64,000 nucleotides of DNA from Candidatus Scalinduaceae bacterium (GCA_046759445.1 JBHICG010000004.1:32001-96000); one strand, 5' to 3'. Positions 1 through 64,000 are shown, counted from the stretch's first letter. Translations and numbers: made by a program. Notes: a model not told the origin generated them from the sequence alone.

Positions 1-1154
1 CCACCGATAGTATCAACGCCCACTGGCTCTATTTCCACACCAAAGTAATCAGACCAATCACGGAGGCTCAAGTCTCCCAACAATAGATGTTTATTTTCCC
101 CCATTTTCTTTATCGTTTCCTTGGGCTTCTCATATTCATCCTGTATTTCCCCCACAATTTCTTCAATAATATCTTCAAGCGTAATTAACCCTGCCGTGCC
201 GCCATACTCGTCTACAACAATCGCCAACTGGCTCCCTTCACGTCTAAACTGCCGCAACAAACTTTCAATACTCTTTGATTCTGGAACAAAATTAACAGGT
301 TTTATTACATTCCTAAGCCGCGAAGAAGTATTAAGGAAAACATCCTTCGCGTGTATTATGCCTATAATGTTATCAGTTGTATCCTCATAGACGGGGAATT
401 TAGTATGCATTGTTTTGCGAGCAAGCTCAATAAATCCCTCTACTGAGTCATCGACATCATACAAATTCATATCTACCCTCGGCAACATTATCTCTTTTAC
501 GAGTACCCTTTTAAAATCCAATACTCCGTGTATCATCGAACGTTCTTTGCGGTCTACAACCCCTTGTTTTTCACTAAATTCTACAATCATCTTCAGCTCA
601 TCAAGAGTCACGTATTTTTCCTTACCTTTACCTCCGCCAAAAACGATACTTAGCATATTTATAATAGCACCTAAAGGTATTCGAAGTGGTGAAAAGAGCT
701 TATCGAAAATATATATGGGAATTGCCGACCACCTTGAATAATGTTCGGGAATTTTTACTGCTATATTTTTTGGAATCACTTCTCCAAAGATAATAATTAT
801 AAGTAAACTGAACCCAACTATAGTTCCCACTTTCCAAACAGCACCATAAGCATTTGAAACAAGCACTTTCTGAACAATACCATACGAAATACAATAAAAA
901 CCAATATTTGCCAACATGTTTCCCAGTAGAATTGTCATTAGTAAGTTCTTCGGTGTTTTTAAGAGTGATTTAACAAATCTTTCTGCTCTATTACCGTTTT
1001 TCTCAAAACTCTTAATCTCTTCTCTGGTCAGTGAAAAAAAGGCTGTTTCAGAAGCAGAAAAAAAAGCTGAAAAGCACAACAGAAGGAACATAAAGAGGAT
1101 TTGTGGCAGGCAATCTAACAGTAAAAATAAATTATCTTCTTCCAACAATATCAC
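1..1154 (-). CDS. Hemolysin/CNNM family protein (DUF21 + CBS pair + CorC_HlyC), 3' end runs off the window
   Basis: Not in the ORF track because it has no stop in the window. Manual minus-strand translation gives LLLCFSAFFSASETAFFSL...LLMTILLGNMLAN (DUF21), AIVVDEYGGTAGLITLEDIIEEIVGEIQDEY (CBS/CorC) and VDTIGG at the window edge. Start is GTG 1154 or TTG 1148/1145. Confidence 0.9.
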   Translation of the reverse strand, partial: MILLEEDNLFLLLDCLPQILFMFLLLCFSAFFSASETAFFSLTREEIKSFEKNGNRAERFVKSLLKTPKNLLMTILLGNMLANIGFYCISYGIVQKVLVSNAYGAVWKVGTIVGFSLLIIIIFGEVIPKNIAVKIPEHYSRWSAIPIYIFDKLFSPLRIPLGAIINMLSIVFGGGKGKEKYVTLDELKMIVEFSEKQGVVDRKERSMIHGVLDFKRVLVKEIMLPRVDMNLYDVDDSVEGFIELARKTMHTKFPVYEDTTDNIIGIIHAKDVFLNTSSRLRNVIKPVNFVPESKSIESLLRQFRREGSQLAIVVDEYGGTAGLITLEDIIEEIVGEIQDEYEKPKETIKKMGENKHLLLGDLSLRDWSDYFGVEIEPVGVDTIG

Positions 1155-1261
1155 CCAGTGTGGGAAATTAATGGTGCTATTTAATCAACTATTTAAAAAA
1201 AGATCTAATTCATAAAAATAAATTTTCTCGCCAAATAACACCTTTTTGCACCTTTTTGAAG

Positions 1262-1291
1262 ATTATAACAGCCAAATCACAAACTTGTCAA
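1262..1291 (-). promoter_or_regulatory. Sigma70-type promoter for the CNNM gene
   Basis: Minus strand reads TTGACA-N18-TATAAT with an extended TGn before the -10 box; both boxes are perfect consensus. Confidence 0.75.
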
Positions 1292-1336
1292 ACACAAAAC
1301 ATATTATGAAACTTCAAGAAAAGGGATACAAATAGA

Positions 1337-1365
1337 TTGACATTAACTTTTTGTTTTAATAAACT
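1337..1365 (+). promoter_or_regulatory. Sigma70-type promoter for the aminotransferase (divergent from the CNNM promoter)
   Basis: TTGACA-N17-TAAACT about 50 bp upstream of ATG 1415. Confidence 0.6.
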
Positions 1366-1414
1366 TACTGCGTCTTAACATATTTTACACATAAACTTTA
1401 AAAAACATTTTCAT

Positions 1415-2620
1415 ATGATTATTTCACAACAAGTAAAAAAAATTAAGCCTTCTGCTACGATGTCCATAAACAGTAAGGTAAAACACTTAATATCGAGTGG
1501 TATAGACGTTATCGGTTTTAGCGCAGGAGAACCGGATTTTGATACCCCTGATTATATAAAGCTTGCGGCTATAGAATCTCTTAAAAGCGGTTTTACCAAA
1601 TATACACCCACATCCGGTATCCTAGAACTAAAAGAAGCAATATGTGAAAAATTGCGGAGAGAAAATAACATAAACTACACTCCCCAGCAGGTAATGGTCT
1701 CTTGTGGGGCCAAGCAGGCTATATACAACTGTATCCTCGCCTTATGTAATGAGGGTGATGAGGTTTTGGTTCCATCACCTTACTGGGTAAGCTATCCGGA
1801 ACAAATTGTTCTCGCAAGAGGTGCCCCTGTATTTATAAAGACTACAGATGAAAAAAAATTCAAAATAACAATAGATGACATTAAACGTAACATATCTGAT
1901 AGAACTAAATTATTAATAATAAACAGCCCTTGTAACCCCACTGGTACTGTATATACAGAGGAGGAACTTTATGAAATAACTCGTTTTGCCATCAAGGAAG
2001 GCTTGTATATCATATCGGACGAGATATATGAAAAAATTTTATACGATGGGGTTAAACATTTTAGCCCCGCCTCCTTCGGTAAAGAATTTAAGAAAAACAT
2101 TATCACCATAAATGGGTTTTCGAAATCTTTCTCAATGACCGGTTGGCGAATAGGTTACACTGCAGGCCCAGAAGACATCATAAAGGCTGCTACACTTATT
2201 CAGGACCATTCAACTTCATGTCCAAACTCCTTTACTCAGAAGGCAGCAGTGGCAGCACTGAAGGGAGACAAAGATATAACCATTAATATGATTACAGAAT
2301 TTGAAAAGAGAAGGCGATACATTGTGGAAAAACTTAATAATATGGATGGAATTACTTGTTTATTGCCGAAGGGAGCCTTCTATGTATTTCCAAAAGTATC
2401 AGATCTATTTGGCCGCAGTATTGCTGATCAGACTGCCAACACTTCAATTGAATTGGTTAGTTTAATCCTTGATAAAGCCAAGATAGCATTTGTGCCAGGT
2501 GAATGTTTTGGCTCAGGCTCCCATGTTAGAATCTCCTATGCTGTTTCGTTTAACAATATCAAGAAAGGTATTGACAGGCTGGAAAAACTCTTGTTAGGTG
2601 GTATTTCACACGAAAGTTAG
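1415..2620 (+). CDS. aspC: PLP-dependent aminotransferase class I/II (aspartate aminotransferase type)
   Basis: GEPDFDTP, NSPCNPTG, SDEIYE, and the PLP-lysine motif GFSKSFSMTGWRIGY. Confidence 0.9.
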   Translation: MIISQQVKKIKPSATMSINSKVKHLISSGIDVIGFSAGEPDFDTPDYIKLAAIESLKSGFTKYTPTSGILELKEAICEKLRRENNINYTPQQVMVSCGAKQAIYNCILALCNEGDEVLVPSPYWVSYPEQIVLARGAPVFIKTTDEKKFKITIDDIKRNISDRTKLLIINSPCNPTGTVYTEEELYEITRFAIKEGLYIISDEIYEKILYDGVKHFSPASFGKEFKKNIITINGFSKSFSMTGWRIGYTAGPEDIIKAATLIQDHSTSCPNSFTQKAAVAALKGDKDITINMITEFEKRRRYIVEKLNNMDGITCLLPKGAFYVFPKVSDLFGRSIADQTANTSIELVSLILDKAKIAFVPGECFGSGSHVRISYAVSFNNIKKGIDRLEKLLLGGISHES

Positions 2621-2679
2621 TATGTAGTATTTCTTAAATCTATTTGGTGCCAGTTCGTCCGGATTAGTTTTAGACCATA

Positions 2680-2916
2680 CTATTTTTTTACTATCTCTAC
2701 CTTCCATTCCTCTGGCCCGGTTAGTATATATTCCCATTCTAATTGGCCCGTGCGTTCCGCGTCTAACTGGTACTTTAGAGGCTTAGGATCATGATCATTT
2801 ATTAACACCATCTTTTCTCCCGCTTTAAGAGAATCGAAAGTATCAAAAATCTTTGGATGTCTCTCTCGTGGTATTATGTTTCGCACGTCTAACGTAATAA
2901 CTTTGCCTTCACTCAT
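2680..2916 (-). CDS. DUF2249 domain protein
   Basis: LDVRNIIPRERHPKIFDTFDSL...LINDHDPKPLKYQL...GPEEWKVEI. Start reassigned to ATG 2916, which has a GAAAGGA Shine-Dalgarno-like sequence upstream. Confidence 0.85.
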   Translation of the reverse strand: MSEGKVITLDVRNIIPRERHPKIFDTFDSLKAGEKMVLINDHDPKPLKYQLDAERTGQLEWEYILTGPEEWKVEIVKK

Positions 2917-3001
2917 TTGTCTCGTCCTTTCATCGATATAAATAACATTTATAGTATTCCTTTTGAATGTTTGTCTCAACTTTCTAACTGGATAGGAGCA
3001 A

Positions 3002-3310
3002 TTATCCTTTAAGTATTGCTGTCACCAAGGCTGTTAATTTTGTTTTTGCCTTGAGTGTGCGAGGTTCACTGCTTTCAAACAATACAAAGGCTCCTTCTTC
3101 TACATCATGCTCGTCTTTATCAGTAACAACATATCCTCTCCCTGAATTGACTATGACTATGACCTTTTGATCTTTGGTATCTTGTAATGCTGACTGTCCT
3201 TCCTCCATACAAAGGAAGTTAACACAAACCTTTTGAGAATTATATAAGTTTTTTGATTCTGTATTTTCTTCTGAAAATTTTACAATGTCCTCTAATTTAA
3301 ATTCTCCCAT
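3002..3310 (-). CDS. Cupin-fold protein (degenerate, metal-binding His not evident)
   Basis: Beta-rich 102 aa with cupin spacing (CMEEGQS...VNSGRG...EEGAFVLFESSEPRTLKA); similar layout to the adjacent cupin. Confidence 0.7.
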   Translation of the reverse strand: MGEFKLEDIVKFSEENTESKNLYNSQKVCVNFLCMEEGQSALQDTKDQKVIVIVNSGRGYVVTDKDEHDVEEGAFVLFESSEPRTLKAKTKLTALVTAILKG

Positions 3311-3319
3311 TCCAACTCC

Positions 3320-3616
3320 TCAACTAATGTGAACGGCTACCGCAACCAATCTTTCCACCCCCTTGATACCTCTCTTTGCACCCTCGGGAGCTATTACCAC
3401 TTTACCTTTTGTCAAACTTATTTCTTTGTCATCTAAATACATAATCCCTTTCCCCTCCAACACATAAAAAATTCCCGTGCCGCTAGGGTGTGCGGGTATT
3501 TCCTGGCCTGGCTCTAAACATATCAAAGGTGCTTTTGCATCTGGCGAGACACATAATATTTGCGGGCGAAATTGTTCGTTAAATTGAACCCTTTCCCGTA
3601 ATTTTATTAGATTCAA
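3320..3616 (-). CDS. Cupin domain protein
   Basis: LEPGQEIPAH...FYVLEGKG...LTKGKVVIAPEG cupin_2 pattern. Confidence 0.85.
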   Translation of the reverse strand: MNLIKLRERVQFNEQFRPQILCVSPDAKAPLICLEPGQEIPAHPSGTGIFYVLEGKGIMYLDDKEISLTKGKVVIAPEGAKRGIKGVERLVAVAVHIS

Positions 3617-3674
3617 AACACTATTCCTCCTGGCAAATTTATTAAATCCCTAAAAAAGCTTTGGCTTCAATCTG

Positions 3675-3950
3675 TTAAGGGGCCTTTGAATCAACTTCCT
3701 TTTGGGCAGCTTCAATCAATTCGTTGACAAATTTATCTACATCCGTATTGTGCATCATGCACGCTAAATTTATGTCTTCTGTACCAAAGGCAGGACAATC
3801 AAAGCAGCTCTTACCAAAGTGCTTTGAAAATACCTCTTTTGTCGCCGGATATTTTTCTGTTACCTCGCCAGTAGTCATTTTCTTCGTAATAATCACCTTC
3901 TCCGTTCCGGTGGTCTCACTTTGAATGTCTTTTTGTTCCTGCATTGTCAT
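3675..3950 (-). CDS. DUF1858 domain protein (hybrid-cluster-protein-associated redox disulfide-like, CxxC)
   Basis: ITKKMTTGEVTEKYPATKEVFSKHFGKSCFDCP...EDINLACMMHNTDVDKFVNEL matches the DUF1858/ScdA_N-like pattern. Confidence 0.8.
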   Translation of the reverse strand: MTMQEQKDIQSETTGTEKVIITKKMTTGEVTEKYPATKEVFSKHFGKSCFDCPAFGTEDINLACMMHNTDVDKFVNELIEAAQKEVDSKAP

Positions 3951-4011
3951 TTCTCCATTTTACGTGTTGCAAAAACAGCGTTTATTATAGCACGGTAACG
4001 TGTAAACACGA

Positions 4012-4040
4012 TATATACCATTTGATACAAAAAGAGTCAA
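4012..4040 (-). promoter_or_regulatory. Putative sigma70 promoter of the DUF1858-cupin-DUF2249 operon
   Basis: Minus strand TTGACT-N17-TATATA with TGn extension; the palindrome CGTGT-AA-ACACG (3999-4010) lies just downstream. Confidence 0.45.
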
Positions 4041-4135
4041 TACAATTCAACCCCCGGTTGTTTCATCTAATTTTCACATCCTCTTGATTTGGAATATTAG
4101 ATGGTTATTATCCTTAGAAAATGAGGAGTTAATTC

Positions 4136-4164
4136 TTGATATTTGGAAGCATTGGTTGTACAAT
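4136..4164 (+). promoter_or_regulatory. Putative sigma70 promoter for glnA (possibly glnA-dnaA)
   Basis: TTGATA-N17-TACAAT; a weaker similar element (TTGATT-N16-TATTAT) sits at 4084-4111. Confidence 0.5.
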
Positions 4165-4221
4165 CTGAAACTTAAGTTTTGAATTAATTCCTAACCATCA
4201 GATATATAATCCATATCGCTT

Positions 4222-5571
4222 GTGACAAAAAAGTCTACCAAAGATCAGACAGCATCAAGAATCAAGAAGGATAATGTCAAATTCATACAGCTACAATTTA
4301 CCGACATTACGGGTAGCATAAAATCCGTAACAATTCCCACACACAAATTATCGGAGGCTTTGAATAAAGGTCTCTGGTTTGATGGTTCTTCAATAGAGGG
4401 TTTCACAAGAATATTTGAAAGTGACATGTTTTTAAAACCTGAGCCGGAAACGTACATTCTCCTGCCGTGGGAACCAAAGGAAAGCCCTACTGCACGGTTC
4501 ATATGTGATGTTTTTACGCCTGACGGCAAGCCATTCGAGGGAGATCCAAGGTTTATACTAAAAAGGGCATGCAATGATGCCAGGGCAATGGGACTTGAAT
4601 ACAACGTAGGCACTGAGCTAGAATTTTTCCTTTTTAAACCAAGTATAGACAGCGGTGTTGAACCAATACCGCATGACGTAGGTGGTTACTTTGATTTTTC
4701 TCCCAGAGACCTTGCGGGACAGGTAAGAAACGAAATAGTAACAGCTCTTGAAAGTATGGGGCTTGAAGTTGAGTTGAGTCACCACGAAGTTGCACCAGGA
4801 CAACACGAAATAGACTTTCGATTTTCAGATGCCATTTCAACTGCAGACAATGCGATTACGCTCAAGCTGGCCGTTAAGTCTATAGCACATAAGCATGGTC
4901 TTTACGCTACTTTTATGCCTAAACCTATTTATGGTATCAATGGCAGTGGTATGCACTGTCATCAGAGTCTTTTTAATTTAAAAAACCGCAAAAACGCATT
5001 CTACAGCTCAAAAAATGAATACCGTCTCAGTGATGTTGCAAGAAATTTCATAGCCGGTCAGTTGAAGCATATACGAGAAATGATATCTATCCTTGCTCCC
5101 ACTGTAAACTCATATAAGAGGCTCGTTCCTGGTTTCGAAGCACCTGTATACATCTGCTGGGGGCAGAAGAATAGATCCTCGTTGATAAGGATCCCCAGAT
5201 ACTCTAAAGGAAGAGAACAGTCTACAAGGGCAGAACTAAGGTGTCCAGATCCTAGCGGTAATCCTTATTTGGCTTTTGCTGTCATGCTGGAATCTGGTTT
5301 AGAAGGAATGAGAAAAAAGATGAAAATCCCTCCCCCAGTGGAAGAAAACGTATACGAGTTTGATTTCAACCGATTATCCAAATTAGGAATAGACACGCTT
5401 CCCGACTCACTGGGTGAAGCAACACAAGAACTAAAAAATAGCAAGCTAATGGAAAAAGCCTTAGGGCCGCATACTTACAAGACATATATCAATGCTAAAA
5501 CAATCGAATGGAACGAGTATCGAACACAAGTAACTGAATGGGAACATAAAAAATATTTCGAGGTCACATAA
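4222..5571 (+). CDS. glnA: Glutamine synthetase type I (short, GSI-alpha-like)
   Basis: FDGSSIEGF, HHEVAPGQHEID, TFMPKP..GINGSGMHCHQS, NSYKRLVPGFEAP, ELRCPDPSGNPYLA. Confidence 0.96.
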   Translation: MTKKSTKDQTASRIKKDNVKFIQLQFTDITGSIKSVTIPTHKLSEALNKGLWFDGSSIEGFTRIFESDMFLKPEPETYILLPWEPKESPTARFICDVFTPDGKPFEGDPRFILKRACNDARAMGLEYNVGTELEFFLFKPSIDSGVEPIPHDVGGYFDFSPRDLAGQVRNEIVTALESMGLEVELSHHEVAPGQHEIDFRFSDAISTADNAITLKLAVKSIAHKHGLYATFMPKPIYGINGSGMHCHQSLFNLKNRKNAFYSSKNEYRLSDVARNFIAGQLKHIREMISILAPTVNSYKRLVPGFEAPVYICWGQKNRSSLIRIPRYSKGREQSTRAELRCPDPSGNPYLAFAVMLESGLEGMRKKMKIPPPVEENVYEFDFNRLSKLGIDTLPDSLGEATQELKNSKLMEKALGPHTYKTYINAKTIEWNEYRTQVTEWEHKKYFEVT

Positions 5572-5594
5572 AGTTTTTTTGTTTTTTCCAATCT

Positions 5595-6923
5595 ATGAAA
5601 TCACTTATCGATAAAAAAACTTGGTCTTCTATTAAAGAGGAGATTAAAAGAAATATTTCTTCGCAACAGTTTGCAACTTGGTTTGAAAAATTAAAGCTGG
5701 TTAATTTTAACAACAATGAGATATGCATTCTGGTTCCAAACCCAATTTGTAAGGAATGGTTAGAAAATAACTATATAGATGTCATTTCGTCCGTAGTTTA
5801 TGATATAACAAACCAAAATCCCAAGGTTAAATTCGTTATCGAATCAGTGAAAAACCTTCCAGAATATTCTCCTAATCTCACACCCAGTTTAACAAACATA
5901 GAAAAGCACGTTTATATAAACAAGAACTATACATTTGAAAACTTCTTGGTGGGATCTTGCAATAGACTAGCACATGCTACCGCACTCGCTGTATGTGAAT
6001 CACCAGGAACCGCCTATAATCCATTATTTATTCATGGTACTGTCGGACTAGGTAAGACTCATTTACTACAGGCTATATATCTCAAACTGCAGGAGCATTT
6101 AAACCCATACAATATTCTATACTTACCATGCGAAACTTTCGTCAATCATTATATATCCACAATAAAAACCGGTGATTGGGACGACTTTAGAGATAAGTAT
6201 AGACAGATTGATGTTATGTTAATAGATGATATACATTTCCTTGCAAATTCACAAAATTCCCGTGAAGAATTTTTTCATACGTTTAACGCACTTTACAGTC
6301 GTCAGAAACAGATTGTCTTATCAAGCGACTGTCCACCAGAAGAAATTCCTACAATTGAAGAACGGCTTATATCCAGGTTCCGATGGGGATTGATAACAAA
6401 GATTGATCCTCCAAATTTTGAGACTAGCGTTGCCATAATTCAACGAAAAGCTGCTTTACTTAACCTGGATATATCACATGATGTGTCCTATTACTTGGCA
6501 GAAAACGTTTCATCAAGCATAAGGGAAATCGAAGGTGCATTATTGAATATTTGTAAGTATGCCTCTATAAACAAGTGCAAAATAGATTCGAATCTCGTGA
6601 AACATGTGATACAAGGATTTACTAAAGAAAACGTAAACATAGGTATTGAAAAAATATTAAATATTGTTACCAAGCACTTTGGTATTCAGCTCTCACAACT
6701 TCATTCCAAGAGGAAATTTAAATCTATCACTCTACCCAGGCAAATTGCAATGTACTTGGCACGTCGGCTAACCAACTTATCATTAGAAGAAATCGGTGGT
6801 TATATGGGTGGTCGCGACCATACAACAGTCTTACATGCTGATGAAAAAATAAAAAAACTAAAGAAAACTGACAGAAATATATCAAATATATTGAGAAGAA
6901 TAGAAAAAGATTTAATCCGTTGA
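5595..6923 (+). CDS. dnaA: Chromosomal replication initiator DnaA
   Basis: YTFENF, YNPLFIHGTVGLGKTHLL (Walker A), IDDIHFL, RLISRFRWGL, and domain IV RQIAMYL...GGRDHTTVLHA. Confidence 0.98.
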   Translation: MKSLIDKKTWSSIKEEIKRNISSQQFATWFEKLKLVNFNNNEICILVPNPICKEWLENNYIDVISSVVYDITNQNPKVKFVIESVKNLPEYSPNLTPSLTNIEKHVYINKNYTFENFLVGSCNRLAHATALAVCESPGTAYNPLFIHGTVGLGKTHLLQAIYLKLQEHLNPYNILYLPCETFVNHYISTIKTGDWDDFRDKYRQIDVMLIDDIHFLANSQNSREEFFHTFNALYSRQKQIVLSSDCPPEEIPTIEERLISRFRWGLITKIDPPNFETSVAIIQRKAALLNLDISHDVSYYLAENVSSSIREIEGALLNICKYASINKCKIDSNLVKHVIQGFTKENVNIGIEKILNIVTKHFGIQLSQLHSKRKFKSITLPRQIAMYLARRLTNLSLEEIGGYMGGRDHTTVLHADEKIKKLKKTDRNISNILRRIEKDLIR

Positions 6924-7454
6924 GCTGTGTATGGAAAAAGTATATATATTGTGGATAAGCTGTAGAGAATTCGATTGTGACTAAACATTTTTAATATATG
7001 TGTCTGTTTTTTTTCGAAAACGTCGAAGAAATATTTACTAAAAACTTACTGTTAATCTACCACTATAATTTAAATTATTTTTATATAACTGTTATAATTC
7101 GTTTATTTAGTATGTCTTATCAAGTTATTACAATTTTTTACACTTTATTTACAGTATATACTTATAAAAATAATAGTTTTTAACATATTTTAATATTAAA
7201 GTAATCAGTATCCGTTACTGAAATACTACATTGTCAGCCTAAATTTATTTCAGGATCTTTTAACACCGTAATATATAAATTCTGAGATAAGTTAAAGGTG
7301 ACATTTTTAAATATCTACTCTTCCCGCAACAAATACTAATTATAGTAACTTTTATTTTTTGTAGTTTACAAGTGTAAGTTATAATTACATAATATTAATG
7401 TACATTTCATGGAAGTTATAAATTTATAAAAACATCCAGCTTATAAAAAATTAA
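6924..7454. other. Probable replication origin oriC (dnaA-dnaN intergenic)
   Basis: 531-bp, very AT-rich gap. Perfect DnaA box TGTGGATAA at 6950-6958; near-matches at 6930-6938, 6961-6969, 6976-6984 and a tandem pair at 7136-7153. By eye the + strand becomes more G-rich to the right. Confidence 0.75.
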
Positions 7455-8558
7455 ATGAAACTAAGATGTAACAAAGAAATTATTAAGAGAGGAATCCTTG
7501 TTGTTGAAAGTGTTGTTTCTGGTTCTAGTATAAAACCTATAGTACAGAATATCAGGGTTACTGCAAAAGACAATATTTTAGAATTATCTACAACAGACTT
7601 GGAAGTTAGCGTAAGCTATATAATTGACTCTATTGAAGTTGAAGAACCGGGAGTTATGGTATGTCCAGAAGCAAAGATAGCTTCTATAATAAAAGAGTGG
7701 ACGGACGATTACATAGAGATATCTGAAAAGAATAAAATATGCTCTATAAAAGGGGAAGATAGTTATTTTAAGGTATTGTGTACTGATCCTGAGGAGTTTC
7801 CCGCAATACCCCAATTTGTAGATGAAAAGTATATAGAAGTAGATAAAGCGATTTTAGCCGATATGATGAAAAAGACATCATTTATTGTTTTAGGAGAAAG
7901 ATCTAAATATGGCACTAATGGTGTTTTCCTAGATATCAAAGAAAATCAGGCAAAAATGGTTTCAAACGATGGAAGAAGACTTGCAGAGGTAAAGAGGAAA
8001 ATCAATAACCCCAGTGGCATAATTAAAAACTGTATAATTCCAATAAAGGGTATCAATCAGGCGATAAAAATAATAACCGACCATGACGATGTTGTTAAAA
8101 TAAAAGTAGAGGAAAAACGTGTTTTTATGAAAACAAAAAATACAACGTTATGTTCGCAATTAATAGAAGGACAGTACCCTAAGTATGAAGAAGTAATACC
8201 GTCAAACATGGATAAAAGAGCTACATTAGATAAAAATATCCTTTATACTGCCGTTCATAGAGGAGCTGTAATGACGACGAATGAGTATAAGCTATTGAAG
8301 TTCAAGTTTACGAGTGAAGATTTAGAGTTGCGGTGTACTTCACCAGATGTGGGAGAATCCAAGGTCAGGGTTCCCATAGAGTATTCTGGAGACGAGCTGG
8401 AAATAGGTTTTAATCCAGATTTTATTTTGGATTTCCTAAAAATAGTTGATACAGAAAAAGTGAAGATTGAGTTAAAAGACAAAAACACAGCCGGTTTATT
8501 AAAAGTAGGAAATGATTGTTTATATGTGATAATGCCCACAAACTTATCGGGGGAATAA
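7455..8558 (+). CDS. dnaN: DNA polymerase III beta sliding clamp
   Basis: TTDLEV, EEFP, SNDGRRLA, LIEGQYPKYEEVIP, IGFNPDFILD, C-terminal YVIMP; located after dnaA. Confidence 0.96.
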   Translation: MKLRCNKEIIKRGILVVESVVSGSSIKPIVQNIRVTAKDNILELSTTDLEVSVSYIIDSIEVEEPGVMVCPEAKIASIIKEWTDDYIEISEKNKICSIKGEDSYFKVLCTDPEEFPAIPQFVDEKYIEVDKAILADMMKKTSFIVLGERSKYGTNGVFLDIKENQAKMVSNDGRRLAEVKRKINNPSGIIKNCIIPIKGINQAIKIITDHDDVVKIKVEEKRVFMKTKNTTLCSQLIEGQYPKYEEVIPSNMDKRATLDKNILYTAVHRGAVMTTNEYKLLKFKFTSEDLELRCTSPDVGESKVRVPIEYSGDELEIGFNPDFILDFLKIVDTEKVKIELKDKNTAGLLKVGNDCLYVIMPTNLSGE

Positions 8559-8571
8559 AAAAGGAAGTAAA

Positions 8572-8883
8572 ATGAGCAAAAACTTTGGAGAAAGCGATAG
8601 AGATGTCAAGAAGTTGGGGGAAATATTATCTAAAACAGTAAAAACTGTGAAAAAAAAGGCAAGGGAAAGCAATGGTATAAGAAAGTTTTGGACGGTAATG
8701 GTAAGCCAAGATATCTCAGAACATACAGAAGTGGGAAGGATTAAAGGCGACATACTTTACGTTAAAGTGGATTCGGCAACATGGTTGCATTACATAGCTG
8801 CATTTAAAAAAAAAGAATTATTAAAGTCAATACAGGATGGTTATAAGCGGAAATTTATTTCGGATATAAGGTTTTTTGTGTAA
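8572..8883 (+). CDS. DUF721 / DciA-family protein
   Basis: W..MV...ISEHTEV...GDILYVKVDSATWLHYI...KKELL pattern; conserved position between dnaN and gyrB. Confidence 0.8.
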   Translation: MSKNFGESDRDVKKLGEILSKTVKTVKKKARESNGIRKFWTVMVSQDISEHTEVGRIKGDILYVKVDSATWLHYIAAFKKKELLKSIQDGYKRKFISDIRFFV

Positions 8884-8889
8884 AGTTAA

Positions 8890-11337
<2,448 letters not shown>

Positions 11338-11397
11338 AAGAAAATATTTTTGACAGAGATTAAACCAAATAACAAGTCATATTCTAAGGGGAAACAA

Positions 11398-12237
11398 TTA
11401 AAACCTGTTTCCTTCCCACCAACCTGTAAAGACTAACTCTGCGGGGCCCGTCATATAAGTTTTATTGTTAACAGACCATTCAACAATCAAGTCGCCACCT
11501 GGTAGATGGGCGGTTATGGTTCTTTCGGTTAGATTATTTAGAACGCCTGCAACACAAGCAGCCACGGCTCCTGTTCCACAAGCCAATGTCTCACCAGAAC
11601 CCCTTTCCCAAGTCCTCATTCTAATTTCATCGGACGCAATAATTTGGACAAAATGGACATTTATTCTTTCTGGAAATACACTGTGATTTTCAATTGTCCT
11701 GCCTATGGTTGGAAGTTGTATAGAGTCAACGTCGTCAACGAAAGAGATACAGTGAGGGTTGCCTAACGAAACACACGTAATATTTAGTAACATAACATCT
11801 GTTTTTAGCGGTTCGTTAATCACTCGGGTGTTTTTGCCTAACATAGGTATTTCATTTCTTAGCAGCTTTGGTATGCCCATCTCTACCCTTACTTTTGAAA
11901 CCTTATCATTTAGTATAATTAACTCTGCCGTCTTTATTCCAGAAAGCGTTTCAATTGTAATCTTATCATTTTTTTTTAAGCCACTGTCGTACGTGTATTT
12001 AGCAACACACCTTATTCCATTACCACACATTTGCGCTTCGCTTCCATCAGCATTAAAAATACGCATCTTGACATCAGCAACTTGTGAAGGCATTATAAGT
12101 ATTAAACCATCACCGCCAACACCGAAGTTCCTGTTGCTCATTATAACTGCCAGTTTGGATGGATTTTCCACTTTTTCTTGAAAACAATTGATATAAATAT
12201 AGTCATTACCAATACCCTGCATTTTTGTAAATTTCAA
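11398..12237 (-). CDS. dapF: Diaminopimelate epimerase
   Basis: FTKMQGIGNDY, FNADGSEAQMCGNGIRC, GNPHC, WERGSGETLACGTGA. Confidence 0.96.
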   Translation of the reverse strand: MKFTKMQGIGNDYIYINCFQEKVENPSKLAVIMSNRNFGVGGDGLILIMPSQVADVKMRIFNADGSEAQMCGNGIRCVAKYTYDSGLKKNDKITIETLSGIKTAELIILNDKVSKVRVEMGIPKLLRNEIPMLGKNTRVINEPLKTDVMLLNITCVSLGNPHCISFVDDVDSIQLPTIGRTIENHSVFPERINVHFVQIIASDEIRMRTWERGSGETLACGTGAVAACVAGVLNNLTERTITAHLPGGDLIVEWSVNNKTYMTGPAELVFTGWWEGNRF

Positions 12238-12356
12238 CGTTATATATCCTAAAATAAAGGAAGATAGTATTTTAAATTTTATGTTAGTGGCAAGTTCTTT
12301 ATATTGCTTTTGTAAGGTTTTGGTATAGTGAAGATCAGGGGGTGTTTGGCAAAAGG

Positions 12357-13577
12357 TTATTGTTCTTTATCAAGTTCAAATGCTCTGTGTATTGCAATAA
12401 GAGCGCGTTCGGCCTGATTTTCGTCTATGACGCAAGATATTTTAATCTCGGAGGTACTTATCATTTGTATGTTGATCTTTTCATCAGAGAGAGTGTTGAA
12501 CATTTTTTCGGCTATGCCGCAATGAGACCTCATACCTATGCCCACGACTGAAAGCTTTGCTATTTTGTCATTAGCAATTACTTCCTTGACTTTAATTTCT
12601 TTCTTAATTCGCTCGGTGGTTTTAAGGGCAAGCGGTAAATCATCTTTTAAAACTGTAAAAGTTACATCTGCCAAACCACGAGCGCTAATATTCTGGATTA
12701 TCATATCTACGTTTATGTTCTCTTTAGCAAGTTCTCGAAATATCTTCGCTGCTTGCCCAGGTTTATCTGGCACACCGATAATAGTAATTTTTGCTTCATT
12801 TTTTGTAACAGTTGCACCGCTCACAACAATATTTTCCATTTTACTTACCTCTTTGCATATAAGTGTTCCCGTGCCTTCATTAAAGCTAGGTCTTACACGG
12901 ATAGGAATATCATATTTCTTGGCGAATTCAATTGATCTTACATGAATAATCTGTGCACCCACACTTGCCAGTTCTAGAATTTCATCATAGGATATTTCAG
13001 TAAGTTTTCGTGCATCAGGAACTATACGTGGATCTGCCGTATATATTCCATCAACGTCAGTAAATATTTCGCATTTATCTGCTTTAAGCAAGGCTGCTAG
13101 AGCGACTGCGCTGGTGTCAGAACCTCCACGTCCCAGTGTGGTTATATTATCGTTTTTGTCTACCCCTTGATATCCGGCCACTACAATTATTCTATTTTTT
13201 GACAGCTCTTCAACTATGCGGTTGGCATTTATATTAACTATTCTTGCCTTTGTATGGAAACTATCCGTAGTAATTCCTACTTGTCTACCTGTAAAAGATA
13301 CTGCAGGATAGCCAAAGGAATGGATTGCCATTGCCATGAGTGCGCCTGACATCTGCTCTCCTGTTGAAAGCAACATATCTAATTCGCGTTTTGAGGGATT
13401 TTCATTTATTTCGTAAGCCAGCTCTAATAATTCGTCTGTCATTCGCCCTCTGGCAGAGACAACAACTATAACTTTGTTGCCCTCTAAATATGTTTTTATA
13501 ACACGCTTTGCCGCGCTTTTTAAGCGTATTGCATCGGCTACGGATGTGCCGCCAAATTTTTGAACAATTAGTTGCAC
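12357..13577 (-). CDS. lysC: Aspartate kinase with two ACT domains
   Basis: VQKFGGTSV, TTLGRGGSDTSAVALA, TDVDGIYTADPR, ISTSEIKISC. Confidence 0.96.
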   Translation of the reverse strand: MQLIVQKFGGTSVADAIRLKSAAKRVIKTYLEGNKVIVVVSARGRMTDELLELAYEINENPSKRELDMLLSTGEQMSGALMAMAIHSFGYPAVSFTGRQVGITTDSFHTKARIVNINANRIVEELSKNRIIVVAGYQGVDKNDNITTLGRGGSDTSAVALAALLKADKCEIFTDVDGIYTADPRIVPDARKLTEISYDEILELASVGAQIIHVRSIEFAKKYDIPIRVRPSFNEGTGTLICKEVSKMENIVVSGATVTKNEAKITIIGVPDKPGQAAKIFRELAKENINVDMIIQNISARGLADVTFTVLKDDLPLALKTTERIKKEIKVKEVIANDKIAKLSVVGIGMRSHCGIAEKMFNTLSDEKINIQMISTSEIKISCVIDENQAERALIAIHRAFELDKEQ

Positions 13578-13606
13578 AGTGTTTTTCGGGAAATTGATTT
13601 TAAAAT

Positions 13607-14185
13607 CTATTCCAGGTTTGCATGTCTCTTCATCATCTCAACGTCTTCTTTGTTGAGTAAACGCACAAGTGTTAATATCACAGCATCAAGGTACACAAGG
13701 CAGGCTTGTTCGAATAGCGTACTGCGAAATTGTGCGGAACGCTGAGATTGCAAAACCTGGCCAACTTCCCTTGCAGGTATCTCGATAGTTAAGGTTGCAT
13801 AATTGGACAACCCAGAGTCTGGATGTGCAGTAATTACTACAATGAATGCGTTTAGTTTTTGTGCTAATCCTGCAATATGACAGGTCATAGATGTTGTTCC
13901 TGAGCTACTACAGGCAATGAGCAAATCATCTTTATCAATGTTTGGTGTTGTGGTATCGCCGACTACATAGCATGTAAATCCTATATGAGTCAGACGCATT
14001 GCGAAGGTCCTAGCAACTAGACCAGAACGGCCTTGACCAGTTACAAAGATATTCCTTGTCGACATTATTGCTTCAATAAACCCTCTAAATTCATCTTCTT
14101 TTATACCATCTAGAACATCGCTTATTTCACTTATTATCGTTTTGGTGATAGATTTAATGCATAAATTGTTTTTCATTAGTTTCAT
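13607..14185 (-). CDS. hxlB: 6-phospho-3-hexuloisomerase (SIS domain)
   Basis: FVTGQGRSGLVARTFAMRL, VVGDTTTP, SSSGTT, LFEQ, C-terminal RHANLE. Confidence 0.9.
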   Translation of the reverse strand: MKLMKNNLCIKSITKTIISEISDVLDGIKEDEFRGFIEAIMSTRNIFVTGQGRSGLVARTFAMRLTHIGFTCYVVGDTTTPNIDKDDLLIACSSSGTTSMTCHIAGLAQKLNAFIVVITAHPDSGLSNYATLTIEIPAREVGQVLQSQRSAQFRSTLFEQACLVYLDAVILTLVRLLNKEDVEMMKRHANLE

Positions 14186-14391
14186 GGTTTTATGTATTAT
14201 ATGCCGAATTAGGGCAATAAAATTCTATCAACTATGTATTATAATTTCAAGGGATATGTAATAAAACGCTTTATAGATATCTTTTATTGTGTAATTTTGA
14301 ATGTTCATAGTAAAATTTTATTGCTATAGGGGCTATTTGTTGTTAATATCGCAATGTTTTAATTAACTAATCGGGATATTGTATTATTTAC

Positions 14392-14637
14392 ATGTCAATG
14401 GAAATTGGTGGGTTGATCAGGCAAATTATAGGGCTCTATGAAATAGTAATAATCGTGAGAATCGTTTTGTCATGGGTCCCACATAATGTACATCATCCGG
14501 CAGCAGTGTTCCTTTATAAAATAACTGAGCCGGTTTTAGCGCCGGTTAGACGAGTAATTCCATCCATAGGAGGAATAGATGTTTCACCAATTGTTGTATT
14601 CATAGGCCTTCATGTTATGGGCAACATTTTTTCTTAA
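14392..14637 (+). CDS. YggT family membrane protein
   Basis: IIVRIVLSWVP...LYKITEPVLAPVRRVIP..GGIDVSPIV. Confidence 0.92.
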   Translation: MSMEIGGLIRQIIGLYEIVIIVRIVLSWVPHNVHHPAAVFLYKITEPVLAPVRRVIPSIGGIDVSPIVVFIGLHVMGNIFS

Positions 14638-14744
14638 GCGGTATAATTAAAATATAATCTTTCTCATACCGGCAGTACTTTTCCACACTACATACCAATT
14701 TTTATACAACCTATAGTTTATCCAAAGCTAGCTGAGTTTTGCAC

Positions 14745-15419
14745 ATGAATTTGTATCGTCATAGAATCTCACGCAAAGAGTTCGCAAGGTTCATTGATCA
14801 CACATGTCTCAAGCCAGAGATTGTTAATCGTGACGTGGAGATGGCGTGCGAAGAAGCCATTAAGTTTAATTTTGCAGCAGTTTGCATACCGCCGTTTTAC
14901 ACCTCATTGGCATCTTACATTTTGAAACGTTCCGGAGTAAGGGTATGTACGGTAATAGGATTCCCTTTTGGTTATAATTTTCAAGAAGCTAAATCTTTTG
15001 AGGCAGTCAGAGCGGTAGAAATGGGAGCAGATGAAATGGACATGGTTATCAATATTACCGCTTTGAAATCAAAAGATTATGTGTCTGTTTGCAAGGATAT
15101 TGAGGGTGTTGTTAATGCCGCAAAAGGTATAAAAGTAAAAGTAATTGTGGAAACATGTTATCTTAGCAAGGAAGAAAAGATAAAGGCATGCGAGTGTGCG
15201 GTAAAATCCGGTGCAGCATTTGTTAAGACATCAACGGGATTTGGAACGAGTGGAGCTACAATTGAAGACGTACGTTTAATGTGTGCAACCGTTCCTGCAG
15301 ATGTTGGCGTAAAGGCTGCAGGGGGAATCAGAGATTTAGAAACAGCTTTAGCAATGATTGAAGCTGGTGCTAAAAGGATAGGCACGAGTGTGAGCGTTCA
15401 ATTAATTTCTGAGATTTAG
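14745..15419 (+). CDS. deoC: Deoxyribose-phosphate aldolase
   Basis: IDHTCLKP, VCTVIGFPFG, GADEMDMVIN, KVIVET, FVKTSTGF, VKAAGGIRD, RIGTS. ATG 14745 preferred over TTG 14739. Confidence 0.95.
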   Translation: MNLYRHRISRKEFARFIDHTCLKPEIVNRDVEMACEEAIKFNFAAVCIPPFYTSLASYILKRSGVRVCTVIGFPFGYNFQEAKSFEAVRAVEMGADEMDMVINITALKSKDYVSVCKDIEGVVNAAKGIKVKVIVETCYLSKEEKIKACECAVKSGAAFVKTSTGFGTSGATIEDVRLMCATVPADVGVKAAGGIRDLETALAMIEAGAKRIGTSVSVQLISEI

Positions 15420-15446
15420 GAAAGGGAAAAGGTATTAACCAGGCAG

Positions 15447-16628
15447 ATGATAAGCAGAATCATCATTATTGTCCTTGATAGTGTCGGAATTGGCGAGATG
15501 CCTGATGCTTTTAAATTCGGTGATGAAGGTAGCAATACATTGGTAAATACTGCAAAGGCGGTTAGGGGGCTAAACATACCTAATCTTGAAGACTTTGGCA
15601 TAGGGAAGATTGAAGCCATTTGTGGTGTTTCTAGAGACGTAGAAGGGAAGGCTTTTTATGGCAAGATGTCAGAAGCCTCAGCAGCCAAAGATACGACCTC
15701 CGGGCATTGGGAAATTGCAGGCGTAATCACCAGGAAACCATTTCCTACATATCCAAAAGGATTTCCGGAAGATGTTATTAAAAGATTTACGGATACTATT
15801 GGAAGGCCGATATTGGGCAATAAACCTGCGTCGGGAACCGAAATAATAAATGAGCTTGGCGCAGAACACATTAAAACAGGAAGTCCGATTGTGTATACGT
15901 CTGCAGACAGCGTATTTCAGATTGCTGCATGTGAGGATATTATATCTGTTGAATCACTATATGAGATGTGTGCGCAGGCTAGAAGTATATTAAAGGGTGA
16001 ACATAATGTCGGCCGCGTAATTGCTAGGCCATTCATAATAGAAAATGACAAATATATTCGAACGGAAAGAAGGAAAGACTTCTCTTTAACTCCACCCGAG
16101 GAAACTCTGTTAGACAAAGCGGTAAAGAAAGGGTATGCAGTCATAGGTGTTGGTAAGATTGGTGATATTTTTGCGCATAGGGGGCTAACAAAGGAAATAC
16201 ATACTTCCGACAACCATGATGGTATTTCAAAGACGATAAAATGTATTAAGGAGGATTTCAAAGGAATTATTTTTACGAACTTAATTGACTTTGATATGAA
16301 GTACGGACATAGAAACAACCCAAAAGGTTATGCAGAAGCATTGGAGTCATTTGATGATAGACTACCGGAAATTGTAGATGCATTAAGAAAAGAGGATGTT
16401 ATCATTCTTACAGCCGATCATGGCTGTGACCCAACTACACCCAGCACAGATCATTCACGGGAATATGTGCCACTTTTGGTTTATGGGAAAACATTGGGGA
16501 GGCCTAAATCACTTGGTGTTCGCAAATCGTTTGCGGATGTAGGTGCAACTGTAGCTGAAATCTTACAAATATTAGAATTTGATAAGGGAGAAAGTTTTCT
16601 AAAGGAATTGATAAATAATCAGGCCTGA
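15447..16628 (+). CDS. deoB: Phosphopentomutase
   Basis: [65 protein letters not shown]. Confidence 0.96.
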
Positions 16629-16946
16629 TTTAGTTTATGGGGTTATTCCTATTATACATATTAGTAATAGCAGTAGTTTCGATGAATTCACACCTTTAAT
16701 AATGATATTTGTTTTTCAGGGTCCAGTACGTTTGCATTGTACGGCTATTTGTGCGTTCAATGTAACTGTTCTGTAATCGAATTTTACTAAACCCATTTTT
16801 TTTCTGCCTTTAATCATCGTTGTTCTTCATGTAATAAAGAAATATGTTTGTAAACAATTAGTATAAAAGTGGTGTTTACTTTTGTTATAAAAATGATACT
16901 ATATGTATTTTGTGAATAAATATTTGTTGCCCAAGGAAAATTAAAG

Positions 16947-17825
16947 ATGTTTCGACTAATAGATATCCTGCACCTTCTCCGCCCGCAAGAGTGGATTAAA
17001 AATACATTTGTTTTTGCCGCCCTAATTTTCTCCCAGCAGCTATTAAACGTAATGGATGTTCTGAAAGTGATTGGTGCGTTTGTGCTGTTCTGCATGGTAT
17101 CAGGGGTAATTTACATTATAAATGATATCTTTGATCTGGAACATGATAGAGTACATCCGATAAAAAAGGATAGACCTCTTGCTTCGGGACGGATAAATAT
17201 TTCCCTGGCCTGGCTCTTGGCCGTGATTCTGGTAGTGATATCTATGACCTTTTCATTTGCTCTTCAACCAAACTTCATGTTTGTTCTGGTGTTATATTTT
17301 CTGATTAATTTTGCTTATTCTCTTTATCTCAAAGGGATCGTTATTGTGGATGTTATGACTCTGGCTTTTGGTTTTGTTTTAAGGGCTATTGCTGGAGGCG
17401 TGGTGATACAGGTGCCGGTATCTTCATGGTTAATTGTCTGTACTGCTCTAATATCCCTGTTTTTAGGTTTTGGGAAAAGACGACATGAGCTTATTTTACT
17501 AGATGAGGAAGCCGGCAATCATAGAAGTATTTTAAGGGAATACAGTCCCTATTTTTTAGACCAGATGATATCCGTAGTTACGGCTTCGTCGGTTATTGCT
17601 TATACCTTCTATACCATGTCCGAAGAGGTACAGGAAAAACTTCATACTCATTATCTTGGGCTTACGATCCCATTTGTTCTATACGGAATCTTTCGGTATC
17701 TTTACCTGGTACATCAAAAACAAGGTGGCGGGAATCCTGCTCAGGAACTTCTCGCAGACAGGCCCCTTCTTATCAATGGGACACTTTGGGTTCTTGCCGT
17801 AATAGTAATTCTTTATGATTGGTAA
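16947..17825 (+). CDS. UbiA-family polyprenyl-phosphate phosphoribosyltransferase (DPPR synthase-like), copy 1
   Basis: LRPQEWIKN, YIINDIFDLEHDRVHPIKKDRPLASG, LRAIAG, GKRRHEL, FRYLYL; multi-TM. These motifs are characteristic of the Rv3806c-like subfamily. Confidence 0.88.
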   Translation: MFRLIDILHLLRPQEWIKNTFVFAALIFSQQLLNVMDVLKVIGAFVLFCMVSGVIYIINDIFDLEHDRVHPIKKDRPLASGRINISLAWLLAVILVVISMTFSFALQPNFMFVLVLYFLINFAYSLYLKGIVIVDVMTLAFGFVLRAIAGGVVIQVPVSSWLIVCTALISLFLGFGKRRHELILLDEEAGNHRSILREYSPYFLDQMISVVTASSVIAYTFYTMSEEVQEKLHTHYLGLTIPFVLYGIFRYLYLVHQKQGGGNPAQELLADRPLLINGTLWVLAVIVILYDW

Positions 17826-18915
17826 AAATATGACACGATCGATCGTTGTTGTTAAAAGAACAAAACCTGATACTGTTCTTTCTGATTTCGAGGAAATTAT
17901 TCAGGCATCTGGTCTACTGGAGGCTTTAGACTCCTCCCGTGTTACAATTTTGAAGGACAATATTACATGGCATTTCCCTTTCTTAAGCGCTAATACTACT
18001 CCCTGGCAGTTGGAGGGGACCATTTTGGCTCTAAAAAATGCCGGCTTTAACAAACTTGTGGCCGTCCATAATAATACAGTTGTTACAAATCCTTATAAGG
18101 GAGGGATATTAAACAAGCTGACTCCCATCTACAAGAAATATGGCATCGAAGAAAGGTACAACTTCCTGCCTGAAGATATCAAATGGATAACTTATAAACC
18201 GAAGGCAGAGATGCGAGTGCTTAATAATATTTACAAAAAAGGGATTAAAATTCCTGAATTTTTTATTGATAAAAATATTGTTCATCTACCCACCATGAAA
18301 ACCCACATTTACACTCAGATCACAGGAGCTATGAAGAATGCCTTTGGTGGTTTACTTAACACCAGGCGTCACTATACACATAGTGTCATCCACGAGACGT
18401 TAGTTGACCTTTTGGCTATTCAAAAAGAAATTCATGCTGGAATATTTGCGGTGATGGATGGAACGATTTGTGGAAGTGGTCCCGGCCCGAGGACTATGCA
18501 GCCTGTAGAAAAGGATTATATTTTGGCCAGCTCAGACAGCGTAGCCATTGATGCCGTTTCTGCTAAGATGATGGGCTTTAATCCCATGAAGATACCCTTC
18601 ATACGTTTGGCGCATGAAGATGGACTAGGGAAAGGCAACCTGTCACAGATTGAAGTATCAGGAGAGGATATCTCAATGGTTAATTTTGGGTTCCAGGTAG
18701 GGGATAATCTTGCAAGCCTTGTGGGCGATGCCTTCTGGTTCAGTCCTGCCAAAATGTTTCAGAGGCTTCTTTTTCACACTCCATTGGTGTACGCCTTCGT
18801 GCTCGGATCATATATATACCATGATTATGTCTGGTGGCCCTTTAAGGGTAAAAGAAAAATGGCTGAAATCAGTGAAACCAAATGGGGGAAATTATTTGCC
18901 TCATACGATAGTTAA
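17815..18915 (+). CDS. DUF362 domain protein (no fused ferredoxin)
   Basis: LKDN, TTP, LPTMKTH, ITGAMKNAFG, MDG..CGSGPGP, DSVAIDAV; overlaps the UbiA stop (alternative start 17830). Confidence 0.85.
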   Translation: MIGKNMTRSIVVVKRTKPDTVLSDFEEIIQASGLLEALDSSRVTILKDNITWHFPFLSANTTPWQLEGTILALKNAGFNKLVAVHNNTVVTNPYKGGILNKLTPIYKKYGIEERYNFLPEDIKWITYKPKAEMRVLNNIYKKGIKIPEFFIDKNIVHLPTMKTHIYTQITGAMKNAFGGLLNTRRHYTHSVIHETLVDLLAIQKEIHAGIFAVMDGTICGSGPGPRTMQPVEKDYILASSDSVAIDAVSAKMMGFNPMKIPFIRLAHEDGLGKGNLSQIEVSGEDISMVNFGFQVGDNLASLVGDAFWFSPAKMFQRLLFHTPLVYAFVLGSYIYHDYVWWPFKGKRKMAEISETKWGKLFASYDS

Positions 18916-18972
18916 AATATAAGGGATATTATCATTTCTAAGATTGTATTGGAGTTTTGTATTTAAAAAAAT

Positions 18973-20175
18973 ATGAAGGAGAAGAAAAAAATGAAAAAAG
19001 GACTAATTTTAATATTCGTATTAATTGCATTTTTCACTTTGAGTATCTCAACAATTATTCAAACAGACGAAAGAATGAATCAGGCGTTCGCGGGACAATA
19101 TTATGATGAGCCATTAACAGATGCTCCACCCCTCACTGATTCCGATGACATCTCCGATGCTGCGCCAGAAGATAAACCAATTAAAGATTCCCAGTCTATT
19201 TCAGATTCTGATATTACTTACGACACTACCCCTCTACCACAGATTACTGAGCACAGTGAACAGGCCATCAAGACTTCAGGGGAGTATCTGGGACAGAAAT
19301 GGTTTATCGATGAGAACCATCTTCTGTGGTGGGATGGAGAGCCATATATTCCTTATGGATTGAATGCGGCGCTAACCCCTAAAGATGGAATCAAGGATTT
19401 TGCAATATGGAGCGACCCCGATTTTTTGGGAACTGATTCAGAGCGGTTCGAGTGGCTTGACAGATTAACGGATAAGATTACTGAACAGGGAGGAACCTAT
19501 TTTATGCTCTTCCTCTTAAATCCGGAATTAAGGGATCTTTCTGATTTAAATAAGCCCAGGGTAAAGTCACAAATTGAATTAAAATGGAGAAAATTTGCGC
19601 CGGCGGTAAGAAAAAAAGGTTTGAGAGCAATCACATTTTTTAATGAGATTAATATGCTAAAGGCATCTCGAACTATCAGTTTAAAAGAGTATGGACGGAT
19701 TTTAAATGACTATGCAAAGAGTCTGAAAGAGATAGTAGGAAATGTGCCTGTAATATTAAAGATTGGCGGTGATTGGAATATTGAGCCAATAATGGTAACA
19801 ATTCAGGGTGATTACGTCGATGGTCTTGGAGGGGATTTCTTTGCGAGCGAACCAGATGAGAATTTAAAAAGACAGATGGTCAAACCTACAACTTTACTAA
19901 ATCAATCTAAGAAAACCAAGCTTTTCTGGATTACCGAATTAAGTAGAGCGGCGGGAGGAGATGCCGGTACACTCTGGCTTAAATTTGAAAATAAGAATAA
20001 CATGAGAAGCTTCCTTAAGGCTTTTTTGTTATATGGAGCAACAGGCTTCTTTTACTTTGACATACATCCGACTGCAGATGGATATGCTCAAGTAACTCAG
20101 GAGACGGCGAAATGGTTTCGGGAACTAAAGTCTGAGGTAGTTAAAGAGATTTTATCCTTTAAGAAAGGCGGTTAA
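18973..20175 (+). CDS. Exported/membrane-anchored protein with an acidic linker and a putative clan GH-A-like TIM-barrel glycoside hydrolase domain
   Basis: Basic N-terminus followed by a hydrophobic segment; D/S/P/T-rich linker; WDGEPYIPYGLN, FFNEIN, WITELS, GATGFFYF. Confidence 0.55.
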   Translation: MKEKKKMKKGLILIFVLIAFFTLSISTIIQTDERMNQAFAGQYYDEPLTDAPPLTDSDDISDAAPEDKPIKDSQSISDSDITYDTTPLPQITEHSEQAIKTSGEYLGQKWFIDENHLLWWDGEPYIPYGLNAALTPKDGIKDFAIWSDPDFLGTDSERFEWLDRLTDKITEQGGTYFMLFLLNPELRDLSDLNKPRVKSQIELKWRKFAPAVRKKGLRAITFFNEINMLKASRTISLKEYGRILNDYAKSLKEIVGNVPVILKIGGDWNIEPIMVTIQGDYVDGLGGDFFASEPDENLKRQMVKPTTLLNQSKKTKLFWITELSRAAGGDAGTLWLKFENKNNMRSFLKAFLLYGATGFFYFDIHPTADGYAQVTQETAKWFRELKSEVVKEILSFKKGG

Positions 20176-20362
20176 TTTATACAAAGCTGTGAAATTAATA
20201 TGAAGATAAATAACAAGTAGTTAGGTTTTGCTTAAAAGGCCGGCTTTTAGACAATTTCGATAAGTAATGGGAAAAGGCAAATTATTGAAATGGATATTTA
20301 AGGGGATTGTCTTTTCCTCTTACTCATAAACTTGAATTTTCTTTAGCATTGTCCCTTTTGTT

Positions 20363-21799
20363 TTGATTGATGAGATGAATAAATACCTTATTATACTTTC
20401 TAGAGTTAAAAATCCCTTGGATCTTAGATTCAAGAAGGACGAAATTTATGGTTCATCTTTATTCAAGATTGTTGCCATTTTATCCCTTGGATGTATGTTA
20501 GGGTTTGTGACATACAAATTAAAATATATTGCTCCTTTTCTCTTGTTGGGCGTTTTTGGTATAACATTAGCTGGCATCTATTCAGAAATCGGAATCGTTA
20601 TTTTTCTCCTGATAATCAATCTCAGTTTCTTACAAGCTATGAATGTTCCTTATGTTAAATTGTCTTTCATAGGTTTTTTTGCCATGTGGTGGTTATATTT
20701 CCTTGGGAATAGATTGAAAATCACTCGTTCTAATCAGATGACCTTCCTCATGGTATTGTATATTTCGTTGTTTATATTGTCGTTCCTATCTGGTGGCAAC
20801 TTTTTTGGTAAGATTGGTGGTGGGTTGAACTATTATTCTAATATGTTCTTTGCATTCGTGATCATGACCACGATCAGGGCAGAGGAACAGGTAAGGAAAT
20901 TTTTGGATCTGTTAATTCTGTGGGGTGTTTTTCTGGCCGCTATTGGGGTTATTCAATTTGTTACAAAACGTCCCCTTTTCCCAGGAGCTGTTTCAGAAGG
21001 TGGTCTCCCGGTCACGGGGAGTACCATAGGCGATACTGTATTTTATGCCGTTCATATGCAATTTGTCATAATCTTGTGCTTTTACAAGCTATTGTATAAA
21101 TATAATAACAAAGAAAAGATAGTTCCCATTCTTTTCGTCCTTATTTTATTAGTACTGGGTTGGGCCTTTAGTTTTAATAGAGTAACTATGGTTAGTTTTG
21201 TAGTGGCTATCTTTGTTATTGCTCATTTGCATGGTCAAAAAAAGAAAGCGTTATTGTTTTTGTTAATAGCCTTGATATTTATATATATATTTGCTCCCAG
21301 GTTTTTCTCTCAGATGTATAGCATTATTACTTCTATTTTGTATCCTGCAGGCACCCATTGGGAGGGTAGATTAAATCTTACCATGGCTGGCTTGAAAGCA
21401 ATTAAAGATTATCCGTTAGCTTTATTGACAGGATTTGGGCCAGGACAATACGTTAATGTAATCATGCCATATTTAACTCCATGGCAAAAGTTGAATTTAG
21501 GAGGTACAGGTAGCATGTTTCCTGTCTATCTGTTGGTGGAGATTGGGATATTCGGAACGGCTTTATTTTTCTGGTTCATATGGTTAACACTCAAAGATCT
21601 TTTTAATGTACAAAAGTTGTTTGAACAACGCAAGAGACATGATATGTTTTTAATTACTCAGGGTTTATTTGTAGCTTTTATAAGCCTATTGATTACAAGT
21701 TTTACAGGCCCTCCTCACCTCTTTTTTGCCTTCTGGATACCCATTGCAATGGTAGCAGTTTTAAACAACTTGTGTCAGAAAAAGATGGCAAATCAATAG
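20363..21799 (+). CDS. O-antigen ligase / Wzy-like polymerase family membrane protein
   Basis: About 12 TM segments; SFNR, GRLNL..AGL.AIKDYP...GFGPGQY, LLVEIGIFG (Wzy_C-like loop). Confidence 0.75.
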   Translation: MIDEMNKYLIILSRVKNPLDLRFKKDEIYGSSLFKIVAILSLGCMLGFVTYKLKYIAPFLLLGVFGITLAGIYSEIGIVIFLLIINLSFLQAMNVPYVKLSFIGFFAMWWLYFLGNRLKITRSNQMTFLMVLYISLFILSFLSGGNFFGKIGGGLNYYSNMFFAFVIMTTIRAEEQVRKFLDLLILWGVFLAAIGVIQFVTKRPLFPGAVSEGGLPVTGSTIGDTVFYAVHMQFVIILCFYKLLYKYNNKEKIVPILFVLILLVLGWAFSFNRVTMVSFVVAIFVIAHLHGQKKKALLFLLIALIFIYIFAPRFFSQMYSIITSILYPAGTHWEGRLNLTMAGLKAIKDYPLALLTGFGPGQYVNVIMPYLTPWQKLNLGGTGSMFPVYLLVEIGIFGTALFFWFIWLTLKDLFNVQKLFEQRKRHDMFLITQGLFVAFISLLITSFTGPPHLFFAFWIPIAMVAVLNNLCQKKMANQ

Positions 21800-21917
21800 A
21801 AAGCCCCTTTGGTATTTTATTCTTTCTCTTGTAGCAATATGCAGGAGAACCTTAAGCAGAAAACATGGGGAATTTATTAAGTTCTGCGATTAAGGATAAC
21901 TTCAAGATAATAAAAAA

Positions 21918-24257
21918 ATGAGTATGAGAATCAATAAGTTATCGATTATTGAGGATAAATGTCCTAATTTCTGGGTGATGGTTATTTTATTCCTTTTGCA
22001 GTTGATGTTGTTGTGGAGAATGATTTTTTTAAACCAGTTTCCTCTAGATTGGGACCTTATGGGGCAGATATATCCGTGGAGGGTTATCTCTGCCAAGATG
22101 ATTAAGGATGGGATTATACCCTTGTGGAATCCTTATATTTTAAGCGGCACACCTCTCTTAGCCGATATGTTGAGCGGAGTATTTTATCCCCTCAATCTTC
22201 TTTTTTTAATCCTGACGCCGTTTACGGCCATGAAGTTAAACTATTTTATACATTATTTTCTAATGGGAATCTTTACGTATTTTTTTTGTATATCTATTAA
22301 AATGGATAGATTCGGTGGATTGATTGCGGCCACTATTTTTCCCTTTAGTCTTTATGTCTTCTCTAGAGAGACTCTTGCTACAAATACTACTGTCCTGGCT
22401 TCAATAACCTGGTTGCCCCTTTTGTTTATGCTAGTCGAACGATTATTGGCAAAAAACAGGTTGACAATTTCAATGTTATTAGGGGTCGTCCTTGCTTTAC
22501 AGTTTCTTGCCGGACATCCCCAAATTGCTTATTATTCAACGTTGTCTCTCATATTATATCTGGTTTTTAGGTGCTACAGTGAAAAAAGGGAGTGGCGTAA
22601 AATTCTTAAATCGTGTTTCCTTCTTGCCTTCGCTCTTTTTCTCGGCGTGTTTTTGTCTGCTGTTCAAATATTACCTACGATTGAGTTTACAACACTGAGT
22701 TACAGGGGATGGAATCAGGATGTACTTGGGGGCCTGGGTCCCAGCGACTTCTTTCGCCTGGGAGGGGTATATGTGGGTATAGTACCTCTAATACTGATTT
22801 TACCTTTACTCATATTCCAAAGGAATATGTATGCATTTTTTTTCTTTGCGCTTATCATTATAAGTTTTCTGGTAATGGTTGAATTTACTCATTTTTCTTC
22901 TTTGTTATCTCGTATTATCCCCTTTTTCCGAACCTTTTATGGAGCAAATAGGGTAATTTTCCTCTATATCTTTTCTGTGTCTATACTGGCTGGGATTGGA
23001 GTAAACACCTTGATAGAGAACTTTGATACAGAAAAAAAGGATTATCTGGCAAAACTCTGTAAGTTTATGGCATTTTTCAGCATACTCCTAGTATTTGTCT
23101 TAGTTTTTGCCTATTGGGGGAGAGAAGTTATCTTTTCTTTGTCTTTAAAGGTGATTTCAAATATTACGAGTTCTGCTGAAACTAGCGAAAAATTATATAA
23201 AATTCACTCATCTTTTATCTCCTTAATGTGGTTTTCGCTCTCGGTCATCATTCTTAGTATGGCCCTCGTATTTCTTCGATTAAGAAATAAGTTCGGTAAT
23301 CACTTATTTATGGCAGGTATTTTGTTGCTTGTCCTGGCCGTCCTTTTGATACAAGAAAAACCAACTAATGTTGACTTAAGAGTATATTTTGAGAAAACTG
23401 AGGCGACTAAATTTTTAAAAAACCACAATAAATATCAACGAATAGATGCCATTGACCCAAAATATGTTATAGATAGGCCACAATTAAACTTTTTCGTTCC
23501 TAATATTAACAGTATACACAATATTTACGGGATCCGCGGATATACCCCACTTCATATGTCTTATTATCTGGAATTTATAGACCTGATAAATGGAGCTGGA
23601 GTGGATTCATCTCTTTATAGGAGTGGAGAGAAAAAGCGTTTTTTATGGGTAGACAACTTTAAGTCTAAATTAGTTGACCTATTAAATGTCAGATATATAG
23701 TTACCAGTAAAGGAATAAAAGATCCACAATTTAATCTTGTCTATGCAGATGATATTAAAATCTACGAAAATAAAAATGTGCTTGAAAGAGCATTTATGGT
23801 ATACGATTATAAAGTAATTAAAGACAAACAAGGAATTTTGTCAGAACTTGGGAGTGATGATTTTAATCCCAGAAAGGTGGTAATACTGGAAAGAGAACCT
23901 CAAAAAGTTTTGAAGAATGAAGGTGATTTATCAGTATCACAACTCGATAGCGTTGACATAATTACCTATCTTCCCAATGAGGTAGTTATTCAGACTGAAT
24001 CGGATAGGGGTGGATTCTTAGTATTGGGTGATACTTATTATCCAGGTTGGAAGGTGTTTGTGGATAGGAATGAAGACGTAATATATAAAGCGAACTACAT
24101 CTTGAGAGGTGTATACTTAGATGAAGGGTCCCATACCATTAAGTTTATCTATGATCCCATTTCTTTTAAGTTAGGATGGATTGTAAGCTTGACAACATTG
24201 GTTGGCATATCGCTATTTTTCCTGTGTTGCATCTGGCCTTTGAGGTTAGAGAGGTAA
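21918..24257 (+). CDS. YfhO-family GT-C-type membrane protein
   Basis: G.IPLWNPYILSGTPLLA...FYPLN, AGHPQ, LSAVQILP..EF, DLLNVRYI, DTYYPGWKV, ANYILRGV...G.HTIKF.YDP.SF..G. Confidence 0.88.
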   Translation: MSMRINKLSIIEDKCPNFWVMVILFLLQLMLLWRMIFLNQFPLDWDLMGQIYPWRVISAKMIKDGIIPLWNPYILSGTPLLADMLSGVFYPLNLLFLILTPFTAMKLNYFIHYFLMGIFTYFFCISIKMDRFGGLIAATIFPFSLYVFSRETLATNTTVLASITWLPLLFMLVERLLAKNRLTISMLLGVVLALQFLAGHPQIAYYSTLSLILYLVFRCYSEKREWRKILKSCFLLAFALFLGVFLSAVQILPTIEFTTLSYRGWNQDVLGGLGPSDFFRLGGVYVGIVPLILILPLLIFQRNMYAFFFFALIIISFLVMVEFTHFSSLLSRIIPFFRTFYGANRVIFLYIFSVSILAGIGVNTLIENFDTEKKDYLAKLCKFMAFFSILLVFVLVFAYWGREVIFSLSLKVISNITSSAETSEKLYKIHSSFISLMWFSLSVIILSMALVFLRLRNKFGNHLFMAGILLLVLAVLLIQEKPTNVDLRVYFEKTEATKFLKNHNKYQRIDAIDPKYVIDRPQLNFFVPNINSIHNIYGIRGYTPLHMSYYLEFIDLINGAGVDSSLYRSGEKKRFLWVDNFKSKLVDLLNVRYIVTSKGIKDPQFNLVYADDIKIYENKNVLERAFMVYDYKVIKDKQGILSELGSDDFNPRKVVILEREPQKVLKNEGDLSVSQLDSVDIITYLPNEVVIQTESDRGGFLVLGDTYYPGWKVFVDRNEDVIYKANYILRGVYLDEGSHTIKFIYDPISFKLGWIVSLTTLVGISLFFLCCIWPLRLER

Positions 24258-24363
24258 TAGTGTTAATTCGGCTTAATAAACTTTTAAATTAAGGAGGTGC
24301 TACTTTTACTTACAACAAAAATAGTAGGTAACTGTAGCGAAAAGGTCTTTTGGGGAAAATTAA

Positions 24364-25305
24364 ATGAATATTTTGCCATACTTAAAGGTAATGCGCATCG
24401 ATCATTACCACAAGAATGTTTTTGTAATTGTTGGTATTGTCGTATTCTTTAAGGTCGCTGATGCAAAAATAGACATACCCCTTTTATTCAAACTTTTTGG
24501 GGCAATACTCATTGCTTGTATTGCATCATCCTTTAATTATATTATAAACGAATTACTAGATTCGGACTCAGATAAATTTCATCCGAAAAAAAAACATAGG
24601 CCTGTTCCATCAGGAGATACCAACATATATGTTGTTTTAACTATAAGCGTCTGTATTTTATTGGTTACTTTATGTTTAAGCTTCTTCTACTACAGCATGT
24701 ATTTTTTTATAACACTAATTTTGTTTTTCCTTTTAGCAATTCTATATAATGTGCCGCCCCTTCGGTTTAAGGATGTTGTATACATGGATGTAGTAATTGA
24801 ATCAGCTAATGCCCCCATTAGAATATTATTGGGTTGGTATGCAATTGGGACGAATATGCTTCCAAAATTATCAGTTCTGGTATCGGTTTGGTGTCTAGGT
24901 GGTTTTCTTATGACGGCAAAACGATATGCTGAGCATAAATTTATATCAAATGACTCTGACAGGGGCATGTATAGAAGGTCTTATAACACTTATACAAGTG
25001 AAATATTGTCTACTTATATGGTTTTCTGGCTTATCCTTTTCAATTTTGCATTTGGTATATTTATTGTACGTATAGAACCCGCAACATTAGTAGTATCTCC
25101 ATTTTTAATAACTTTTTTTATCTGGTATTGGTGGTTATCGACGAAACCCGATTCTATAGTTAAAGAGCCAGAAAGGGTCTTTGAAGAAAAGGGATTTTTT
25201 GTTTATTCGGTATTTCTTTCAATCCTTTTTGGTGTCGTTTTTTTATTCGGCAGTGAAATTCCCTTGATTGATTATATTCACCATCGCTATCTTTTCCCCA
25301 AATAA
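24364..25305 (+). CDS. UbiA-family polyprenyl-phosphate phosphoribosyltransferase-like, copy 2
   Basis: R...YHKN, YIINELLDSDSDKFHPKKKHRPVPSG, YNVPPLRFKD, AKRYAE; multi-TM. Confidence 0.8.
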   Translation: MNILPYLKVMRIDHYHKNVFVIVGIVVFFKVADAKIDIPLLFKLFGAILIACIASSFNYIINELLDSDSDKFHPKKKHRPVPSGDTNIYVVLTISVCILLVTLCLSFFYYSMYFFITLILFFLLAILYNVPPLRFKDVVYMDVVIESANAPIRILLGWYAIGTNMLPKLSVLVSVWCLGGFLMTAKRYAEHKFISNDSDRGMYRRSYNTYTSEILSTYMVFWLILFNFAFGIFIVRIEPATLVVSPFLITFFIWYWWLSTKPDSIVKEPERVFEEKGFFVYSVFLSILFGVVFLFGSEIPLIDYIHHRYLFPK

Positions 25306-25394
25306 ATGTTTGTGCTTTCTTATATAACTTCCTGTTGCTAAAATAAAGATAGACCTATTAGGCATTAAGGGAATTAATAGTGCTTATACTTGAG

Positions 25395-25551
25395 TAATTA
25401 GTTTCTGTTGCGGAAAACTGAAATCCCCAAAAATGTCATTCTGAACTTGTTTCAGAATCTATGCATATCAATCCTGAATCAAGTTCAGGATCAGAGACCC
25501 TGAAACGAGTTCAGGGTGACAATATAACGTTTCCGCAACAGAAACTAATTA
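25395..25551. mobile_element. MITE-like element (157 bp) with perfect 22-bp terminal inverted repeats and internal REP-like hairpins
   Basis: TAATTAGTTTCTGTTGCGGAAA (25395-25416) and TTTCCGCAACAGAAACTAATTA (25530-25551). Internal GTCATTCTGAACTTGTTTCAGAATC, TCCTGAATCAAGTTCAGGA and CCCTGAAACGAGTTCAGGG hairpins. A second copy lies at 39056. Confidence 0.8.
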
Positions 25552-25618
25552 TTAATAATGAGATTGGATATAAATTATAGCCGTTTCCTTTGGTTAATAA
25601 AAGGAATCGAGGGAGAGA

Positions 25619-26644
25619 ATGAAAAAGACTAAAATACTGAAAACGGGATTGAGGTTTTCCAGAAAGTTTGTTTTGAATAAATTGGGGATAAGAGCTCCAT
25701 TTCATGTTCAATGGGAAATCCTTTATGGATGCAACCTCAAATGCGATTTCTGTAATGTGTGGAGAGACCATACTTATGATGCGACTAGATTGAAGAGAGA
25801 GGATGCACTGCATTTGGTTGATGAATTGGCGGAAGTAGGCGTGATGTTTCTGAATCTCACAGGAGGAGAACCATTAATGCTTGACCACACAACTGACGTA
25901 CTTCAAAGGGCAAAAGAACACGGCATCTACACTTCCATGAACACTAATGGGGTATATGTTAAGGATAAGGTTAAGGAATTAAAGAAGGGGATTGAATTAC
26001 TGTATGTTTCCCTCGATAGTCCTTATGCTAAAACCCACGATGAATTAAGGGGAGCGGAGGGATGTTTTTCCCAGATAATGGATGGGATTAGGGCTGCATA
26101 TGACGAAGGTATTAACCTGGCAATCAACATGACTGTCACAAAAAAGAACTTTGATCATATGGAGAAGATGTGTGAATTGGCAACTAATTTAAATGTTCCT
26201 TTGTACATTAGGCACGTTAAAGTTATCCCAACCGAATTCAATGATGTTTCCAATGCTTCCAAACTAAATTACTCAGCGATGAAACATGTAGAGGCAGTGA
26301 GGAAATTGAAGAAAAAGTACAAGGCAATAAAGACAAGTGATGCATATCTAAATTTTATGGAGAACAAAGGTTTTACTAATTACCCGTGCAAGGCTATGAA
26401 AATAAGTCTGAACATTAAGCCGGATGGTACACTGGTTCTGCCTTGTGGGTATTTTCCCGTGCATAAATTTAAGAAGAACGGCAAGTCATTAAAGGAGATA
26501 ATAAAGAGCAAAGGATTTGAGGAAAAAACAAATATTAGGTGGTATGATTTCTGCGATAACTGCACTTTAAGTTGTTTTTATGTTCCAACAGCAATGATGG
26601 ATTTTAAGAATTATATTTCCCTGGTGAAGAGTTATGTTAGATAA
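25619..26644 (+). CDS. Radical SAM protein with twitch/SPASM-type C-terminal domain
   Basis: CNLKCDFC, LTGGEP, NTNG, VSLDS; C-terminal CKAM...PDG..VLPC...CDNCTLSC. Confidence 0.9.
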   Translation: MKKTKILKTGLRFSRKFVLNKLGIRAPFHVQWEILYGCNLKCDFCNVWRDHTYDATRLKREDALHLVDELAEVGVMFLNLTGGEPLMLDHTTDVLQRAKEHGIYTSMNTNGVYVKDKVKELKKGIELLYVSLDSPYAKTHDELRGAEGCFSQIMDGIRAAYDEGINLAINMTVTKKNFDHMEKMCELATNLNVPLYIRHVKVIPTEFNDVSNASKLNYSAMKHVEAVRKLKKKYKAIKTSDAYLNFMENKGFTNYPCKAMKISLNIKPDGTLVLPCGYFPVHKFKKNGKSLKEIIKSKGFEEKTNIRWYDFCDNCTLSCFYVPTAMMDFKNYISLVKSYVR

Positions 26645-26713
26645 AACATTTCTGGAATTAATGTTTGACCTAGTAATAACAAAATAAATATCTTTGCTTT
26701 TAAAAAGAGGATA

Positions 26714-27751
26714 GTGAAAATTTTATTAAAGACATTAAGGGTTGCGACTAAAGCTACGAAAGGTGTTTTTTTAGGGAAGAGAATTCCCATTAACGTTATG
26801 TTGTCCCTCACCGATCGGTGTCAATCCCTTTGTACCTATTGTCAAATTCCCCAGCGTCAAAAAAAGGAAATGACAACAAAACAAATTCGGTTATTGATTG
26901 ACCAGATTATTGCGGAAGGCTGCGAGAGGATAGCGCTTTGGGGAGGAGAGCCGCTCCTTCGTAAAGATATTGGTGATATTATTCGGTATTGTAAGAGTAA
27001 AAATTTATATGTTACCATGGATACAAATGGATTTTTGATTGAGAAACACCTTGAGGAAATAGCAAATCTTGATGTACTCCTGATTAGTTGGGACGGCCCA
27101 GAGCAGGCGCATGAGGCAAATCGAATCCCCAACAGTTACGACAGAGTCGTAGATGCCATAAAAATAGCGAAGGAAAAGGTAAAGGTGTGGACTCTTACTG
27201 TTTTAACAAAACATAATATTAACCGCATTAATGAGATACTGGAAATTGGAGGGCGGCTTGATGTTCCTATGCTTTTTCAACTCCTTTACCACAATCAAGA
27301 CCAGTCTGGTAACACGAGCAACCTTCTTCCGAGCCGCCAGGAACATTTGGATGCCTTTAAACGGCTTATTGAAGCCAAAAAAAAGGGTATTCCAATTGTG
27401 AATTCTTATGCCTATTTGAAACACCTGACCTCCTGGAAGGACTTTTCCAAACAAACTCAATCATTCCGGAAACGTGGTTATCCATTATGCAGAGCAGGTC
27501 AATTTTTCTGTAACGTTGATGTTGACGGTAAAGTTTATCCTTGTAATAGACTTGTAGAGCAAGTTGGTGCGAAGAGTTTTCTGGATGTGGGGTTTAAAGA
27601 GGCGTTTGGGTTTACGAGCCGGAATGGCTGTGAATCCTGTATTACGCCGGGGATTGAGTTTAGCCTTATGTTTTCCTTTGATATTGCGTCTATTGTCAAC
27701 TGGATCAATTTCATATTAAAAACCCAATCTCGCCCACGACAAGACCAGTAA
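26714..27751 (+). CDS. Radical SAM protein with twitch/SPASM-type domain
   Basis: CQSLCTYC, WGGEPLLR, DTNG, SWDG; C-terminal CRAG...VDGKVYPC...CESC. Confidence 0.9.
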   Translation: MKILLKTLRVATKATKGVFLGKRIPINVMLSLTDRCQSLCTYCQIPQRQKKEMTTKQIRLLIDQIIAEGCERIALWGGEPLLRKDIGDIIRYCKSKNLYVTMDTNGFLIEKHLEEIANLDVLLISWDGPEQAHEANRIPNSYDRVVDAIKIAKEKVKVWTLTVLTKHNINRINEILEIGGRLDVPMLFQLLYHNQDQSGNTSNLLPSRQEHLDAFKRLIEAKKKGIPIVNSYAYLKHLTSWKDFSKQTQSFRKRGYPLCRAGQFFCNVDVDGKVYPCNRLVEQVGAKSFLDVGFKEAFGFTSRNGCESCITPGIEFSLMFSFDIASIVNWINFILKTQSRPRQDQ

Positions 27752-27761
27752 TTACTTATTA

Positions 27762-28676
27762 ATGGAACATTCAAAGATGAAAGTACTTGTTACAGGAGCT
27801 ACTGGTTTTGTAGGACAACGGCTGATTTCAAGCTTGGTGGAAAGAAGCCATGATGTTATCGCCTTTGCTTTACAGGACGACAGTCCTGCTGTTGCCTTGT
27901 TTCAAAGAAATGTAGAAGTTAAATATGGCGATATTAGGGATCAGTCATCTATTGAAAAAGCCCTTAATGAGGTTGAAGCTGTTATAAATTTAGCAGCAGT
28001 ACAGGAATCTAACGACCAAAAGCTTAATGAAGAGGTTAATTATAAAGGTGTAAAAAACCTTATTGGGGCTTGTAAAAAACGTTCCACCAGACGCTTAATT
28101 CACTTATCTAGTATTGCCACCTGCTACAAAAATAAAAATTATTATGGTAAATCAAAAGAAAAGGCTGATCAATATGTAATGAATAAATCTGATATGGATT
28201 ATACAATAATTCGCCCTACCTTGATTTACGGTGACTGCATGGGAGGGCCTTTCCATACCTTTATAAAAACATTAGAGATACTACCATTTATAATTCCAGT
28301 TATTGGTAATGGAAAAGCATTAAAACGGCCAATATTTGTAGATGACGTTGTTTCTGCCGTCATCCTTTCATTGGAATTGGAAATAGCCATTGGCAAATAT
28401 TACAACATTAGCGGCCGTGATATTGTTTCCGTCGAGAAAATGATTAAGCGGATATTAGCAAGGAAAGGTATTAAAAAATTGATTGTCAAGATTCCAGTTT
28501 GGATTTTATACCCTTTTGCGTTTGTCTTAGAAATGTTTTTTACTAATCCTCCTTTTACGCGTGCATCTCTGATAACGGCTACACAGGACGGTATCTTAGA
28601 TCATAGTTTAATCAGGGATGAGCTTGGATTTAGACCAGTGTCTTTTGAAGAAGGACTTGCGAAAACTGGTTTTTAA
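27762..28676 (+). CDS. NAD-dependent epimerase/dehydratase family (extended/atypical SDR)
   Basis: VTGATGFVG, HLSS, YGKSK (YxxxK), IIRPTLIYG. Confidence 0.88.
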   Translation: MEHSKMKVLVTGATGFVGQRLISSLVERSHDVIAFALQDDSPAVALFQRNVEVKYGDIRDQSSIEKALNEVEAVINLAAVQESNDQKLNEEVNYKGVKNLIGACKKRSTRRLIHLSSIATCYKNKNYYGKSKEKADQYVMNKSDMDYTIIRPTLIYGDCMGGPFHTFIKTLEILPFIIPVIGNGKALKRPIFVDDVVSAVILSLELEIAIGKYYNISGRDIVSVEKMIKRILARKGIKKLIVKIPVWILYPFAFVLEMFFTNPPFTRASLITATQDGILDHSLIRDELGFRPVSFEEGLAKTGF

Positions 28677-28705
28677 CAACAGGTGTTAACTTCCTTGTTG
28701 TAATT

Positions 28706-30763
28706 ATGCCGAAGATTAAGATTGATCTTGGGAAGTTCAGGAAAAGGTTTGAGATGAAAATCAGTGACTACATAAACAATTCCAATAAAGCTATTACTTG
28801 TATGGTTGTCATAGTTACAGGTGTCTGGTTTAGCTCTTTATTTTTTCTTCCCAAAGATGCTTTTTGGTCGGGAGACATGGGAGTTAAATTGATACAGGTA
28901 AATAGTTTTATTTCAAAACAGTATAGTGGAATCTCCCTGGACTACCCGGGAAGGGATATTGATCCTCAATTAAAATTTTATCCACTCTCAGGCGATGAGG
29001 GTGCAGTTTTAGTCTTTGAAGTTGATGGGAAAATGTATTCCAAGGATCAAGTTTTTTTCACCTTTTTATCATCTTTTTTTTATAAGGCATTTGGATACTC
29101 AGGCCTGTATGTGATTTCTTTTTTTGCAGGGGCCTTTACTTTAATACTCACATTTTTAATATGTAAGCATAGTCCTGCCCGGAAATATGCCTGGTGCAGT
29201 ATTTTTTTGATTGGCCTTGCAACACCACTCTGGTTTTACTCCATAACATTTTGGGGACACACTTTAGCAACCTTCCTATTTTCATTGGCCTTGTTTTTAA
29301 TGATACTAGGAAGACAGAAGGGGAACCTATTTCTCTTTTTCGTTTCAGGGCTCATAATAGGTGTGGGAATTTGGAGCCGACCGGAAATTTATCTTTTGGT
29401 AGTAGCCTCTATTGCAGCACTTATTTTAGACAATAAAGATAGAAAAACTAAATTTCAAAGGATAATGTGGATGCTTATAGGAACCCTTTTGCTCCTTTTA
29501 CCGATGTGGGGTTTTAATCTGATGATTTTCAATAAACCTTTTACCCCACATATGGCACAATTATCACACAGTACATTTACCAGTCTTGTATATTCCTTTG
29601 TTAGTACCTTAACCATGTTATTTCATGGACCTTTACAAAATATATTCCACGACCTTCTTTTACAGATTCCTTTTGCCATACTGTTTGTTTTAAGTATAAA
29701 CTTAAAAACCGATAGATTATGGCCCAAACTATTCTCTATAGTGTTGTTGAGTTGTATATTAGTTTCATTCACAGCATTACTTAAAACTGACCGCACTGTT
29801 TCAGGTCTTGTGCCTCTTAGCCCTTTTATTGCCTTTTCCTTCCTGCTTTTATCTTATCCAATAAATGTTTTCAGAGAAATTCTTATGCGAGATCAGAAGA
29901 TTCGTACAATCAGTTCTGTTTTTAATATCCTGTTTAGCTTTGTCTGGGTAGCAGCTTCTTTGTTTTTATTTACGAAACCTGAGTTTACGGTCATATTAGG
30001 ACTACCTTATCAAGGCAGATTCTTCTGGCCTATTGCATTTATTTTATTGGCTATAATTCAAATATTATTGGTCTCTTGGTTATTAAATAAAAGAGACGAA
30101 AAAAATACTATTGGTTTTGTTGATGATGAAAGAGTATGGGTTAAATTTCTCGGTGTAATTTTTATAGTTTATATTCTACTGACATGTGTTTCCACTCCAT
30201 CTCCGGGAGGCAATGAATATGGCCCCCGCTATTTACTTCCTCTTTATCCTGTCCTTATTGTTCTAACCCTGATTGCCGTAACTAAACTTTTTGAAAGCGG
30301 GTTTTTTCACGTGTATAAAAAGGTTTTCTTTTTATCTTTCATTATTCTTTTCGGTTTATCTGTAATGTTTCAGGTTAAAGGAGTGAAAATATTGAATGAG
30401 AAGAAAAAGGCCTGTCTTTCTCTTGTTAGGGCTACCCAGAAACTGGGTTCTCAGGTTGTTATTACAGATGCCTTAAACTATCCCTGGGAGACTGCTTCGA
30501 TTTTTTATGAGAAGAAATTGTTTTATATTTCTGATAAGAAAAAATTAGCGGGATTATTGAATATTTTGGTCAGTAAGGATATAGATGAGTTCATATTTGT
30601 TACCTGGTCTGATCTTAATAAAAGCCTTCTTAATGGTATGGATACTTTACTGCCATACAAAATACAAAGCAGTCCTTCTGATAGGTTATATGTTTCCAGC
30701 CCAATCTTGTTAGGTAATTTTGTTCTCCAAAAATATAAAATTATGTTTAGCAGAAGTACTTAA
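28706..30763 (+). CDS. Polytopic membrane protein, putative GT-C glycosyltransferase
   Basis: FWSGDMGVKLIQ after TM1, LATPLWFYSITFWGHTLA, WSRPE, GGNEYGPRYLLP; more than 13 TM segments. Confidence 0.65.
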   Translation: MPKIKIDLGKFRKRFEMKISDYINNSNKAITCMVVIVTGVWFSSLFFLPKDAFWSGDMGVKLIQVNSFISKQYSGISLDYPGRDIDPQLKFYPLSGDEGAVLVFEVDGKMYSKDQVFFTFLSSFFYKAFGYSGLYVISFFAGAFTLILTFLICKHSPARKYAWCSIFLIGLATPLWFYSITFWGHTLATFLFSLALFLMILGRQKGNLFLFFVSGLIIGVGIWSRPEIYLLVVASIAALILDNKDRKTKFQRIMWMLIGTLLLLLPMWGFNLMIFNKPFTPHMAQLSHSTFTSLVYSFVSTLTMLFHGPLQNIFHDLLLQIPFAILFVLSINLKTDRLWPKLFSIVLLSCILVSFTALLKTDRTVSGLVPLSPFIAFSFLLLSYPINVFREILMRDQKIRTISSVFNILFSFVWVAASLFLFTKPEFTVILGLPYQGRFFWPIAFILLAIIQILLVSWLLNKRDEKNTIGFVDDERVWVKFLGVIFIVYILLTCVSTPSPGGNEYGPRYLLPLYPVLIVLTLIAVTKLFESGFFHVYKKVFFLSFIILFGLSVMFQVKGVKILNEKKKACLSLVRATQKLGSQVVITDALNYPWETASIFYEKKLFYISDKKKLAGLLNILVSKDIDEFIFVTWSDLNKSLLNGMDTLLPYKIQSSPSDRLYVSSPILLGNFVLQKYKIMFSRST

Positions 30764-30774
30764 GGGGATGCGTA

Positions 30775-32088
30775 TTGAGTATGGTTAGAAACATCAATTC
30801 TTTTAGTTCCGGGATTCATTTGCCAATTGCCATAATTAGTTTTGCATTGTTGTTGAGAATATTGGCGGTACTCTTCATAGTAGATCCTTCTACCCCTACA
30901 GGGGATGTTCAGCATGATATGTATGCCGTAAATATTATAAACGGGAATGGATTTCGGATTGATAATCTCCTTAGTATTCAAGGAGGTGAAACACCGGGAA
31001 GCTTTGGGCTGGACACCCTGTTTTCTTTTAAGCCACCTTTGTATCCCATGTTTCTAGCGACAATCTATTCTACTTGCGATCGTAATTTTTTGGCAGTTGG
31101 AATAATACAGGCATTTTTAGGCTCCCTATCCTGTTTAATTCTCTTCCAAATTAGCAAAAGGATATTTGATGAGAAAGTAGGTTTAATTTCTACATCAATA
31201 TTTGCACTATATCCTTATTTCGTTCTTCAGGGAACAAAAGTTATGGATACCACTTTATTTACATTTCTAACCGTAATAAGTATTTTGTATTTATATAAAG
31301 TTACAGAAAGGCCAACTTCTGTGAATATGGTGGCGGCAGGAATAATTATGGGTCTTGCAATACTATGTAGACCCATTTTTCTTCCATTCATCCCTTTTGT
31401 TTTCGTCTGGTTGTGGTTTTCTTCCCCCTCAAAAAAGATAAGGGTACTTAAAATCATCACGATAACTTCTATATTTATCATATTAACGGTGTTACCCTGG
31501 ACTGTAAGAAATTATATGGTTCATGGACGACTTGTTTTACTTGGTACCAATGGAGGCTATACATTCTGGCAGGCAAACAATCAGTTTACTGAAAAGTATA
31601 TCAAAATGCGTAGTGATTTAGACCCTATTGCCTTTAACGAAGGTATTGACTGGAAGGAAGAAGGGCTGTATGGACTTTCTGAGGTAGAGCAGAATAGTTG
31701 GTTTTATAAAGAGGGGGTGGGATATATTTACAATCACCCATTTGATTTGGTCAGGTTGTCAGCGCTTAAGTTTCTCAGTTTATGGAGTTGGCATATTTAT
31801 CCATCCTCTGAAAGTAAACTAAAAAATGCCATCTATACCTTTACATATGGGCCTATACTCATAATGGCAATAGCTGGAATAGTGTTGAGTCATAATAGAT
31901 GGGAAAAGACATCCCTATTATTGCTTCTATTCTTTGCTTTTACTATTGTATATGCGATATTTTACGGAAAGACAATCTACCGATCCCCATTAGACCCATT
32001 TCTCTTTGTTTTTTCCGCATATACTTTACGCATTATTTGGAACAAGATAAAGAGCCCCGTTCTTGGTAAAAATTTTTCTGATGTATAA
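30775..32088 (+). CDS. ArnT/PMT-like GT-C glycosyltransferase (paralog A1)
   Basis: GD..HD.YA.NI..GNG, FKPPLYPMFLA, GLAILCRP, PWTVRNY, NGGYTFWQANN. Confidence 0.85.
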   Translation: MSMVRNINSFSSGIHLPIAIISFALLLRILAVLFIVDPSTPTGDVQHDMYAVNIINGNGFRIDNLLSIQGGETPGSFGLDTLFSFKPPLYPMFLATIYSTCDRNFLAVGIIQAFLGSLSCLILFQISKRIFDEKVGLISTSIFALYPYFVLQGTKVMDTTLFTFLTVISILYLYKVTERPTSVNMVAAGIIMGLAILCRPIFLPFIPFVFVWLWFSSPSKKIRVLKIITITSIFIILTVLPWTVRNYMVHGRLVLLGTNGGYTFWQANNQFTEKYIKMRSDLDPIAFNEGIDWKEEGLYGLSEVEQNSWFYKEGVGYIYNHPFDLVRLSALKFLSLWSWHIYPSSESKLKNAIYTFTYGPILIMAIAGIVLSHNRWEKTSLLLLLFFAFTIVYAIFYGKTIYRSPLDPFLFVFSAYTLRIIWNKIKSPVLGKNFSDV

Positions 32089-32172
32089 GAAATTGTAAAC
32101 TAGCGTACAGAGAAAAAACCTTATTGTTCTCTTTGATTAATCAAGATTTGTTCTGAGGTTTGGAGTTATAAT

Positions 32173-33876
32173 ATGTTTCGAGAAAGATATGTGACAATTT
32201 TAATAGTGGTTCTTTTGTCTGCTCTTACTCTACAGGTGATTTTAATCATGAAGGAAAAGTCTGTAACGGCCGACGAGATGATCTTCATTAAATCTGGGCA
32301 TCAATACTTGAAAACGGGCAACATTAATATCGATGATGTTAATCCACCATTAATAATGATCATATCTGCCTTACCCCTTTTATTTCTGAATACAACCGTA
32401 GAAACCGAAATTCCACCAGGAGTTGAGGAATTATGGTTTCAGCTTTACTCGTATAGCCAAAATCCTGATCAGATCCTCTTTTGGGCAAGGGTTCCTATGC
32501 TTCTTTTATCTTTGATGTTGGCTTTATTGGTATTTAGATGGGCTAGAGATTTTTACGGTACTAAGGCTGGTTTATTGGCCCTATCCTTATATTCTTTCAG
32601 TCCAACTATTATAAGTTTATCAGGATTTGCTACACTTGATTTGGGTTCGACCTTCTTTATCTTTCTAGCCTTATATCTCTTTTGGAAATTTCTGAAGAAC
32701 CCGAGTCTGGGAAGGTTAGTGATTATGTGCCTTTCTGTTGGATTGGCTTTTTCTTCCAAGCATACTTCATTGATGTTAATCCCAAGTTTCATTTTGTTAT
32801 CTTTTATTGTTGTTTTTAAAGGAAATTTTAACTTACCAGCTACCTGGCCTTTCTTCAAGAAATATGGGAAAAATCATAAAATTATCTTTTGGGGAACATC
32901 TTCCGGAATATTAATAATCATATTGGTACTGACGGTCAATATTGTATGCGGATTTAATGGCACAGGAATACCATTAGGGGATCTCCCATTCGTGGAAAAA
33001 GAAGTTTTTAAGAGTCATCCTCTTTTTAGTAGATTAATAAATCCTTATACCGATTGGATACCGATCCCACTTCCCTATGCATATCTTCGTGGGATAGGTT
33101 CAACGATAGCTCGTACTACCATGACACATGGTTTTCCTTCTTTTTTAATGGGGGAGATTTCTCCAGATGGGTGGTGGTATTATTTTCTCTTTGCATTTGC
33201 GGTTAAGACACCTATTCCTTTTCTTATTGCAATTCTATTCAGCATTGTCTTAATTAAAAAGTCAAAGAATATCAATTGGTGTGATGAGCTCTTTTTAGCA
33301 ATTCCAATCGGTGTAATGTTTATTATGGCCTCCAGGAGCAACGCCCAGATGGGTATACGCCATATATTAGTGGTTTACCCACTTCTGTTTGTATTTGCGA
33401 GTAAGCTCGTCCAGGTGGATTTGAAACGAAAGATAATCACTATAATTTGTGGGATAATATTGGGAATATGGTACGTTTACGCTTCTATTTCCGTATCACC
33501 TCATTATCTCTCGTACTTTAACGAATTTGTGGGTGGACCGAAAAATGGATATCGATATTTAATAGACTCTAACCTTGATTGGGGTCAGGATGTGAAAGGC
33601 TTGGTAAAATTAATGGATAGGAAGGGCATAGATAAGATTAAGTTTGGTCATTGGATAGGGATAGAGCCGAGGTATGCATCTCGTTTTGAAGAGTTAGGAT
33701 GTGAACCAACTACAGGTTGGGTGGCGATTCAAGTCAACTCGTTGCAAGGATTAACGGAAGCCTGGGGGGTATTAAGCCCGGACTGTTATGCGTGGTTAAG
33801 AAAACTGGAACCTGTAGATAGGGCTGGGTATTCAATCTTTGTGTATTATATTCCAACCAAGCCATTATCATTATGA
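32173..33876 (+). CDS. ArnT/PMT-like GT-C glycosyltransferase
   Basis: SVTADE (acidic loop after TM1), NPPL, ATLDLG, SSKHT, GIRHIL, YLSYFNE.VGGP.NG...L.DSNLDWGQD. Confidence 0.85.
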   Translation: MFRERYVTILIVVLLSALTLQVILIMKEKSVTADEMIFIKSGHQYLKTGNINIDDVNPPLIMIISALPLLFLNTTVETEIPPGVEELWFQLYSYSQNPDQILFWARVPMLLLSLMLALLVFRWARDFYGTKAGLLALSLYSFSPTIISLSGFATLDLGSTFFIFLALYLFWKFLKNPSLGRLVIMCLSVGLAFSSKHTSLMLIPSFILLSFIVVFKGNFNLPATWPFFKKYGKNHKIIFWGTSSGILIIILVLTVNIVCGFNGTGIPLGDLPFVEKEVFKSHPLFSRLINPYTDWIPIPLPYAYLRGIGSTIARTTMTHGFPSFLMGEISPDGWWYYFLFAFAVKTPIPFLIAILFSIVLIKKSKNINWCDELFLAIPIGVMFIMASRSNAQMGIRHILVVYPLLFVFASKLVQVDLKRKIITIICGIILGIWYVYASISVSPHYLSYFNEFVGGPKNGYRYLIDSNLDWGQDVKGLVKLMDRKGIDKIKFGHWIGIEPRYASRFEELGCEPTTGWVAIQVNSLQGLTEAWGVLSPDCYAWLRKLEPVDRAGYSIFVYYIPTKPLSL

Positions 33877-33966
33877 CTTTAATCTCAAATACTTGCATGG
33901 TATTATAAACTGAAGAAAGCAGGATGTTTAACCACAAAATCTGGATGGAAGTGAAGATATAATATT

Positions 33967-34650
33967 ATGGATGGTAATAATACAATTTCAATAGTTATTC
34001 CAACTAAAAACGAAGAGAAGACAATCGGGGAGGTAATTAATACAGTTAAATCTTATGGAGACGAAATATTAGTAGTAGATGGGCACTCTACTGACCTAAC
34101 CAGGGAGATTGCCGAAGAACAAGGAGCGAAAGTTGTACTGGATAATGGAAAGGGAAAGGGAGATGGAATACGGGTGGCAATTGAAAAGGTAAGTGGAAGT
34201 ATAATAGTCTTCATCGATGCAGACGGTTCGCATGACCCACAGGATATCCCTAAGCTCTTAGCTCCCATATTAGAAGGAAATGCCGACCTTGTTATGGGTT
34301 CAAGGATGACTGGAGGAAGCGACGAGTTACACGGTTCAATTGGAGAGGTTGCAAGATTATTAGGGAGTGTCATAATTACGTTAGGGATAAATTACAGATA
34401 TGGTGTAAGGCTTACAGATTATCAAAACGGTTTCAGGGCTATTAAGACATCTGTGGCCAGAGCAATAGGTCTAAAAGAGGACATTACTACCATAGAGCAA
34501 GAAATGGCGATAAAGTGTCTGAAAAAGGGATTTGCTGTTACAGAGGTTCCAACACATGAATATAAAAGAAAGTACGGTGATTCTCGAATTAACTTGAGGA
34601 AAGTTTGGTATAGATACATTTATAGTTGGCAGAAGTATATGTTTTTCTAA
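33967..34650 (+). CDS. GT2, DPM1-like polyprenol-phosphate glycosyltransferase
   Basis: SIVIPTKNEE, VVDGHSTD, GKGDG, FIDADGSH, DLVMGSR, TDYQNGFRA, R.YGDSRI. Confidence 0.9.
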   Translation: MDGNNTISIVIPTKNEEKTIGEVINTVKSYGDEILVVDGHSTDLTREIAEEQGAKVVLDNGKGKGDGIRVAIEKVSGSIIVFIDADGSHDPQDIPKLLAPILEGNADLVMGSRMTGGSDELHGSIGEVARLLGSVIITLGINYRYGVRLTDYQNGFRAIKTSVARAIGLKEDITTIEQEMAIKCLKKGFAVTEVPTHEYKRKYGDSRINLRKVWYRYIYSWQKYMFF

Positions 34651-34681
34651 TTGTTTTCACATAACAATATACCGTTGTTCA

Positions 34682-36091
34682 ATGAAACAAAACAAAAAGG
34701 TTCTTCTTATTATACCCAATGATCACGATACTTACCAAACCAAGGTGCGGGTGGCAATGTATAGTGTCCCTCCAGTCAACATGGCCACTATATCAACGCC
34801 CTTGATAAAGGCAGGTCATCATGTAGAAATATTGAATTTGAACTTAATGAAGAATAATCTGAATACAGTTAGAGATCGAGTATCAAACCTTTTGCCAGAT
34901 TATGTTGGTGTGACCTTCAAGACCCCGTGTTTTTATGATGCTGTGGAGATAGGCAAGATAGTAAAGGAGAATAACCCGGGCACCATTCTTATATGTGGAG
35001 GCCCACACACTTCTTCATTTCCTGAGGATACACTCCTGGACTCACCATTTGATATAGCCGTGGTTGGTGAGGGTGATTTTACTCTAGAAGAGATTGTTTC
35101 TGGCAAACCATGTGAAGAAATAAAGGGTATCTGTTTCAAAGATGAAGATGGACGGATAATAATGAACGAGAGGAGAAAACAGATTAAAGATTTAGACAAT
35201 CTCCCCCTACCGTCCTGGCATCTCTATAATCTAAGAGATTACAAAAGCCCACGAGTAGTTTGCAAGAAAAATCCGGTAGGGATCATGGAGACCAGCAGGG
35301 GTTGCGTCTACAGTTGTATTTATTGTAATAAAAGTGTCTTTGGCAATAATTTTAGGGTTAAATCACCAGAGAGAGTGGTTGATGAAATGGAGTTTATGTT
35401 ACAGTCTGGGTTTAGGGAGATTTGGATTGCTGACGATATGTTTTCTACCAATATTAATAGGGCTAAGAGTATCTGCGACTTAATAATAAAAAGAGAGTTG
35501 AAGTTCCCATGGGCTCTTTTTAATGGTATCAGAGTAGATTTTGTTGATGAGGAGTTATGTTATAAAATGAAGAAGTCGGGATGTTATTATGTATCCGTTG
35601 GTGTAGAATCAGGAAATCAGAAAGTATTAGATAGTACAGATAAGCGTATTACCTTGGAACAGGTAAGGGAAGCTTTTAGGCATTTGAGGAAAGCCCATAT
35701 AATGATTCAGGCATACTTTATGTTTGGTCTGCCACAGGATACAGAGGCCTCTATGCAGGATACCATCGATTTTGCTAAAGAGTTACTTCCGGATATCCCC
35801 AAAGCGGCTATCACTGTACCTTTGCCGGCTACCCCCCTATATGAGGGACTTCATAGAAAAGGAAGAATAAAGACTAACGATTGGAGGGCATATAATCAGC
35901 AAACGACAAAAGAGTTATTTGTGCATCCTAATTTGTCCTGGGAGATCATATGTGAATATAACAGACGATTTTACAAGGAATTATATCTAAACCCAAAATA
36001 TATCTTTCAAAGAATTAGAAGAGGACTAACCGATGGGCAGATATTTTGGGATTGTTACTATTTTTTGAAGAGCCTTAGATACAAGTGGTAA
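34682..36091 (+). CDS. Cobalamin-binding radical SAM protein
   Basis: N-terminal B12-binding domain (GGPHTS, GEGD), then TSRGCVYSCIYC, DDMF, GVESG, FMFGLP. Confidence 0.92.
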   Translation: MKQNKKVLLIIPNDHDTYQTKVRVAMYSVPPVNMATISTPLIKAGHHVEILNLNLMKNNLNTVRDRVSNLLPDYVGVTFKTPCFYDAVEIGKIVKENNPGTILICGGPHTSSFPEDTLLDSPFDIAVVGEGDFTLEEIVSGKPCEEIKGICFKDEDGRIIMNERRKQIKDLDNLPLPSWHLYNLRDYKSPRVVCKKNPVGIMETSRGCVYSCIYCNKSVFGNNFRVKSPERVVDEMEFMLQSGFREIWIADDMFSTNINRAKSICDLIIKRELKFPWALFNGIRVDFVDEELCYKMKKSGCYYVSVGVESGNQKVLDSTDKRITLEQVREAFRHLRKAHIMIQAYFMFGLPQDTEASMQDTIDFAKELLPDIPKAAITVPLPATPLYEGLHRKGRIKTNDWRAYNQQTTKELFVHPNLSWEIICEYNRRFYKELYLNPKYIFQRIRRGLTDGQIFWDCYYFLKSLRYKW

Positions 36092-36330
36092 TTGGTTAAC
36101 GTTGAGGCAGGTAGAAATAGAACTCGCCGCAGAGTCACTCCCGTTAAATTCTTACCAATAATGAGGGAATCTTGGAAAATGCGTTTTTTGGTAGAAGACA
36201 AGGTATTAGGGATAATGTCATTATCCACGTAATCCTAAACCTGAAAGGCCACTAAGTTCAATAATCAACTCAATTCTTTATTACCATATTTTTCTGTCCT
36301 AAAAACTATATTATAAATATACGAGCGATA

Positions 36331-38190
36331 ATGATAATAAATAAGAATAAAAGCCGCTTCATCTTTTACATTTTCTTGGCTTTAGTATTTTCTACCCTTT
36401 ATTGGTTGTGCGAAGTAAGATATCGTGACCATTCCCCCGTTGACCCTCTGCCTAATTTACCCGATTACCTTTTGGATTTACCTTTACCCTTAGGACTTGA
36501 TAAATTACTCCAGAATATGTGTGCGTTCTTGCACATACCAACTGGATTCCTGGAATTAACCATTAAAATGATATCTTCGTTTTGTCTGCGAATAGGTCTA
36601 TTGATTCCGGCGGGACTTTTTTGGGGCTTGGTGATAAGCGACATGATTCCTTATTGTTCTTTAATTAAGGTTGGCAATTTTTTGAAAAATATTGGAGAAA
36701 AGAAACTCCTAATAGCTCTATTTTTAATAGTCTTAATCTTAACTAGTAGTATATCATCCTTTCTTTATCACCATGAAGTTCATATTGCTGATTCAGTTAG
36801 TTATCTGTTCCAGGCTAAGATATTTGCCACAGGAAAGTTATATGCACAGGCGCCACCTTTGAAAGAATTCTTTGATTATGGTTACATTGCTATAGTGAAT
36901 GATGGGGGAAAATGGTATGGCGCTACCTTTCTAGGCCACTCCTTTATGCTCTTATGGGGAGTATTACTAGGTATTCCGTGGGCGGTAGGCTCTCTTTTAG
37001 TTTCGATGTCTGTGGTCTTAATCTATCTGATAGGAAAGGAAATGTACGAAAGAGAGACAGGATTGTATGCTGCGTTATTTGCAATCTTGTCCCCCTTCCT
37101 CTTATTTATTTCTGCTACTTATATGTCTCATTCTTCCTCTCTTTTTTTTATCTCTTTATCTCTGTTTTTCTTTGTCAGGACAGTTAAATATGGTAAATGG
37201 TTTGACCCTTTACTCACAGGAATCTTTTTGGGCCTGGAGTTTAATATCAGACCGTTAATAAGTATCACGTTAGGTATTCCCTTGATGGTCTATTTTTTAT
37301 ACTCTTTTTTTAAGACCAGGATAATACATTTCAGGACGATTGTGCTATTTGTTCTGCCTTGTGTAATTTTTGTAGGAATATTTCTTTTCAATAATTACGT
37401 AGTAACTGGAGATTTCCTTATCACCCCTTATGAAAAATATCGCCCCAATGCTCACTTCGGCTTTGGAGAGGATCTGCCTCATGGCGGATATGATCCTATT
37501 AAGGGCCTTTTTCGGAACATGCTTAATCTGTACAATCTTAACGAGACTCTATTCGGTTGGCCAGGGCTTTCGCTTTTGTTTGTTTTGCTTTTCCTCTTAT
37601 CCTCAAAGAATAAATGGGACTACATCCTTTTTGCGTTTTTGGCATTTACGATAATTGCTCATTATTTTCATTTTGCCCAGGACACTCGAAGGTGGTATGG
37701 AACCTTACCCGCTTTATTACTACTAACTATAAAAGGGTTAAAAGCGACACCAACTCTAATTGAAAGAATTCCTTTTTTTAACCGAATATCAAAAGAAAGA
37801 ACAATATTCATTACGATCATTTTTGTATTTTTTCTATTTCTACAGAGCTTTATTCTGTACTTGCCCAGTATTGTAAAACAATATCGTAATAGCTTTTGGG
37901 ATGCCGATAAGGTTCTTTTTAATTCTCTGAAGGAGCAAAATATAGATAACGCCCTTGTGTTCATGGATGTATCTAATACTATATACGATTTGGGTTTTTC
38001 AAGGATGTCCCCAGACTTAAAAGACAAAGTAATTTTTGCTCGAGACCTGGGTGATAAAAATGCTATGCTTATGCAACAATTTCCAAGAAGGAAATATTAT
38101 CAATTAACCTTTGATGAAATAGATAGGAAGGCATATTTAATTCCATTATTTGATTCTAAACAATCTAAGACATTGGAGGAGAGACAATGA
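36331..38190 (+). CDS. ArnT-like GT-C glycosyltransferase
   Basis: ADSVSYLFQAKIFATG, SATYMSH, FNIRP, N..VTGDF..TPY, ARDLG; multi-TM. Confidence 0.75.
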   Translation: MIINKNKSRFIFYIFLALVFSTLYWLCEVRYRDHSPVDPLPNLPDYLLDLPLPLGLDKLLQNMCAFLHIPTGFLELTIKMISSFCLRIGLLIPAGLFWGLVISDMIPYCSLIKVGNFLKNIGEKKLLIALFLIVLILTSSISSFLYHHEVHIADSVSYLFQAKIFATGKLYAQAPPLKEFFDYGYIAIVNDGGKWYGATFLGHSFMLLWGVLLGIPWAVGSLLVSMSVVLIYLIGKEMYERETGLYAALFAILSPFLLFISATYMSHSSSLFFISLSLFFFVRTVKYGKWFDPLLTGIFLGLEFNIRPLISITLGIPLMVYFLYSFFKTRIIHFRTIVLFVLPCVIFVGIFLFNNYVVTGDFLITPYEKYRPNAHFGFGEDLPHGGYDPIKGLFRNMLNLYNLNETLFGWPGLSLLFVLLFLLSSKNKWDYILFAFLAFTIIAHYFHFAQDTRRWYGTLPALLLLTIKGLKATPTLIERIPFFNRISKERTIFITIIFVFFLFLQSFILYLPSIVKQYRNSFWDADKVLFNSLKEQNIDNALVFMDVSNTIYDLGFSRMSPDLKDKVIFARDLGDKNAMLMQQFPRRKYYQLTFDEIDRKAYLIPLFDSKQSKTLEERQ

Positions 38191-39050
38191 GTATAGAATC
38201 TAAAGTTTCTGTCATTATACCAGTGTACAACGAAGAAGGCATAATCAGAGAAGCAATCAAATCGATTCAGCGCTTAAATAAAGGATATGAGATAATGGTT
38301 GTGGATGATGGTTCTATTGATGATACATTTCGTATAGCCGTTGATACCAGGGCAAAGGTCGTTCAACATCGCCAAAATAAAGGATATGGCGCTGCCCTGA
38401 AAACGGGGGCTAACAAGGCGACAAACGATATTCTTGTTTTTTTTGATGGCGATGGTCAACATAAACCTGAAGATATTGAAAGATTATTACAATATATGCA
38501 GGATAGTGATCTTGTTATGGGGGCTAGAACGAACCTTAGCGAGATAAACCTAATCAGAATGCCGGGGAGATTTATCTTAAAAATATTGGCAAATTATTTA
38601 TCTGGAAATAGGGTTCCTGACGTAAATTCTGGACTTTTGGCCATTAAGAAGGAGCTATTTTTAAAATACATTCCTCTTCTACCAGATGGATTCTCCTGTT
38701 CGACTACAATACTTTTGGCTATGCTTAATGGAAGATACAAGGTAGATTTTTGTCCTATTAAAATAGGAAAGAGGAAAGGGAAAAGTACGGTGAGACCTAT
38801 AAGAGATGGATTTAATACAGTTATGTCCATGATTCGATTGATTGCTTTGTTTAATCCGTTGAGAATTTTTTTGCCGGTTTCATTGTTTCTGTTAGCTGCA
38901 GGGATTACGTATGGATTATATAAATTTATTACTGTGAATTTTGGTCTTTCCGTGGGGTCTCTGTTACTTATTCTGTCCGGGGTGGTTGTATTCTTATTTG
39001 GAATTCTTTGTGATCAGATATCCTCACTCCGTCTTGAAAGATATAAATGA
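38187..39050 (+). CDS. GT2, DPM1-like with two C-terminal TM helices
   Basis: SVIIPVYNEE, VVDDGSID, NKGYGAALKTG, FDGDGQH, DVNSG, NPLRIF; ATGA overlap with the upstream gene. Confidence 0.9.
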   Translation: MSIESKVSVIIPVYNEEGIIREAIKSIQRLNKGYEIMVVDDGSIDDTFRIAVDTRAKVVQHRQNKGYGAALKTGANKATNDILVFFDGDGQHKPEDIERLLQYMQDSDLVMGARTNLSEINLIRMPGRFILKILANYLSGNRVPDVNSGLLAIKKELFLKYIPLLPDGFSCSTTILLAMLNGRYKVDFCPIKIGKRKGKSTVRPIRDGFNTVMSMIRLIALFNPLRIFLPVSLFLLAAGITYGLYKFITVNFGLSVGSLLLILSGVVVFLFGILCDQISSLRLERYK

Positions 39051-39055
39051 GTATC

Positions 39056-39446
39056 TAATTAGTTTCTGTTGCAGAAAACTGAAATGCCTAAAAAATGTCA
39101 TTGGCAATTCTGCAACAGCAGAATTGCTTAGGTGATTCTACTCGCCGAGTAGAATCACACCTGAACCAAGTCCTGAATTAAATTCAGAATAAATTTCAGA
39201 ATCTATATATATGTATAGGAATTTCAAAGTTTGGTAGGAGCCAACTCCCGTTGGCGACAGAGGCTCGCACGCCGTTGTGTGGGGTCGCCGGTAATTCTAT
39301 GAATTGCTTAGCTGTTCCACCTGGAACACCGTCGGGAGACGGCTCCTACCGCATAAAAATTAAAGTCGCCGAAGGCGCTAATTTAATATCAATCCTGAAT
39401 CAAGTTCAGGGTGACAATATAGTATATCCGCAACAGAAACTAATTA
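39056..39446. mobile_element. Expanded (391 bp) copy of the 25395 MITE-like element with nested hairpin/REP insertions
   Basis: Same termini (TAATTAGTTTCTGTTGCAGAAAACTGAAAT... / ...CCGCAACAGAAACTAATTA) and the shared ATATCAATCCTGAATCAAGTTCAGG block. Extra hairpins at 39104-39127 and 39132-39158, plus a REP doublet. Confidence 0.8.
39234..39349. repeat. GTAG-tagged REP doublet in inverted orientation (REPIN-like)
   Basis: GTAGGAGCCAACTCCCGTTGGCG at 39234 and, on the minus strand, GTAGGAGCCGTCTCCCGACGGTG from 39349. Confidence 0.75.
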
Positions 39447-39546
39447 CAAGTTAATCCATGACTTTGGCGATCAACCATTGAGTTTGATATTTGTAATGGA
39501 TTGGAAAGGCATTCGACAGTCTTATTAGGAGGGATGGAACAATAGG

Positions 39547-41442
39547 ATGTGCGGAATTTGTGGAAGGCTTGATTTTAAAAAAGAAGTAAAAGCAAGCAAC
39601 ATTTCTAGTATGACACAAAGCCTGTTTCACCGAGGACCGGATGAAGAAGGTATTTATGTTGAGGGTAGAATTGGATTGGGTTGCAGGAGGTTGAGCATAA
39701 TAGACCTTAAAGGAGGGCATCAACCTCTCAGTAATGAGGATAAGAATATTTGGGCCGTTTTCAATGGAGAGATTTACAATTTTAAAGAGGTAAAGGTTTA
39801 TCTGGAAAAGCAAGGTCATGTTTTTAAAACAAGATGTGATACGGAAGTAATAGTACATTCCTACGAAGAATGGGGAACAAATTTTGTGATACACCTCAAT
39901 GGAATGTTTGCCATTGCGCTCTGGGACAGCAGGCAAAAGAAACTGGTACTGGTGCGTGATAGGGTGGGAATTAAACCTCTGTATTATGCGATTTCTGAAG
40001 ATGGGATTACATTTGGATCTGAATTAAAGGCAGTTTTGAATGATCCCATGGTTCAAGTTGATTTAGATTCCAAGGCAGTGCACTATTTTTTCGCCTTGAA
40101 TTACATTCCTGCGCCATTAACCATTTACAAGCAGGTTAAGAAGTTGAATCCGGGGGAAATGCTTATTTGTGATAGAGACCACGTCAGTACGAAGTGTTAT
40201 TGGGATTTACCCAGAGAATCTGAGGAAGAGAATTCTCTTGGTTTCTATTCCAAAAAGACATATGAAGGGCTTTTAGAATCGGTAGGGTTGAGGTTGATGA
40301 GCGATGTGCCCATGGGGATTTTCCTTAGTGGAGGAGTTGATTCTTCCATAATCTGTGCGCTTTATTCACAAATTACCCAGCAGAAAATTAAAACTTTTTC
40401 TGTAGGGTTTAAAGAGTCTTCATATAATGAACTCGACAAGGCCCGGTTGGTTGCTGAGAGATTTAATACTGATCACTATGAATTGATTATTACTCCAAAG
40501 ATTGATGATATACTTCCAAAACTGGTTCGGTGTTTTGATGAGCCCTTTGCCGATTCCTCTGCTATTCCACTGTATTATGTTTCTACATTGGCCAGTGAAT
40601 ATGTAAAAGTTGTCCTTACCGGGGACGGGGCCGACGAGATATTTGGAGGATATGAAACCTATGTAGCGAATAACCTGATTAATTTATACAAAAAGATACC
40701 ACCGTTTGTAAGAAAAGGGATTATTGCCAAATTGTCATATGCGTTGCCAGTGTGTCACTCTAAGATTAGCTTGGATTATAAAATAAAGAGATTTATAGCT
40801 GGAGCCGAACTTTCACCCATTCATGCACATGCCTTTTGGAGAACTATATTTTCTCTTGAGGAACAGAGTAAAATGTTTTCGGCATCCTTCCAGAGGAATA
40901 TTTCTGAAACCAATTATTTTGAGGATTACGAGGACCATTTTACATTAGGAAAGGAATTTGATTTCCTGAATAGATATATGTATGTGGATGTAAAATTGTA
41001 TTTGCCCAACGATATGCTTGTAAAGGTAGATAGGGTGACTATGGCAAACTCCATTGAAGCTCGGGTTCCGTTTTTAGACCACAATTTGATTGAAATGGCC
41101 TTCAAAATGCCATCAAAATATAAAATTAATTATTTTTCGAAAAAGTATATCCTTAAAAAGGCTTTTTCAGGGATCTTATGTAAAAAGCTTCTTTTTCAGA
41201 AAAAACAAGGTTTTAATGTACCAATACCTATGTGGATCAACAATGAACTTAAGGAACTAATTCGGGACAATTTATTTTCAAAGAAGATGATGGAATCTGG
41301 CATATTTGAGCGCCATTTCTTGAGAAAAATAGTGGATGAACACGCCAAAAGGATTTTTAATCATAGCCACAAGATCTGGGGTCTTTTGATGTTCTCTCTC
41401 TGGTTTGATAACTATAAGCAGTTAAAAAGCCAAAATTTGTAA
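39547..41442 (+). CDS. asnB: Asparagine synthase-like glutamine amidotransferase (polysaccharide-locus type)
   Basis: N-terminal MCGICG, HRGPDE, RRLSIIDL, FNGEIYNF, RDRVGIKPLYY, LSGGVDSS, DEPFADSS, GDGADEIFGGY, EARVPFLD. Confidence 0.93.
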   Translation: MCGICGRLDFKKEVKASNISSMTQSLFHRGPDEEGIYVEGRIGLGCRRLSIIDLKGGHQPLSNEDKNIWAVFNGEIYNFKEVKVYLEKQGHVFKTRCDTEVIVHSYEEWGTNFVIHLNGMFAIALWDSRQKKLVLVRDRVGIKPLYYAISEDGITFGSELKAVLNDPMVQVDLDSKAVHYFFALNYIPAPLTIYKQVKKLNPGEMLICDRDHVSTKCYWDLPRESEEENSLGFYSKKTYEGLLESVGLRLMSDVPMGIFLSGGVDSSIICALYSQITQQKIKTFSVGFKESSYNELDKARLVAERFNTDHYELIITPKIDDILPKLVRCFDEPFADSSAIPLYYVSTLASEYVKVVLTGDGADEIFGGYETYVANNLINLYKKIPPFVRKGIIAKLSYALPVCHSKISLDYKIKRFIAGAELSPIHAHAFWRTIFSLEEQSKMFSASFQRNISETNYFEDYEDHFTLGKEFDFLNRYMYVDVKLYLPNDMLVKVDRVTMANSIEARVPFLDHNLIEMAFKMPSKYKINYFSKKYILKKAFSGILCKKLLFQKKQGFNVPIPMWINNELKELIRDNLFSKKMMESGIFERHFLRKIVDEHAKRIFNHSHKIWGLLMFSLWFDNYKQLKSQNL

Positions 41443-41469
41443 AGATGATACTAAAAAAGTAATATTTAC

Positions 41470-42882
41470 ATGGTTAAAATGAAAAAGGTTCTTCTTCTTA
41501 ATCCTCCTGGAGATGATCTGCATCAAAGAGATGGATACTGCAGCGTAATTTCCAAAGCCAATTACTATTTTCCGCCTCTAGACCTTTTAGTATTGAGCGG
41601 ATGGCTCTACTTAAGATTTGAGGTGGTGGTATTGGATGCCATTGTTTGTAAGACGGATAGAAAAGAGTGTTTGTGTCAGATAGATAAAATTAAGTACGAT
41701 GCAATAATTTTTTTGACCGGAACATCTTCATATCAAGAGGACTTTGATTTCATGGGGGAGGTTAAAGACAGAAATCCAAAGACTCTATTACTGGCCAGCG
41801 GTGGGTTTTTGTTGTTCGAGGGAAGGAAAGTAATGGAGGAGAATTTGTGGTTGGACGGTATCATATTGGACTTTACTAATGATGATACTGTAAGGTATCT
41901 TTCTCACGATCTGCAGGGACTGAGAAATTTTATTTATCGTAATGGCCATACAATTGTTGAAAAGAGAACAAAGGTTGCTGACGAGGTAAAGTATCCTTTA
42001 CCTCGTCACGAACTTTTTCCGCTGAATGAATATCGCATGCCTCACGGACGATTCTCACGATTTACCAGGATAATTTCCAGCTGGGGATGTCCTTTTAAGT
42101 GTACTTTTTGTGTTTACAGTTCGGTGAAGTTCAGGATTCGTAGTGTTTCAGATATCATTCAAGAGATGAGGCACATTTCATCGTTAGGGATAAAGAGCGT
42201 TTACTTTATGGATCCGACATTTACGGCGGATATAGTACATGCCCGAGAATTATGTCGGAGGATGATAGAAGATGGAATAGAACTGAGTTGGGTATGTGAG
42301 ACCCGAGTGGATAGAGTGGACAAAGATCTTTTGGGTTTAATGAAAAGGGCGGGGTGTTATACAATCCAATTTGGAATAGAGAGTTCTAACTTAGAATTGT
42401 TACAGGATCACCGCAAGGCAATATCTCACGAGCAAACCAGGAAGGTATTTGCATTGTGTAAGGAATTGCAGATAAGAACCTTGGGACATTTTATACTGGG
42501 ACTTCCTGATGATACTGAGGAGTCTATCAAGGACACAATAAGATTTGCTATAGAATTAGACTGCGACTATGCAGCTTTTAATATTGCAGCTCCAATTATC
42601 GGAACAAGAATGAGGGAAGAAGCTATAGCAAGTGGGTTCACGTCTGCCGAATTAACTCAATTGGATAGTTCCCACAGCTACCCCTTGCTGGAAACAAATA
42701 AATTATCACGGGAAAGATTATGGCAATTGCGTAATTATGCCATTAGACGTTTTCATCTCAGGCCTTACTATCTGTTTAAGAGAACAATTAATATAGAGTC
42801 TTTTTTTGAACTTGAAAATTTGTTAAGGCTGGGAACTTCCTTGTTGAAATCGACATTAAAGACTAGGGTGAAGGATGGATAA
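41470..42882 (+). CDS. Cobalamin-binding-type radical SAM protein
   Basis: LLLNPP...FPPLDL N-terminal domain; SWGCPFKCTFC, DPTF, ETRVD, FGIES, FILGLP. Confidence 0.88.
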   Translation: MVKMKKVLLLNPPGDDLHQRDGYCSVISKANYYFPPLDLLVLSGWLYLRFEVVVLDAIVCKTDRKECLCQIDKIKYDAIIFLTGTSSYQEDFDFMGEVKDRNPKTLLLASGGFLLFEGRKVMEENLWLDGIILDFTNDDTVRYLSHDLQGLRNFIYRNGHTIVEKRTKVADEVKYPLPRHELFPLNEYRMPHGRFSRFTRIISSWGCPFKCTFCVYSSVKFRIRSVSDIIQEMRHISSLGIKSVYFMDPTFTADIVHARELCRRMIEDGIELSWVCETRVDRVDKDLLGLMKRAGCYTIQFGIESSNLELLQDHRKAISHEQTRKVFALCKELQIRTLGHFILGLPDDTEESIKDTIRFAIELDCDYAAFNIAAPIIGTRMREEAIASGFTSAELTQLDSSHSYPLLETNKLSRERLWQLRNYAIRRFHLRPYYLFKRTINIESFFELENLLRLGTSLLKSTLKTRVKDG

Positions 42883-44606
42883 TGCATAACTGGAGACTAA
42901 ATAGATATGAGATTTATATTCTGTGTATTATTATCATGCTTGCTTTGTTTCTTAGGGTAATGGGGATATGGTGGGGAGTACCCAGTAGCGAGAAAGCTAG
43001 TTTTTTTTACCAGTATCCCGCATCAGAGGCATACAATATTCCTGAGATTGGTGAGGCATTACATTCCTATCATGCAGATGAGCCAAAGATTCTACAGGCA
43101 ATTTCTAATATGAATCCATCAGAATTTGACCTCAACCCCCACTTATTTATTTATCCAACTTTGTATATTTACATGGTTGCTGGCGCTTTGGAGGTGGCAT
43201 CAATTTTCAACATGATTGTTTTGAATCCCTTAAAGGAATTTTATTTTCTTTACCCTGATCAGATGGGGAAGTTCTATTTAATTGGACGGATAGTAACCGT
43301 TATTTTGGGCCTTTTAACCGTATATATAACCTATATTATTGGTAAACGAATGTATAATAAATGGGTTGGAATTATTGCTGGGCTGATTTTGGCGTTATTG
43401 CCCTTGCATGTTGTTCATTCCAAATATATGTCAGTAGATGTCCCTACTACCTTTTGGATTGTTCTATCTGTTCTGTGTGCCATTAGAATAGAAGGTTCTA
43501 GAGGCTACAAATGGTACATTCTTTCAGGTCTCACAGCAGGTCTGGCTACCGCCACTAAGTATTATGCTATTCTAGTGGTGATAAGTATATTTATGGCCCA
43601 TTACTTGAACTCTCATAATGGTCTAGATAACAAATGTTTTTTTAAGGTTTTTAGAAATAATAGGATCGCTATTGTTTGTATCATGACGATAGCAGGGTTC
43701 TTTATAGGGTCTCCCTATGTTTTTTTGTCTCCCACTGAATTCTACTCAGGTGCTATTTTACACCATATTGATTCCATAGTCGGTGGGGAAGAAAATTACG
43801 ATATGATTTATGGCCACTTTAAGTACCCCTTTTTATTTCATGTCTATGCCTCTTTATTTATTGGTATGGGACCTTTCTTATGGTTTCTTGCGCTGGCGGG
43901 AGTGGCCTATAGTCTTATCAGACATAAAAAGTCTGATCTGATTATATTTTCTTTTATAATTCCTTATTATCTGATGATAGGGATTTCTTTTCTACGCCCT
44001 ATGAGATATTCTATTCCCCTGTTGCCATTTATGGCCATTGTCTCTGCCAGATTGATCTTCGATATCTATCAATCAATGGATGTGGTTTCGTGGAAAAAGA
44101 TAGTAAGGGGAGCCTACATTTCATTTATGGGACTTATCATGGCATATACCTTAATGGATTCCTTAGCTTATGGCCTGATGATGTCGCAAAAAGATAATAG
44201 AGATAAGGCTGCCAAATGGATAATTGAAAATGTTGATAAGAGAAGCACTATCGGTATTACTAGAGCGCAAGGTTTTTTTTCAGTGCCTCTTAATCCCAAT
44301 TCCTATCAGATAAAGGTCATTGGTTTTGACAGGCAATTGTTTAAGAAAGTAGAACCTGATTATTTTGTTATGAGTGAATTTGAATATCGTGAATTCCTGA
44401 GACTTCGCACCAAATATCCTAAAAAGGCAGAATTTATCGACCAGTTGGTCTCTGGGAAATTTCAATTTAATGATTTCAAGTATGATACAATCTGGTTTGA
44501 GAGTAGGCCCAAGATATCAGGATTGGATTTTGGGCATAGATATCCTCCCCATGACTGGTTGTATCCATTCCCCAAGGTTGTAATATTAAAGAAGGAAAGG
44601 TTGTAA
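42882..44606 (+). CDS. ArnT/PMT-like GT-C glycosyltransferase
   Basis: YHADE, LNPH.FIYPTLY, HVVHSKY..VDVP, ATATKY, RYSIPLLP; TAATG overlap with the upstream radical SAM gene. Confidence 0.85.
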   Translation: MHNWRLNRYEIYILCIIIMLALFLRVMGIWWGVPSSEKASFFYQYPASEAYNIPEIGEALHSYHADEPKILQAISNMNPSEFDLNPHLFIYPTLYIYMVAGALEVASIFNMIVLNPLKEFYFLYPDQMGKFYLIGRIVTVILGLLTVYITYIIGKRMYNKWVGIIAGLILALLPLHVVHSKYMSVDVPTTFWIVLSVLCAIRIEGSRGYKWYILSGLTAGLATATKYYAILVVISIFMAHYLNSHNGLDNKCFFKVFRNNRIAIVCIMTIAGFFIGSPYVFLSPTEFYSGAILHHIDSIVGGEENYDMIYGHFKYPFLFHVYASLFIGMGPFLWFLALAGVAYSLIRHKKSDLIIFSFIIPYYLMIGISFLRPMRYSIPLLPFMAIVSARLIFDIYQSMDVVSWKKIVRGAYISFMGLIMAYTLMDSLAYGLMMSQKDNRDKAAKWIIENVDKRSTIGITRAQGFFSVPLNPNSYQIKVIGFDRQLFKKVEPDYFVMSEFEYREFLRLRTKYPKKAEFIDQLVSGKFQFNDFKYDTIWFESRPKISGLDFGHRYPPHDWLYPFPKVVILKKERL

Positions 44607-44703
44607 GATTATATCCTTTTTAGTTAGTTCTATTTTTAAGTGAGAGTAAATGTCAATTATGAAAATCGAAATTACTATAACTTAGACGTTAGGAACATAA
44701 GTC

Positions 44704-45870
44704 TTGAAGAAAATCAACGTCTTGCATTTTAGAAATTGCCGAGGCATAAACACCTTAACCGGCCCCGAGACCTATCTCCTGGATCTATTAAGTGGTATCA
44801 ATGCGGATATTTTTAACGTCGTAATTGCTTGCATTATAGATCCGAAAAATCAAAGGCAATTATTTATAGAAGAGTTGCAAAAGAGGAAAATACATTTTGA
44901 ACTAATCAAGATTAAAAACAAATTAGATATAAAAGATTTCTTCCTCGTAAGTAAAATGATAAAAAGGTATAATATAGATTTTATTCATACTCATGATTCT
45001 CGTTCAGACGTGATAGGAGTTTTGGTAAGTAAGATGAATCGTATTGCCATGATTTCTTTTGCTCACGGGTGGCTTAACTGGACATCTTCCTTGTCCAAAG
45101 AGAGATTATATGCCTATTTAGAGGCTTTGGCGGTATCACTATCAGATGGAATTGTGGTTGCCTCAAATGATATGCAACAGGACTTATTAATCAAAGGAAT
45201 CCCAAAAAGAAAGATATTCCATATTCCATACGGAATCGACACCAGAAAATTTAATATAAACACTGAGGGAAGCTATTTTAGAGAGGAGTTTGATATTCCC
45301 ATTGACATCCCCTTAATCGGAACGGTAGGAAGGATTCATCCATGGAAGGGACACAGGTATTTTTTAGAAGCAGCCAAGATTGTGAGTGGGAAATATACAG
45401 AAGCAATGTTTTTAATAGTAGGGGATGCGGCCTTTGATCGACATAGAAAGTATAAGCAGGAATTATTGGAGCTTGTGCAAGCCATGAACATAAAAGAGAA
45501 AGTAATCTTTACAGGAAGTCGAAGCGACGTTACTCAGATAATGAAGTCTATGGATCTGTTTGTCTTGCCATCACTGCGTGAGCCTTTTGGGATAGTTATC
45601 TTAGAGGCCCAGGCCTGTGGTAAGCCGGTTATCGCAACCTCTGTAGGTGGTATTCCGGAGGTCATAAAGGATGGCGATACTGGGATTCTTGTAAAACCGA
45701 AAGACAGTGATGGATTAGCCGATGCAATAATTACTCTCTTGGGCGATCGTGAGAAAATGCGAAAGATGGGATTATCAGGTAGAGAGAGGGTAGAAGCTCT
45801 GTTTTCTACAGATCGTATGGTGAAGGAAACCGAAGAGTTATACAGAGCAATCTGGAAGAATAGCAAATAA
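44704..45870 (+). CDS. GT4 glycosyltransferase
   Basis: IHTH, VGRIHPWKGH, LPSLREPFGIVILEAQACGKPVIATSVGGIPE. Confidence 0.93.
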   Translation: MKKINVLHFRNCRGINTLTGPETYLLDLLSGINADIFNVVIACIIDPKNQRQLFIEELQKRKIHFELIKIKNKLDIKDFFLVSKMIKRYNIDFIHTHDSRSDVIGVLVSKMNRIAMISFAHGWLNWTSSLSKERLYAYLEALAVSLSDGIVVASNDMQQDLLIKGIPKRKIFHIPYGIDTRKFNINTEGSYFREEFDIPIDIPLIGTVGRIHPWKGHRYFLEAAKIVSGKYTEAMFLIVGDAAFDRHRKYKQELLELVQAMNIKEKVIFTGSRSDVTQIMKSMDLFVLPSLREPFGIVILEAQACGKPVIATSVGGIPEVIKDGDTGILVKPKDSDGLADAIITLLGDREKMRKMGLSGRERVEALFSTDRMVKETEELYRAIWKNSK

Positions 45871-45879
45871 ATAAAATCC

Positions 45880-46017
45880 CAAGCTCAAAGAAGAAGTGCA
45901 ACACATGGGATAATAACGTGCCCTATGTGTATGAAAGTAAAGAATAAATATAAACAACTCTCAAACGAAGATAGAGACTAAATAGCTGTTCTCCGCTCTC
46001 AAGGAAAATCTATAAAG
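45880..46017 (+). pseudogene. IS30-family transposase 5' remnant with probable left end
   Basis: From ATG 45931 the frame reads MKVKNKYKQLSNEDRD*IAVLRSQGKSIK, resembling the IS30 N-terminal HTH, with an internal TAA at 45979. AAGTGCAACA (45894-45903) resembles IS30 inverted-repeat cores. Confidence 0.65.
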
Positions 46018-46064
46018 TTTTTCTTTGTGAATTTAGTAATTTAACTATTGAAAAGAATTTTCTA

Positions 46065-47381
46065 TTGAATTGTGAAAACAACAAAGTGTTTTTTTTGAAA
46101 TCCTCAGCGCAATATGGTGTACAGGACTTAATTGTAATAACTACCGGAAAGATAGGTAATGCTCTTTTCGCTTTTATTGTAAGTGTCCTGATTGCCAGAA
46201 ACCTTGGTGCAAGTGGTTTTGGTTTATTTACGTTGTCTCTGTCAGTTTTAATAATAACACTTGAACTTGTCGGCAGTGAGGCTGTAGACAATGGTCTGGT
46301 CAGGTTTGCATCGTTATATATGGATAAGAACACAAACAAGGTGCACCTGATATTTAAGATCGCATTAGAATTCAAGTTGTTATCGGCTTCAATTCTTCTT
46401 TTACTTGGTTTCCTGTTTGTCAAACTGGTTTTGGCTTCGATCATAGGTAGGCCGGAATTAAAAGATGCTATAATGTATGGACTGGCTGGTGGCTGTTTTG
46501 CTTCATTCTGGCGCTACATCCTCGCTATTTTACAAAGTTACGAGAGATTTGTCACTTACGCTGTTATCAATGTAATCCCCAATCTGTTGAAGGTCTTATT
46601 CGTCCTTTTCTTGATCTTGGCCAACTCATTAAATTTAACTTATGCATTGACCATTAACGTTATTGTGGTCATTTTAGGATTTTTTGCAGGGTTCTCATTT
46701 ATCCCAAAACATTTTATCAAGGCTAAGGGAGATAAAAAAGATGTTGCTTTCCAATTATTTCACTTTTCAAAATGGATAATAATATCCAATTTGTTCTTTG
46801 CCATTTATTCCAGGCTCGATATTTTCATTTTATCCTATTTTAAGGATGCAGAAATATTAGGTATTTACTCTGTTGCCTTAAGTTTGATAACCGCCTTGGA
46901 TTTGTTTTATGTCTCCATGCTCACAAAGCTCTTCCCCCAGGCAAGCGCTTTGACTCATCGAGAAGAATTTTCAGCCCATATTAAGAGATCACTGGGAATA
47001 TCGTCGGCCTTGGCGTTACTTCTGACTCCATTATTTTTCGTTGCAGAACCTTTAATTCTTTTGTTTTTTTCTGAAAAATTTTTTGATTCAATCCTTATTT
47101 TCAAATTCCTTCTGTTTGGGTTTCTGTTTACCCTCCTGTTTAATCCACTTTTGCTAATTTTGTATGCCAGAAACAAGCCATATCTAGTGACCATTGTCTA
47201 CTTTATATTGCTTCCACTCAGTTTCGTCGGTAATTTAATCTTTATACCAATGTACGGAGCTATGGGTGCTGCCTGTATAGTTTTGGCAACTAGGGTAACA
47301 GGGGGGTTGTTGGTGCTATTTCTTGTTTATAGAGAAATCTTTACACCTGATGACGTGTCGCTAAAGCAGAACAGTCCTTAG
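46065..47381 (+). CDS. wzx: Wzx-like oligosaccharide flippase (MOP family)
   Basis: IARNLGASGFGLF, RLDIFIL, LGIYSVA, LIFIPMYGAMGAA; about 12 TM segments. Confidence 0.85.
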   Translation: MNCENNKVFFLKSSAQYGVQDLIVITTGKIGNALFAFIVSVLIARNLGASGFGLFTLSLSVLIITLELVGSEAVDNGLVRFASLYMDKNTNKVHLIFKIALEFKLLSASILLLLGFLFVKLVLASIIGRPELKDAIMYGLAGGCFASFWRYILAILQSYERFVTYAVINVIPNLLKVLFVLFLILANSLNLTYALTINVIVVILGFFAGFSFIPKHFIKAKGDKKDVAFQLFHFSKWIIISNLFFAIYSRLDIFILSYFKDAEILGIYSVALSLITALDLFYVSMLTKLFPQASALTHREEFSAHIKRSLGISSALALLLTPLFFVAEPLILLFFSEKFFDSILIFKFLLFGFLFTLLFNPLLLILYARNKPYLVTIVYFILLPLSFVGNLIFIPMYGAMGAACIVLATRVTGGLLVLFLVYREIFTPDDVSLKQNSP

Positions 47382-47458
47382 AAGGTAGAGTTATTATGTA
47401 GTGAAAAAATGATTTTTTTTACGTATTTAAGAAATAAGTAAAGCAGGAGAAGTGACAA

Positions 47459-48538
47459 GTGTTAACTGAATTTTTGGCTTTTTCAATCCGTTATTTGAAA
47501 TATAAGCGATTTCAAAGTGCTCCAATCTGGATAACATTTGATATTACTTGGAATTGCAATTGCCGATGTGATTATTGCAATTATTGGAAAGAAGGCCATG
47601 TTGATCTGTCTACAGGAGAGATTAAGAGGATCATTAAAAATCTCAAGACAATGGGCGTTATGTACCTGGGTTTAAGTGGGGGGGAACCTTTATTAAGAAA
47701 AGACGTCCCAGAGATCGTGGGCTATGCTAAAGGGCTTGGAATGCATGTTGGGTTGAATACTAACGGAACTGTTGGAAAAATCGAGGTCTACCGTACCTTA
47801 ATGGAAAAAGGGATTGATACTATATGTTTCTCTATAGACGGTGCAAAGGCATCTACCCATGAACGGTTTAGAAAGAACTGTTCTTTCAAAAAGGTTGTAA
47901 ATTCTATCCGAGAAACTGTACGTATAAGGAATCGAGGGAACTATAGAACGAATATTAGTACAAACACAGTGATTCATAGAGCAAATGTGGATGACCTGGA
48001 GGAGATTTCCAGAATCCGTTCTACGCTAGGGGTGGATAGAAACAACTTTCAACCTGTTTGGTATTGCAATGTAGATGTTAAAGGGGATGAGTTTAACTCG
48101 AAAATTGGATTCAGTTATGAAGATGGAGAGTTGTTGAAAAAGGTCAGCAAAACCATAGATACACTTCCGGATGGCAACCTGAAAAGCTACAACGACCTCC
48201 TTCCTTATTACTATACGGACTATAAGAGAGTGAGAGATATAGAGTGCTTTGCCGGAAGAGCCTTTGCATACGTAGATCCGAAGGGCATTCTATATCCCTG
48301 TTCTATTCTATTGGAACCTTTGGGTTCATTGCTAGAAGAGGATAATAAGACATTCCTTCGGTCTTCAAAAGTGAAAAAGATTCTGAAAAAAACTGCTGTA
48401 CAAAATTGCAAGGGCTGTTCCATGGTCTGTTATATGGAAAGAAATATAATGTTAAATAACATATTTAATCCTTTTATGTTGCGAGAGATTCTGTTTAAGA
48501 GATACTTGGCGTTAATATATACTCGGGAGCGAAATTGA
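47459..48538 (+). CDS. Radical SAM protein with twitch/SPASM-type domain
   Basis: CNCRCDYC, LSGGEPLLR, NTNG, SIDG; C-terminal CFAG...DPKG.LYPC...CKGCSMVC. Confidence 0.9.
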   Translation: MLTEFLAFSIRYLKYKRFQSAPIWITFDITWNCNCRCDYCNYWKEGHVDLSTGEIKRIIKNLKTMGVMYLGLSGGEPLLRKDVPEIVGYAKGLGMHVGLNTNGTVGKIEVYRTLMEKGIDTICFSIDGAKASTHERFRKNCSFKKVVNSIRETVRIRNRGNYRTNISTNTVIHRANVDDLEEISRIRSTLGVDRNNFQPVWYCNVDVKGDEFNSKIGFSYEDGELLKKVSKTIDTLPDGNLKSYNDLLPYYYTDYKRVRDIECFAGRAFAYVDPKGILYPCSILLEPLGSLLEEDNKTFLRSSKVKKILKKTAVQNCKGCSMVCYMERNIMLNNIFNPFMLREILFKRYLALIYTRERN

Positions 48539-49957
48539 ATGAAAATTGCATTTGTAAATCCACCTGCTACGAGGAAAGATAGATATGGAACTTTAGCTCC
48601 TGCAGGCTCATATGCTCCTCCTTTGGCTCTTTGCTCACTGGCAGCCGTTACTAGAGAAGTTGGGTATGAAACAATTATTATTGATTCTCAGGTTGAAAAC
48701 CTGAACCACGAAGATTCACTGAACAGAATTGAGGCTTTTTCCCCTCAGGTAGTTGGGATAACATCTACTACATCAACCTTTTTGAGCGCGGCCGAACTAG
48801 CCAGTATGATTAAAAGAAGTAATAGTGATACGGTAGTAGTGGCAGGAGGGGTGCATATTTCAGCTTTACCCCGGGAGAGTTTACTGAATCATAAAGATAT
48901 AGATATAGCCGTACTTGGAGAAGGGGAAGAAACAATTATAGAACTGATGGATGTGCTTAAAGATGGAAGAGATTTAAGAGAAGTTAAAGGGATTGTATGC
49001 AGAAATAGTGAAGAAATAACTTTCACTGAGGATAGGTTACTTATTAAAGATTTGGATAGTCTCCCATTACCTGCCTGGGACCTTCTTCCAAATTTTCCTG
49101 ATGCATATAATGTTCAGGCTCAGAGTGTGGCAAATTTTCCTTCTACCTCTGTATGTACCTCCACTGGTTGTACCGGAAAATGTACATTTTGTGACAGAAG
49201 GATTTTTGGTAGTAAAATAAGGGCCCACAGTGCCGAATACGTCATTAAAATGATAAAAGACCTGTATTATAATTATGGTGTCAGAGACATTCAATTTGAA
49301 GATGACAACTTTATGCTCTTGCGTACAAGACTTTTAAAGATGTGTGAAATGCTGAAGGAAGAGAAAATGGATATTACATGGTCGTGCCAGGCAAGGGTTG
49401 ATATGGTAAAATTAGAGACACTGAGAAAGATGAAGGAAACTGGTTGCTGGATGATTTTATATGGGGTTGAGAGTGGCAGCAAAAAAGTGCTGGATTTAAT
49501 GAAGAAGGGAATTTCTAAGGAGAAGATAGAAAAGGCCGTTGACATAACCCATAAAGCCAGAATCATGTGCAAGGGATTCTTTATCACTGGTTTTTTGAAC
49601 GAGGATAAAAATACATTAAGAGAAACTTATGATTTTATAGAAAAAACCAAGCTTGATGACATTAGTTTACATTATTATACACCTTTTCCAGGAAGTAAGG
49701 CATATGAAATGGCACATAAACACGGGACGGTCAAAGGAGACATCAGTGATATGACTTATTACAAACCGGTTTTTATTCCTAATGGGTTAACCGAAGAGGA
49801 TTTGATAAAACATACAAAAGCCTGCTATAGTATGTTTTATTTAAAACTTAGAACCATTATAAATTATATCAGAAGGGTTAGGGGGTTGCCACATCTTCTC
49901 TATTTTGTGAAGAGTTCCTCTGCTCTGATTAAATATATTATTTTGAAGAGAGAATGA
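48539..49957 (+). CDS. Cobalamin-binding radical SAM protein
   Basis: FVNPP...PPLAL, GGVHIS, GEGE, STGCTGKCTFC, EDDNF, GVESGS. Confidence 0.92.
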   Translation: MKIAFVNPPATRKDRYGTLAPAGSYAPPLALCSLAAVTREVGYETIIIDSQVENLNHEDSLNRIEAFSPQVVGITSTTSTFLSAAELASMIKRSNSDTVVVAGGVHISALPRESLLNHKDIDIAVLGEGEETIIELMDVLKDGRDLREVKGIVCRNSEEITFTEDRLLIKDLDSLPLPAWDLLPNFPDAYNVQAQSVANFPSTSVCTSTGCTGKCTFCDRRIFGSKIRAHSAEYVIKMIKDLYYNYGVRDIQFEDDNFMLLRTRLLKMCEMLKEEKMDITWSCQARVDMVKLETLRKMKETGCWMILYGVESGSKKVLDLMKKGISKEKIEKAVDITHKARIMCKGFFITGFLNEDKNTLRETYDFIEKTKLDDISLHYYTPFPGSKAYEMAHKHGTVKGDISDMTYYKPVFIPNGLTEEDLIKHTKACYSMFYLKLRTIINYIRRVRGLPHLLYFVKSSSALIKYIILKRE

Positions 49958-49961
49958 AATT

Positions 49962-51491
49962 ATGAGGATTTGTTTTGTTTACGGAGCCAACGAGAATTTA
50001 GGTGTTGAATATCTATCGGGCGTTCTCAAGAACTCTGGACATGAGACGACCCTAGCCTTTGATCCGCTTCTTTTTGATGAGATTTTTTTTAAATTGCCCT
50101 TGTTGAGTAATCTTCTGAGTTACAAAAGTAATCTTATCCAGGAGGTGCTTGATTTCATGCCGGATCTTGTTGCTTTTTCTGTGATTACGGAGACTTATCA
50201 GTGGGCTTCCCAGATAGCAACAGAGATCAAAAAAGAGATGAATGTTCCTATAGTCTTTGGGGGGGTACATCCGACCCTGGTTCCTGATAGAGTAATTAAT
50301 AATCCTAATGTAGATATTCTGTGCCTCGGAGAGGGAGAGTATGCTATGTTAGATCTTGCTAATCGTATGGAAGATGGGGGGATTAAAGACGCAAAGTCTA
50401 TTCCGAACCTTTGGGTAAAGTGTAATGGTGAAGTTTATCGCAATCAGATACGTTCCAATATTCAAGATCTTAATGTTTTGCCATTTCCTGATAAAGACAT
50501 TTATTACGAAAAGGCCTCATGCTTTGAAAATGAATACACCATTATGGCCAGTCGGGGATGTCCTTATAACTGTACCTTTTGCACGAATTATTCCTTAAGA
50601 ACTATCTACAAAGATAAAGGGAAGTATCTTCGCATGAGAGACGTTGATAATGTTATCCAGGAGTTGGTTGGGGCCAAGGAAATATATAAATTTAAACGGG
50701 TAAGCTTCTACGACGATATGTTTACATTCAACAAACAATGGATTCTTGATTTCTGTAACAAATATAAAGAGAAAATTGATTTGCCTTTCAGATGTATTAT
50801 ACACCCGGTGAGGGTGGACAGAGATATCCTTTCTGCCCTGAAGATGGCTGGTTGTATAAATATGGAGATCGGTGTTCAATCTATGGATGAAATAACTCGC
50901 ATGAAGGTGCTGGAACGTCGAGAAACTAATGAAAAATTAAAGCGAGGGTTAACAATGATCAAAAAGTCGGGGATAGATTTTTATATTGATCATATTTTAG
51001 GCATTCCGTATGAAGATGAGAAGCATCACATTGAGGCGGCATACTATTATAACGAGTTGAGACCGCCTCTCATCGATGTTTTTTGGCTTACACATTATCC
51101 AAAAACTAAGATCGTAGAGATTAGCAAGGTTGCTGGACAGTTAAGTTCTGAGACCATCGAAAGGCTTGAGGATGGACTGGGTGCTTCCATGAAACAGGAT
51201 GGAAGCGTTGCAGCGCCAAAGAAGTTATATCAATTCCAATATCTTTTAGGGTATCTTCCCTTATTACCCCGGAAAGTTGTAAATCTAATAATCAGAAAGA
51301 AATGGTATCGCTTCTTTTCTTATCCCTCTATCTTTCTATCTACTATCCTTCCCAGGATTTTACACTCTATCTTTTGGAATGATTTTAGACTCAGAAGCCT
51401 GATGCTCCGTCACTTTTACTTTTCTTACTGGGTACTTTACCGAAAGATCAGAAAATTGTTAAAAACAAAAAAAAGACCTGCTGATGTTTGA
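49962..51491 (+). CDS. Cobalamin-binding radical SAM protein
   Basis: LGVEYLS, FGGVHPT, GEGE, ASRGCPYNCTFC, DDMF, GVQS, ILGIP. Confidence 0.92.
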   Translation: MRICFVYGANENLGVEYLSGVLKNSGHETTLAFDPLLFDEIFFKLPLLSNLLSYKSNLIQEVLDFMPDLVAFSVITETYQWASQIATEIKKEMNVPIVFGGVHPTLVPDRVINNPNVDILCLGEGEYAMLDLANRMEDGGIKDAKSIPNLWVKCNGEVYRNQIRSNIQDLNVLPFPDKDIYYEKASCFENEYTIMASRGCPYNCTFCTNYSLRTIYKDKGKYLRMRDVDNVIQELVGAKEIYKFKRVSFYDDMFTFNKQWILDFCNKYKEKIDLPFRCIIHPVRVDRDILSALKMAGCINMEIGVQSMDEITRMKVLERRETNEKLKRGLTMIKKSGIDFYIDHILGIPYEDEKHHIEAAYYYNELRPPLIDVFWLTHYPKTKIVEISKVAGQLSSETIERLEDGLGASMKQDGSVAAPKKLYQFQYLLGYLPLLPRKVVNLIIRKKWYRFFSYPSIFLSTILPRILHSIFWNDFRLRSLMLRHFYFSYWVLYRKIRKLLKTKKRPADV

Positions 51492-52761
51492 GAAGATTTC
51501 TATGCGATACTGGAAGGGAATGGATGGCTATTTGATATTCTTGCTTTTTTCTATCTTCATAAGCAAGCTGGTCGTGGATGCTTTTCTCATCTATATTTTT
51601 GACATCCCTAAGGGTTCTATGGATTACCATTACCTTGCGCAGAACCTCCTTTCCGGTAATGGTTATGTCTTGGAGCCAGACGGGCCACCAAATCTATGGC
51701 GCCCCCCCCTTTACCCCTTCTTTTTAGCTGGAATTTACGGTTTTTTTGGTCAAAATCATGTGGTCCTGGTATTGACACAGATTTTTTTCGATCTCATAAG
51801 TTGCGTGATACTCTTTCTTATCGGAAAGACTATTTTTGATAGAAAAACTGCTTTCATAGCCGTAATGGTTTGGGGGTTCTATCCCTTTTCTACTTATTAT
51901 ACCGCAAGGATTATGACTGAACCTATGTTTACGTTATTACTAGCCCTTTTAATTTATGTAATAATAAAAACAAAGGATAATATCTCTGGGAAAATGGCTT
52001 TTTCAATAGGAGCAATTCAAGCTTTTATTTGTCTTTGTAAGGCGTCAATGTTATATACCTTGCCATTGGTTGCAATCTATTTATTTGGTATACGTAAGAT
52101 CAGGCAATATGTAACTCTCAGGAATATTTTCTTATTATTTCTTGGATTTTTTTTATTTGTTTCACCTTGGACAATCAGGAATTATTTTGTTTCCGAAAGA
52201 TTCATTTTAATCTCAACACCTGGAGGTTATGCCTTTTGGAGCGGAAATTATTTTCTTACGGACGGCAGAGATGATGATGAACTTAGCCCTTATCAGCTTG
52301 AGTTACTTGAAGAAGCCCGGAAGGGAATTGCCACAAACGATAAAGATTTTATGGCACCTGAAAATAGTATTCTCTTTTTAAAAGCCACTATTGAAAACAT
52401 TAAGAGTAAACCTAATGAATTTGTCAAGTTGACTTTTAAAAAATTTCTTAGATTCTGGTATTCTATCTTTCACCCAAAGGTGAAGGGTTTTCAAGTTTGG
52501 GTAACCATACTTCAATTAGGCATCCTTATACCAGGGTTCTTTGGCGTTTATCGAGCAGTAAAAAACAATAAGAATGTCTTTCCTATATTAATGATAATTC
52601 TTTATTTGGTCATTATTCACACCATTACATCTTCAACTCTGAGATATTCTATTCCTATCATGCCTTACATGGTCCTTTTTGCCACCTATTGGTTTAGTGA
52701 AATAAGGATAACGGTGAGAAATTGGACTTCCAAGTTTCAGGGATCACGTTTTTATAAATGA
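51484..52761 (+). CDS. ArnT/PMT-like GT-C glycosyltransferase (paralog A2)
   Basis: DY..LAQNL..GNG, LWRPPLYPFFLA, MTEP, PWTIRNY, GGYAFWSGN, DGRDDD. Confidence 0.85.
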   Translation: MFEKISMRYWKGMDGYLIFLLFSIFISKLVVDAFLIYIFDIPKGSMDYHYLAQNLLSGNGYVLEPDGPPNLWRPPLYPFFLAGIYGFFGQNHVVLVLTQIFFDLISCVILFLIGKTIFDRKTAFIAVMVWGFYPFSTYYTARIMTEPMFTLLLALLIYVIIKTKDNISGKMAFSIGAIQAFICLCKASMLYTLPLVAIYLFGIRKIRQYVTLRNIFLLFLGFFLFVSPWTIRNYFVSERFILISTPGGYAFWSGNYFLTDGRDDDELSPYQLELLEEARKGIATNDKDFMAPENSILFLKATIENIKSKPNEFVKLTFKKFLRFWYSIFHPKVKGFQVWVTILQLGILIPGFFGVYRAVKNNKNVFPILMIILYLVIIHTITSSTLRYSIPIMPYMVLFATYWFSEIRITVRNWTSKFQGSRFYK

Positions 52762-53087
52762 ATTTCTAAATCTCTCCGTTAACAAGAATTTTATGGCTTA
52801 TTAAAGGACACTATGGTAATGAGGTTCCCACCGCCCCCTTTTAAAATGGTCTGCTAAATTGGCCTTTAATATCTTTAATTTCATGTTGAGTACGACATAT
52901 ATTATCATATTTGAGATTTGTAAAGCAGACCTACTAAAAGAAAAGTTTGCAATGCCACGTTGATGTATTTATAATTAATAAAAACCAAAAAAAACTACGC
53001 ACAAAGTCAAGAAATTAGTTGCCAGATGATTACTATAAAGGACTATTTGGAAAATTTAAAGAAACGTATTAATTTAGTTTTGATGCC

Positions 53088-53426
53088 ATGAGGAAGATTA
53101 TTTCTATATTTTTTATCTTTTCATTGCTCCCTTCTCTTTCTCGAGCAGTCGAACTAAAAAACACTAGTTTTTTCATGAAGAGTGTTGGCCAGGCTGACTA
53201 TATAGAAGGAGAGATGCTGGTGAAATATAGGAAAGAAGTTTCTTTGGAGAGAATAGAAGCTATCAATAGTCAATTTGGAGTGGAGGTGATAAAGGTAATG
53301 CCTAGAATTGACGTTTATCATGTTAAGATTCCACCAGATACTACAGTGATTGATATGGTCGAGAAATATTCGAATATTCCTGAAGTAGAATTTGCAGAAC
53401 CAAATTATCAGATGAGGATTGACTAA
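53088..53426 (+). CDS. Small secreted protein consisting of a stand-alone subtilase (S8) propeptide-like domain
   Basis: Signal peptide MRKIISIFFIFSLLPSLSRA; YIEGEMLVKY...VYHVKIP...Y...PEVEFAEPNY followed shortly by a stop. Confidence 0.7.
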   Translation: MRKIISIFFIFSLLPSLSRAVELKNTSFFMKSVGQADYIEGEMLVKYRKEVSLERIEAINSQFGVEVIKVMPRIDVYHVKIPPDTTVIDMVEKYSNIPEVEFAEPNYQMRID

Positions 53427-53575
53427 GCTAGATGTTGCTTTAACTATTTTATTGTGGATTTTATTAATTTTAGGTTTATGAGTATGATCTATCCATGAAA
53501 ATGATATTATGTATTTTTAGATTGTAGAATGGAAATCCAGAGAAACCAACATCATAATTTATCACCAAATGTGTT

Positions 53576-54922
53576 ATGGTGTTCAATGATTATAATTCCA
53601 CCAATATGTCTTCCACTTTTAAAAATGATTCGAAAAAGAAATTATATAGTATTTCTAATCTCATAAGAGAAAGAAAGCGACATGAGATTGTTCTCATTGT
53701 ATTTGCTCTTACAATGCTTACGAACCTCATCTTCGTTTTCCTGGTCTTTTATTTTTCTGAGCCTAATACCGGTACCACAGAATATCAGGAGATTGCCAGA
53801 AATATTGCTCAAGGCAATGGTTTTGTCTTAAAGGAAGGGGGCGAGCCGATTCTCTGGAGGCCACCCCTTTATATATATATCTTATCCTTTTTTTATCATT
53901 TCTCTGATATCCCCTACTGTGCAATAGTTGCCTTTCAAATAGTTTTGAATGCTATGACGGGTGTTGTTGTTTTTCTGATTGGCGAAAGGGTTCTTAACCG
54001 TTCAGTTGGTTTTTTTTCGGCAGTCTTGCTTTCGATATACCCTTTGTTTGTATATAATTGTCTTCGTTTAATGCCGGAGGCCTTATTTGCTTTTCTTATT
54101 TCCATTATAGTACTTCTTACATTAGATTTTCTCAAAGGAACAAATTGGAAGCTCTCTATTCTTCTCGGTTTATTTCTAGGGCTGGCATCTCTTTCTAGGG
54201 CTGCTATACAGTTTTATCCTATAATACTTTTCTTTGTTACGGTGTTCTTTTTAAAAAAACGAGAAAAGTTGTATGGTCAAATAAGAAATCTGTCCATATT
54301 GGCAGTTATAATGCTTGCTACTATACTTCCCTGGACAATCAGAAATTATGTAGTTTCTAAAGAATTTATCTTTCTTGATACCTCAGGAGGGTATACCTTT
54401 TGGATTGGAAATCGTATTGCAACAGATGGCTACGATGATGATCCCCTAACAGAAGAAGAATTTATCGATGTAGAAAAGGATCTAGCAAGAATACTAGAGT
54501 TGAAATACACGCCTTCTTTTGATGTATCCACTACTGCCTGGGCTAGTGGGGCAAACAGTAGTAAGCTATATTTGGAAGGAATTAAGAATATAATTAAAAG
54601 CCCTTCTGGGACTCTTTTGCTGTGGTTTAAGAAGTTGTATCGATTATGGTTCTCTTATATTGGAGAAAAATCGAAACTCCAATTTATTATCTTCTTTATT
54701 CAAATTCCACTATTAGTAGCTGCAGTTTTTGGTATATATTTGTCTTTTAGAGATGGAAGGTCTATCTTCCCTCTTATTTTAATGATCACTTATTTTTCTG
54801 TAATCCATATGGCTGCAACTGCAAATGTGAGGCATAGTGTAGCGATAATACCTTATGTTATCATCCTAGCCGTATACGTCGTAGATAACTTGAAAAGAAG
54901 GTTTCTGGTAAAGAGATGTTAA
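53576..54922 (+). CDS. ArnT/PMT-like GT-C glycosyltransferase (paralog A3)
   Basis: EY.EIARNI..GNG, LWRPPLY, LMPE, PWTIRNY, GGYTFWIGN, DGYDDD. Confidence 0.85.
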   Translation: MVFNDYNSTNMSSTFKNDSKKKLYSISNLIRERKRHEIVLIVFALTMLTNLIFVFLVFYFSEPNTGTTEYQEIARNIAQGNGFVLKEGGEPILWRPPLYIYILSFFYHFSDIPYCAIVAFQIVLNAMTGVVVFLIGERVLNRSVGFFSAVLLSIYPLFVYNCLRLMPEALFAFLISIIVLLTLDFLKGTNWKLSILLGLFLGLASLSRAAIQFYPIILFFVTVFFLKKREKLYGQIRNLSILAVIMLATILPWTIRNYVVSKEFIFLDTSGGYTFWIGNRIATDGYDDDPLTEEEFIDVEKDLARILELKYTPSFDVSTTAWASGANSSKLYLEGIKNIIKSPSGTLLLWFKKLYRLWFSYIGEKSKLQFIIFFIQIPLLVAAVFGIYLSFRDGRSIFPLILMITYFSVIHMAATANVRHSVAIIPYVIILAVYVVDNLKRRFLVKRC

Positions 54923-57021
54923 AATCACTCTCCGACATATCACTGCTGTTTTTAATACTATTATCTAAAATTGTTTTACAGGTATTTATTCTTAGGGATG
55001 GATTTATTGCAGTGTCCGGTGATGACTTTTTAAGGACTCTTATCTCTTATGAATGGTCTAAGGAACCGTTTATGGCTTCTACCTCCTTTGGTGAGGTTTC
55101 TGCTACATGGATGCCTCTTCATTTTTGGATTGTTGGTTCCTTACTAAAGATTTACATGGATTTATGGGTAATTCCAGCATTAGTAAGCCTCATTTTTTCT
55201 CTATTAACGTTAGTCATGCTATATTTAATAGCTCAACACCTTTTTAATAGTAAGGTTGGGTTGATAACAGTTCTTCTGGCAGGATTTTTTCCCTGGGAAG
55301 TATGGTTGAGTGTTTCAGGAACGGCAGCTACGATTTATCAATTTACAATTGTTACTGGTATATATTACGTATTGAAGTGGGAGGGAAGTAAAAAATCCAA
55401 TAGTAAAATATTATTTTTAGCATCCCTTGCTTTTTTGGCATCGACTATGTTGAGACCGGGAGGTTGGATTTTTACGGTCGTATTTAGTTCATATCTCTTG
55501 TACCTTATTTTTACCCGGTCAAAGAGTCCCACTGTTTATGCCAATAATGGTAATAGTAAAGAAAAATCAACAGTTACAGGAGGGTTTAAAGTTCTGGGGG
55601 GATTTACCAATTGGAAAAAGATAGAGCACAAGGGATTCATGACCATTGCAATGATTCTTTCATGGCTATTTATTGGTTATTGGTTATATTTTAATTACAC
55701 TGCTTATGGTGATTTTCTCTATTTTGTCAAGCAGAGTCAACAGAGCTATCAAATGGAAGCCGCAAACCTGGATTCGCTGGCTATTAGAATCTTTAAGTAT
55801 CCGGTGATTATGTTCTTTGTATCTCCTATCATTTTTTTTTTGAGTGTCTTTTCCTTGGTGTATTTTATAAGGTCTTGGAGCAAGGCAGGTGTTGCAAGAA
55901 TTTACCTATTTTTCATCCTAGCTGGACTTTTACTGTTGATATTAGGAAGCGTTCTTGGTTCTGGTACCAGGAGTACTCCGCAGAGGTATGTGATATTAAA
56001 TCTAATTCTGTTCATTCCGCTTGTATCGTACATGTTTGATAACTATCTTAAACGAGATGGGTGGAAGAGTATAATATCAGTGGCTATAGCGCTTATACTT
56101 GGCCTAAATATCGTATTAAGTTTTAATTACCCGACGGCATACAGTGATGAAGCGAAGGTGGGAAGATTCTTAAGGGATCAATGGAGGGAAAGGAGACTTA
56201 GTGAGGAAGAGATGGTTAGTGCAGAAAGGACCTTTCAGGCATACAGTAATATTCCGCTTACGGGTTATTTAGAAAGAATGTATTCGTTGACAAATCGCTG
56301 GGCTATGCAAGTTCTGTCAAATCATCCCGAAAATTTTGTTTTTAGTATAATAGAAGATATTGATTTAGACTTGAATATGAATCGGCGAAAAATTGCCGAA
56401 TATTTTCAAAAACGTAAAATTAAATTGATTACCGTAAAATCTGAAGAAGCTGTAAAGAAGATTCCTAAGGCCTTCAATTTTGTTGGCACTGTCGGGGGGT
56501 ACATGTTGTTCTCTGATGAATCAGATATTTTCAAAGGGTCAATACCTTCTCATTTAGGCAAGATTAACTATAAGATAATGAAGAATTTTGGTAATGCTGT
56601 AACTCTTTTAGGTTATAATGTTGATAATGGTTCCTTTCCGAGATATATATCGCTGTACTTGAAGCTCTTGAAAAAGACAGAAATAGACTATAGATTTTCT
56701 GTTAAATATATAGATACCGTGGAGAAAAATATACACCACTCGGTCATTACAGCCCCACACTATGGTGCATATAATACAAGCCAGTGGAAAACAAATGAAG
56801 TCATAGAAGAACGTTTATATTTTCCTTATAAAGATGAGCTTGTACCAGATGAATATATACTAAGGCTATCTCTTATAGACCCTTATGGTGAGATGGTCGG
56901 AAAAGAATTGGATATAGGTCCCTTTTATGTTATATCATCAAAACGGGCTGTAATTAAGGAATTCTTAACTGGGGGAAAAAGAGACCCATGGCTCCTTTTC
57001 AGGGTTTTGATTACTCTTTAA
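54916..57021 (+). CDS. Putative GT-C glycosyltransferase with a C-terminal extracytoplasmic beta domain
   Basis: SGDDFLR after TM1, WMPLHFW, MLRP.GW, QRY; C-terminal FG..VTLLGY...TSQWK.NEVIEE...Y.LRL.L domain. Confidence 0.7.
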   Translation: MLKSLSDISLLFLILLSKIVLQVFILRDGFIAVSGDDFLRTLISYEWSKEPFMASTSFGEVSATWMPLHFWIVGSLLKIYMDLWVIPALVSLIFSLLTLVMLYLIAQHLFNSKVGLITVLLAGFFPWEVWLSVSGTAATIYQFTIVTGIYYVLKWEGSKKSNSKILFLASLAFLASTMLRPGGWIFTVVFSSYLLYLIFTRSKSPTVYANNGNSKEKSTVTGGFKVLGGFTNWKKIEHKGFMTIAMILSWLFIGYWLYFNYTAYGDFLYFVKQSQQSYQMEAANLDSLAIRIFKYPVIMFFVSPIIFFLSVFSLVYFIRSWSKAGVARIYLFFILAGLLLLILGSVLGSGTRSTPQRYVILNLILFIPLVSYMFDNYLKRDGWKSIISVAIALILGLNIVLSFNYPTAYSDEAKVGRFLRDQWRERRLSEEEMVSAERTFQAYSNIPLTGYLERMYSLTNRWAMQVLSNHPENFVFSIIEDIDLDLNMNRRKIAEYFQKRKIKLITVKSEEAVKKIPKAFNFVGTVGGYMLFSDESDIFKGSIPSHLGKINYKIMKNFGNAVTLLGYNVDNGSFPRYISLYLKLLKKTEIDYRFSVKYIDTVEKNIHHSVITAPHYGAYNTSQWKTNEVIEERLYFPYKDELVPDEYILRLSLIDPYGEMVGKELDIGPFYVISSKRAVIKEFLTGGKRDPWLLFRVLITL

Positions 57022-57046
57022 ACTTAGTATTTGAAAAGTATGAATA

Positions 57047-58123
57047 ATGATGGTTCTTTTTTCAAAAGAAATAGTTAAAGGCACAAGCAAGATTAAGAGG
57101 CTTTTTGATCCCCCAACTCCTTTAAGGGTTAAGAGGGCAAATCTTGCTATTACGTATTTGTGCGATAGCAAGTGTCAGATGTGTAATATATGGCAGGAAT
57201 ACAGAAACAAACCTGAGGAGAGAGAAAACGAAATAACATTTGATGAAATTAAAAAAATGTTAGAAGAGTCAAAATACCTTGAGTCATTAGACGAAATACT
57301 ATTAACCGGTGGGGAGCCGTTTCTTAGAAACGACCTTTACAAAATCTTTCAATACATTACCTCAAAATATAAATATGCGGGCATCGTCATATCCACCAAT
57401 GGTATGCTCGGGAGACGTATAATTGAAACATTAAAAAAGATGCTCGAGTTGGATGGGGCATCAAGGATGATTCTTGTATTTTCAATTGATGGAATCGGTG
57501 AAAAGCACGATAAGATCAGGGGCATAAAAGGGGCCTTTAATAAGACCTTGGGTACGATTAAGTTAGTTAAGGAATTAGACCCGTCAATGCAGCTTGGACT
57601 CAGTTGCACGATAACACAAGAGAATTATGATGACTTTGCCTCCGTATACGAGCTTTCAAAGGAACTCCATGTAGGGTTTACTATGAGGTTTGCGGCCACA
57701 AGTGGGAACTTTTATGCAAATAAGGAAAATAAGTATCATTGGCCGAAAGAAGTATTGGATAAAATTGAGGAAGAGATCAACAAAATAATAGATGATATTT
57801 CCAATAACCGCAATATCATAAAGAGGTTCTTTAATCCAGACACCTATTTCTTCTCCAGACTTGTAGATTATCAGAAAAATCCCAGACGCATATTTCAATG
57901 TTACTCAGGTATTCATTCATTCTTTCTTGACCCATATGGAAATGTTTATCCTTGTATATATATTGATGAATCACTTGGAAACATTAGAAATACACCATTT
58001 GATGAGATGTGGTTCTCTTCAAAGGCACAAAGGTTAAGAGAGTTCATTAAGAATGAGAAATGTCATTGTTGGTCTGAGTGTGAGGTTCTGCCATCGCTAC
58101 AAAGAAGAATAATTAGACGATAG
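57047..58123 (+). CDS. Radical SAM protein with twitch/SPASM-type domain
   Basis: CDSKCQMC, LTGGEPFLR, STNG, SIDG; C-terminal CYSG...DPYGNVYPC...LGNIR...CHCWSEC. Confidence 0.9.
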   Translation: MMVLFSKEIVKGTSKIKRLFDPPTPLRVKRANLAITYLCDSKCQMCNIWQEYRNKPEERENEITFDEIKKMLEESKYLESLDEILLTGGEPFLRNDLYKIFQYITSKYKYAGIVISTNGMLGRRIIETLKKMLELDGASRMILVFSIDGIGEKHDKIRGIKGAFNKTLGTIKLVKELDPSMQLGLSCTITQENYDDFASVYELSKELHVGFTMRFAATSGNFYANKENKYHWPKEVLDKIEEEINKIIDDISNNRNIIKRFFNPDTYFFSRLVDYQKNPRRIFQCYSGIHSFFLDPYGNVYPCIYIDESLGNIRNTPFDEMWFSSKAQRLREFIKNEKCHCWSECEVLPSLQRRIIRR

Positions 58124-58131
58124 GCAAAATT

Positions 58132-59238
58132 ATGGCGACAAAACGGATTATCATGATTGAGCCTTGTGGTAAACGTGGTATAATTCATTATACCCATAAT
58201 TTAAGTAACGAATTAGTCAGACTTGGTCATCAAGTCTTATTGGTTACTTCCTTAGGCTTTGAAACAAAGGGGCTGAGGAGAAACTATCAGGCTATAGAGG
58301 TTTTTGACAGGTTTATGCCCCATCCTTTCAGGTTCTGTAATTTCCTAATAAGAACGGTACGGATTAAACCCGACATTATACACCTTCAAGGTGCAATACA
58401 TCCCATTTTATATTTTTTTTTACTGAAGGTGTTGAGAAGGATATCCAGGGCTAAGTTCATCTATACAGCCCATGAGGTTATTCCAAAGGGCAAGAAATGG
58501 TATGGAAACTATGGTTTACTTACGAGACTGTACCAGATTGTCAATAGTATTATAGTTCATGCAAATACATCCAAAGAGGAAATTGTAGGGTATTTCAATA
58601 TAAAACCTGAAAAGATTTTTATTTCATTGCATGGAAACTATATTTTTTTTAGAAAGATAAGTGATGATATAGAAGATAGCATAGAGAGATGCAGCAATCA
58701 AAAGGTAATCCTTTTTTTTGGGATAATTGAGGAAAGAAAAGGATTGATATACTTGATCCGGGCATTTTCTCAGGTGAGGAAAAAGATTTATAATGTAAGG
58801 CTTCTCATAGTTGGACAACCATTTGAGGATGTAACCCCTTATTTGAAAGAGATTAAAATATTGAATCTTCAGAGTTGGGTGGATACCCACTTTGAGTATA
58901 TTCCTGTAAAGGAAGTATCTAAGTATTTTAGGTTTGCTGACATTGTTGTTCTTCCATATATTTATGCTTCTCAGAGTGGCGTAATAGCAGCAGCTTATTC
59001 TTTTGCTAAGCCCGTAATAGCGACTAATTGTGGAGGATTATCTGAGATGGTTGAGGATGGAAAGAGTGGTTTTATCGTGCCAGCTAAAGATGTTGAAAGC
59101 CTAACCTCTGCTATGGTAAAGATATTAAAGGATGATATTTTGAGGGATAGAATGGGAAAGTATGCAGAAAGATTAGCCAGAGAGAAATTCTCCTGGGATA
59201 AGATTGCCAAGGGTATCGAGAGGATCTATGAGTCTTAA
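58132..59238 (+). CDS. GT4 glycosyltransferase
   Basis: PDIIHLQ, YTAHEV.P, FFGII..RKGL, VLPY..ASQSGV, KPVIATNCGGL.E. Confidence 0.9.
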   Translation: MATKRIIMIEPCGKRGIIHYTHNLSNELVRLGHQVLLVTSLGFETKGLRRNYQAIEVFDRFMPHPFRFCNFLIRTVRIKPDIIHLQGAIHPILYFFLLKVLRRISRAKFIYTAHEVIPKGKKWYGNYGLLTRLYQIVNSIIVHANTSKEEIVGYFNIKPEKIFISLHGNYIFFRKISDDIEDSIERCSNQKVILFFGIIEERKGLIYLIRAFSQVRKKIYNVRLLIVGQPFEDVTPYLKEIKILNLQSWVDTHFEYIPVKEVSKYFRFADIVVLPYIYASQSGVIAAAYSFAKPVIATNCGGLSEMVEDGKSGFIVPAKDVESLTSAMVKILKDDILRDRMGKYAERLAREKFSWDKIAKGIERIYES

Positions 59239-59929
59239 ACCAGAGTTATCCATCGTAATCCCTCTTTTTAATGAAGAAAGAAATGTTGAGGTAGTAACAA
59301 AAGAACTTGTTGCAGAACTCGAAGTAAATGAAATAACTTATGAGTTAATACTCGTAGATAATGGTTCTTTTGATAGAACATCAAGGATAATAGAGGAATT
59401 AGTTGATGAAAACCCTAGAATAAAACCAATTTATTTATCTCAAAATCAAGGTTATGGAGGAGGGATTCTGGCTGGGCTGAGTGAATGTAATGGAAGGTAT
59501 ATAGGTTATATGTGGGGAGATAGGCAGGTAGTTGCCAAGGATGTTATAAGGATATTTAAGAAACTTAAAGACGAGGGATTAGATTTATGTAAATCTATTC
59601 GCATCGAGCGCCATGATGGACTGAAAAGAAAGATTATTACGAAGGCATACAATTTTATATTCCCCTTTTTCTTTAGTGTATCTTCGAGGGACATAAACGG
59701 TTGTCCGAAGATGTTCAAAAGCGAACGTTTCTACGAACTCAATATTACATTGAGGGACTGGTTTATAGACCCGGAGATAATGGTTAAATCTCAAAAGAGG
59801 AATTTCAAGATCGGTGAGGTACCTGTGATCTTTTATAGTAGGAATCACGGATCTTCAAATGTTAGATTATGTACTGTTTTCGAATTCATTAAGAATATGA
59901 TTTATTTTAAATTTAAAGGGATATTATGA
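59228..59929 (+). CDS. GT2, DPM1-like polyprenol-phosphate glycosyltransferase
   Basis: LSIVIPLFNEE, VDNGSFD, NQGYGGG, DINGCPK, FIDPE, EVPV.F..R..GSS. Start reassigned to ATG 59228. Confidence 0.88.
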   Translation: MSLKPELSIVIPLFNEERNVEVVTKELVAELEVNEITYELILVDNGSFDRTSRIIEELVDENPRIKPIYLSQNQGYGGGILAGLSECNGRYIGYMWGDRQVVAKDVIRIFKKLKDEGLDLCKSIRIERHDGLKRKIITKAYNFIFPFFFSVSSRDINGCPKMFKSERFYELNITLRDWFIDPEIMVKSQKRNFKIGEVPVIFYSRNHGSSNVRLCTVFEFIKNMIYFKFKGIL

Positions 59930-59934
59930 CATTC

Positions 59935-60031
59935 AGTAGAGCGTTTCATTAATATATTTGCATTTCAACATATGGTAGCCGCAATCTTTAGGTTGCGGCT
60001 ACCTGTAAACATTTTAATGAAACGTTATACT
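59935..60031. mobile_element. Short MITE-like element enclosing a GTAG-type palindrome
   Basis: 16/18 terminal inverted repeat AGTAGAGCGTTTCATTAA / TTAATGAAACGTTATACT; central hairpin GGTAGCCGCAA-N8-TTGCGGCTACC (59974-60003). Confidence 0.65.
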
Positions 60032-60112
60032 AGTATAGCATTTACTGTTCGGTACGAAAACTGCTTAAGCTCAAAATACGATCGAACAATTGCTTCAGTG
60101 AGGATTTGAGAG

Positions 60113-60240
60113 TGTCATTCCTGCCTGCCATCGGACGGGTAGGCAGGCTGAGCCCTTCGCTTTATGTCATTCTGAGCGTAGCGAAGAATCTTGACCTTGG
60201 TGTAATAGATTCTTCGGTCGCGAACTCCCTCAGAATGACA
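60113..60240. repeat. Cluster of TGTCATTCTGAG-type REP palindromes with a nested hairpin
   Basis: TGTCATTCTGAGCGTAGCGAAGAATCT ... AGATTCTTCG...CTCAGAATGACA (60165-60240), preceded by a copy interrupted by CCTGCCTGCC-N8-GGTAGGCAGG. Confidence 0.75.
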
Positions 60241-60372
60241 AATTCCGGCATTTTGTACCACTGACAAAAATTGTGCTGAACAATATTGGGACAAGGCCGT
60301 AGTGCTGGATTAACAATAAAATAAATATTAAGAGGTTAATAATAGAAAAAAGTATTTTTACGGGGTGATTAA

Positions 60373-61350
60373 ATGGCTGGTAATCTAAAGGATATAAGTG
60401 CTTTTGTGACAGGTGCTACTGGATTTATAGGATCTCATCTAACCAGGAGACTTGTCCATGAAGGCGCTGAGGTTTCCATAATCGCGAGACCAAATTCAAA
60501 AACATTCAGAATTGATGACATATTGGATAAAATAAGAATATACCGCCTGGATCTTATTGATTTTAATCTGGTTAAACAAGCAGTTAAAGATACGAAGCCC
60601 CAAAAGGTCTTCCATCTGGCAGGACATACTAATGTGGAAAGAGGTTTTAAAACAGCCAATGATTCGGTCAAAGATGTTCAATATACAGTGAATTTGCTTA
60701 GAAGCCTTCAGGATATAGCCCACGATTGTTTCATTTATACCGGAACCTGCGAGGAATACGGTGATAATCCAGCCCCTTTCAGAGAAGACCAAAACCCTAA
60801 TCCTGTCTCAGCATATTCTGCATCTAGGGTAGCCTCAACAGCATATTGTCAGATGTTCCACAAGACCCTTGGATGTCCCATTATTATCTTGCGTCCTTTC
60901 TTTACGTATGGACCATATCAAAAAGCTTCAAGATTTATTTCAAACGTGATTTTATCCGGATTAAAAGGCGAAGTCTTAAATATGACATGGGGGGAACAGA
61001 CGAGGGAGTTTAATTATGTTTCTGATATCGTGGACGGATTCATAAAGGCATCTGTTAATAAAGAGGCCATTGGAGAAATTATCAATATCGGGAATGGTAT
61101 TGAATTTACATTGAAAGAAATGGTTGAAAAAGTATCCGCTATAATGGGAAATCGATTGAAGGTTAAATATGGAGCTTTGCCGTATAGGCCAGGTGAAACA
61201 TGGCATTTTTACTGCGATAATACTAAAGCTAAAAGACTATTGAACTGGGAGCCAAAGATGGACCTGGAAACTGGCTTGAGGATGACTATAGATTGGTACA
61301 CTAAGTTTTATAAGATTTTACTTAAGGAAGAGTCTTGTGAAGGGTGTTAG
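60373..61350 (+). CDS. NAD-dependent nucleotide-sugar epimerase/dehydratase/reductase (extended SDR)
   Basis: VTGATGFIGSHL, HLAG, GTCEEYG, YSASR, LRPF.TYGP, GEQTREFNYV.D, NIGNG. Confidence 0.9.
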   Translation: MAGNLKDISAFVTGATGFIGSHLTRRLVHEGAEVSIIARPNSKTFRIDDILDKIRIYRLDLIDFNLVKQAVKDTKPQKVFHLAGHTNVERGFKTANDSVKDVQYTVNLLRSLQDIAHDCFIYTGTCEEYGDNPAPFREDQNPNPVSAYSASRVASTAYCQMFHKTLGCPIIILRPFFTYGPYQKASRFISNVILSGLKGEVLNMTWGEQTREFNYVSDIVDGFIKASVNKEAIGEIINIGNGIEFTLKEMVEKVSAIMGNRLKVKYGALPYRPGETWHFYCDNTKAKRLLNWEPKMDLETGLRMTIDWYTKFYKILLKEESCEGC

Positions 61351-61735
61351 GTTGATTAAATTAGACAAGAAGGAAGATCATAGAGGATGGTTTCTAAAGA
61401 TATTGATGAATCATCAAATCGAAGGGAAAAGAGAGTTTGGAGAGATATATTTGAGTACTGCGTACCCTGGAGAAACAAAAGGGAATCACTATCATAATTT
61501 TGCAACTGAGTGGTTTTGCCTAATCAAAGGAAAAGCGATTCTTTCGTTAATGGACATAAAAACTAAACAGAAAGAGAATATAATGCTTGGAGAAGAGATT
61601 CCTATGACAATAGAAGTATCTCCACAGATTGCCCATTCAGTAAAAAATCAAGGAGAAGATTCGTTGTTTCTTCTCGCTTACTCTGATACGCCATATGATC
61701 AACAGAACGCTGATAGTATCCCCTTCTCATTATAA
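61337..61735 (+). CDS. Sugar-nucleotide epimerase/isomerase cupin (WxcM / CapF-cupin-like)
   Basis: DHRGWF, FGEIYLSTAYPGETKGNHYH...EWFCLIKG, P.IAH.VKN. Confidence 0.8.
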   Translation: MKGVRLIKLDKKEDHRGWFLKILMNHQIEGKREFGEIYLSTAYPGETKGNHYHNFATEWFCLIKGKAILSLMDIKTKQKENIMLGEEIPMTIEVSPQIAHSVKNQGEDSLFLLAYSDTPYDQQNADSIPFSL

Positions 61736-61755
61736 ATTTTTCTTACAAACCTCCT

Positions 61756-62724
61756 ATGATATCTGTAATTGTTCCAGTTTATAATGGAGAGAAGACAATT
61801 GAGAGTTGTATAAAATCTCTCCAGAATCAGTCCTGTCCCAATGAAACGTATGAGATTATAGTTGTTGATGATGGTTCTACAGACAGTTCACCTAATATCT
61901 TAGAAGGATTAGGCATTAGGTTTATTACTCAGCCAAATAGAGGGCCAGCAACAGCAAGGAACAGAGGTGCTCAAATAGCGAAAGGCAATATCCTGCTCTT
62001 TACGGATGCGGATTGCGTTGCTGATAAAAGATGGATAGAAGAGATGGTTAGACCTTTTAGTAATCCTGAGATAGTCGGTGTAAAAGGTTCGTACAAGACT
62101 TTACAAAAGGAGCTAATTGCCAGATTTGCGCAAGCCGAGTTTGAAGAGAGATATCGACTACAAAAGAGATTTGAATTTATAGACTTTGTTGATTCGTATT
62201 CGGCAGGTTTCAGGAAGGATGTCTTTTTTGAAATTGGTGGATTTGATGAAAGTTTTCCATTACCTGACCATGAGGATGTTGATCTATCTTATAGGCTTTC
62301 CAGAGCTGGAAAGAAGATGGTTTTCAATCCAAAGGCATTTATATATCATCAGCATCCAAACAGTTTGATAAGGTATTTAAGGATAAAGTTTCGGCGAGCT
62401 TTTTGGAGAATGGTCGTTTATAAGAGATATCCAGAAAAAATATTGAAAGACACATACACACCCCCGAATTTAAAATTTCAGGTATTGTTTTTCTATTGTA
62501 TTATATTTTCTTTTTTAGGAGCCTTTTTTAGTTATTATTTTGTATGTATTTTTATAATTGCTCTTCTTCTGTTTTTTTTTACAACTATAAATTTTACATT
62601 AATTATCCTTAAAGATGATATGCGAGTAGGCCTTTTAGCTCCAGTTTTCCTCTTTTTGCGGGCATCTGCCCTTGGTTTTGGTATAATCTATGGGGTAGTT
62701 TTCTGGAAGAATCGTATTACTTAG
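61756..62724 (+). CDS. GT2 glycosyltransferase with C-terminal TM helices
   Basis: SVIVPVYN, VVDDGSTD, NRGPATARN.GA, FTDADC, GGFDESF, EDVDL.YRL. Confidence 0.9.
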   Translation: MISVIVPVYNGEKTIESCIKSLQNQSCPNETYEIIVVDDGSTDSSPNILEGLGIRFITQPNRGPATARNRGAQIAKGNILLFTDADCVADKRWIEEMVRPFSNPEIVGVKGSYKTLQKELIARFAQAEFEERYRLQKRFEFIDFVDSYSAGFRKDVFFEIGGFDESFPLPDHEDVDLSYRLSRAGKKMVFNPKAFIYHQHPNSLIRYLRIKFRRAFWRMVVYKRYPEKILKDTYTPPNLKFQVLFFYCIIFSFLGAFFSYYFVCIFIIALLLFFFTTINFTLIILKDDMRVGLLAPVFLFLRASALGFGIIYGVVFWKNRIT

Positions 62725-62727
62725 TGG

Positions 62728-62860
62728 TAAATACGGTGACGTATTTTAACTGTCATGATATTGAGACTCTTCACTTCGTTTAGAGTGACAGGCGCTGTCA
62801 TTCTGAGGATCGAAGTGACGAAGAATCTCTTGCTCGAAAGACAATACGTAACCGTATTTA
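62728..62860. mobile_element. MITE-like element enclosing TGTCA-type REP palindromes
   Basis: 17/18 inverted repeat TAAATACGGTGACGTATT / AATACGTAACCGTATTTA; internal GAGACTCTTCACTTCGTTTAGAGTGACA and TGTCATTCTGAG...GAAGAATCTC. Confidence 0.65.
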
Positions 62861-62933
62861 TGAAATGTAGTACTTAGTTTTTGTTACTGAAAATATTTAT
62901 AAATATTTTCTATTTTTTGGTGAGATTATTTCA

Positions 62934-64000
62934 ATGATAAATAAAAAAAAATGTATTTCCTGTATGGTCTTCATCTTGTTTGATGTCTTTGGTGTCTATT
63001 CAGCCGTTTATCTAACTTACTATTTAAGGATCCTTTTAAATCCTTTATTTACCTTAAACTTTTCCATTGAGAATATAAGTGATTACTTTATCAATCCTTT
63101 CATTGTAATTATCATATGGGTTATTGTTTCAACACAAAGCGGCTTGTATGATCTGAAAAACATCGGTTCTTTTAAAAATTGGATAAAAACACTAAATGCC
63201 AGCTTTATTACTTTAGTTTTTTTAATAACCATTTCATTTATACTCAAAAAAGAAGAGATATCTAGATCGTTAATAATTTTATTTATTTTTTTTAATATAA
63301 TATCTGTCAGCTTCTTTCGTTTTTTAGGTTGTAAAGTATTATCATGGTTTAAGGAAAAAGGGGTTTGGGGTGAGAGGGTTGCCATAATTGGGGAGAATAT
63401 ACATGTCACAGAAATAGCTCATCTTCTGAGAAAAAGAGGGCGTTTAGGAACTATATTTAGTGGTCACATTACTTTAAATTCAAAAAAACTCAATTTGCCA
63501 CAGAATTTTGACAGTGAACTTGTTTTGGGTAGTATTGACGATGTAGAAAGTATAGTGAGAAAACATAATATTAATAGAGTAATATTTGTTGATAAATCTC
63601 TATCAGAGGAGAAGCTGTTTCCTTTAATTGAGTTCTGTGAAAAACTTAATGTTACCTTTGAGATCTTGCCAGATCTCTATAATCTTACAGCAAGTAAGAT
63701 AAATGATGAGATAGAAGGGATTCCCTTAATACAACTTAGAGGATTTCACTTACCAAGAAGTGTTCTTTTAGTTAAAAGAACACTCGAAACCACGATTAGT
63801 TTAATATTATGCATTTTATTGTTACCTTTTCTTATATTGGTACCTGTTTTGATAAAGTTAGAATCTAAAGGGTCAATGATCTTTAGACAAAAGCGCTATG
63901 GGAAAAATGGAATGATTTTCACATTTTATAAGTTCAGATCTATGGCCGAGGATGCTTATGTTAAAAGGACTGATCTAAAGGAGTATAATGAAAAGGGTGA
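62934..64000 (+). CDS. Polyprenyl-phosphate sugar phosphotransferase (WcaJ/WbaP-like initiating enzyme), 3' end runs off the window
   Basis: Not in the ORF track. Manual translation from ATG 62934 gives N-terminal TM segments, RVAIIG, IEGIPLIQL...VKRTLE...IKLESKG..IFRQKRYGKNG..FTFYKFRSM in the same frame. Confidence 0.9.
   Translation, partial: MINKKKCISCMVFILFDVFGVYSAVYLTYYLRILLNPLFTLNFSIENISDYFINPFIVIIIWVIVSTQSGLYDLKNIGSFKNWIKTLNASFITLVFLITISFILKKEEISRSLIILFIFFNIISVSFFRFLGCKVLSWFKEKGVWGERVAIIGENIHVTEIAHLLRKRGRLGTIFSGHITLNSKKLNLPQNFDSELVLGSIDDVESIVRKHNINRVIFVDKSLSEEKLFPLIEFCEKLNVTFEILPDLYNLTASKINDEIEGIPLIQLRGFHLPRSVLLVKRTLETTISLILCILLLPFLILVPVLIKLESKGSMIFRQKRYGKNGMIFTFYKFRSMAEDAYVKRTDLKEYNEKG

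Follow-up and report, generated by a model that had tools for sequence, protein, structure and literature searches.

The locus analyzed here raises the question of what is made where genes for lipid-linked sugar donors, GT-C transferases, and radical SAM enzymes stand side by side. The window, i.e., the whole stretch of 64,000 nucleotides, originates from an anammox bacterium (Candidatus Scalinduaceae). As originally predicted, all 35 annotated genes between 16947 and the window end are located on the + strand. On contig C4, the same-strand run extends past the window as far as 76495 in window coordinates, where it terminates at a minus-strand GT4 gene; it comprises 43 genes in approximately 60 kb with a coding share of 92%. 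The predicted tight packing was also found: genes overlap or abut at 10 of the 42 junctions and stand within 30 nt of each other at 18. The genes are as follows (paired values are score and cut-off):

16947..17825, +, UbiA-family polyprenyl-phosphate 5-phosphoribosyltransferase, DPPR-synthase type (NF008977, 308 bits, cut-off 234); 292 aa, 8 hydrophobic segments, no fused phosphatase or extra domain
17815..18915, +, DUF362 protein with LarA-like fold (PF04015), candidate nickel-pincer epimerase of polyprenyl-phosphoribose
18973..20175, +, GH-A-like TIM barrel protein with N-terminal anchor (Atlas structures: GH2/GH5/GH53 clusters, TM 0.55-0.57)
20363..21799, +, Wzy_C protein of the O-antigen ligase, polymerase, or O-oligosaccharyltransferase type (PF04932, 40.6 vs 31.7 bits)
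21918..24257, +, YfhO-like GT-C (PF09586, 44.5 vs 28.5 bits), 13 hydrophobic segments
24364..25305, +, second, divergent UbiA-family protein (PF01040)
25619..26644, +, radical SAM enzyme, twitch type (PF04055; best NCBIfam model PTO1314, 164 vs 306); top PDB match BlsE, 2e-17; C-terminal Cys 257/276/312/315
26714..27751, +, radical SAM enzyme, twitch type (PF04055; PTO1314, 122 vs 306); Cys 259/277/306/309
27762..28676, +, extended SDR, NAD-dependent epimerase/reductase (PF01370, PF01073; HpnA, 89 vs 368)
28706..30763, +, GT-C, LA_3751 family (PF13231; NF047440, 209.7 vs 200)
30775..32088, +, GT-C (PF13231)
32173..33876, +, GT-C (PF13231)
33967..34650, +, DPM-like GT2 (PF00535; AglJ-like, 170 vs 325)
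34682..36091, +, radical SAM enzyme with B12 domain (PF02310 and PF04055; HpnJ, 216 vs 578)
36331..38190, +, GT-C (PF13231), overlapping the following gene
38187..39050, +, DPM-like GT2 with two C-terminal helices (PF00535)
39547..41442, +, AsnB-like amidotransferase (TIGR01536, 492 vs 267)
41470..42882, +, AprD4-like radical SAM enzyme (AprD4 6fd2: phmmer 7e-32, Foldseek TM 0.75)
42882..44606, +, GT-C (PF13231, PF02366)
44704..45870, +, GT4 (PF00534)
46065..47381, +, Wzx flippase (PF01943, 74.6 vs 28.2)
47459..48538, +, radical SAM enzyme, twitch type
48539..49957, +, radical SAM enzyme with B12 domain (PF02310)
49962..51491, +, radical SAM enzyme with B12 domain (PF02310)
51484..52761, +, GT-C; the block from 47459 to 52761 is tightly coupled, with gaps of 0, 4, and -8 nt (PF04055, PF13186, PF02310, PF13231)
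53088..53426, +, stand-alone subtilase prodomain-like protein with signal peptide (PF22148, 73.8 bits), probably outside the glycan pathway
53576..54922, +, GT-C (PF13231)
54916..57021, +, GT-C (PF13231)
57047..58123, +, radical SAM enzyme, twitch type (PF04055, PF13186)
58132..59238, +, GT4 (Pfam/NCBIfam scans, as for the next four)
59204..59929, +, DPM-like GT2
60373..61350, +, NDP-sugar epimerase/dehydratase
61337..61735, +, cupin
61756..62724, +, GT2
62934..64373, +, initiating phosphoglycosyltransferase (PGT; PF02397, 212 bits), crossing the window end
past the window, to 76495, +, 1313-aa GT-C-like protein, ArnC-like GT2, GNAT, PaaK-like ligase, SDR, LPG-synthase-TM flippase-like protein at 73373 (PF03706, 139 bits), methyltransferase, and WecE-type aminotransferase (NF008687, 594 vs 375)

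The original prediction had left out the DUF362 (17815), GH-A-like (18973), and AsnB (39547) genes, both GT4 genes, two NAD-dependent epimerase genes, and the cupin gene. Its reading of a surface-glycan locus leaning on lipid-linked donors and GT-C transfer agrees with the gene families. As a whole, the region is best explained as an anammox locus for a cell-surface glycan that varies between strains, a reading to which we assign a probability of roughly 0.6.

The genome is 97% complete. Its division into 145 contigs with many repeats, and the absence of the locus after deoB in two same-genus genomes, would suit a misassembly or genes brought together by chance; such an origin is nevertheless hardly credible, as GC content (35 to 40%) is in line with that of the genome (37%), every reading frame is intact, and the deoB-UbiA junction is bridged by single contigs of even depth in two DNA runs, which may themselves be source samples. 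Eight of the 13 PF13231 matches in the genome lie inside the locus (0.17 expected; Poisson P about 1e-11), as do 8 of the 71 PF04055 matches above the cut-off (0.9 expected; P about 6e-6). Co-direction and oriC closeness of the locus mean little. Co-direction is unremarkable, as contig C10 holds a longer glycan-gene-rich co-directional run of 66.8 kb. The predicted position about 10 kb from oriC is real as to the dnaA distance and the GC-skew switch, but this placement is not conserved, the two same-genus genomes being without the locus at this site. The claim of a singular density of radical SAM and GT-C genes was overstated: radical SAM-glycosyltransferase clusters are common in relatives, with up to 21 radical SAM genes in 120 kb, counted in regions picked because they held radical SAM hits. 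Among anammox bacteria, surface-glycan loci rich in radical SAM genes are a regular occurrence.

Analysis of the assembly genes revealed PGT, Wzx, and a ligase/polymerase-like protein, all above their cut-offs as anticipated. The order PGT, GT2/GT4, Wzx, and Wzy_C is an established pathway, of which the gene families are observed here. The PGT would begin the backbone unit on undecaprenyl phosphate, GT2/GT4 enzymes would lengthen it, and after its transfer across the membrane by Wzx the Wzy_C protein would polymerize or ligate it. Chain-length or export genes of the Wzz/Wzc/Wza type were not found within the locus; a wza/wzc-like pair, named by eye from sequence, is positioned at C1:40735-43887, where it adjoins the opposite flank of the breakpoint. 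The nine predicted GT-Cs correspond to eight PF13231 (PMT_2) proteins and the YfhO-like protein 21918, with 7 to 14 hydrophobic segments each, and the 1313-aa protein past the window, which has no Pfam match and is weakly similar to 21918, is a tenth candidate. These approximately ten GT-Cs would decorate the glycan outside the cytoplasm, drawing on polyprenyl-monophosphate sugars. The three predicted DPM1-like GT2s were found, resembling AglJ, PgfS, or ArnC, but none passed a cut-off; they may supply hexose or amino-sugar donors. The acceptor could be O-antigen/LPS, a capsule-like EPS, or a glycoprotein. The 18973 protein, without a match in Pfam and NCBIfam scans, is a possible glycan hydrolase or chain editor, judging from its modeled fold.

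Of the two predicted UbiA donor synthases, only 16947 passes NF008977. The second (24364) reaches 94 bits, below every DPPR-synthase cut-off; its relatives were found in 4 of 250 other genomes and adjoin a GT-C in two, one of these a weak match. UbiA 16947 would make polyprenyl-phosphoribose-5-phosphate, on which a phosphatase encoded elsewhere would then act, no HAD or PAP2 match to a PRP phosphatase being found among the locus genes. A small GtrA/EmrE-type flippase was likewise not found among the genes or gap ORFs of at least 40 aa, and a possible flippase is encoded at 73373 (PF03706).

The DUF362 gene shares its first 11 nt with the end of the UbiA gene. This subfamily comprises at least 7,993 proteins, with 70% identity across phyla. 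UbiA is near DUF362 in 38 to 40 of 80 metagenome loci and is present in 8/9 DUF362 genomes, compared with 46/151 genomes overall. DprE1 is found in 25/46 UbiA genomes and in 0/9 DUF362 genomes; in a second phylum, both occur together in 1/85 genomes (14.9 expected). This exclusion could reflect lineage or an oxygen-related lifestyle, and related genomes are not independent. Within one family (f65), one genome carries DUF362 and another carries DprE1 beside UbiA. In the host genome, neither PF04030 nor a DprE1 query validated by NF053785 (495/500 bits) and by its match to a solved DprE1 (1e-98) gave a match, and the best DprE2 match showed 22 to 24% identity, compared with 38 to 50% for orthologues. 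A phosphatase role for DUF362 is improbable, since an N-terminal HAD motif (DLDGT) is already present in the long UbiA partners (all seven inspected of eight).

Structural comparison of DUF362 by VIA revealed five top matches in the LarA family (Z 12.7 to 13.8, 210 to 227 residues, rmsd 3.2 to 3.9; next Z 5.7), four of them titled LarA or racemase. Foldseek TM values were only 0.36 to 0.39, profile comparison was not significant (E 0.22 to 0.23), and identity is 6 to 11% within the shared Pfam clan CL0471. The DUF362 motif H-x9-K-x4-G-x9-H resembles H-x9-K-x4-G-x10-H of the LarA nickel-pincer site. Spacing, together with an hhalign segment that is not significant, places H164, K174, and H189 in register with LarA; the three residues are invariant in 89/89 sequences, a conservation partly selected by a scan pattern that contains K174. 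H85, the sole candidate for the first catalytic His of LarA, is kept in 43/89. The host genome encodes larB, larC, and larE; their presence is uninformative, as larC occurs in 124/151 genomes, and the host has another nickel-pincer (NPN) client (NF052515). The larB gene is near DUF362 in 2/80 loci, and larC or larE in 0/80. DUF362 is a candidate NPN epimerase, predicted from sequence and model. It is plausible, at somewhat less than even odds, that it would invert ribose C2 by a LarA-type hidden-redox hydride transfer, one enzyme standing for DprE1/DprE2. We tentatively propose the wider scheme, in which an NPN-dependent 2'-epimerase of polyprenyl-phosphoribose would replace DprE1/DprE2 across many phyla and feed one of about ten GT-Cs that attach radically tailored sugars.

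A possible competing explanation is that the donor is plain polyprenyl-phosphate-ribose, or xylose formed by the ORF13-like SDR 27762, that DUF362 has another LarA-like role, and that the DprE1 exclusion reflects lifestyle. In Citrobacter, according to the available text of PMC11127046, ribofuranose of O1 is made without an epimerase and O2 depends on an SDR 3-epimerase. Plain ribose or other epimerases are common, as 13 of 21 UbiA-positive, DprE1-negative genomes lack this DUF362. The H/K/H motif also occurs in unrelated DUF362 paralogues of the host, and linkage in the second phylum is weak (UbiA beside DUF362 in 3/30 loci within ±1.5 kb and 1/20 within ±10 kb, counted by locus only). Against this explanation stand the translational overlap, the adjoining of UbiA in about half of the 80 loci, the identity across phyla, and the f65 swap. 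If the epimerase proposal is true, no NPN enzyme before DUF362 would have been known to act on lipid-linked sugars, so that NPN chemistry would be extended to them. A large and strongly conserved family, so far uncharacterized, would gain a function, and arabinofuranose donors would have a flavin-free route. No function was assigned to DUF362 in the accounts examined. NPN-dependent monosaccharide epimerases have reportedly been claimed in unpublished or patent form; a search of the open literature found no trace of them. According to the consulted part of PMC11796402, about 15% of surveyed genomes make NPN yet have no LarA homologue, and what the missing clients are is an open question.

All eight predicted radical SAM enzymes carry PF04055. 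The proposed split into four twitch and four B12-binding enzymes holds in part, as PF02310 is found only in 34682, 48539, and 49962. The 41470 protein has no PF02310 match; among solved structures it is closest to AprD4 (approximately 22% structural-alignment identity), which does not bind cobalamin according to the available text of PMC12931638. The best scores of the eight proteins are 103 to 216 against NCBIfam equivalogs (HpnJ, HpnH, HpnR, AhbD/NirJ, PqqE, and AprD4; cut-offs 306 to 750) and 80 to 127 against the ladderane model TIGR04072 (cut-off 360). Outside the locus, 10/23 B12-class radical SAM genes of the host lie within 5 kb of a glycosyltransferase gene, compared with 13% of 1576 background genes; with a similarity threshold set post hoc, this applies to 8/8 of the most similar ones. 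The link is weaker for the twitch class (4/14). Among homologue loci on viral contigs, some of them near-duplicates, a glycosyltransferase is present in 15/23 of the best and 3/37 of the weaker. The nearest characterized matches (AprD4, BlsE, and HpnJ) act on sugars. The co-occurrence with glycosyltransferases and the failure to join named non-glycan families both agree with the original prediction. The locus radical SAM enzymes likely tailor sugars, because their closest homologues stand beside glycosyltransferases and no named-family cut-off is passed. They would act in the cytoplasm on NDP- or lipid-linked sugars, and oxidation, dehydration, C-methylation, and ring change are candidate chemistries.

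Whether lipid-linked sugars are included bears on a further explanation, in which soluble NDP-sugars destined for the Wzx/Wzy backbone are the sole substrates of the radical SAM enzymes, GT-C transfer relies on ordinary donors, and the two modules merely share a variable glycan island. On viral contigs, the neighbors of the top 41470 homologues include NDP-sugar epimerases and DegT aminotransferases, and no GT-C was detected there; rSAM-rich loci of relatives often show 0 to 2 GT-Cs (lower bounds), and the locus itself holds NDP-sugar enzymes and WecE. This explanation is unlikely, given that the B12-domain gene 34682 directly follows the DPM-like GT2 gene 33967, that radical SAM genes overlap GT-C genes (41470/42882 and 49962/51484), and that in relatives a DPM-like GT2 lies within two genes of 22/67 B12-class radical SAM genes (approximately 12 by a chance estimate). 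Still less probable is the formation of glycolipid or hopanoid head groups, by HpnI/HpnJ- or calditol-like ring contraction, in place of a polymer. HpnJ is the top NCBIfam match of 34682, 41470, and 48539, and of every one of the 39 proteins in the 41470 subfamily; SDR 27762 is HpnA-like, and contraction of lipid-linked sugars has been proposed for HpnJ and Cds (available text of PMC13459092). The HpnJ scores are 165 to 216 with a cut-off of 578, however; squalene-hopene cyclase, ACP, and Fab genes are absent from the locus, and PGT, Wzx, and Wzy_C point to a polymer or oligosaccharide.

Several known systems were compared with the locus. BtrN is a sugar-acting radical SAM enzyme. AprD4, BlsE, HpnJ, and MoeK5/GenK/GenD1 share domain architecture with the locus enzymes and include their best solved matches, but all eight fall below family cut-offs and belong to a surface-glycan locus, not to an antibiotic or hopanoid cluster. 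The open literature on radical SAM, cobalamin, glycosyltransferases, and anammox yielded only lipid-modifying enzymes and hopanoids, and a search on radical SAM in O-antigen or surface glycans yielded nothing relevant. The S-layer O-glycan of Kuenenia stuttgartiensis, from another anammox family, is heavily methylated, with a 174-Da residue that may be a dimethyl deoxyhexose or trimethyl pentose; the available text of PMC5088730 assigns no genes and contains neither "glycosyltransferase" nor "radical". This is the one anammox S-layer glycan characterized so far, and its methylated residues are unexplained.

The LarA NPN racemases and epimerases (consulted parts of PMC11851776, PMC12611868, PMC11770544, and PMC11796402) share with DUF362 the N-terminal fold and, by spacing, His-x9-Lys and the distal His, whereas the C-terminal domain is unaligned, the first catalytic His is unclear in DUF362, and the superfamily substrates described there are 2-hydroxy acids, not lipid-linked sugars. 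The DPPR synthase/DprE1/DprE2 route of mycobacterial arabinan and of the Pseudomonas TfpW pilin glycan (bioRxiv 10.1101/2020.04.19.049825, as far as available) has the same first enzyme and use of GT-C, but neither DprE1 nor DprE2 was found in the host, and the locus GT-Cs are known by family only. For the three-component extracytoplasmic pentofuranose system of Citrobacter youngae O1/O2, the available main text of PMC11127046 contains neither "DUF" nor "radical", and its supplement text neither DUF362 nor radical SAM. As described there, that system comprises ORF15 (PPPRS-PRP), the flippase ORF14, the GT136 enzyme ORF12, and the SDR epimerase ORF13. The present locus would share with it a UbiA-type synthase making polyprenyl-phosphoribose from PRPP, an optional epimerase that decides the pentose, and transfer to a surface glycan by GT-C-family enzymes. 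It differs in that neither a fused or neighboring phosphatase nor a small flippase was found among its genes, and in having about ten GT-Cs instead of one, a LarA-fold DUF362 protein in the place of the epimerase, and eight radical SAM enzymes.

The host genome (3.62 Mb, 37% GC, 97% complete), in which the window spans C4:32001-96000, gave an above-cut-off match to hydrazine synthase alpha in a profile search, which identifies it as that of an anammox bacterium. The genes dnaA, dnaN, gyrB, dapF, lysC, deoC and deoB lie within the first 16.6 kb of the window, and the sign of the GC skew flips near dnaA. From the UbiA gene at 16947 onward, all 35 of the 35 genes within the window are located on the plus strand, as originally predicted, and the run extends past the window to 76495 (43 genes, 92% coding). 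Such co-direction is not a special feature, since it is typical of the glycan loci of this genome and a longer run (66.8 kb) is present on contig C10. Analysis of the window with Pfam and NCBIfam profiles recovered nine GT-C enzymes, three DPM-like GT2s, Wzx, a ligase/polymerase-like (Wzy_C) protein and an initiating phosphoglycosyltransferase, all in agreement with the original prediction. Further genes of the locus encode one more GT2, two GT4s, AsnB, two NAD-dependent epimerases and a cupin. The backbone arm is of the Wzx/Wzy type. Two UbiA proteins are present, but the DPPR-synthase cut-off was passed by 16947 alone.

Features of the locus (window positions)
16947 (start), plus strand, UbiA of the DPPR-synthase type
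17815 (start), plus strand, DUF362 protein, overlapping the UbiA stop by 11 nt
24364-25305, plus strand, second UbiA
25306-25618, intergenic palindromic repeat, 68 further BLAST matches in the genome
27762 (start), plus strand, SDR
39051-39546, intergenic palindromic repeat, 104 further BLAST matches in the genome
41470 (start), plus strand, radical SAM enzyme
53088-53426, plus strand, stand-alone secreted subtilase prodomain-like gene
59930-60372, intergenic palindromic repeat, 12 further BLAST matches in the genome
62725-62933, intergenic palindromic repeat, 20 further BLAST matches in the genome
65148-69089 (beyond the window), plus strand, GT-C-like membrane protein of 1313 aa, its long soluble tail made of repeats

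The palindromic repeats are probably of the REP or MITE kind and would mark where modules join. Two RNA libraries from a separate study yielded contigs over 28/30 and 26/30 bins of 14000-33900, a coverage that was not counted as a sign of transcription; their depth is highest at the repeat at 25306-25618. A promoter and terminator scan of 16500-36400 gave no excess over shuffled sequences (63 vs 69; 14 vs 14.7), and no tRNA was found in the window. The second UbiA belongs to a rare subfamily detected in 4 of 250 other genomes (L203-L206); in one of them, G033, the gene order is AsnB, UbiA, GT-C. The 1313-aa protein (L001 3149-7090, L001 being a stretch that reaches past the window) had no Pfam or NCBIfam match. 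An S8-like protease (L001 16610-18082) is positioned at the contig end, and its C-terminal repeat recurs on many contigs.

The closeness of the locus to oriC was rejected as meaningful, being a placement peculiar to the studied genome. In the two genomes of the same genus (G001 and G002), deoB is directly followed by another gene, the orthologue of which is located at C1:45036 in the studied genome (71-74% identity) and is, by a sequence motif, presumably MurC-like. A 458-aa gene, possibly its counterpart by position, likewise follows deoB in G003 and G016. Because deoB abuts the C1-located gene in both G001 and G002, we suggest that the locus is a glycan island occupying a site of rearrangement; the deoB-UbiA junction is bridged by contigs from DNA runs. 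Immediately upstream of the C1:45036 gene are a wza/wzc-like pair and a GT2 gene (names assigned by eye), and this stretch (C1:40735-46409) may once have formed the opposite end of the island. Extension of the locus onto C1:1-45000 was rejected, as most genes of that stretch belong to mobile elements or are housekeeping genes, and there is no overlap between the contig ends.

Eight radical SAM enzymes are encoded in the locus, as predicted. Four had been taken for B12-binding enzymes; Pfam revealed the B12 domain in three and none in 41470. The predicted 41470 model (pLDDT 92) matched AprD4 best (TM 0.75), a protein that, according to a review, does not bind cobalamin (PMC12931638). The four short enzymes carry C-terminal cysteine sets of the twitch type, which we take to resemble those of BtrN. 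None of the eight scored high enough for any curated model, those for heme, PQQ, hopanoid and ladderane enzymes among them. Outside the locus, 10 of the 23 B12-class paralogues in the genome lie within 5 kb of a glycosyltransferase (background, 13%), as do all eight of the closest; the link is weaker for the twitch class (4/14). Among viral contigs, a glycosyltransferase was present in 15/23 of the best homologue loci vs 3/37 of the weaker ones, and several homologues sit among NDP-sugar epimerases and aminotransferases. Both tests are independent of the choice of relatives' regions. These neighborhoods indicate that the radical SAM enzymes likely act in sugar tailoring. The gene order in the locus (GT2 then radical SAM; radical SAM overlapping GT-C), together with GT2 neighbors for 22 of 67 B12-class enzymes in relatives, leads us to lean mildly toward lipid-linked donors rather than NDP-sugars as substrates. 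For HpnJ, action on a lipid-linked donor has been proposed (PMC13459092). Some viral contigs (L277-L298) are phage-type and carry HpnJ/AprD4-like enzymes inside clusters of NDP-sugar and glycosyltransferase genes, a hint that glycans of the virion or of the host surface may be radically tailored.

The radical SAM density had been regarded as exceptional; radical SAM-rich glycan loci proved to be a habit of the lineage.

Radical SAM enzymes in regions of relatives, picked because they hold radical SAM matches
G003: 21 in 120 kb
G024: 15 in 100 kb
G004: 11 in 80 kb
G010: 10 in 80 kb
G022: 9 in 40 kb
G016: 7 in 100 kb

The 47 kb within the window contains 8 of the 71 above-cut-off PF04055 matches of the genome and 8 of its 13 PF13231 matches. 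The high GT-C count does stand out: the densest PF13231 groups among five relatives comprise four or five, counts that are lower bounds as GT-C profiles miss some PF13231 proteins. Best matches to locus proteins in the fetched regions of relatives mostly show 23-43% identity, and no close orthologue of 41470 or 25619 was found in 30 relatives (25-37%), whereas 41470 homologues at 41-48% occur in Chloroflexota, Omnitrophota, Acidobacteriota and others. On these sequence identities, the parts of the locus are drawn from a wide mobile pool. A search of genome contigs with 41470 alone gave two distant loci.

The interest of the locus rests mainly on the DUF362 protein, for which an enzymatic role can be directly tested. 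Its predicted model (pTM 0.84) matched LarA-family structures with Z scores of 12.7-13.8 (next match, 5.7), and published work places DUF362 and LarA in one clan; searches with the sequence gave no match in the PDB, viral contigs or plasmids. Isosphaera LarA works with His173, with Lys183 as the tether of the cofactor and with His199 at the nickel. In DUF362, H164, K174 and H189 are invariant in 89/89 sequences, and the top hhalign segment, from an alignment that is not significant, places H164 and K174 in register with LarA. The first catalytic His of LarA has no invariant counterpart in DUF362; LarA subfamilies with a single His exist. In three DUF362 paralogues (C13:38461-39426, C30:6674-7660 and C45:11761-12843), inspection by eye revealed this His-x9-Lys core as well, with the distal His checked for one, and judging from sequence the whole family may bind the nickel-pincer nucleotide (NPN).

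The genome contains larB, larC and larE, and neither DprE1 nor DprE2, the known two-enzyme arabinose route, was found in it. It has another NPN client besides the candidate DUF362; an NPN-dependent isomerase of group 22 is encoded on C75 (L097 760-2046; NF052515, 517 vs 400 bits). Co-occurrence with larC was discarded as support: larC lies ∼0.7 kb from one UbiA-DUF362 operon (G045), but also near UbiA in a DprE1 genome (G052). Across the phylum sample, larC is far commoner (124/151 genomes) than LarA (one clear case in five genomes checked), so many NPN clients probably are yet to be recognised there.

Since LarA chemistry would give in one enzyme the outcome of DprE1 and DprE2 in two steps, we infer, at a probability of roughly 40%, that DUF362 is a C2 epimerase. 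Transient oxidation and hydride return at C2 of the lipid-linked ribose would yield polyprenyl-P-arabinofuranose. The main rival is that the SDR at 27762 epimerises, or that no epimerase acts at all. Proteins ∼70% identical to 17815 are labelled Nitrospirota, Acidobacteriota, Deltaproteobacteria and Bacteroidota. Among the best 80 of 592 metagenome DUF362 loci, of which just 30 span at least 10 kb, a DPPR-synthase-like UbiA was present in 38 (BLASTP) or 40 (tBLASTn), mostly adjacent, and DprE1 in none. A HAD motif was found in 7/7 long UbiA partners examined, of eight, which means that those loci already have a candidate for the phosphatase step. Of 151 genomes from the host's phylum, 9 carry DUF362, 46 carry DPPR synthase and 35 carry DprE1-like genes (protein query, PF04030 being a weak DprE1 detector). 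DPPR synthase accompanies DUF362 in 8 of the 9 and DprE1 in none, compared with DprE1 in 25 of the 46 DPPR-synthase genomes. The exclusion was then tested in a second phylum, to which an Aminicenantaceae record belongs: among 251 genomes, DUF362 and DprE1 occur in 85 and 44 and share one (a weak 32% match) vs 14.9 expected. As kin genomes are not independent, the P values overstate the exclusion. Two results speak against the DUF362 reading: UbiA adjoins DUF362 in just 3/30 and 1/20 loci of the second phylum, and 13 of the 21 DPPR-synthase genomes without DprE1 in the host's phylum do without DUF362 too. One relative lacking both this DUF362 and DprE1 has a B12-class radical SAM gene directly after DPPR synthase (G021:C1:1903653-1905960; L114), and the lipid-linked pentose may be tailored by radical chemistry there; such a gene is also found near UbiA at two other loci.

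The donor arm would work like that of the three-component pentofuranose systems (PMC11127046). The linked phosphatase and small flippase of those systems were not found among the genes of the locus, which is therefore not classed as a member. The combination of about ten GT-Cs, eight radical SAM enzymes and a LarA-fold synthase partner was not found in print in our searches, though the supplementary figures of PMC11127046 may show such neighbors. The locus is real, and its combination of parts varies on known system types.
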